Shown here: one piece after another, positions 1 to 44,851 of the stretch
Position numbering within the stretch: the stretch's first letter is position 1
How the letters are laid out: each line of letters begins with the position of its first letter
Origin: Rotaria socialis
Taxonomy: Eukaryota
NCBI GenBank assembly: GCA_905331295.1
Contig: CAJNYD010000249.1
Location: 1 to 44,851 of the forward strand
Length of the DNA stretch: 44,851 bases
Direction of reading: 5' to 3'
Notes under the pieces: model-generated
The model's database searches: none
What the model was told of the DNA's origin: nothing
Seen by the model: the letters and a program-made list of their open reading frames with translations, nothing else
Translations under genes and position numbers: made by a program

Positions 1-222
1 CAACGTGTCGCAATCCCTTTAAGCATTTATGAATGTGATCAACCCTTCAATAAACCTTCCAGAAAAAATATTTAACGATAATAAACTCCGTACTAAACCC
101 TTTTTAGAGGGTTTATAACAGTGTTTATGACTCGTTGATAAACGGTTGAAGAGGGTTTGCGGCACGTTGCACTTTCATAAACCCTTTTTTCGTTTATTAT
201 TCTACGGTTTTTTTTTACAGTG
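1..222. mobile_element. Right end of a non-autonomous CACTG-terminal (CMC/EnSpm-like) DNA transposon, truncated by the window edge
   Basis: Ends ...ttttttacagtg|ta, with AAACCC/GGGTTT subterminal motifs shared with the copies at 1098, 8171 and 20983. Confidence 0.6.
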
Positions 223-2077
223 TACTGTGTGTAAGTATATGCGAGCGAGATAGAGTGTGTGTGCATCAATAAGTAAGATAAATCTTATGCCTAAAGAAGG
301 CAACATCGTTGTCAAAATGTTACGGTAAATTAGGCTTTAACATCTGAACTTAGAAGAATTAAACTTATCGTAAAACGCAAAAGAAATATATAAATGACAT
401 CCCAAAACTAAAAAGTCAATTAAATTAATTAAAATATAGCTGGTTAGTTCCATGGGAACTCAACTACAAAAACAAGGTATCTAAATTTTTTCCCTTTTCA
501 CCTAGTTTTTTAGAGCTCGTTTCACTGATCATTTTGCTATAAAAACACATTGACAATAAAAACATTTTATAACAAAAATACTAAAATCGTTTTTTTACGA
601 AAAAAACCTTAAATTTTTCAGTATTTTGGCTCTAATGTATCTATTTTTAGACTTTTCTTTCACAAAAAGTATACCAAAGTACTCAGCTCGATTAGTTCTA
701 CACAATGGTATACTTTCTAGTTCCTTAATTGCATTTTAAATATTTTTCTTAAGTGAATACGCTCAAAACTTGGGCGCCTTTTTTTTCAAAATGGCTACGT
801 TCTGCTGGAATCTGAAATATTAGGTTTTGCAGAGCGAAACGTGCTCTACAAGACCCTATATCCCGTTTTCCAAACAGAGTGAGAAATCTTGCTTGAATAG
901 CGTCACAACATTGTGAACATTATGTATCATAGGAAAGAACAGTTATGCAATTGATGATTAGTCAATTTTGTTTTCAAGATCTTATCAGAGATTCGGCATG
1001 AGAATGGAAAGCTATCGTTTAGGAAATTATACGAAAGTAACTTAACTAAGTCACTAGTTTCTATCAAAAGCACACGCATAAATATGGTGTCACCCTACAC
1101 TGTAAAAAAAATCGCAGAATACTAAACCCTCTAACGGTTTATAATTTTGTCCGAAACTCTAAAACCGTTTATTGCCTGGAGCATTTATGAAACCAAGGGT
1201 ATTTGAAAATATAAAGGGTTTATTGCACCAGAAGTTAACGGGTAGGGTTTGTGAATCTACGATGAAGGGTTTCTTATGCAACGGTGAAGGGCTTATTATT
1301 ATACTCTTCCATTAAAGGGTTTCTTATTCTACGGTTAAGGGTTTATTATTGTACCGTTTCATAGAACAATTTTTTCCGCTAAAAGTTGAAATCAGACAGG
1401 TTTTACATATATGTATCAAAATTATGTTAATTTTTCTGGTTGATCACACTTATTCATCAAGTATTCTTGGGATTAAATTTGAAATCGTACAATAGAAACA
1501 ACCATTAATGAAAAGCAGAATAGCTTTAGTTCTCTCTATGTTGCAATAGTTTGTAGTCTCACATTAAAAGATTATCATTCTCCATTAATTAAACCAGCCT
1601 GAAACACAAAATGAAACTATGTTCTACGTAGGTGAGACTTCTATAAAAAAACACAAAAGTATTTATTCATAAATCTTGAAGAATCTCATCAGTGAGTTAA
1701 AACAGTGTATCCAACTATTACTTTTTTTGAGTGAACCGCTTTTGATTTAGCTTTTCCCAATCGATCCGATCAAATGCAAGCATTATTATTTATAGATGCT
1801 TATTGTTTTTTCAGTCGTTTGGTTGGATACAAAAGAAAATTGAAAATTGTAGGTAAGTACAATTTTTGTATTTTAATTATTGTTTTATCCATTAAGCTCT
1901 ATTAGAAATTGACCATTCTAAGTAGGTACAATGTTTTCCCTACAATTATTACTTTTAATGTTTTAGTTCAATATAGAAGTGAAGATTCTATTCAAGTAAA
2001 ATTTTTGTATCGGAATTCTTCTTTTTCTTTTCTTTTAGCCAATTTTAAATTCAAAATAGAATGTAAGTACAATTTTT

Positions 2078-4309
2078 GATTGGCATAAAAATGAGCGAAA
2101 CATCAATTAGCGAAAGATAAACTAGCAAAGAAAAGAAAGCGAAAATAGACAGCGAACAAGAAAATGACGAATGAGAATTAGCGGAAAAGAAATAGCGAAA
2201 CAAGAAATGTCGATTCTATGATAATATGAAAACAAAATTCATCGTTAACGATCAGCTAATGGACATTTTTTTTATTGTTATCAAGAAGTAGTATATATCA
2301 ATAGACAAGAAATAACAACACAAAAAATAGTGGAGAACTAATAATATGATTATTTTTAATTATTGTCTCTTTTGTTTCGCTATAGTAAGCGACAAACCAT
2401 CAAGTAACTGATCAACGTCCATTTCGTCACCATTGTATCTATCATACAATGTATCGATACGTTTTTGTATCATATTCGCTACAGGGACCTTTTTTCGCGC
2501 TTGAGCACCAGCATTCATTTGAAGAAGTAGATGACGAAATCTACATTCTTCAGTTTGCAAGAGCTTAATGAACATCCAAATATTCGGGTGTGATTTTTGA
2601 ATCCTTTGATTTAGCCTATTGTGAAAGCCTAAAATACTAGATAGAAACAACATATTGAAAAAAAATGAAACTTATATACCTTCACAATTATTGTTTGTTC
2701 TATGATGACACCCATAGACATTCCATATTTTAAGCGGAACATTAACAAGCCATTGATGATTGAAATAAAGAAACAACTGGTGCAATTCTTGGTTCACCAT
2801 AGTAGATGATTTTACACGTAGACTATGAAAAGAAGATTCAATTTTATCAATGGGAAGCTACGCTAATGCCATTAATTTACGACAACATGAACGTATTTCA
2901 CTATTTTGAAAATACAAAGTAGTTAATCCTAAAGCTTGTATACGACGAAAAATAGCTTGTGTGTAATGAAAAAAACAGCCATTGTGTACGGCTGCTGAAA
3001 ACTAAAATAAAATGAACAATTATTCAAATAATTTAAGAATGATAAAAATGAATACTTCATTAGCAATAGCTGAAATAAGACCTGACTCGAAATCACTTAA
3101 TATACGAGTTGGTTCAAATTTACGATTAATGGATATAGCAAAATCTTTTAAGATCTTGAACAATTCTTGGTAAGTGATTCTCTTTCGATCCGGAAGAATT
3201 CCAAATACACATGGAAAACCTACGTAGAAAAAACACTGAAATGTATATATTAAACAAAAAAACATTATGTCACTCGTTTCAAACTTCAGCGCATGTATGG
3301 TGAAGACTTGATCGAAAAATGGTGGCGTACATGAAAATGCTCCATCCATAAAAATAGTTGTACAATCGAACAACATTTCCAATTGAGTAATGCTTCCAAA
3401 CAATAACATTCTTTTTCTGCGACCAACTAATGTATCAGAAAATAAAAAGATTTCTTTTGTCAATGTAACTTGATAAGAATCAGGAATTTCAAATGATGAT
3501 GAAGAAGGTAAAACAGGTCTTAATTGACGTCGTGCATATAATAAACCGGGCTCTAAAAATCGGCAAACTAAATGCAATGAAAAACACATAATGAAGCATA
3601 GAAACGTACGTAATTCTTGAACTAGCGGTAGTGTTGCTAATGTTCTTGTTGAAAGACGAGATTTTATTATTTCTTCTTCATATATTTTTGCAATGGCTGT
3701 TGTTTCTTGTACAGCTCGATTCTTCAGCTTACTTCGAAATTGTTTTACTTTTACAACTTCTGGTTCACATAAATGATTATGATCACCACTTGACTTTTTG
3801 AAAATATTATCAATATTTGTATCTACATAAGCTGTACGTACACTCTCTTGGCAAATCCAATATTTTTTATCTTTTGTTTGTTTTTTTAATCGATACACGA
3901 AATCATTCAACACCAACAAAACTTTACCTTTACTTGATACAAGAAAAGACAAACTGTTAGCAGTGGACGTCATAAATATAGATACTACAAATAGGTTACG
4001 ATATGCAATGGGAAGATAACGCAAGACTTCGTATTTATATATTTATTTAGCGTTCTTCACTTTATTTTCATCTAGAAATTTGTTACTGTTTTCGTTCGCT
4101 CTGCAAAACGACAATATATTAGCCACTAAACGCACATTAGGTATATTGCACTAGAATCACTGTTATTTAAGGACATCTAGAATATTTCGACATTCTTATA
4201 TGATCGACATTTTATTTTTCGCTGTTTTCTTTTCGCCGTCTGCTTTACGTTCCTTCTCACATCGACTTATTCTCTTCCTCTGTCATTTTCGCTCATTTTT
4301 ATTCATACC
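2078..4309 (-). mobile_element. MULE (Mutator-like) DNA transposon
   Basis: Imperfect TIRs share ataaaaatgagcgaaa, with subterminal agcgaaa repeats. Near-perfect 8-bp TSD caattttt (2070-2077) / cgattttt (4310-4317). Encodes a MULE transposase. Confidence 0.8.
2360..3973 (-). pseudogene. Spliced FLYWCH + MULE DDE transposase with an in-frame stop
   Basis: FLYWCH-like N-terminus (SSKGKVLLVLNDFVY..YWIC..HNH). MULE motifs FMDG, SDFE, GCFFHYTQA and RTNNNCE|GFHNRLN across short introns. TAG in MALA*LP near 2860. Confidence 0.85.
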
Positions 4310-4394
4310 CGATTTTTCACTGAAAAATGATTATTTTTATGGCTTTAGCTAAAAATTCGACATTGCAATCACGAGTATGTGTAATTTTCAATAA

Positions 4395-5082
4395 GGCTCC
4401 CCCACTCAAAAAAAGTCAATTTTCTTTGGAAAATCGAAAATTGAGATTTCTGCTTTAGGAATATTTAAATGGGCTGAAATTAGAAGGATGTGTTGGGGTT
4501 ATAGTGAAGAGACTGTGATAAAATTTTCAGTCCCAAATCGATAGGTTTAAGGGAGATGTGGACCAAACAATGGTTAAAAATAACTGATTTTGGCATTCTA
4601 AACCTCTCCTTCCCGATCCATTCAATGTATTAACATTTTTTGTTTATTTGAAAGAGCATCTCGAGGCGGAGGGCTTGACATTGCCATTTTTTAAAATTAG
4701 CCCTTAGCTTGGTCAATATACAGCCAGTTATATGATTTTTCTACCATTTTTTGGCACTTTTTTGAGTCGTTGAACTTGCGATTGATTTTTTTCACTTAAA
4801 AATGGGCTATTTAAAAAAAAAGAACAACGTCATGCCCTGCGTCTTGAGATGCTCTTTCCAACCAAAAAAATAATATATTGAACGAACCAGCACCGAGCAG
4901 TTTGGGATGCGAAATTAGTCATTTTTTATCCTTGTTTGACTCATGTCTCCTTGAAACCTAAAGATTTCTGGTTGAAATTTTTATGGTAGCCTTCCCTTTC
5001 TAGCGCCAATACATCCTGAAAGTTTCAGCTCATTTGGATATTCCTGGGCTAAAATCGATTTTTGAGTGGGAGGGGGGGGGGG
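4395..5082. mobile_element. Palindromic MITE (~690 bp)
   Basis: ccccactcaaaaa / tttttgagtggga termini and long imperfect internal inverted symmetry (4440-4700 vs 4800-5070); ataa/ttaa flanks. Confidence 0.6.
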
Positions 5083-6703
5083 TTAAACAATTATTATTTT
5101 CATTCTTTTACTTTAGCACCAACTTCAAAATCAAACGTAAGTATAATTTTTAATTAAACATTTCTTATTGTTATCCTTTTAGTCTAAAAACAAATTCAAA
5201 ATCGAAGGTAAGTAAGTTATATCTTTTCTTTAAATAATTATTATTTTTATTCTTTTACTTCAAAATTCGAAATTGTAATCACAAGTATGATTTTTCTTAA
5301 ACAATTCTTATTTTTATATTTTTAGTCAAAAAGCAGATTCAAAATCATAGGTAATTATCTTTTTTAGAAAAATAATGTTTTTAATTTTTCTTCAATAGAT
5401 TTAATTCACTGGCTCATCAGATTGAACAAGATTCTTGGCTAAAAGTAAGTTTCCCCGAAACCCGTTAGAAGGGTATTTGAAAGGGTTTAGTAAAACTCTA
5501 AACCCTTCTATATACACATCTATAAACTCTTTTGAAGGGTTTATTGATTCCCGAAACGGTTTCATAAACGCTTCTAATGGTTTATGATAGGGTTTATTAC
5601 TTTCCTAAACTCTATCTTAAATCCTTTGGAGGGGTTTAGGAATGTTTCATGTACGGTAAAAAGGGTTTGTGGTACGTTGCACTTCAATAAATCCTTTTAG
5701 GGCTTATTATTCTACATTTTTTTAACTGTGTATGGTGTTCTAAATCTTCACCAGTTACGGGATGAAAGTTAAATTCCATCTTTGTACGAATTTGCCAAAA
5801 AAGTTTAATGTTAATANCGCGCGCGGAGGGGGCGCCCGCTCGCGACTCCTCACTTTCTTTTTCGTTCCATTCCTTCTTACATTGTTTATGCATGCTTGTA
5901 TTCTTTCGTGTTCTTCTGGGACGAGGGTAATAAGATATGTTACATGCCTGTTTGTTTTCTGTTCGTTCAGCTTCTCTCCCCGTTTGTGCGCACGGGCTCG
6001 ATCAACTACGAAAAATGGTTCTCGTGTCCTTTTTTTGGTGAATAAAGCTCACAGAACATAGACACCAGCATAGCTAACTGGTGGTAGAAAGATAAATAAA
6101 TACGTGTATTCAGAATTTAACAAAAACTGCAATGAAAACTGTGTGCATTTCGATTTTTCTTTTGAAGAAAAATGATTTGTTCTTATCTTTTGACTTTGTA
6201 AAAATTGTGAAGGTCTACCAATCATCATTATTAATTTACGGTTTATTAAATCGCTTATCATAAGAACGAAAATATAATTGCACGCAAATTATAGCTGTAA
6301 ATTTCTGACTGAAATTGTATACTGACTATGTTATTTTGATTCATAACATTTTCTATGTGATTGTGCATGATTAAGATGCGTAGCAAAAAAAAGCTGTGTT
6401 GTATTACATCCATAGAAAAACATAGAATTGATTGGTCCTGTTAATCAGTTATGTGCTTATTAGTATGGTGACCAATCATACCCATCAAAAATTAAAAAGT
6501 GTCAAGGGTGTGCAGGTGTGGAATGTTATATAAATATTACATTTTTACTTTTATAGAATCAAAAAAATAATAAGCGAGCATACTTGACTGTGTAGTGTAA
6601 ACCGAATAATATATAAACGTTAGTTTTCTCTCTGCTTTTATTCATAGAGATATTTACCGTCAGTTTTATTAACATTAAACTTTTTTGGCAAATTCGTACA
6701 AAG

Positions 6704-7135
6704 ATGGAATTTAACTTTCATCCCGTAACTGGTGAAGATTTAGAACTTTATAGAGAAGTAAGTCATATTTTATTTCTTCTATTTTTACTTAAGCGTATAG
6801 CCTTTCTTCCTTGATTACAGAATGCTCACGGTATTGAACAAAACGTACGTGAAACATTTCCATCGATTCCAGCTGATTTCCAATTAAAACCAGTGACACT
6901 TCGTAAGATGGAGGCATGTGCTATGATATACGATTTTATGGTAAGTCAAATAAATATATTCTGAAGAGTAACAATATTATTTTTTATTTTCAATATTCAG
7001 ATTGGCTTACCCGATGGTACATTTGCGAAGGTTACATTTAGTGTCGGTGGTCTTCCATCAGGATCAGGTGTCGTTGAAGAACAGATCTATCGTGTTGATG
7101 AAACTGCACATGCCACTGCGTATCCAACCCATTAA
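6704..7135 (+). CDS. Three-exon gene for a 102-aa uncharacterised protein (exons 6704-6757, 6821-6940, 7001-7135)
   Basis: Canonical GTAAGT...CAG introns give MEFNFHPVTGEDLELYRE|NAHGIEQNVRETFPSIPADFQLKPVTLRKMEACAMIYDFM|IGLPDGTFAKVTFSVGG...AYPTH*. AATAAA near 7255. Not in the ORF track. Confidence 0.75.
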
Positions 7136-7631
7136 TGTCCTGTATTGAAGAGTTCATTTTCTGAAATTTCCTAAACTACAAAACAGTCTTTATTATTAAT
7201 TACATTTTCTTATCATTTAAAATTTTTTTTTCACATTACCAGAATTATTGATCGAATAAAACAGTATAGATATAGAAGCTTTGTGTTTAACAATTATTAG
7301 ATATTAGTTCTATTCACTCCAACGTTTTATTGAAGAAAATGTGAAGAATGAGAAAAATAAAGTAACTTTACGATGTTTGGAAGTAATCTAAGTAGTAATA
7401 AAGCTATTGATGGAGTTGATCATGATGGGTGTGTGTGTGTGGATTGGGGTAGGTGTTTATGTGAGATGAATCCACGCATCCATATTTATACCCAAATTTT
7501 GTGATATCACAATGTAGCAAGCATATCACTTTAGTAGAAGTATGCTCCAGATAAACATTTAACTGTAATAAAAGAAAACGATCATAAGTAATAGAATAAA
7601 AACAGATCAATATTTTCGTTTTTTTTGAAAT

Positions 7632-7920
7632 AAAGGAGGGGGCGCATAAGAAGCCAAATCGGCCCATTTAATTTTTGTCCTTGAAGATATTGAAAAAATA
7701 CACGAAACTACCAAAACGAATGCGCCGATTATTTCTACTTAGAAAATAAAGGGTTTTATAAACATTCTATAGATCAAATATACAGCGTGACTTAGTAGGG
7801 CACTTATATAGAGAAATTGCCTACTATCCCTAAAAAAAATAGTTTTCTAAAACTTGAAAAACTATCTCAATCGATAGAGCTCGAAAAGCTCTACAAATTG
7901 GTACTATTTTCAGGTTGAAG
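7632..7920. mobile_element. Terminal fragment of the TIR element family also found at 21644-24055
   Basis: aaggaggggcgcataagaagccaaatcggcccattt... resembles the terminus at 21644 over several hundred bp. Confidence 0.55.
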
Positions 7921-8170
7921 ATACATGATATTTATATACTTTTTCGGCAAGTTCGCTGGGACTCCGAATTATTAATTGTTAAAGATCAAAGTGGCAGCAG
8001 TCTTGACGCTGGGCTGCCTGAACAATGCAGAGAGTCGTGTTAATTTAGTAAACGGTTGCATGAAAATACAAATACGTGAAGTTATCTTCAAACTTATTTT
8101 CATCAGGATAGATCATCTTCGCTGTTGTTCGTATCTGAGTAATTGAGAGCGGAAGCATTGTTGTCGTCTG

Positions 8171-10189
8171 CACTGTAACAGAAAAAAGGTAGAATAATAA
8201 ACCCTTTAAGGGTTTATGAGAGGGCATTTGATTTTTATATACGCTTTCATAAACCCTTCCAAAGAGTTTATTACTTTTGTCCCATACCCCAAAAGGGTTT
8301 ATTACTTATATCTACCAGATTAAAATTAAGGTTTTGGAACTTACTGCGTTGTCCTAGGTTCGATCATGAGATGAATTGGTTGATAGTCCAAGATGTTATC
8401 CATTCGGTCAGTCGTATGATATCAAGATGAAGTAAGAAATGCTACTTAAATCAAACAAAATTTTATAGGAAACTGAAGATGATATAAAGTTAAGCGGAAC
8501 AATTGTTATTACATTTTTAATTTTCATGAAAAAAATTCAAATATTTTGTATTTAAAAAATTATTTCTTTGGAAATAAAAATTATTTTTTTAAATATTTAA
8601 GTAAATTAGGAAAGATTTGTTTTAGAAATATATTTCCTCAAAAAGAATTTTAAAAAGATTTAAAAACGTTTTGCTCCATTTTTTCAAAAATTTTCTAACA
8701 TATTTCTTATTTTTCTAGAAATCTATAACGTATATATTTCTAGTACTTTTATAAAATTATTGATCAATTTTTTAAATCTTTATAAGTAAATGTGTTAAAA
8801 ATAGCACATATTTATCTGGAGAGGTGTACAGGGTGTGGGTCGTAAGAAATTCTATTAGGAGATGTCGATGCAAAATGCATGAAATCATAAATACGGCGTT
8901 TTTAAGAAATTTAAGATGTTTTAACGTCTTACAACATGAAAGCGTCAAAATATGTATTCGCTGTAACGCTTTTTTTTAAGGTGCTTGTCTGACTGGGTTG
9001 TCCCATATGTCAGAAATCGATCTTCATAGCTCTTTCCCATGTATAGTTTCGACTAATCTAAATGGAAAAAAAAGAAATAGCTATTTATAAAATATTTTTA
9101 TACTTACATTATATGTTTGATATTGAACTAAAGGTAGAAAAATATAAGATTTATAAAGACATGTGAAACGATATATTCACTTTGAATACATTGTATCAAT
9201 GGACCGGAAAAAAAAAAAAATAATCAGAGAGAAAGTTTTAATACTTCCGTTTTCATTTTGCATTTTTAGTGGACGTAAAGAAAAGATATAAATATATAAG
9301 TAAATCACCCCTATTTTCCATTAGCTGTGGCGACTGACCTAAATTAAAGACAACCTGAAATTATTTTTGAAATGTTATTACTTGCATTATGTTGAGCTTA
9401 TTTTCAACCAAGTAAAGGAAGAACATAAATATATTGAAGTATAATGCCTACTTTAATTTGTTCTCTTGGATGGATATAAAAACAAACTTTTTTCCGAATA
9501 CCACTGTGAGTTTGGAATAAATCCGCAATCACCATATTATCTTTCCGTTTGATTTAACTCAAATTTTTGTATGAAGTTGCTCACGTGAAGCCGTCTGATT
9601 TTGATTTTTAAACAATGTGCGGATTGAAGTTTGGCTCGAAATGATTCAAAATTGATTAGCGAAATTAGCGCCTCTATGCCATACCGTTATGTTTTACGAA
9701 ACAGGTACGAAATGGAAAGTGCATCGATGCATGAATGGCTGCATTGTGAGAAAATGATTGGATTAGCATGCTTATTATATTAAATTGTTTGAAGTGCCCT
9801 GTGAGAAATTTTCATGATATATATATCAGTTGAAAAAGTGTAATCTTTTGAACGAAGAATAAAAAACCCTCTTGACGATGGAGTAGAACAATAAATCCTT
9901 CAACGTAGAATAAAATACCCTTTTAAGGAAGTAATAAACCCTTTTATTAAAACCGTAGAATAAAATACCCTTAGTACGAAAGTAATAAACCCTTTTCTCG
10001 AAACCGCATATTAAAATACCCTTGGAGATACAATCATATACCCTTCTCCCTAAATTTCAGATTAATAAATCATTTTTTTTCTTCTATCATTTTTTTTTCA
10101 TATACCCTTCGTTTCATAAACCCTTTAAGGGTTTATGAATATTTATAGATAGGGCAAGCGTTTATTAGTCTACGCTTTTTTTTACAGTG
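8171..10189. mobile_element. Non-autonomous CACTG-terminal (EnSpm-like) element
   Basis: cactgtaacagaaaaaaggtagaataataaaccc at the left and ttttttttacagtg at the right; ~30-bp subterminal tandem units at 9850-10140. Confidence 0.6.
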
Positions 10190-10274
10190 CACCCACATCC
10201 TATTAAGGCAAGTTTTTATTTCCAACTTTTTATAAACGAATTCATTCGATATTCGACATGCAAAGAATGCACGA

Positions 10275-11514
10275 TCACACTGTGCTCAAATAATTATTAA
10301 CTGCTTTCGCCCAGATCGCATAGCCTTTTGCATTCATATGTAACGTGTCGGATCCGAATAATTCCCGCCGTGGTTGCCCGTCTGTCGTTAGCATCTGTGG
10401 CCAAATATTAATGAAAGTAACATCTGGAAAGAGCAGTTTGATATCGCCTTGAATACGAATGTTCGTTTCGTTCAATTTCGATATCTTATCGATCCGATAC
10501 GGACTCGGTTTCACTGAAATGTAACCGATAGGTATATTTGGATAGAAACGACGGATGGCTGGAATGAGCCGACGAAAAGCAGATTGTATATTCGAGGGTG
10601 AATTACCAGCAGCAATATCGTTTTCGCCGGCATAGAGAATAATCACACTTGGCTCCAGTGGATAAACGATCCGTTTCCATTCTCTCAAACACTGTGTTAA
10701 TGCTGAACCTCCGAAACCTCGATTCAAGACAGTGTAATAGGGAAAATCCGATGATAAATTTGACCATAGACGAATCGATGAACTGCCATAGAAAACGATG
10801 CCTCTTCGTTTTGCCAAAGGTAGCTGGCGATCTAATGCAAGTATCTGATTTTTTTCAAATGACGTATCCGAGAGAACGAGATTTGTATCTTCATCATCGA
10901 TGAAGTGGCATGTCGAAGGATTGCGCGTGTATCGGATAGCAGTGGATGTAGTATCTAATTCGAAAGTGCGTGTACAGGTACCATTCGACTGACGTCCCGA
11001 TGCGACATCTCCATTGGACATTTGACGGTACCAGAAACACGAAGCTTTATTGACATATTCTGGAGGACCTGATCAATATGCAAAAGTTTGATTTCGAGTT
11101 TAGACTTGTATTTCACACTTACCTTGCGTCGTGTTTGTGTAGACTTGATAGATTCCATCGGTCTCATCAGTATTGTCGATCGTCAGAAAATGAGTCACCT
11201 AAAAAGATCGAGCGAGATTATTGAGAGAATGGTTGGCATATTTACCTGAGTGAATGCCAGATTATCGAGAAAATTGTGAGTGATGGTTCCATTGTTGTAA
11301 AAGAATGCTTGTCCAATTTGTGTATAGGTTTGAGAGGATTCAGTATACTGAGCAACGCACCATAACCCACGCATCCACATGGGTGTAGGTGTAAAAGCCG
11401 CTAGAAGTAGATGAAGACGAATACATCCATTGTACATGAATATCAATCAATGCGACCAACTACTAACAAGTGATGCACAGCTACTGCCAAGCGATGCAAG
11501 TGTTCACCTGACAT
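10275..11514 (-). CDS. SGNH/GDSL-family hydrolase with an intron-containing N-terminal extension; catalytic domain of bacterial type
   Basis: Blocks FYGSSS, NRGFGGS, YAGEND and DTLH. Upstream exons (AFTPTPMW...FTQ|VTHFLT...TTQG|PPEYVNK...) splice in frame via GT-AG introns. Start codon uncertain (11514 or 11544). Confidence 0.85.
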
Positions 11515-12741
11515 ACCGATGAAAACACTATCCAAATATTTCATAGAACTCTTAACTTTTCAGAAAAAAATTCACAGCTATAGGCTCAACTTGAGGGTCA
11601 ATTCGCTATCATTGGGGGCATTGAAGATGATTGCACCATGTCCTGTTTTTGAGCAACCTTCGCGGCACCGACGCTTACTGCTGCACTCTTGTGAGAGTTT
11701 TCCCATCCTTTGTGATGCCCACACCCTCATGCTATACCTTCCATATCTCCTATATCTGTAACATTTTCAGAAATTCAAAAAAGGCATCATATGTAAACAC
11801 TATATATCAGATGACACAACAAAGCAAAAATTCAAGAATGGGCCGATTCCACTTCTTTTGCGTGCCCCTTGTTTCATGACGAAAACTCTAGGAGGACGGT
11901 TTTTTGCCCTTTTAACACCCTGAGTACAATATCGATTCTGGAGAATGTTTTCTTACTTGTGCTCGGTAGATTTGAGCAGACGATCAACAGGAGCAGCATC
12001 ACTCTGAACATTCTTGATTTTCTCTGCAATACGATGAACATCCGCAAATCTTAATATGTTGACTACAAATGTATCCACTTACCTTTTCCGACGAATATAA
12101 AAAATACTTTCTTTTCAAACTAAAGAATGCCCAAATTTGCACATGATTTTATACCTCAATTTCTTCTCCTACGTTTGTTTGAAGAAGGATGATTGCTTAA
12201 GAGATAGTTTTACAGTCAATAAAATGAGTAGATACATAGCAGGTGTTCTTTTAGATTAAAAAAATGAGGTATTAACAATCAATTTATAGAAAATATCGAG
12301 ATGTTTTGACTGAATATTGCATTGCGTATTGATTTCAATGTGATTTTTAAATACGAAGTACATTTGAATTAGTTGGGGTCAGATGAACGGTGGTGTTGTA
12401 CGCGAATGAAGAGGTATATCTCTCAATCGAACGATAACTAAACACTGCACTGAGACACCATAGGTCAAAGAAGAGCAGCACCATATTGTTTCAACTGTAG
12501 GATGAACCATTCGAATATTTGCCAAAGATGTTTTGTTGTTTTTTAGACTTCTTATGCAATAGTAAAGCTGGTAGAAAGTATTGAAAATCTCAGTGGCAAT
12601 ATTCAAGATTCATGCGAAACAAGATCTGCGGCTTTCATTCTAGTTGTGTTGAATGAAAAAAGCTTTCGTGATTTTAACAGAAATATTAAAAAGTAATTAA
12701 AGCTAAGGGCGCGACATATCTTCCCATCGAACACTAAACTA

Positions 12742-12777
12742 GGGTGAGGGTGTGGGTGTGGGTGGGTGTGGGTGTGT
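12742..12777 (+). repeat. Interstitial telomeric repeats (TGAGGG/TGTGGG) at the 3' junction of the Athena element
   Basis: gggtgagggtgtgggtgtgggtgggtgtgggtgtgt; TGTGGG/TGAGGG are the described bdelloid telomeric repeats. Confidence 0.85.
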
Positions 12778-12787
12778 TTTATAGCAT

Positions 12788-12831
12788 ACTACGACGCGTT
12801 TCGACCTTGCTTAAGGATCTCATCAGGTAGT
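12788..12831 (-). ncRNA. Minimal type I hammerhead ribozyme at the retroelement 3' end
   Basis: Minus strand reads actac CTGATGA gatcctt-aagc-aaggtc GAAA cgcGTC gtagt: conserved core, stem I actac/gtagt, stem II, palindromic short stem III and a GUC cleavage triplet. Confidence 0.9.
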
Positions 12832-13632
12832 TTTGTTTTTTGTAACTATTCAGATGATTCGGTATGAAGCGTTATGTGTTTCTTGCCTGTTGAGGAAGTG
12901 TTCAGATGGCTTTGTGTTCGTAACTGTTCCAATGAGCTGAATTCGAATCACAAGCAAGTTAGTGGAATGCGAGTCCTCGTAATTCAATATCGGTTAGACG
13001 ATTCAAAAGAATAATAGAGATAATTTATCCGTGTTTTTTCGATTGTTCGAGTTTTGATGCGTTTCTTCGCAGATAAAGAGTGTCATCGACCGATTTAGCT
13101 GTGGGAATTTTACCATGGGGTTTGAAATGGCATATATGTTATTCTTTTCACATTGTTTGGGTAAGATGTTTCCTGATTAGTGGTGAATTTCGAGGAGCAG
13201 ACTTGATTGAGTTTTCTTTATTAACGTCGGCATAATTATTGAGAATATGTGTCGTTAGAAATGATGAATCACGGTATGGCATGTATTTCTCTTGTCGAGT
13301 TCGGAGAAGGTAGCCTGTGCTTGTTTGTTTCTCATTGATAGCTGTGTGGGTTACGGAAGCTCTTATTTTTGCTTTCTATAATGGCATGATGTTATTGTTT
13401 TTTGGAAATGTGAATGATGAGATGATGTGATGATAATAGTGGTAGATGGGCAATCATATTGACATTCGTGACGATGCTGTTAGTGAAGAAGGTAATTTGG
13501 CGATGATTTTATATACCCTAATGGCAGGTGTGTTTGCGTTTCAGAGGTACTGTTACATATAATATCTTCTTTTCAATTCAGTGATGTTTTCTTTATTTAT
13601 ATATGACAACATAAAGTTCTGAATAAGTTAAG

Positions 13633-16425
13633 TTAGTGGCTGCTTAGCTGTACTTGAGCGTGATGTCTTTGTTTTACCAGTCTCAGGTTGCATTTTGCCC
13701 TGTTGTCGCTTCTTGCATTCGGAATAGATTTGATCATCTTGGTCATCAATTCTTGTTTTAAGTTGTGATTCAGATAAGTTCCAATGATCAGAACAGTATT
13801 CATGATCTCTGTTTGATGGAAAGTGTGACTCCACAATTCATGTATACATCGGCGATTGTTCGCAAGTCTTTTTTCATGTCTTAGGTGAATGATGCGACGT
13901 TTTCTTGTTGGGAAATCGTTGTTGTCTGTAGGCTGTAGATTATGATTTTGTATGTTTTTGCCATGAGTTAGATTGGTAGCTGAGGTTCTGGTTACTTTAT
14001 CATATGTTGTAGCTGTTGATGTTGTCAATAACTGATGATGCAAATAATTGAAGTCATCAGGGTTATTGAGCATAGGCAAAATGAAATACTTGTATAAATA
14101 TTTACTAAATAATGTAGTGAGCTGCCGATGGATATGTCTTGGCGAGTACCGATAAGTCACAGAAAGAGTGAAAAGCATGAATGAATACAGGGAACATACT
14201 CGTTATAGAGAAACATGAGTTTCATTTCTCGTATTTCTTCTTCGAATTCAGATAAGGTTGTTGAATAACGAACTGCTCTCGTAATAGCAGTGTCAGCAGT
14301 GTTTCGGAAAACATGACCAGGGTGATCTGATCCAAATGGTACGACATACGGCTCAGCTGCTTCTTTATGATACACTGAAATTGTTAAAGTGCCCTTTCTG
14401 TTCTCAATGAGTACATCAAGAAATGGAACACTTCTACCAATTTGTCGCACTAGTTTAATGTTAGGATGAAAGTTATTAGCCTCATCTAACATTTGGTCGA
14501 TAGATTCTAGTGAGTCGTTCGACGTAAAGAAAATATCATCAACATATCTAAAATGAGACATTATATGCATAGAATATTATTTTATGAACCATGTTAAATA
14601 CCGCCCGTAGATTTCATTGGATAATTTTAGTCGGTGTACAAGTTGTTTCTCCCATTTCCACATGAAAATATTAGCTAGTGTTAAAGTAAATGCTGAGCCC
14701 ATCGCACCACCAATGACTTGTCGATAGAATTTCTTCTCATAAACGAAAACGTTTTCTTTAATGACGATAAGAGCTAACTTTCGAATTATATCAATTGGAA
14801 TATTTTGAACTTTTTGATAGTCATATTGAAGGAGAAATTCAATTAGAATATCAAGTGATTCTTCTTGTGGTAACATCGCATATAAATCTGTAATATCAAA
14901 CGTACACAAATAAGTTTTTGAAATGAGATGCCCATTTGTTGTGTATGCTTCTAAACGATGAATCAAATCAACTCCATCAATTATTGTGGTTGAACGCGCA
15001 TGTTTATCAAATATCGGTTGTATTAATTTGTCCAAAAACTTTGAAATTCCTGTCGTTGGCATATTCATTGGCGTTACAATTGGTCTCAATGGTGTTCCTG
15101 CCTAGTAAAATGCGTGTAAGAGAGATAAGTAAGAAAAATTAGAAATGAATTACCTTGTGAGGTTTAGGAATGAAATATAAATAAGCTAACTGAACTGTTT
15201 CTCGCTTCAGCATCATTTTATCTAGTTGCCACGATGAAATATATTTTTTAGAACGAAGATCATTGAGTAAAAGAATAACTTTATCAAATACACTCCATAA
15301 CGGATTAGAATCTAATTCAATATAAGCGCCCGTTTTTTATCGATAAGCTTCTGCTTTCTTTTCGTAATCAACTGAATTGTCAATATGAAAAATTCCACTT
15401 TTATCTGTTTCGCGAAGAATGTAGTTTCCTTTCTTTAGCCTATGTTGAATCGATTTCATTAGTTTGAATTCTTTTCGTGTTCGATATATGTTTAGATAAG
15501 ATAATGGAGTCCCTTATTGTTGATATAGACTTGTTTCCAATTGTTGAGAAAATTCTTTGATAATTGTTGATGTAGACTTGTTTCCAATTGTTGAGAAAAT
15601 TCTTTGATAATTGTTGCTGTATATGTTTTTCTTGATGTTTATAAGAATGAAGAGAACTTTGATTTGATCTGATATAATTAGATCCTTGAAATAGAAAACG
15701 TATCAGGACATCAATATTTAAGAATAAATAAACGATTGAGATAATACCCCAAGTGAGCAAAAGACTGGTTAAATGACTAGTCTTTTTTCTAGTCAAGTCG
15801 ACCCGTACCGNTATAGTTTCCTTTCTTTAGTCTATGTTGAATCGATTTCATTAGTTTGAATTCTTTTCGTGTTCGATATATGTTTAGATAAGATAATGGA
15901 ATCATATATTGTTGATGTAGACTTGTTTCCAATTGTTGAGAAAACTCTCTGATAATTGTTGCTTTTAGTGCAATATGAAGCTCACAGATAGGATAACGAG
16001 TTATCACATTCATAATGTTCTTATGTTCTTCCTGTACATGTTTTTCTTGATGTTTATAAGAATGAAGAGAACTTTGAGTCGATCTGATATAATTACGTCC
16101 TTGAAATAGAAAACATATCAGAACATGAATAGATAAGAATAAATTAACGGTTGAGGTAATACTATAAAAGAAAGGCATCTACTGACCACTTTTGGAAAGA
16201 TAATCTAATTGAATTCGATTCAATGATATTTTAGGAACGTCGACAATGATTTGTGGATAAACATCGACTATTTGCTGTTTCGATAATAAATGACGACGAT
16301 GCTGACGTGCTAATGTTACATGGACCCATGCTTCTTTGTAGCGAATTTTACGTATTAATCGATTGGTATAATGACTCAAATAGCATTTCAATAAAGTCAT
16401 GAATATATCTACTTGAATATGTTGA
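13633..16425 (-). pseudogene. Spliced Athena/PLE reverse transcriptase with an in-frame stop and a duplicated N-terminal segment
   Basis: LYFIPKPHK|AGTPLRPIV, FDITDLY, QVIGGAMGS, GR|YVDD, FLDV, SDHP and the Athena-like C-terminus HEKRL..IHELW..LIIG. TAA in AYR*KTG near 15338. Confidence 0.85.
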
Positions 16426-16540
16426 GAGTGTGGGTGTGGGTGTGGGTAAAGACAAGATCCACACCCACACGCACACCCACACCCACTCACACCCGCGAAG
16501 AGAAGCGCGTCACTCACACAACGCACCCGCACCTACACCC
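16426..16540. repeat. Head-to-head telomeric patch capping the truncated Athena 5' end
   Basis: (tgtggg)3-taaagacaagat-ccacacccacacgcacacccacaccc... Confidence 0.8.
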
Positions 16541-17002
16541 TATCATTCATAATCGTAACTCCACATATGGTCGCTCAATATCATTGATAATCTCTTTTGC
16601 ATCGATCAATGCAAGAATCAGCTGATTAGCGGTAGTTTGGAATCAATTGAGCTTGTTCTTATTATTTGCCCTGTCACTAATAAGGACAACACACTCTGTT
16701 AACAAAATATCTCAGATAATCTGTGAATTTCACGTTTCTCTTTCAGTTTCTGTCGAAAAATAAAATGAGGCATTTTCTGCCAAATTTTTAGTAAGTACCA
16801 CTCTTCAAAACAATCGACAATCCTAGCCAACACACACATCCGCATAGCAACAGTGGGCAGATTTTCAAAAAAGGAAATTTCCTAACTAAATATGCATATT
16901 TCAGAAACTACAGGGATGAAAAATTCAATTTTTAGAAAATATCAGAAACTTTCGTGATTAATCCAATATTATTCACCATGAGCCAAAACCAAAATAAAGC
17001 AA

Positions 17003-17044
17003 GGGTGTGGGTATATGATTTTCTCTTTCCACACACCCACACCC
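17003..17044. repeat. Head-to-head telomeric mini-hairpin
   Basis: gggtgtgggt-spacer-acccacaccc. Confidence 0.75.
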
Positions 17045-17129
17045 GTTTCGAATTTAAGTCTTGGCTTTATTCACAAGCAATGCATGCTTTTGTTCATTTA
17101 AAACGTCTTTAAAAAGTTCCACAAAGGTA

Positions 17130-20100
17130 TTAGCTAAAAGTAATCAGATAGGTTGGATAAGCAACACGATTTTCGTAAACGACGTAAACTTTACTGCCTT
17201 TTGTGTCGCCGGACACGCTGTTATATCGTCGGCCGTCAATGTTTTCATTTTTCTTCGGTGGCCGACGTAAGGTTCTGTCATACTGACAATCATACACATG
17301 CCCTGTCAAGACTTGAGCCAAGAAGACCTGACGCTTCCCGTTCGACAATAGATGCGCATACAAGTCGCACGAGTACGAAGCATTTTGTGCAAAATATGTG
17401 CCGATGCCCCACATGCCGCTTTCACAAAATGTCATGTCGAATCCATATTCGCCGAGGTAAATTTCACTAGGCGGCGCGTTTTTCGTCCCGTGGAAAAGTT
17501 CCATTTCGACCTGTAAATCCGGCATTGAATGCAGCTCGTTTCGAAGATTTCGATGACAAAATGCATAATGATTCCACATGCGTGGATTTTGAACGCGTTC
17601 CATTTTGTGAACTTCAATATTGGGTATCGTTTCCTTCATTCGGGTTTCGATACGCATGAAATTTGGATCGTTCCATGCCGATTTCAACTAATCGGCATTC
17701 TTCTTGTTGATCGATCCATTCGCTTGGCAGTCTTAAATCTTCATCATTGCCGATTTGCATTCTTAATATATTCTGAGTGTAGTCAAAGATTTTGAATTTG
17801 GCTTCTGCCACACCTCCCCGCAAACCTTTCAGTATCATCGAAAGTTGTTCAGTGCTTTCAGGTTCAAATTCGATTTGAATTCGCTGTTGATACCCAATTT
17901 CTGCGATTTTACTCTTGTGCTGATCGAGATTTGTATCCAGCTTGACCGAAACTGTCTCAGAAACTTTGACTTCCTCAATGGCTAAGCGAATTTTGTCTTC
18001 GGCTTCTTGTACAGATTGGTGACAAAGGCCAAACAGATTCCACTCGCCTCCGCCTATTTCTGATACGCAATAAAAAAGATCCAGCGGATTTTGGCTCATC
18101 ACCACTGGCGCCGTTCTTTCCTGTTGTTGAACTGGATGGCGAATAATGTCGCATTTTTTTCCCGTGTCCTTTCTGAGCTGATAGCCAACGACGAAACTAT
18201 TTTTCAGCGCAGCAGGATCTTCGATCACGATTTTCTTCTTATCTCGATTAAAATGAAGCTCATAGTCAACGAGAGTCGCACTCATTAAATTATCACATCT
18301 CAGTTTCACATTTTCAATGAAACATACTGCATGACAAGTGTCACAGGCGTCCTTCTTTCTAAAAATATTCCAAATAGTACTGTGAGGGACGTTGTTGGGT
18401 ACATTCGGTATCTCTGAATTTCGAAATCGTAGAAATGCGTTTTCGATCTGTCGTGTATCATCCTCATTGTACATTCTCTCACCAGACTTATCTTGCCAAC
18501 ACCATTTAACCGTGGATGGGGCCGCTTGACAGTTCATCATGTCGTCGTCGTCATTGTTCAAATGTGGAGTTTGGTGATCAACGCGAATCTCGTATTCAAA
18601 CGCAGTTGAAACTGCCTCGTCGACATCGATTAGAACGATGTTCCTCAACTTCGATCGCGGATAATTGGCGAAAAATTGTTTTATTGCCCGAACGACAACA
18701 TTCGCACAAACGACCAGTGGAAAACCCTTGATTTTCGAACCGATGGCCGGTAAAGCAACGCTTGAGCAACTTTCACTTTCGGCGACTTCTAAAGCTGACA
18801 AGACACTGGCAAATAGCAGCGGATGTTTATTTTGATAACCATCGCTGTAATGAGGACTTATTGCGTGAATAACACATTTGAATGGAAGATTTCCGGCCGT
18901 TGTTTTCACCGCTCGGCCAACAGGAATTGGTAAGTCGCCGTTGTTCGAAATCAATTCTTTGCATTCTTGATCCAATGCGGGCCCAGCTGCTTTCGCAATC
19001 GCTTTAGCAACACCGCCAGCGTGCTCCAAAGACCCATTTGCTCCGTTGACGATGGCGTCGACGTGTTCGACCTTGGAAATGTCGCCTATCTCGACGATTA
19101 TCGTCTGACCGCGACTATTTTGAAAAATGATTTTTACGAAATTGGTCTTTTCATCATTCGAATCAACGTTGATATAACGAATAACTGTATTTGTTTCTTC
19201 TTCCATCCTTAATGCTACTTTGTAATTGTTTGCACGCAAGAAATCGGACTCGACCAGTGCAAATCGTAAGCGACGCTCGACAACCTGCTCTTGCACACGT
19301 TTAATAATGTTGTCGATCTTTTCTTTAAGTTTTATAACGTGATCTAAAGGACCACGAAATATCAATACTTCACCACCTCTCGATTCGATGAAAACTTCTT
19401 GTGCTCTGGGCCCGTCGATTAGCGATTTTGTCTCTTCGTCGATGAATCGACGAATATTCTTTGGAATTCGAATGAATTTCGAACGGCGTTTCGGTCGCAC
19501 CTGCTGTTCGCTTGCCAAAGTGAGCATCGCTGTCTGAATCTCAGCGACGAGCATTTTCGATCGTGCCGAAATGATGATCGAATTCGGATCACGCTTCAAC
19601 TGGATATTCGCGTCCCATTCGCTTTCGAATTCTTTGAGCGACGGCGATTTTGTCACGATCAATCTTTGAAATATCATGTCAGACTCCCCATCAGATGGCG
19701 TCCAAACCAAGAATTCTCCGATAAGATTTTCGCATTGTTGGAACACGTTCGAAGTCGCATCTTCGTTGAACCCAACCACTGTTAGTGTATTTTCGGGCTG
19801 TGTTTCGAGTCGAACAGTCCTAGAGTAGTTTTTGAGCCAACCGACTGCTGAACAATCTTTCGAGTCGAGGAGATTTCTGAGATGCGCTCGAACCTTTCGC
19901 TCAATCTTTGTTGCAATGTACCAACTCGGACAACAAGGATACTGTCTCTCTTGTTCACACAAGTTTTCGAGAAATGTAACGACGGCATTTCGCGCATCAT
20001 TGACGCGGCTAATCGAACCAGTAAGTTTCAAATAAGAGTTTTTATCGTCTTGTTCGTCAGATTTGAAACGATCCAGTGAAAACGGCTGGATCCTGATGCC

Positions 20101-20984
20101 AAGCGTTTCCCCCAGTGTATTCAAATCACTTGAACCTTTCTTCCGTAGGTAAATGGTCATGGGTGTGGAAATCACGATTTGTTGCTCCGTTTGAACATGT
20201 TTGCTGAGAAAATTCTTCATTTCGAGCACGATCGTGTCGACATGTTCTCGAAATCCTTTCACTTGCACACACCAGGAACCTTTCTTCGGAAAAATTAAGA
20301 CATACACGTGGCAATTCTTCCTCGATTGAACAAAATCGTTAAAATAATTTCGAATATGATTTTGTCGATCACGATTCGTCCGAAAATTTTGTGTCTTTAG
20401 AATGAATGAAACTTCATCTTGTGTTAACAGGAAAGAGTCTGTAATCAACAAATAATTACGAAATTCATTGATGGCTTCCGACAACAACTCTGACGAGTCG
20501 CTGCACAACGTCACTTGCACGTGATTTCCGCCGCGTTTCACATTCGAAGGGAGGCCTTTGTCATCATGGTCAGATTCATTTTCGTCTTCATCACGCTCAC
20601 AAATCGGCTTTGCAATCACGATTTCAGCGTTCTTCACTATTTCACGATAAGAAATTCCTACGCGATATTTATTCAAACACGCGTTTGTTAAAGGTCCTTT
20701 GAATTTCAAGTTCAAATATTTCGCCAATGCTGCAGTAATATCAGCGGTCTGCTGATTAAGCGATGATTCTAGATAAGTTTTCATGGTTCGAGTTGATTGA
20801 GCTCGTCCATATAATTCCAATTTACCAGTAAGTATATTGACTCTCTCGATACCTGATTCTTCGCGAATTCTTTTGAGAATTCGTTCACCGAAAAACTGGA
20901 GGAAATTTTGTTGGGCATCAGTCAATTTAATGATTTCTGTTGATTTTCGATCAGCTGGATTGGGACCGATGGATTCGTTGTACA
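17130..20984 (-). CDS. PARP14/15-like mono-ADP-ribosyltransferase (KH-like repeats, Macro, WWE-like, PARP catalytic). One +1 frameshift near 17675; 5' end cut by a transposon
   Basis: Macro: GDIS..DAIVNGAN..HAGGVAKAI..VIHA..VALPAIG. WWE-like: KWCWQD..Y...IENAF. Catalytic: LFHGT, GTYFA, YVVYEN..AYPTYLITF, with no catalytic Glu. ORFs 17614-20985 and 17130-17687 overlap in different frames. Confidence 0.88.
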
Positions 20985-21167
20985 CTGTAAAAAAAGAGTA
21001 GAATAATAAACCCTTGCACTATCTATCAATTCTCAAATAACCTTCCAGGGTTTAGGAAAGTAGCATAAACCCTTAAAGGTTTCATGACCTCGGGGATTAA
21101 CGACAAGGGTTTAGTATTTTACGGATAAGGGCATATTATTCTACACTTTTGATAAAAGGGTTTATTA
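20983..21167. mobile_element. Truncated CACTG-terminal (EnSpm-like) element at the 5' boundary of the PARP ORF
   Basis: ta|cactgtaaaaaaagagtagaataataaaccc, the same family as 1098/8171; ends abruptly at a telomeric patch. Confidence 0.7.
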
Positions 21168-21573
21168 GGGTGTGGGTGTGGGTATGGATGTTGGGGTGGG
21201 GTGGCTGAAGGTGTTGTTTTCATTCTTATCGTTCACGACACCCACACCCACACCCTTTTCAGCGAAAGGTTTTTGTGATATAATTTGCTATGGCCTTAGG
21301 TTATTTAACCTCTGACGAAATACCTCCTATCGTGTATTTATTTAATTGTAAACGGTCCTGGGACAATTGACTCTGCAATTCTTGAAAATGAGTCAAANAC
21401 AAATAATTACGAAATTCATTGATGGCTTCCGACAACAACTCTGACGAGTCGCTGCACAACGTCACTTGCACGTGATTTCCGCCGCGTTTCACATTCGAAG
21501 GGTGTGGGTGTGGGGTGGGGTGGGTGTAAGTGTTGTTTTCATTCTTATCGTCCACGACACCCACACCCACACC
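21168..21573. repeat. Two near-identical telomeric hairpin patches (21168-21255, 21500-21573) bracketing copies of ~28473-28613 and ~20447-20550 around an N gap
   Basis: Both patches read (gggtgt)n...gtgttgttttcattcttatcgtYcacgac(acccac)n; the intervening segments match the stated loci nearly exactly. Confidence 0.8.
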
Positions 21574-21643
21574 TTTATTATCACACGTTTCCATTCGCTC
21601 TCTTTAAACTTTATTGAAAGGTCAAAAATACCTACTCGTTTCT

Positions 21644-24055
21644 AAGGATGGGCGCATAAGGACGCGAATCGGCCCGTTTTTATTTTGCCTTTGAAGACAT
21701 TGAAAACATGCACAGAGTCACTCAAAAAAAATGCGCTGCTTATTTCTACGTCGAAAATTAAACGTTCCATAAACATTTCATACACCAAATATATAGCGTG
21801 ACTTAATAGGGGATTTGTATAGAAATCCAAAATGAGAGCGCATATTATCGCAAAGAAAAAAATCTTCCAAAGGCTTCAAAAGCCATCTCATTCGATGGAG
21901 CTTGAAAAGCTGTATACAATGGTAATATTTCCAAATAAAAAAAAACGATGACTAACGTGTGAGCACGAGGTCAAGATTGTGGAAAATCCATCGAAATTCC
22001 TAAATGTCGTTTTTCTGACAGTATAATTGTATAGGATTAGTTTTCTGCTTCAAGATGGTTTATATCTCATTTGATGGCACTTGAAAAGGTGTACAAAATG
22101 GTGTTGTTTTTGGTCAAAAGCATTAGTGAGACTATCGAACACCTAGTTAAAAAGTGAATAATTATTATAGCCCTGCATTGATGGCAACCCGTTATACTGA
22201 TGTGACTTTTATGTACAGCATATTGATAACTTCACTGATTCCGTTTCTTTTTCTTCTTGCATTTCTTTCTTCTCATTTTGCATCTCCTGATCTTCTGCAA
22301 CGATATCAGTATCGGGTTCTATCAGCTTATGGAAGAAGTAGATTCAGGAAAACGATCAGACAGAGAAATTTACGCTAGGCACTTCATTCTCTTTAGTGTC
22401 CATTTTAATATATCGGTACATCAAGATGATCGATTTTATTTTGCATAGCTTTTCGCCGTAGATCAGACTATCCTTCACAGGGCTTCGCAAATAGAGTCGT
22501 TAGGATCGAGGTGCTTTCCGGAGTATGCAGCCACATATGTTCACAATAGTCGGAATCTACCTACCGCATACTTGTCACTACCATGATTGATTTGTACCAT
22601 GCACTGAAAAAATCGATAACGCCCTTCATGTGGCATTACAAAAGAAATAAGATCAATGTATCGATGAAATATACAAATGTACCACTGCATCTGGATTTAC
22701 TTCAGATGTGCGTGTCGTTCACCGCGTGAACACCACTGATGATAACTACGGGACCGCTCAAGACACTAGTGGTCACCGCATAAATGACAGTGGCGATGAG
22801 CACGGGGACGACAAGGTGCATGGACGCGTGGATATTTGCATGATTAACAAAATTGCGAATGTACAAAAGCACGAAATATATTCGATCTGTCGTCAATAGA
22901 TCCTTGAAGGCATGAAAAGCTCTCCAAATGTAGCTCGTTGTTTTACAACGAGCGCATTTGAATATATCTATGCCACATTAAAAATTTTAGATGGGCCGCA
23001 GCATTGCCAACAGGATATTTAACAGAAGACCGCCGTTTTTTAAACTATATTGCAATCGGTAAGGTTTATCACAAAACGAAACTAATGTGAAGCAACGAGT
23101 CTGAATGCCTTGCTAAAGTAAGCAAGCGTTCCAACAGTCTCTAATCTTTCCAGACCATACCCAAAAAGCATTCATTACTTCCTTTTTGGTAACCATACAT
23201 ACAGAAGGATGTAAACTGTTTTGCCCTAAGGAAACAGCCTCCTGAACTTATGCCCGAAATATAACATGCACAGTGTGACAATTCCACACAGCCTATCTCA
23301 ATCACCTTCCCTCCCATGTTACAATATCCTAGACAACTCAGTGGAGAAAATTTAGAGGCATTTTTCTGCACTATTGCCTCTTAAGGCTCACCATCACCCA
23401 CCCTTTTTCAACCTGAAAATATTACTATTTGTACAGCTTTCAAACTCTATTGAATGCGAAATAAACCATCATGAATCAGAAAGCTCATTCTTTACAAGGT
23501 TATTGGCAAAAAATCAAGATTTAAGGAATTTTCGTGGATTTCTCACAATATTGGAGTCCTGGTCACGCACTGGCCATCGTTTTTTCGATTTAGAAATATT
23601 ACCATTTTGTACAGCTTTTCAAGCTCTATCGAGTGAGATACAAACCATCTTGAAGCAAGTAACTAAGCTTATACAAGTATAGTGGAAGAAAACCTGGATT
23701 CTAGGTATTTTAGTTGGGTTTTTCACAATATTGACCCTATGATCACACTGGCCATCGTTTTTTTTTATTTGGAAATATTACCATTTTATACAGCTTTTCA
23801 AGCTCCATCGAATGAGATGGCTTTCGAAGCCTTTGGAAGATTTTTTCTTTCCGATAATATGCGCTCTCATTTTGGATTTCTATACAAATCCCCTATTAAG
23901 TCACGCTATATATTTGGTGTATGAAATGTTTAGGCAACGTTTAATTCTCGACGTAGAAATAATCAGCGCATTTTTTCGAGTGGCTCTGTGCATATTTTCA
24001 ATGTCTTCAAAGGCAAAACTAAAATGGGCCGATTCGCGTCTTTATGCGCCCCCTT
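21644..24055. mobile_element. Non-autonomous DNA transposon with long (~300-450 bp) TIRs
   Basis: 21644-21960 is the reverse complement of ~23740-24055 (gggcgcataaggacgcgaatcggccc / gggccgattcgcgtctttatgcgccc). No intact internal ORF recognised. Confidence 0.75.
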
Positions 24056-24515
24056 CGTTTATTTTTTGTGAAACACGACCTAAAGAGAATATTGAAGTAT
24101 ACAGGGTAGAAATTTGCCCCCCCTCACAAACCGTGACAGATGAATTTACTTATTAATGAAATAATAGTGTACTTAATTAATTAATAATTAATATGTCCCT
24201 AGAAAATCGCTGAAGACCCATCCTAGCCGGTGTCAGACGGCTTCTAAAGGCATCGCAGACCGTGAAAGACAAAGTTCCCGCGTGTCACAGACTGTGAAAG
24301 GCAGGTTCCGGGCGCGACATTCAATGTGGTCGATTTTTTATATAGAGTTAGTGAGTATATCTCACTAATATTTGATGACAATACATTATATATTTTTATG
24401 GCACCTTTAGTACTTAGATAAAATATGATGAGTCAATGGGTATCGAGGTTCATGTATAAAAACAAGGTCTGCATGAATGTTGAGAGCAACTTCATCGTGT
24501 TTCAGATTTTTAATC

Positions 24516-24939
24516 TCAGGGGGATTGCGCTAACAGCTTTTTTTCTTTCGAATTAATTATTGGCTTGTCATTGCCTGAGAAATTCGCTTGAGACTCAGGA
24601 CTGTCATTCATCTGGCTTGCTACTAAAGTATCATTTAAATTAGCAGAAGCCTGGTTAAGGTTGTTATCATCATCGGGAAGGTTTATGCGATTGATTACTT
24701 CGTCTCTTGTATCCAATAAACTTGGCTGCATCGGGTCGAAATCATTTGTCACCGTCGAAGGAACTTCAGCCAGTAGACCGACACTATGCTTGTCTTTCTC
24801 GTGCTGAGCTCTGCTAGCATTGGTGGGAAACGTCTTGGTGCACATGGAGCACCTAAAGAGATCCTGAGTTTCGACAACCGTATTTTGATTCTTTCCAATA
24901 TCTCTTGTGTCCGTCAGAGCAATAGCTCGCTTGTCCTCT
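24516..24939 (-). CDS. Exon with a C2H2 zinc finger and an acidic/Asn-rich linker
   Basis: Acceptor tttcttttag| at 24940; reads EDKRAI...FRCSMCTKTFPTNASRAQHEKDKH. Phase 2 matches the NYN exon donor. Confidence 0.6.
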
Positions 24940-27246
24940 CTAAAAAGAAATTAGGTTGACAGATTCCTTTGAATAGCTACTTTTTTCTGAACCCTCTTTA
25001 TGGATGTTTTACTGTGGATCTGGAACCTTTTCTTACAAAATGAAGTCTTACTTGTTCGTTTCTGAAAGTCTATGACATAAAATATCTGCAGGCACTAATA
25101 CATGCTAATCAAATTATATGTCGCACGTTCTTGTACAAAATTGTCCCCGATCAGAGATTGGGCACGTACAAAGAGGAATTCATTTTGATTAAAAGTTGTG
25201 CCTGAAACTTTTAATTAAGTAAAGTTGGCTCACGTTCACGTGTACTCAGTAGCAGTAGTAAGTACATTTGTACGTAGATAAGCGTCTGAATCTGGATGTG
25301 GCCGGCATATGAATATTGATGAACTAGATGAGTCATATAAGTATTTTTTCTCTCACTCATACGTCACGTCTGCAGATACAGGGAGTATGTCTGAGGATGC
25401 TAGCAGTATTCCTGGGATTGCTACTCACATTCCTCTAGTATTTCTGAATATGCTATTCGCGTTCTTGAGGATACTACTGGTATTCATAAGGATGCTACTT
25501 GGGCGTCTGAGTATGCATCTGGCATCCTAGAGTTGCAAAAAATCGTAAAATTCTCTAGAAAGTTGATTCGCGGAACAGTTCATGATTAGGAGAGCTGAAA
25601 TTGTCACCTAGGAAGTACAGATAAAAATAAAAAATTCAAGAAAACATTTCATCAAATAATATTTACTTGAATAGTCATAGTGGGAAAAGAGAAATAAACA
25701 AATAGCAACGATATTCGCGTACATTGGTGCTAAGTATCAGTACTGAAGTAAATAAAAATTTGAATTTCTCTTCATGGATTCCACTATTAAACGAGCAGTG
25801 CTAGTCCGCAGGATTCGCAAGACCCTAGTCTGAATTCACTATCGTATTCATTTTTTACCGCTACCTCTTTTCTACTTTGAGAATTGTTTCTAAAGTCACG
25901 CAGATACAAATCAGAGAGCGAATCGAACCGACTTTGTCTGGTTCGAGTTCGGTTCGGTTCATTTTCTAGCTCTCATTTTAGGTGTTATACAAAACCAGGA
26001 ATCGCAGTAAATTCCTCTTTATCATGTAGTTTTGGGATAAGAAAGCCCTACTCATTGCCTTTCAGCATGCTGATTAAACATGTTTGACATGACTTGGAGC
26101 AACTTTATTATTTTTAATAATAATTGAACGGAATTCGAAATATGATCTTATAATGAAACTGTGAAAGAGATTGTGCTGATGAAATTTCAATGTAGAAATG
26201 ACAAATCTAGTAGTCAATTGACGACATATTAAAATGAATCGCAGAATTGAACAACTTATTAGCATATTAATATATGATAACTACGGGATATGATTAAAGA
26301 GAAAATAGCAACAGGTTAACTACTTCACGAATGATAGTGTGTTGTTAATTAGATCAGCATGTGTTTGTTCTTTGAAGAAAATAATAACGAAGAAAAAATA
26401 TGAATTAGAGAATTAAACCGCTTATAAATGATTGATCCTTATGAACAGAATTAGTGTCATTGTGTTACGAGAAGACAGCTTTACACGGATATAAAACTAG
26501 GCGTGTGAAAAAATGATCCCACGCCGTTTTATCATTGTGCGCAGCAACACAATTAAAAAAACGATCGTTTAATCAATCACTTCTACGTTTGTATAAAGTC
26601 ACTAGTTTTTCTAAAATTAGTTCTCGTTCGATTCATTTCGACATTAATTATCAAGAAATGATTCGGATTCGGTTCGGATCGATTCTAACCGAACCGAACC
26701 GTTTCAGTTCGGTTCGTTTTCTCTCTCCGATACAAATATTTGTTTATAATATTGTTAATGACTTCTATATTGTAGAGCATCTCAATTATTCTAGTTTCGG
26801 TCGACATTTCCTGAAATGAACTTTAGCATGCAGCTCCTATTAGGGGTCACGATCGAATTAAACCTACATTTCAGTCTCTTAAAGAGTGTCTGACCTGCCT
26901 TCGACGAAAATTTTCACTTTCATCAAAAATAATCTTTATTTCGAGATCCTACAATTTCACCTTGAATCTCACCATGTCGCTAAAGGTACAGTCTAGGACA
27001 AAAGTGTAAGTGAAATTGATTTTTGAATATTTTTTTTTCAAATATTTTTTTCTGTAGTTTTCTTTCATATTATTAGGTGTAGGTTTGATTCAAATGGTTA
27101 TACAGATAGTATGAGGGCTTAGCTACATCATGTATTAAAGAACAACATTCTATCTCTTGATACATCTAAACAATTTAGTAAATTTAAATTTAAAATTTAA
27201 ATGTAATTTAACTTAAAATTTTCATAAGTTAAATTTTATTTAAATT

Positions 27247-27544
27247 AAAGGAGGGAGGCGAATAAGGCCACTTTCTCGCCCCCAATATTTTTGCATAAAA
27301 GTCGTATATTCGGAATCAGCATAAAATTCTGAATCGAATGGTGTAGTTTTCACAAGAATTTGTCGAAAAAACTTTTCAACATTCTTGAGGGGTCGTAGAG
27401 GCAAAAAATGCCAACAAAAAGAAGTCATTTTCCAGAAAATAAAAATACCTCATCTTGATCAGAATTTTATGCTGATTCCGAATATACGACTTTTATGCAA
27501 AAATATTGGGGGCGAGAAAATGGCCTTATTCGCCTCCCTCCTTT
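27247..27544. mobile_element. Palindromic MITE with ~85-bp TIRs
   Basis: aaaggagggaggcgaataaggcc... / ...ggccttattcgcctccctccttt. Confidence 0.8.
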
Positions 27545-27769
27545 CCGTATCAGAAAAATTTAAATTTATGTTAAATTCAAATTAGATTTCCTCCAATTTA
27601 AATTTTAATTAAATAAACTGTAAATTGACACCCCTATTAGGCAGCATATGCAAGTTCTATATTTCAGTCCCATAGACCTGTACTAACATGATTTATTACT
27701 GACTTAAGTAGTACGTATTCAGTTTTACTAGACATAAAAACTTTGTAAACAGCATTTTTCTAAACATAC

Positions 27770-28319
27770 CTCTTTGCATTTTTGTTTTCTTTCTTGAACT
27801 TAGCACGTGAAGCTTCGCTAACTCTTGTGTTATTGATCGCTTTACGACATCTCTCGACGAATATATGAAAAGGATAAGCTTCGTTAGCTGTCTTCAAGAG
27901 CTTCTCGTTCGCTAGTGGATAGTGGATGAGAATGATATAATGTGGAGAGGAGAAACGAAGCTCGTTTACATGGCTAATGAAGTCGATGTCTCCAGTTAAA
28001 AGCACTATTGTAGCTGGGCTCTCTTGTTTTTCTTTGAATTGTTGCAGATCCTTCTTAATGCGTTCGTCTGCTTCTCCCCTCTTTATATTTAGTATATCTA
28101 TAATATTCACATTGGCAAGTTGAAGGTCTATTTGATGCTGTCGTGATAGACAGCTGGTGTTGCAGTAAGCTCTGAAGTCACTCCCCACTAGCTTTCGGTC
28201 TTCAATTAGCCGTTTCCGTAACTCCATGACAATATCAAAGGCCGTTTCTCCAGCAGGAATGGCCACAGTCTCGATATCCCAATATACACTTACTGGCCCG
28301 GTGGGTTGATCGACAGGTC
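27770..28319 (-). CDS. NYN (PIN-like) ribonuclease domain exon, MARF1/limkain-b1 type
   Basis: VYWDIE, KRGEAD and IVLLTGDIDF with acidic residues retained; acceptor ttctcttacag| and donor AG|gtatgt. Confidence 0.85.
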
Positions 28320-29240
28320 CTGTAAGAGAAGGCACAAATTAGTCGATCCAAGTGTTGACGGAGATCGACTATGAATCCTACAAAAGTATTTAATGCGATT
28401 CGAACTTATTTCAGGGTTTTTGAGTCAGTCGGTTCACGAATCGAACGATTTTCTCAAAAACAGAATTGATGATTTTCAGCGAAAGGTTTTTGTGATATAA
28501 TTTGCTATGGCCTTAGGTTATTTAACCTCTGACGAAATACCTCCTATCGTGTATTTATTTAATTGTAAACGGTCCTGGGACAAATGACTCTGCAATTCTT
28601 GAAAATTAGTCAAATCTGTGTAGTGAAACTTTCTAATCAAATGATTCTTTAGATTATCCGTAAGAATATCTAAAAAGATCCTAACATGGGCGATTCTGAT
28701 AAGATTCTAAAAACAATTAAACATATATCAATATCTTTCTGCTCCCTAAATGCAAACTGATTCGAAGCGGAAACACCTCCATGGATAACGCAGTGGTACC
28801 AAGCCTGAAACTTGAATTCACTTGAATTTACAATTTTCAAGCTAAAAACATGGAAGAACTCACATATCGCCAGCAATATGTTGTGAGTTATTCCAAAGCA
28901 GTAACATCGAGCAAGATGTAACACGTGTTTCTTATAGCGGTATCTATGTCGAGAGAGGTTTCGTGTATATTTCTGTGGTTGAAACACTACAACTCCAACT
29001 TTCAATATTCACTTGAATTCAAGTTTCAAGTTTTACATATTAGAACTTCTTTTAAAAGTTTCATTCGCTCGTCCATATGCAAGAAGAGGTTCGACTCAAG
29101 AACGAAGTATTTTCTCGTTTTTTGGCCACTTTACTTTTTGCAGCCATCTTTCTTAGAAAAAGGAGCATTCACTGCACACGCTAAATTGAAACTCATTAGG
29201 AAATGGTGAGGATACTTTTCTATACGCTCTCTGCCATCAC

Positions 29241-29500
29241 TAGGGGTATGACAGTTCAGTTTTAGTTCTATTCAAAAGAACTGTTCAGACAGTACACAGG
29301 ATCTGATCTGAACTGTTTGAACAGATCAGATCAGATCAGATCAAAAGAACTGTTCGAGCTGATCAGATCAGATCTAAGAACTGTTAGGATCTACACTGGG
29401 ATGATGTCTGTATCGGTATAGGCATCTCTTATGGGATCTGTTCGAACAGTTCTTTCGCTCATTTGATCTGAACTTAGATCTGAGAACTGCCATACCCCTA
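29241..29500. mobile_element. hAT-like MITE
   Basis: TIR taggggtatgacagttc / gaactgccataccccta; degenerate 8-bp TSD gccatcac / ttcatcac; internal gatca and gaactgtt repeats. Confidence 0.75.
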
Positions 29501-30341
29501 TTCATCACGATCAGCAAAACTTATCAAAGCTCTTAAAAATAAAAGAACTTCGCTACTTTTCTAGGTAAAAATATGACTTACAGTTGGTAATTTGTTTTTG
29601 AACTCTTTCAATCTCATGGAACTCACTAGGTATGCATGAATTTTCCCTCAAATATGCGTCGCAGTTCGCGATATACTGCGTCTACACGAACTTTCAATGA
29701 TTTCTCTAGCGTATAGTCGTCTGGCTTTGTGTCCCTCACAGCATGATAAGTGCATAAATACTAAAGTAATTAGTTATGAAATGCTAGTAGGACTAAACCA
29801 CATGTGCTTTTATGAATTTGTTGGAAGCTATCAAGTTGAGTTACATTGTTGCACACAAATGATTTATTCATAGAAGTTCGTATTATGAAATTTCTTTTTC
29901 CAAAAGTTGTTTTTTGGAATAGAAACCAATTTTTCACAAAAAAATTATTTTTTTAATGAAAAAATTAGTTTACAGTGGAAAAATTATTTTATTACTAATA
30001 AAACAACTTTCAGCGAAAACATAATTCTCCTGGCTAAAAATAATTCCGTGAAAAAATGCACTGCATCAACAAGTGAAATACTTAAGTGATGACGACGGAA
30101 CAACTGCTCTCTCAGGCTCCTATGAGCTCTCTTGAAACTGACATGAGTGGCATAAGGTAGATCCTAGACCTATGGAATTTTCACTATAGGGTTACAAATA
30201 ATACATATTTCTAAAATCTCATAATAATTTGCGGGATGTCAATCAAATTAGTTCCAAACAATCATTGTACATGAGACTTCCGACTTTCATGCAAGCCCGA
30301 GCACTATGAATAATATATATGTTTCTGTTACAAATACTCAC

Positions 30342-32126
30342 TAGAGTCTGGCAGTGTTGGCTCTGCTGGTAGCGGCCCAGGTTCCAATCCTGGTGTTACA
30401 TGAGTAGTTTTCATTTCCCACGTCTTCACTGAAAGGCGAGCATTACTTAACGCTGGCGTACATTTTTCTAAGACATACACGATAATTATATTATGTTCAT
30501 GAACTCAGATTAATTCGGGCTTACCATTATACTTCGTAATTGCTTCCATGGCTGCTTCCTCTTTTTCGTATGTAATTGTTGCCGTACCAGTCAACTGATT
30601 ATTATTGAATTTTGCTTTAAATAAAACTATATCTGGTTCCCCTGTTCGATTTTTCACCTAAAAAAGAAATAATATAAGCTAATGCTAATTTTACACAACT
30701 TCCTTTTTTCCTTACTTGTATTCGGCCAACTGTAGAAAATACACGGGAAACTTGACGCAGCAGTTGCTCCTCGGACATATTACGGGGCAAGCCACAGATG
30801 AATATTTTATTTGTTATGTTTTTTTTTGTATCGCCGACATGACCAATGCCAGATGCCTGTGGCTCGAGTTCTTTGCCTGCAGAAGTCGGATGGAGTAATG
30901 CATTTTATCAAAGCTCCGAAATGAGTGATTTTGTTACGTCTTTCATTGGGCATGCAACAAACTCGAAAGTTGAAGATGTGGGGTGTGAGCATATAAAAGA
31001 ATACACCCACATCCACACCTTTTAAAGATTGATCGGACCGAAAAAGTTCGCTATGAAAAATATGAAACCATTCAGGTTCGAGATGAATCCTTGGTTGCTT
31101 GACGCGAAACATTAACGTTTTCGTCTCGAATCTGGATGGTCTTGTATTTTCCACACCCAACGTTTTCGGTACGATCAATCTTGAAAAGGTTTCGTGGCAA
31201 ATGTTCCGAAAATGTGTCCAGAAAAAGAGCCATTTTCGGTTCCGTAACTGCTACGGAACTTTTTATGAGTCGATCATATAATCATTTTTTTAGAGTGTAA
31301 GACTTTCAAAATGTTAATAAAAGAAAGTTCCTACAGCTATGACAACCATTTTGAACGTCTCTTCGGTTCGTATGAAACATTAAAAATAGTTTCTATTTTG
31401 TTACAACAAAGTTTGTGCGGAAAACAAACTGTCAGAGCATGGTTGTATTTATGGTTGTGATTCCGATTTGAATGCAACCGTTTGTGTGAATGAATGCATA
31501 AGTCAGTTCGCACAAACGCTGTTGTCTGGATAGGTGTGGATGCGAGGCAATCAACAATGGCTGCTGATACAGAAATAACTGCACGCGTATTCATAATCAG
31601 AATGGTTGGGACCATGATTTTTTTATTTAGAAGTAACTACGAGCCTTTTGAACAATAAATGTTTCCTTCATAGGGGTACTTACTGTTTGGTTCCTGGCAT
31701 TTCGTTTCTGCCAACTTTACATGAATTTCAGCATTATTCAAGTTCGCCACACATTGTCCTGAAATGTACAGATGAAATCTGGTGTGCTATTGATCGTCCA
31801 AGTTTATTAGAATTTACCATTGTAATTTTCGAATGCTTTCTCAGCAATTTCCTTCTTTTCAAATGTAACCGTTGCTTCACCAGTGAGTTGAGTGGTATCA
31901 TCTTTGCTTCGAAATAGATAGATGCATGGTTTCTCTGTTAATGTGTCACTCTAGCAAGGAAATAAGAGAACTTTTCAGTCTTTTAAGAAAATTTTCTTTT
32001 TTCCTACTTTAATTGAACCAACAGTGGAAAACATATCTCGTAGGGTATCGAATAATCGTTGCTTCTCCATATCAGACGGTAAGCCACTGATAAATATCTC
32101 ATTTTCATTTAACATTGGTGGATTAG
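30342..32126 (-). CDS. Two tandem FET-family (FUS/EWS/TAF15-like) RRM domains in six exons (32126-32008, 31950-31818, 31758-31684, 30876-30716, 30657-30525, 30467-30342)
   Basis: NEIFISGLP..FSTVGSIK|SDTLTEKPCIYLF..LTGEATVTFE..A and NKIFICGLP..FSTVGRIQ|VKNRTGEPDIVLF..LTGTATITYE..A. Identical intron positions and 133-nt middle exons; all junctions in frame. Confidence 0.85.
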
Positions 32127-32344
32127 CTAAAATTTCAAAATCCACTAATTTAGGAACAATCCTTTTCTCAGGCGTGTCACAAAGTTTCTTTAACTTTGGG
32201 AAGCCGGAAGAGAAACAATATGATATCAATCTCTATGATATAGCACATTGTGTAGCTTTCGTTGCAACACGAAATGTAACTTTTGATTACAAAAATCATA
32301 TCCAAATCCGTCCATGTAGACTAGAGAAATCCACATGAACTCTA

Positions 32345-33360
32345 TTAAGCCACCCCCGTCTAATAAAATTAACTTTTGGCGAACTTGTCAATTTTGTGAT
32401 TTTTAGATAGTTAAATAGAACTGAGTGTTTACTCTCGATTGCACGATAAGTTTTTGGTTGTATGATAAAATTTAAGGAAACTACATAGGTTTTTCAGAAA
32501 CCACATAAAGAAAAAAAGAAAGTTTGTTTCTAAAAAAATTAATTTGGAAACTTTTCCTTTGACCTTTTATAATGATCGGACTTAATATCGTATAGAGCCA
32601 AGTGTAACAGGTGAATAAAACACTTTAGAAAGTCCAGAATTGAATGAAACTACTATACATGGATCGATGTTTAAACATAAATTTTGTTTCATAAAATTAT
32701 CAACCATGATGGTTATAACGCATCTTGAAGTGTTTAAGATAATATGAACATATTACTTCTATGTGATACATATCAATTTAGATGATATTATAAATACTGT
32801 TCAAACAGATGATTTTTATTGATATTTTCATAGACGTAATAGATTCACGAAACAACGAAACAAACTCTATTGTAAATCTTTATATGCTTTCATCTGATGT
32901 ATCCTAATCGTTGATATGTTGGAAATTATCTCTGTAATCTTTTTAGTTCAATTTAAAAAGCAAAAACTCTTTATTTTGTGTTTTTCTCAAAAGAGGACTT
33001 TTGATTTTTATGTTTTGTGCGTCCCAGATTTCTCAGTCATTTCAAACGTTAGAAAGTTCAGGTTGGTTTTAAAATTCAAAGTACGAGGCGATTGAAAAAT
33101 AGGACCCTGTTACGTTGTACAGCTACCTCTTGGCTACATTTAAAAACTAATATAAACTTCCTAAAATTAGAAATGGCTGAGAAATCTGGGACGTATGGAA
33201 ACCTTGATTTTCACCGATAATTGTAAGCTAACTCTTGTACACTCAATGCATCGACCTGTAATTTTTACTGCAATATACCACACTGGAAATACATCTTTCC
33301 TGAAAATTTCAACGAAATCAGATGCTTAGGGGTCAATTTTCTTTTAGATGGGGACCTTAA
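32345..33360. mobile_element. Probable non-autonomous TIR element with TTAA flanks
   Basis: ttaagccacccccgtctaataaaatt / aattttcttttagatggggaccttaa imperfect termini. Confidence 0.45.
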
Positions 33361-33575
33361 GTAGAGGTGACACTCACTTTCGTTTTATTTTCTGGAAGGA
33401 AAGTTGAGATTTTTCATATTGTTAGAAATGCACATGATATGTATTATCGAGAATAGGCACAATAAAGCAATCGTTTTAATATGAGAAACGTTAATTGATC
33501 TTTCTTGAAGGTGTGGGTGTGAGTTGTGTATTAAGGAATCTTATCCATATTTGCACCTGCGCCTAATCCACACCC

Positions 33576-36510
33576 AAATTCCGTCCCTCGACAAATTGTG
33601 TTTAGTGTTTTGATTTATTCGTTTTATATATTTTATGAACATACTTTTAGAAATCAACATAAAAAATTGAGTATCCGACACTAATTTTTAACTCATTCAA
33701 ATATAATGTTATTCATTTTCTCCTGTATTTTCAAACGACTCCTGCTTATATGTCGCTAGTATACCGTATTTATGTAACTAGTTTTTTATCACAAGATAAA
33801 ATGGCAAGTCCTATATTCCATTCGAAGCAGCTTTGAAAGAGCTACAAATCTATGCTTTAACATTTTTTTATACGTTTCTTAAGCTGAGAAACAAACATTT
33901 TTTTGTATTACTCATTATCGAGAAAGATTTTTGTTTTTTCTTATACATCAAATGAATCGTTCAAATCTCGTTCATAAACGCACTTATCGTTGTTTCTTTT
34001 GTTCTTTTAATGCAATCTACAATTTATCTGCCTTATCTTAACCTTTTGAAACCCTTTTCATTTAATATGTTTTATTCGTAAGTTGCGCTTTCAGTAAAGC
34101 AAATTACAAGTTAATTGTTCCAGCCTATTTAGTTTTATTGTGCTGTATTGGGTCCATTCATTCAGCGTGTTTCTGATGCCGAAAAGAAGCAAACATTCGG
34201 CCAGGTTGACCAAGACTGCAAAGTTCCATTGGTCTATGAAAAATATTGCCATATCTCATCATAACAAGGATGAAGTTTTAAAATGAATTCAAAGGAAAAT
34301 ATTGGAGATATTTTCGAACTGTGCGTTAGTAAGTGCAATTTTAAAACATTAAGTACATTGGTTTACATGATTTTTAAATATTTTGATTTCATTTGGCGTG
34401 ATATTGATAAATTTATGTCTAACATGGGTGCTATGCGATGTATTACTGCTAATAAATGGGCCGAGATCTTTATCAATGGTGATTTTGATATGCTCATGAA
34501 AGACGAATGTGGAGGGAAGCGAAGCGATGCATTTTTCGATACGTATCCAGAAATCGAAATCAATGCAAAATTGTTCGTAGTTGATGGTGGCGCTCAAAGG
34601 TAAGGAAATTCTAACGCAATTGATCTTGCTCATTACGTTGATGCATCATACTATGAATTAACCAACGCAAAGAAGTGTCGAAATCAATTAATTAGATCAG
34701 AAAAAAATGTGCCGTTTGAATATGAGACGATGGGAGTATAGGTTTAATTTGAATACAAAAGGCCCTATGATAGAGGACGTGATCGACCTGATGTATTGGC
34801 TTATCGTGACCAATTTTTCAAACATTTTTATCCAAAAAGCAATAATACTATTTGGTCGGTTCCGATGATCCTTCCAATTGCTATATTCAAACTCAAAACC
34901 CAAAGTTGTTGATATGTATATGAAAAGGCTTACCTTGATCCTATTGCAACTGTTTTCTTTCCTGTTTCTGTGAAGGTCATGATGAAACAACATTTTGATC
35001 TGGTAAGGTGTCGGCTAAAATATGGATATCAGATGAAATTAAGTCTTTTTTCTCTAAAGGACGCGATTCTTCTTTTATGGTTTCAGACTTCATCGTATGC
35101 CATCCTTCTGGACGATTGTTTTGCTTAAATGGTGAAGAATGGTAAAAAAAGTGACTACCAAATAACCAGATTTGTTACAAAACGATTGCATTAATTATAT
35201 GGATCGAACAGCAACAGCAGCAATCAATGTTGGTAGGAATTCCAAATTTTGATAATGAAACAATATTATGTCAATTTCAGCGTTTATTCGAAATGTTGCA
35301 GTTTAAAACGGAATATCAAGGTCATTACGGCGATATTTTAGTGGATAATGAGAGAACGCATATCACGTGCAACTACACTATAAATAATTTTCGAAAAAAT
35401 GTAGGTAGTAGATATCCTGTGGAAGTTATTGAAGATTACGGTGATAATAAAGTGAAGCAGACAATTGACTAGTATTTTTGATCAGATGTAAATAGGAATA
35501 AAAGCAAAGGACTATTATTATTAGCAAAAGAATTGCGTGTTGCAATACTAAAGAAATGTCTGTTATCACAACTTCGTGAATTGCTTACTCCACACCCAAC
35601 ATTTAAACTAGTAAGTGACCTATTATTAATTGAGCAATCAAGAAAATACTTCATCGAAATTAAACTGTACAAGAAACTTTTTCGTCGTTTTTGGTATGCT
35701 TGTGAAGCATACCGGCAAGGAAAGTCATACGTTGATGCATTAAAGCTATTCTTTAGTAGCTCTTGCATAGAACAAATTATGCCACATACAAGAATTTCGA
35801 ATACCAATATTCACACTCATACAAATTAAGTAGTTATCTGATGTTGTTCTTTTTTTTTGTTTCCTTATTCAACATCGAAATTTCAATAAATGAAAAAACG
35901 TTTCATGAACACAGAGCAACACCTCTAAGTACGCTACTCAACTATAGATGCAATCACTCCCAATTATTATAGGTTCTTTACAAATGAATCCTGAAATCGC
36001 AACTTACGAATGAAATTTATCAAAATGAAAAGGTTTCCAGAAGGTTAAGATAAGGCAGATAAATTGTAGATTGCATTAAAAGAACAAAAAAAAACAACGA
36101 TATGTGCGTTTATGGGCGAGATTTAAACGAATAATTTAATGTAAAAGAAAAAATAAATTCTCTCTATAATGAGTAATACAAAAAAAAGTTTTTTTTTCTC
36201 AGCTTAAGTAAAGTATAAAATAACGTTAATGCCTACGTTTGTAGCTCTTTCAAAGCTGCTTCGAATGGAATATAGGACTTGCCATTTTATCTTGTGATAA
36301 AAAACTAGTTCCATAAATACGGTATACTAGCGACATCTAAGCATTGTCGTTTGAAAGACAGGAGAAAATGAAAAAAATTATATTTGAATGAGTTAAAAAT
36401 TAGTGTCGGATACTCAATTTTTATGCTGATTTCGAAAGTCGTGTTCATAAAATCTATAGAACGAATAAAACAAAACACTAAACACAATTCGTCGAGGGAT
36501 GGAATTTTCG
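33576..36510 (+). mobile_element. Degenerate DDE DNA transposon (probably IS630-Tc1-mariner group) with ~520-bp TIRs
   Basis: 33576-34098 is the reverse complement of ~35991-36507. Internal broken transposase (GGKR.DAFFD.YPEIE, HDETTF, FSKGR.SSFMVSDF, FDNETIL.QFQRLF, LVDNERTH) with frameshifts and stops; right end followed by TA. Confidence 0.75.
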
Positions 36511-36993
36511 TACAGCTACAAATTATGAAAGTTTTCGTCTTTTTTTTTAATATATTTTCTTACACAGTTTGATGAGCTCTATCGAAACATATATAAATCA
36601 TTCGGAAAAAATCTGCTCTAATTTTGAATTTCTGGCACCTTATAATTTAATTTTTTCATAATTGAAGAACTTCACAATCACTGGAGAAGTTCTACAACGG
36701 TATGGAAACAGATATGTTCCCATATGTGCTCGCTCGCCTTATTCGGTGTCGATGGTAACTCGCATAAAATAAAGAGAATTCTGCACAACTGGATGGTGTT
36801 ATTCTCAATTGCCGTACACAATGAGACCGAACGAATATTTAGATAGTCCTTTCATTCAGACTGATTAAGAGAGCTGCTTGAAAGAAGAGACGGTTAAATT
36901 CTACTTCTACGAAAGACATATTGTTCATCGTTCTCTCAGAGAACACCAGTGACATTGCTTGTTCTATTAGTTTTCATCGAATACGAAGCTTAC

Positions 36994-37700
36994 CGTGGCT
37001 TATCGCTTTTGTTACTATTGGGATCATATCAATATTTGGATCCGATGAAAATAAACGACATAGAGCTTTGGCACAATCAGGTTCAATTTTCTTCAAATAA
37101 AAACATTCATAGATATTTGAAAACAAATGTTAGTTGATGTAATGCGCTGACCTGACCATCATGGAATAAATTCAATAAATGCTCCGCTTTAAAAAATGGT
37201 AATGTTTGACTACGAAAGAAAATAATTATTTAAATTTAATGCACCATGAATGAAAAGATTTTTATCATTGAGAGCACAATTATTACATACCGTGTGACCC
37301 AATCGATATTAAAAACATCTGAAACATCTTTTTTGCCATCTTGCAAAATCCAAGGAATGACTTCATTGGGATTTTGAGATTGAGAAGACAGACGAGCGAT
37401 TCCTTGAAATCGTCCACTTTTATGAACAGAAATATATAAAATTACATTTCGGTGATCCTAGATAAAATAAAGATAAATATTTCATTATTGTTTTCTTGAA
37501 AGGATTATTGACTTTGAAAGCTCGATTTAATTTGTGTTTAGTGACTTCCGATGTTGCCCATACACCCTTTAAATATTTAAATAATTTTAACTACATAATA
37601 AACATAAAGCATACATTGATTTTAGCCAATTCTACATTTTTTTCATCAGGAGTTCTCAGTACAAAATAAGCAGCATCGTAGAATATATGTTGAAGTAAAT
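36994..37700 (-). CDS. YTHDC1-like YTH (m6A-reader fold) domain in five exons (37700-37615, 37566-37513, 37457-37291, 37209-37152, 37090-36994)
   Basis: Spliced product FYDAAYFVLRTPDEKNVELAKIN|GVWATSEVTKHKLNRAFK|DHRNVILYISVHKSGRFQGIARLSS..IPWIL..VFNIDWVTR|QTLPFFKAEHLLNLFHDGQ|KIEPDCAKALCRLF aligns by eye with the YTHDC1 YTH. Absent from the ORF track. Confidence 0.88.
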
Positions 37701-38345
37701 CTGTTAGTATTCAAATAAAAATAGTTCGAAAAACCTGTGACAAACGGAAATGATTGAAAGTGATGTAGAACATAAATATAACTCGTTTCATTTGAGTTTC
37801 TGTTTGGTATTTTTGATTGATAGTAACTGTTTATTATCCTTTTCTTTTGAGTACATTATCCGATTCATCTCAAAGAAGTAATTCTGAAATCTCAGAAAGT
37901 GACTGGGTGTTCTTGCCAATCGTTTTTTTTAGATAAATCTCGACATATCATATATATATATATATATTCTAGTGAGCTATGAATATACTAAAAAGAGTTC
38001 ATGAGTTGCTCTCAACGCTACAGAGATAGATTTTTACAGTATTATATTGATGAATAATGTCGAGTTCTTTCTGAAATATGGATAGTCAAATTATGATGTA
38101 ATGCTTTCAGAGAGACTGTTTTACTATGAGTAACTTATGCTTAAAGTTTGATATCCTTTTGTTGTGCATAGATTAGGGATTCATTATAAGAGTGGGTCCT
38201 CCTCATCAACATACTCGACATCTTTAACTCCACGTTGTAACCAGTCGATTCCAACAAAACTGATATCATCATGTCCGAAACTTATGCAAACTTTCAAAGT
38301 CAAATTCGAAAATGAATTTCCATCAAAGGTATGAATCCTACTTTA

Positions 38346-38737
38346 GTGGGAAAGGAACAATATCGGAAGGTAAAAATATCGAAAGTAAAAACGTCGGAGA
38401 TAAAAGCCAAGCATCGCAATGAGAATCCTATAGTCCGTGTCCGTGGAGTCTATGCAGTTTCGCCAATTGTATATTTGTTGTTGGCGAACTTCCTCATGAA
38501 ATTCGTCAATTGGCGAATTACTAGTGTGACATTCGACAATAAATAATATATTTTCGTATTCCTTGGTTCACCCATTGGCGAAAACTACAATTGGCAAAAC
38601 GATGAATTGGCGGTAAGATATTACCCCGTGTCAGTGTGAGGGGACTTCCACTTTCATTCACTGCCATTTTCAGTGTTTCTTTTATTCGATATTTTTATCT
38701 TCGATATTTTTACTCTTCGACGTTCTGCTTTTAACCA
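38346..38737. mobile_element. Probable small non-autonomous element(s) with subterminal repeats
   Basis: aaaaatatcgaaag repeats at the left mirror ttcgatattttt repeats at the right; internal ttggcga repeats. Confidence 0.4.
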
Positions 38738-39686
38738 TGGTAGAGTCAATCAAGGAAACTATAAGGCCAGAAATTTCTCCGATTGAAATGGGCAAAAACT
38801 TAAAATTTCTATTGACATAATGGAAATTAATAATCGAATTTCAATCGATTTAAATTTGAAATCTATAATCATGATTTATTCAAAATGGATTCCCAGGTCA
38901 ATGATTCTGAAGAACGGATACTATAGGAACTGATCGAAAAGATGCAGAAAAAGTAAATAAATAACTGTTGTTAAGTTTATAAGGTTTTGCAATTTTGAAG
39001 AATAGCAATCCCTCTAATGTCATTGAAAGATCTACCAGTCAATAGAATCCAATAATCCAATCTATTGTAATTTGCTAAATTCTGCCAATCTATTATTATT
39101 CCTTTACTTGACCCACTCTAGTATATTTTTTTAAGTTATTGTCTTCAATCTATAACTACCTTTGAGTTTGTTTGAATTTATCAGTACTTGCCAATCGACA
39201 CTAATGTATTCTTATTCCATAATCGATTATACTCTGCTATATGCTCTCAATCAATTTATCTGTTATACCTGCAAAGTTAACGTCTCGCTCAATATTCGCA
39301 CGCTGACGTGAGTCTTAATTGTTTTATTATTTTTCTGGTTTCCAATTCATGAAAAATTGCTAAGGTGCCATGAAAAGAAAACCTGACAAAAATGGTACAC
39401 CTTCTATAGATATTGTTTCAATTGATTTACAGATTTCAATTGGTTCTAATCGAGTTTTCAGTCTAAAACGACAGTTATTTTGAAATAATGAAATTTTAAA
39501 AATAATCATCAAAAAGATTGCTGCTGTTTTTGAGACTCTTTTCAGTGAAAAAAGTTTATCATATACTTGCAATTTATTACTTTCATAAAATTTTTTTCTT
39601 TACCTGTAGTACGCGGAAGTTTTCCATCTAAACATTCAAGAAAATTATATTTGCTGTCACTTAATTCTAGTAATAATTTTTGTTAC

Positions 39687-39884
39687 ATGGAGTCGGATGA
39701 AGAAACTTGTCGCATTTTGGCTTTCCGCACTCATTCCCATCACGACATTTTTGTTTACGACCACGTGGATGATTGGAAATACATTCATATTTGTCACATT
39801 CACGTCCATCATCACAAGCACTCCATCCCTCTGGATGTTTGAACGGGCAATCAAATTTGTAACATCGGATACCGCTGAGACATT
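39687..39884 (-). CDS. Exon with three tandem CCCH zinc fingers (Nab2/ZC3H14-like spacing)
   Basis: CLSGIRCYKFDCPFKH, CDDGRECDKYECISNH and CRDGNECGKPKCDKFLH (C-x5-C-x4-C-x3/4-H); bounded by ccaag| and |gtaaca. Confidence 0.75.
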
Positions 39885-40828
39885 CTTGGATAGCAATTGC
39901 CAATATAAAATATCATGACAGAAGATTCAGATTGAAAAAATTTTGCAATCAATAATTGCACAACATCGATTATTTATGATTAAAAGGTTGGGAACGTTTT
40001 GTGTGCATTTTCGACACAATTACAGGATATTACCCAACTAATCATAGAATCTCGGCACATGTCAAGGGAAAAAACAAATAAATTGACCTCTCGTGATTTT
40101 CAGTGATTCCTATTCCTGAAAATCCATTGTTAAGTGTGCATAACACATTGTCAGGAATCATAGAAAATGTTCAGAAATCAAGAAAAACTATGAGAAATCG
40201 ATAGAGTTTAAGAGTAGTTAGTCAGTGTATGGAGCATTATGGGGAAAAGAGAATTACTGAAAGTAATCAGCAGTCAATAGAGATCATGTGTTTACTTTTA
40301 AATGTATATTAGAAGAACTTCTGTGATATGAAATGCTTCCTTGTAATTTTCGATAGGTTCTAATGACTTCTTGTGACCCTCCGTGGGCTAAAGTTAGTTT
40401 TCAGTCGTTATTCGCATTTTAAACACTTTTATGGCGATTGCTAGTGATTTCCAATCACTTCTGATGATTTCTGACAAGAAACCTGTTGTTCCCAGTTGAC
40501 CATTGCACATCAGGAGTGGTACATTTGCTTTACTCTTTCAAAAAGTAAATAACGCGATTCAAATAACATATTTACTAGTTAATTTAGCGAAAGTAAAATA
40601 AGTAATAGCTAGTTACTTTTGTCAAAGTGAATATGATTATTAATGAATGTTATTTATCCATAACTATATTTACTCTTACTAAAGCAAATAGTAAATAGTT
40701 TGTTTATATATATACTAGTAAATAGAAACTGAAGTCTCAACCTTGGCGCACACTTTGACGCCTCACTCCCCTAAAACAGAGGAGGCGCTTTAGTTAATGA
40801 ATCGTTGCGTAATCTGGAACTTGAATCA

Positions 40829-40964
40829 CAATCTAAATAAAAATCGTTTTCTTGGAAACCCACAATAAAAGGTTTCCAAGATCAGTCCGGATACCCTTTT
40901 GGGTATAAAAAAGCTGGAAACCTTTTTTTGTGGGTTTCCAAGAAAACGATTTTTATTTAGAGTG
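40829..40964. mobile_element. Small palindromic MITE
   Basis: ~50-bp TIR ctaaataaaaatcgttttcttggaaacccaca / tgtgggtttccaagaaaacgatttttatttag. Confidence 0.75.
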
Positions 40965-41357
40965 CAGTGCATTTACATCAAAATTTACCCAGTTTTCAGG
41001 ATCATGTTTCAGCGAAAATCTGAAAATATTGTTCTGTAGATTACAGCTGGGGTCGCAAAATCCTAAGAGCCGCCTCATTGGCTGAAAAAGAACTTAAGTT
41101 AAGTTTTGTGAAAAATATAGGACCTAACACAAGATCATCCTGGAAAACTTTTACGCTTAGACATAATCGAAGACATCGGGGTCTTCTACTAGAGCTACGA
41201 CAGTTCCATATTGGTTCCGATCTTCGGAACTGCCACACAAGTTCTTTGATCGGAACTGATCTGTTGAAACAGTTCATTGATCGGAGCTGATCTGCTGGAA
41301 CAGTTCTTTGGTCGAAACTGATCTGCTCTTGAGGTTGTGAGTATTGCTGTGGCTGTG

Positions 41358-41882
41358 CTCTGAAAAAAATAAAGGAGGTTTGCAGAACCCTCTGAAAAGG
41401 TTCTGTAGATTTCCAAAATGCTCCGAATGCGCCCAAAGTCTCAAAAAAAGGATACAAATGTGTACAGAACCTTTTGGAGGTTCAGCGTTTTACCCAATCG
41501 CAGAACCATCTCTTACTGAACCTTTTTTAAGTTCAGTACAGCAAAAAGAGGTTCTGTGAAAAAATACGAAACCTTGAAGGTTCTGTACAAAATTATCAAC
41601 TGTTTTTACGTAACCCTAATGGTTCCATACTGAACCCTACTCATTTTGTACAGAACCTTCAAGGTTTCATATTTTTTTACGGAACCTTTTTTGCTGTACA
41701 GAACCGAAAAAAGGTTCGGTAAGAGATGGTTCTGTGATCGGGTAAAACGCAGAAACTCCAAAAGGTTCTGTACAAATTTTTATACTTTTTTTTTCGAGAC
41801 TTTGGACACATTTGAAGCATTTTGGAAATCTACAGAACCTTTTCGGAGGGTTCTGCAGGCCTCCTTTATTTTTTTCAGAGTG
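41358..41882. mobile_element. MITE with ~230-bp TIRs
   Basis: ctctgaaaaaaataaaggagg... / ...cctcctttatttttttcagagtg; explains the mirror-image ORFs in the track. Confidence 0.8.
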
Positions 41883-43231
41883 GGTGTGGGTGTGGGTGTG
41901 AGTGTGACTCTGGCTCTGGCTATCGCTGTGTCTGGATGTAGAGAAGTGGACACAGTTCCGGACCAAGAACTGTTCGGGTTGACACAGTTCCCGGGTAGGA
42001 ACTGTTCGGAGAATCTGGTTCGTGGGCAGGAACTGTTCTGAGGATCTGGTTCCCGACAGAGAACTGTGTATTGACTACAGTTCATGTAAAGGAACGGTGT
42101 GTTGGGTACAGTTCTTCGAAAAGATTCGGCTCAAAGAACCGAGAGCTGTGGTAGGTCTATCTTCTACTGTGGATGAGAGGTGGTTAGTAGAAATAGTGAT
42201 CCATATAAATGTCAGCTTCCTAATTTCCTTAGTTTGTTAATATGCAATATTGCTATTTTCATGACTGCGGACTAGGGATGTACTAAGCATAAGTTCAGTC
42301 ACTCAAATTCTCAGGTATGGTATGATTTGTCTAGACTTGAATAGAATTGGAGCTGGATTAGACTGAATCGGACTTTTTTGAATTAGCTATACCTTTCACA
42401 AAGATTCCGTCAGATTCAATAGTTTTTGTTGGTTCCTTATATATATATATACATTACTTCTTGTCGTTTACGGCAGGATAAATCGTGGAATTATCAAAGT
42501 ATTATTCTAGCTCAAAGTTCATTCTACTGAACACAGTATATACCATTATATTTCAATAGTGGGAATCAGATAGAAGCTTAGCTGCATCCGGACAGAAACC
42601 TTCCAGAACCAATGAGTTCACAACGAGAGAAGGGCAGAAATATCTTGGATTTCGGTAGAAATCTAGTTGAAAAATGTGATATTCGAAAAGCTTCAACACA
42701 CTTTCGGAAATTAGGTAGTTTTATGACTGCTACAGCAATTTTGATAGAGATAGGTCTTTAAGGACCTTTTTTTATGAATACTTTACTGATTACTCATTAT
42801 ACGAACTGGATTCACTTATTGGGTAGGAAATGGCTCCTGCCGTTCATTATTTTGTAAGTGGGTGCTAGCACACTTTTAGAAGTGCATATTGCGATTCACT
42901 TGCGAAAGAGGACAGAAGCATTGTGTTTTCCGGCTAGATTTCCCACAAAATCGAGGCTGTTTTCGTCGCCTTCGAGTTCAAAATCCATCGGTTCAGGGAG
43001 GCTTGCATCGGGAGTCCTGCTTCCACGAATTGGGGATCTTTCCTGCTGTTTCTGGCGGGAAGTATTATATGAGGAACCGACAGTTATTTAAAAGGAAACG
43101 ACGACGTTTTTCGTAGATTTCCATCAGATCTTGCAAGTAGAATCATCGACCTGCGTTCGACTTCTTTTGTCTCATGACCGAGATAAGTCAATGGAATGGC
43201 AAAGAATAGCTGCAATTTATTAGAATCCTAC

Positions 43232-44167
43232 CTATTGGTTTGATTGAAGATATGGGTTTGGTTGCAAAGTCATCAAGAAGAAATGGCGATTCAATTTCTT
43301 CCAGTTGAATAATATAAAGATCTGCACCTTGCTTGAGAAAGCCCGTAACTTTCAATTGTCTTGCAGGTGGAAGTAGTATTTCAGCTTCTCTCTGAAAGGT
43401 AGAATAGTTCTGGATATCTTTGCCGCTATGACATGCTATTGCAAACATAGTTCTCGGACCTTTTTCTCCCAAAAATGCTTCACTTTGCAGTGCATTGAGT
43501 GTGGTTGTAGAAGAGCTAAATGCCCACCAAAATAATATTTTGCCTTCCGGATATTCGTTTCTTATGTCTTTTGGAACTCCGCGGTAAACTGTTTTAGTAC
43601 TTGATGGAATGTTTGCTAGTGCAGTAAGAATCAATCGTAGATATAGAAGCCAAGGTTCCAGTTCTTGCAGATTCTTTGATCGTAGCTTCTGATTTAAAGT
43701 GTAATAAAGACTCTCTTCTCGAACTTTCGACTCCATTGTATAGAGTATGATTGCGGCTACTTCATCCACAGATTCAAAACACATTGGGAGATCATTGTAC
43801 TTTTTTTTTGCTTCGTTGACCATATTTTTCACACCTGGCACGCAGAAAGCGATGGGTTCTACAGCTTCTTCAATTGTAACAAGAGCCTTTTCCTTACAAC
43901 TTTGAAATAGATTTGCCACGCGGGCAGTTTCCTCTTCCGTATTCGGAAGAGGAACTCTGCTCCATGCTCCGCTCCATGCTCCGCCCCATGCTCCGCCCCA
44001 TGCTCCGCCCCATGCTCCGCCCCATGCTCCGCCCCATGCTCCGCCCCATGCTCCGCCCCATGCTCCGCCCCATGCTCCGCCGCCTGTTTCCCCTGGATCG
44101 TCCTTAAATCTTGAATGGCTCACCCAATTCGCCCAGAGCTCCTTCAGAGAATTCATTGGATCTGTTT
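43232..44167 (-). CDS. R-S-E class NAD+:arginine ADP-ribosyltransferase exon with an N-terminal GGAW repeat (ORF 43188-44156 if unspliced)
   Basis: [26 protein letters not shown] and QREAEILL (E-x-E); acceptor tttcag| at 44168 and donor G|gtagga at 43231. Confidence 0.88.
43962..44081. repeat. 12-bp minisatellite x10 (ccatgctccgcc) encoding (GGAW)n
   Basis: Near-perfect tandem copies, in frame within the ART ORF. Confidence 0.95.
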
Positions 44168-44851
44168 CTGAAACGCAAAGTATGTAAAAAGTATATCATT
44201 ATTTTAATGCGTTTACATATACCAGTGTCGAAGTTTAAAGTATTTTTTAAAAAGTTGATAGTTGAGAAAAACGAGAAAAAAAGTTAAAATGCTTACAACT
44301 TGAGTTAACTATCAACCATCTTAACCTTATTAAATTGGGTGTGTAGGTTTCGAATCCACAACCACACCCTCAAGCCATAAAAAGCCATCGAAGAAAATTA
44401 GGAGATGTAAGACTAGTTTTGCATTGCGTGCACCCGTTTCTTTCGAATATCTTTTTTAGTATTTTTTACAGAATAAAAAGTTGCACAGCATTTATAAAAT
44501 TCAGTCTGGGTTCTCGTCGTCCTGAAACACCATCAGGTACAATGTCGGACTCGGACTCGCCAAATCAGCCCCTTTGGCCATTGTTCGCTTGATAAACTTG
44601 AATTTTCAGAAATTGTCTCATAGTAGTAAAGTTGATTTTGTTCAGTATTTAATTCTGTATCTTATGGCATATACAATTAAGAATTGCAATGATCTATTGG
44701 ATGCAAGTTGGCACACCGTCTATAGGGTATTTTTTCTTGTTTTTTTCCCGAAACGGGATGATAGTGTTTAAGAAGTTGATATTTGCTAACTTTTGTGAAA
44801 CACGACCTGAAAGGAGTGTTAAAGTGTTTAGGGTAGAAATTTTGCACTCAA

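Follow-up and report, generated by a model that had tools for sequence, protein, structure and literature searches.

On balance, we lean towards reading the 44,851-nucleotide stretch of bdelloid (Rotaria) DNA analysed here, hereafter the window, as the site of one intron-rich gene made of swappable phase-1 exon blocks. Its product would bind RNA and then either cleave it or ADP-ribosylate bound partners, in defence against the RNA of viruses or transposons. In the window copy PARP is frameshifted, and this copy probably combines two deletion haplotypes. The initial annotation had allowed for either one giant protein or a gene cluster. A single gene is now better supported, by a spliced contig and by homologous models, although the complete chain is found in no record.

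Exon structure and splicing

The exon model comprises 18 exons, all on the minus strand (Table 1), which together encode 2,263 aa in one frame up to the PARP frameshift, with phase 1 at eight of the nine module junctions. The predicted domain order is ART-CCCH3-YTH-RRM2-NYN-C2H2-KH array-Macro-(WWE)-PARP, and with an intact PARP domain the product would reach ~2,420 aa. Eight segments had been proposed initially, and their coordinates, AG/GT ends and phases are all borne out by the sequence. Two of them keep their borders but not their unity: the YTH segment (37700-36994) resolves into five exons, and the RRM1-RRM2 segment (32126-30342) into six, with introns of 48-81 nt plus one of 807 nt. 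The GC donor at 24575, the one-base frameshift near 17675 and the single-N scaffold join at 21398 are additions to that first description. In-frame chaining alone is weak evidence, since splice sites can be chosen; the chain rises above chance because homologous proteins match across exon borders. The two small candidate exons (39313-39269 and 28669-28541) match no fetched protein, and omitting both preserves the frame.

The link from the C2H2 exon to the PARP14-like exon had been regarded as undemonstrated, with no strong donor in sight. It now has support: in run X11 (record 13), 24575 is joined to 20984 over a GC-AG intron, with 178 and 88 letters on the two sides and one mismatch per side. 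The contig is a single one of depth 3.2, from a run whose type, RNA, is only guessed; the same junction is present in four Rotaria models (P0005, P0007, P0008 and P0032). Splicing of C2H2 to the PARP14-like exon is supported, and the 3' part of the gene appears to be expressed and spliced. At the other junctions no RNA support was obtained: over 24400-43900, no contig from X19 (labelled R. socialis, RNA guessed), X11, X9 or X16 spans ART, CCCH, YTH, RRM or NYN junctions. There, X11 contributes nothing beyond YTH pieces of a relative; X9 and X16 cover introns and look like DNA, and these blanks were counted neither way. None of the runs listed with matches to the locus is recorded as RNA, which does not bear on expression. 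Apart from the small doubtful exons, these remaining module junctions are matched by homologous gene models, from which we infer them.

Table 1 Features of the window discussed in the text.
Feature	Position	Strand	Evidence
ART exon: likely start Met 44156, GGAW tandem repeat 43931-44105, R-S-ExE-type ART	43232..44167	-	Pfam ART 1e-14
Exon with three CCCH fingers, C-x5-C-x4-C-x3/4-H	39687..39884	-	Sequence; Pfam weak, 0.03
Possible 15-codon linker exon, doubtful	39269..39313	-	Phase 1/1, in frame; fetched proteins give no homolog
YTHDC1-derived YTH, five exons: 37700-37615, 37566-37513, 37457-37291, 37209-37152, 37090-36994	36994..37700	-	Sequence, tree, structure matches
Element with long terminal inverted repeats, YTH-RRM intron	33576..36507	.	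Sequence; inserted at edge of inverted telomere-repeat pair 33510-33576
RRM1, FUS/EWS/TAF15-type, three exons	31684..32126	-	Structure matches
RRM2, FUS/EWS/TAF15-type, three exons	30342..30876	-	Structure matches
Possible 43-codon linker exon, doubtful	28541..28669	-	Phase 1/1, in frame; all fetched Rotaria models skip it
Exon with MARF1-type NYN nuclease domain	27770..28319	-	Pfam 3e-8
C2H2 finger and acidic linker; GC donor 24575, read-through stop 24516	24575..24939	-	X11 contig; models P0005, P0007, P0008, P0032
Element with long terminal inverted repeats, C2H2-PARP14 intron	21650..24051	.	Sequence
Scaffold join, N at 21398; flanks are copies of 28473-28614 and 20448-20551 plus two related inverted (TGTGGG)n pairs	21168..21573	.	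Sequence repeats
PARP14-like exon: KH array, one Macro, probable WWE and KH; short tail after frameshift	17617..20984	-	Macro, KH fold, WWE matches
Mono-ART PARP domain (H-Y-V), out of frame here; stop 17132-17130	17130..17675	-	Pfam, structure alignment, Rotaria models

Domain composition

The domain assignments of the initial annotation held unevenly in a Pfam scan. Matches are strong for ART, NYN, Macro (8e-30) and PARP (2e-15), and weak for C2H2 (0.02) and for the CCCH block, whose sole match is zf-CCCH_tandem (E 0.03). The predicted fold of a 1,122-aa piece was unusable (mean pLDDT 36).

Arginine-type ARTs are the nearest solved structures for the N-terminal ART domain (best E 2e-5), and its catalytic R, S-x-S and E-x-E motifs are present as VYRG, FSSST and REAE. 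Among the 60 matches scanned of the 150 listed, the partners of this ART family include LRR in 34 and NHL in 4. A metagenome scan with the ART alignment gave six loci with a distant ART only, the other modules being absent; with the YTH alignment, none of 594 pattern matches was confirmed.

The YTH domain is nearer to YTHDC1 (E 4e-43) than to the CPSF30 type (1e-25), and Pfam YTH scores 8e-40 on P0041, which is 80% identical to the window copy. Two of its Trp residues align with YTHDC1, and we take this pair to belong to the aromatic m6A cage; the loop is two residues shorter, and the window copy has a 9-aa deletion. In the tree, fused-type YTHs of Rotaria and Adineta form one clade (support 100/100) that branches from bdelloid YTHDC1 and stands apart from P0116, the product of a separate canonical Rotaria YTHDC1 gene.

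All nine structure matches for the RRMs are FUS, TAF15 or EWS, and RRM1 is 98-100% identical to Rotaria models. For the NYN domain, MARF1 proteins were the only solved NYN relatives found by structure search (E 2e-20). The three Asp positions align with MARF1; the window copy reads DIET, whereas all five homologs covering the motif read DIEN. LOTUS had no match in the Pfam scans.

In the tail, the best structural match of the Macro domain is PARP14 (macro 1), with SKIKG here for SGVFG there. A 166-aa predicted model of the KH array matches tandem KH domains (best E 1e-3), its pLDDT being 81-91 in the first domain and 43-54 in the second; the KH folds of N4BP1 and KHNYN are among the matches, and the Atlas lead is KH_PARP14 (0.85). 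WWE matches are weak in Pfam (E 0.048 and 0.058), with an Atlas lead of 0.84. The H-Y-V motif of the PARP domain aligns with solved enzymes.

Homologs and block variation

Homolog searches were confined to 2,000 aa or 2,522 aa. Apart from the Logan protein P0003, the homologous models come from automated prediction (with BRAKER for the PMC7943196 assemblies), and several probably derive from the same animals assembled twice. Models of Adineta steineri run collinear with the 5' half, ART-CCCH3-YTH-RRM, at 56-67% identity per module (ART 64-67% in ART-YTH models; CCCH 56% in P0014/P0055, at the equivalent position). P0014 aligns in one stretch to aa 78-801 of our model, with 53% identity over 776 columns, and the six best of 18 ART matches all carry YTH. 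P0003 (976 aa, intron-free) holds RRM-RRM-NYN-C2H2 in this order in one ORF, and it likely represents spliced RNA because its longest contig is 3,144 nt. The whole chain occurs in no fetched protein (longest 1,728 aa), and none of the fetched Rotaria models links YTH to ART or CCCH.

Domain blocks appear, from these predictions, to differ between copies and species. Among Rotaria models, P0042 is YTH-RRM2-PARP14, P0043 is RRM2-PARP14, and P0039 is RRM2-NYN-PARP14 with PARP intact. P0146, P0211 and P0216, from two species, join the RRMs (98-100% identity) to a different ART-TPR that is absent from the window; this fusion may be a prediction error, since P0210, P0213 and P0214 keep both apart.

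An unlikely alternative is that at least two adjacent genes are present, an Adineta-type ART-CCCH-YTH-RRM gene and an NYN-C2H2-PARP14-like gene, which share phases only through a common exon toolkit. The A. steineri models stop after the RRMs, ending in KH or LRR (others begin with caspase-kinase), several of the Rotaria models finish after RRM2, at TLPDSSEYL, or begin within the PARP14-like exon, and P0031 is a relative of the PARP14-like unit with another N-terminus. Against this, the NYN and PARP14-like exons start at phase-1 acceptors, P0003 runs from the RRMs into NYN-C2H2, and the X11 contig splices C2H2 to PARP14. AATAAA or ATTAAA follows most read-through stops, as separate genes would lead one to expect, but such hexamers are near background frequency (0.93 per 400 nt).

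Probable rearrangement and signs of decay in the window copy

Five inverted telomere-repeat pairs lie in the window, against none of opposite polarity and none in shuffles. Contigs break at 28473 in X1 and at 28502 in X5. The window is probably two deletion haplotypes arranged in tandem, the putative arms being 28472-21399 and 21397-20552, with the deletions ending at inverted telomere repeats; in A. vaga, telomeric repeats have been reported at deletion breakpoints (PMC13564844). The inverted GGGTGT repeats match the bdelloid telomere motif but might alternatively be a small transposon of the MITE kind, as the outer flanks of the two copies together make a TTATTA direct repeat. Contig depths in X5 (NYN 9, C2H2 20, PARP14 37-42) hint at a haplotype without NYN-C2H2, X1 being ambiguous, and contig depth is an unsafe measure of copy presence.

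The window copy is damaged: the PARP frameshift, the N-to-T change in NYN, the YTH deletion and the SKIKG motif of Macro are signs of decay. The DNA runs X1 and X5 show the same one-base shift, upstream of the PARP domain, as do eight of the 14 models reaching the site (two being the window's own); the other six, all Rotaria models, are intact. By eye, no GT...AG intron that could account for the shift fits at 17660-17700. No active C-terminal PARP can be produced from the window copy as its sequence stands.

Such damage, with a frameshift common to several samples, lost motifs, telomere-repeat pairs and transposon insertions, would also be expected of a neutral, decaying chimera, in which break-and-rejoin repair in a fragile region brings exons together or removes them, so that the variation would be a by-product of mutation and not a repertoire shaped by selection. 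We consider this still less likely than adjacent genes: the ART-CCCH-YTH-RRM order is kept across two bdelloid genera, ~6.8 kb of coding sequence is open save for the single shift, PARP is intact in six of 14 models, and there are signs of expression and splicing in the 3' part.

Proposed mechanism

Under the single-gene reading, the CCCH, RRM and KH domains would hold single-stranded RNA, whose m6A state would be read by the YTHDC1-derived domain. NYN would cut the RNA, the R-S-ExE ART would modify arginine on RNA-bound proteins, and PARP, Macro and WWE would write and read ADP-ribose as in PARP14. The role that we infer is antiviral or anti-transposon; Argonaute and RdRP are reported as expanded in bdelloids (PMC7943196). 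With phase-matched introns, loss or exchange of blocks would leave the frame intact, and repair of breaks at telomere-repeat scars could supply the deletions, so that populations would carry different domain sets. Block presence, absence and swapping among close Rotaria copies, with breakpoints at such scars, bear on defence-gene diversity in asexual bdelloids.

A bolder version, which we hold improbable, is m6A-gated RNA ADP-ribosylation and cleavage in one polypeptide: YTH would tell marked from unmarked RNA and aim the N-terminal ART at RNA, and the gene would persist as a combinatorial set of exon cassettes, polymorphic across species and reshuffled when breaks are repaired, diversifying immunity without sex in an asexual animal. 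FET-type RRMs and YTHDC1 belong to nuclear RNA processing, which would suit a single fused gene for stress or housekeeping RNA control (clearance of damaged RNA or stalled RNPs after desiccation or radiation) instead of immunity. In A. vaga, many copies of PARP are over-expressed following radiation and rehydration (PMC10809525), but stress or housekeeping control is the least probable account, as the swapping of blocks, the null alleles and an ART family mostly fused to LRR, NHL or TPR repeats resemble conflict genes more, and canonical YTHDC1 exists separately.

Comparison with known systems

PARP14, which acts on nucleic acids and contains eight KH domains and three RRMs (PMC10499325), resembles the window protein in its RRMs upstream of a KH array, Macro, probable WWE and mono-ART domain. 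The window protein differs in having one Macro, without the GVF aromatic, instead of three; FUS/TAF15-type RRMs in place of the PARP14-type N-terminal ones; NYN and C2H2 between RRM and KH, with ART-CCCH-YTH in front; and a frameshifted PARP. With MARF1, an NYN-RRM-LOTUS RNase, it shares a MARF1-type NYN adjoining two RRMs, but here the RRMs come first and are of another type, LOTUS is unmatched and the conserved Asn is Thr.

ZAP/PARP13 and KHNYN/N4BP1 are separate proteins of antiviral RNA decay in vertebrates. The logic of CCCH sensing, KH, NYN cutting and WWE/PARP is similar, whereas ~1,600 aa of other domains lie between CCCH and WWE in the window protein, with no ZAP-type block directly joined to WWE-PARP; that pathway is not known to include a YTH domain or an ART of the arginine type. 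CPSF30-L and Toxoplasma CPSF4 also carry CCCH fingers followed by YTH (structures 5zuu and 7ng2; PMC8313237), but the window YTH is YTHDC1-derived, outside the CPSF30 clade, and has enzymes attached; judged from sequence, the two architectures are convergent.

Vis and HopU1 are R-S-E arginine ARTs, and the window motifs align with those of Vis. CmdT is an mRNA-modifying ART that acts on adenine N6 in single-stranded RNA in antiviral defence (PMC11618068). Unlike all three, the window ART is host-encoded and N-terminal in a predicted RNA-binding fusion. The automated A. steineri annotations P0011-P0016 are collinear over the 5' half but end in more RRMs and KH or LRR, without NYN, C2H2 or the PARP14-like tail.

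If one transcript is confirmed, an m6A-reader fold would be coupled to a toxin-type ART, a pairing not found in our literature searches, so that a link between m6A reading and ADP-ribosylation could be tested on a 500-600-aa ART-YTH-RRM unit. A single protein would then unite activities for which vertebrates use several: ZAP, KHNYN/MARF1-type nucleases, PARP14 and YTH readers.

Gene structure and domain content

All segments proposed in the initial annotation are present in the sequence, with the ends and phases assigned to them. When 18 exons are joined by their coordinates, a single frame of 2,263 aa is obtained (Met 44156), in which the YTH segment comprises five exons and the RRM pair six. 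Sixteen introns are GT-AG and one is GC-AG (24575>20984); phase 1 is found at eight of nine module junctions, and phase 2 at the NYN-to-C2H2 junction. Among named proteins, models of Rotaria socialis and R. magnacalcarata are closest, with 92-100% identity in the RRM, NYN, C2H2 and PARP14-like modules, which identifies the DNA as bdelloid.

Pfam E-values are 8e-30 for Macro, 2e-15 for PARP, 1e-14 for ART, 3e-8 for NYN, 0.02 for C2H2 and 0.03 for CCCH. The ART domain retains R, S-x-S and E-x-E, and among solved structures arginine-type ARTs are nearest. The YTH domain is derived from YTHDC1; the YTH of the Rotaria protein P0041, 80% identical to that of the window, matches YTHDC1 with an E-value of 4e-43. 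In a tree of 15 rows, a single clade on a long branch (100/100) unites the fused YTHs from Rotaria with those from Adineta, and the canonical Rotaria copy lies outside it. The RRMs are of the FUS/TAF15/EWS type (9/9 matches) and the NYN of the MARF1 type (2/2), while the tail contains tandem KH folds, one PARP14-like Macro, a weakly supported WWE and a mono-ART PARP domain with H-Y-V. Ahead of ART, a 12-nt tandem repeat at 43931-44105 encodes about nine GGAW units (8 WG dipeptides), absent from the Adineta homologs. Such WG/GW repeats recall Argonaute hooks; the tract may be a neutral expansion.

One gene or several

The C2H2-to-PARP14-like link, previously considered undemonstrated, now has evidence from four Rotaria models and one contig of one run (X11) that is guessed to be RNA. 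In this contig (record 13; 266 nt, depth 3.2), letters 1-178 match 24752-24575 and letters 179-266 match 20984-20897, skipping a 3,590-nt intron with the frame kept; P0005, P0007, P0008 and P0032 have the identical junction. Every close X11 match listed falls within an exon or at the gene's 3' end. The GC donor at 24575 is apparently used in the X11 contig, and read-through would stop the protein at 24516; this donor is possibly a switch between short and long isoforms.

Other parts of the chain were sought in homologous models, which are automated predictions and mutually non-independent (BRAKER for the assemblies of PMC7943196). The best six of 18 ART exon matches are A. steineri models with YTH, and P0014 aligns with aa 78-801 of the joined-exon protein in a single stretch (53%). 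Of all fetched proteins, only P0014 and P0055 (also A. steineri) closely match the CCCH exon. The YTH-RRM1 junction is present in P0042 and four Adineta models, the NYN-C2H2 junction in P0005 and P0007, and RRM2 is joined directly to NYN in P0033, P0034 and P0039. The Logan protein P0003 (976 aa) has RRM-RRM-NYN-C2H2 in that order and likely stems from spliced RNA, because its contig is at most 3,144 nt.

The whole ART-to-PARP chain is present in no single fetched record. ART or CCCH is joined to YTH in no fetched Rotaria model, and the two small linker exons (39313-39269 and 28669-28541) have no homolog among fetched proteins. These negative results count against a single gene, but the junction of C2H2 with the PARP14-like unit in X11 argues against separate genes, which are an unlikely reading.

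State of the copy and block variation

A one-base shift near 17675 places the PARP domain out of frame in the window. Assembly error is excluded, since gap-free contigs of X1 and X5, DNA runs from two studies, have the shift. Of 14 Rotaria models reaching this point, 8 are shifted (2 being the window's own) and 6 intact, in both species. The NYN motif is DIET in the window versus DIEN in 5/5 homologs, the YTH lacks 9 aa found in P0041 and P0042, and Macro has SKIKG at the position of PARP14 SGVFG. That the locus is a decaying chimera is quite unlikely.

Rotaria layouts vary: YTH-RRM2-PARP14 (P0042), RRM2-PARP14 (P0043), RRM2-NYN-PARP14 with intact PARP (P0039) and RRM2-part NYN-C2H2-PARP14 (P0005, P0007). 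In P0146 and P0211 (R. magnacalcarata) and P0216 (R. socialis), another ART plus TPR, with no match within the window and unfused in three other models, is fused to the same RRM exons (98-100% identity); equal-sized contigs and near accession numbers suggest that these three share their contigs with PARP14-like models. Adineta layouts include ART-YTH-RRMn-KH, ART-YTH-RRM-LRR, ART-RRM-KH, ART-RRM-NHL and caspase-kinase-YTH-RRM; in A. steineri P0061, the derived YTH sits on a signalling module (caspase-like, kinase), not on ART. The fusion partner of NYN relatives is NHL or PARG. P0004/P0010 combine a NYN relative with a microbial-type PARG domain (ADP-ribose eraser; contig of 14.6 kb). Among 60 of 150 ART-family matches scanned, mostly longer ones, LRR occurs in 34, NHL in 4, and YTH, RRM or NYN in none. 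Copies within R. socialis show 20% divergence in YTH and 7% in NYN, against 98-100% identity in the RRMs, a mosaic of the kind that exchange of blocks should produce.

Rearranged interval

Position 21398 is a single N, with a 142-nt copy of 28473-28614 on one side and a 104-nt copy of 20448-20551 on the other. Next to each copy is an inverted (TGTGGG)n pair; both pairs have a common spacer, and their outer flanks make up a TTATTA direct repeat. We infer two haplotype arms placed in tandem, one carrying NYN and C2H2 but lacking both the acceptor and the initial 433 nt of the PARP14 exon, the other carrying the acceptor without NYN and C2H2, with open frames of 1,159 and 1,958 aa. Contigs end at 28473 (X1) and 28502 (X5), as a fork between such arms would require; X5 is continuous through 20551. 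All five inverted pairs are G-arm/C-arm, with none of opposite polarity and none in 30 shuffles; for their telomere reading, motif and polarity were checked in the window sequence. Deletion breakpoints with telomeric repeats are reported for A. vaga (PMC13564844). Pfam found no RT domain in the ORFs that by eye resemble a Penelope-type element.

Repeats and additional features of the window
Feature	Position	Strand	Remark
Inverted (TGTGGG)n pair	16428-16486		G-arm first
Inverted (TGTGGG)n pair	17003-17044		G-arm first
Inverted (TGTGGG)n pair	21168-21255		G-arm first
Inverted (TGTGGG)n pair	21500-21573		G-arm first
Inverted (TGTGGG)n pair	33510-33576		G-arm first
Larger inverted-repeat element	33576-36507		at or in (TGTGGG)n arms
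Larger inverted-repeat element	41358-41880		at or in (TGTGGG)n arms
GDSL/SGNH lipase-like ORF	10278-11072	-	Pfam 6e-15; outside locus
FLYWCH-MULE transposase remnant	2363-4042	-	short introns
Fragmented ORFs, Penelope-type reverse transcriptase element by eye	13636-16178	-	N at 15811; internal duplications

Proposed role and comparison with known systems

Domain order, motifs, one junction and the frameshift polymorphism are direct observations, from which we infer functions. CCCH, RRM and KH would capture RNA, YTH would read m6A, NYN would cleave RNA, ART would ADP-ribosylate arginine, and PARP, Macro and WWE would provide write-and-read feedback, with diversification via exon exchange that preserves frame. 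Likeness to PARP14 (PMC10499325), to ZAP-KHNYN and to MARF1, together with variability, suggests by analogy a defence role. PARP induction, reported in PMC10809525, would favor a stress role instead, which is very unlikely. The earlier interpretation of a fused sensor-nuclease-ADP-ribosylation system is upheld in part, and its extension to an immune gene that modifies RNA under m6A control and has a combinatorial repertoire of alleles is very doubtful.

No described protein with this combination had been known to the initial annotation, and our literature search, mainly of the main texts of open-access papers, turned up no ART-YTH fusion or such architecture. No such gene was found in literature on bdelloid ADP-ribosyltransferases, or in titles and abstract openings on PARP and exon shuffling in bdelloids and on YTHDC1 in rotifers. 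A PARP14-like relative from ENA (P0031; 37% identical) carries CCCH fingers at its N-terminus and retains an intact PARP, and its CCCH-KH-Macro-WWE-PARP layout is a hybrid of ZAP and PARP14. The locus itself falls outside both PARP14 and ZAP-KHNYN, but its predicted working logic is similar to theirs.
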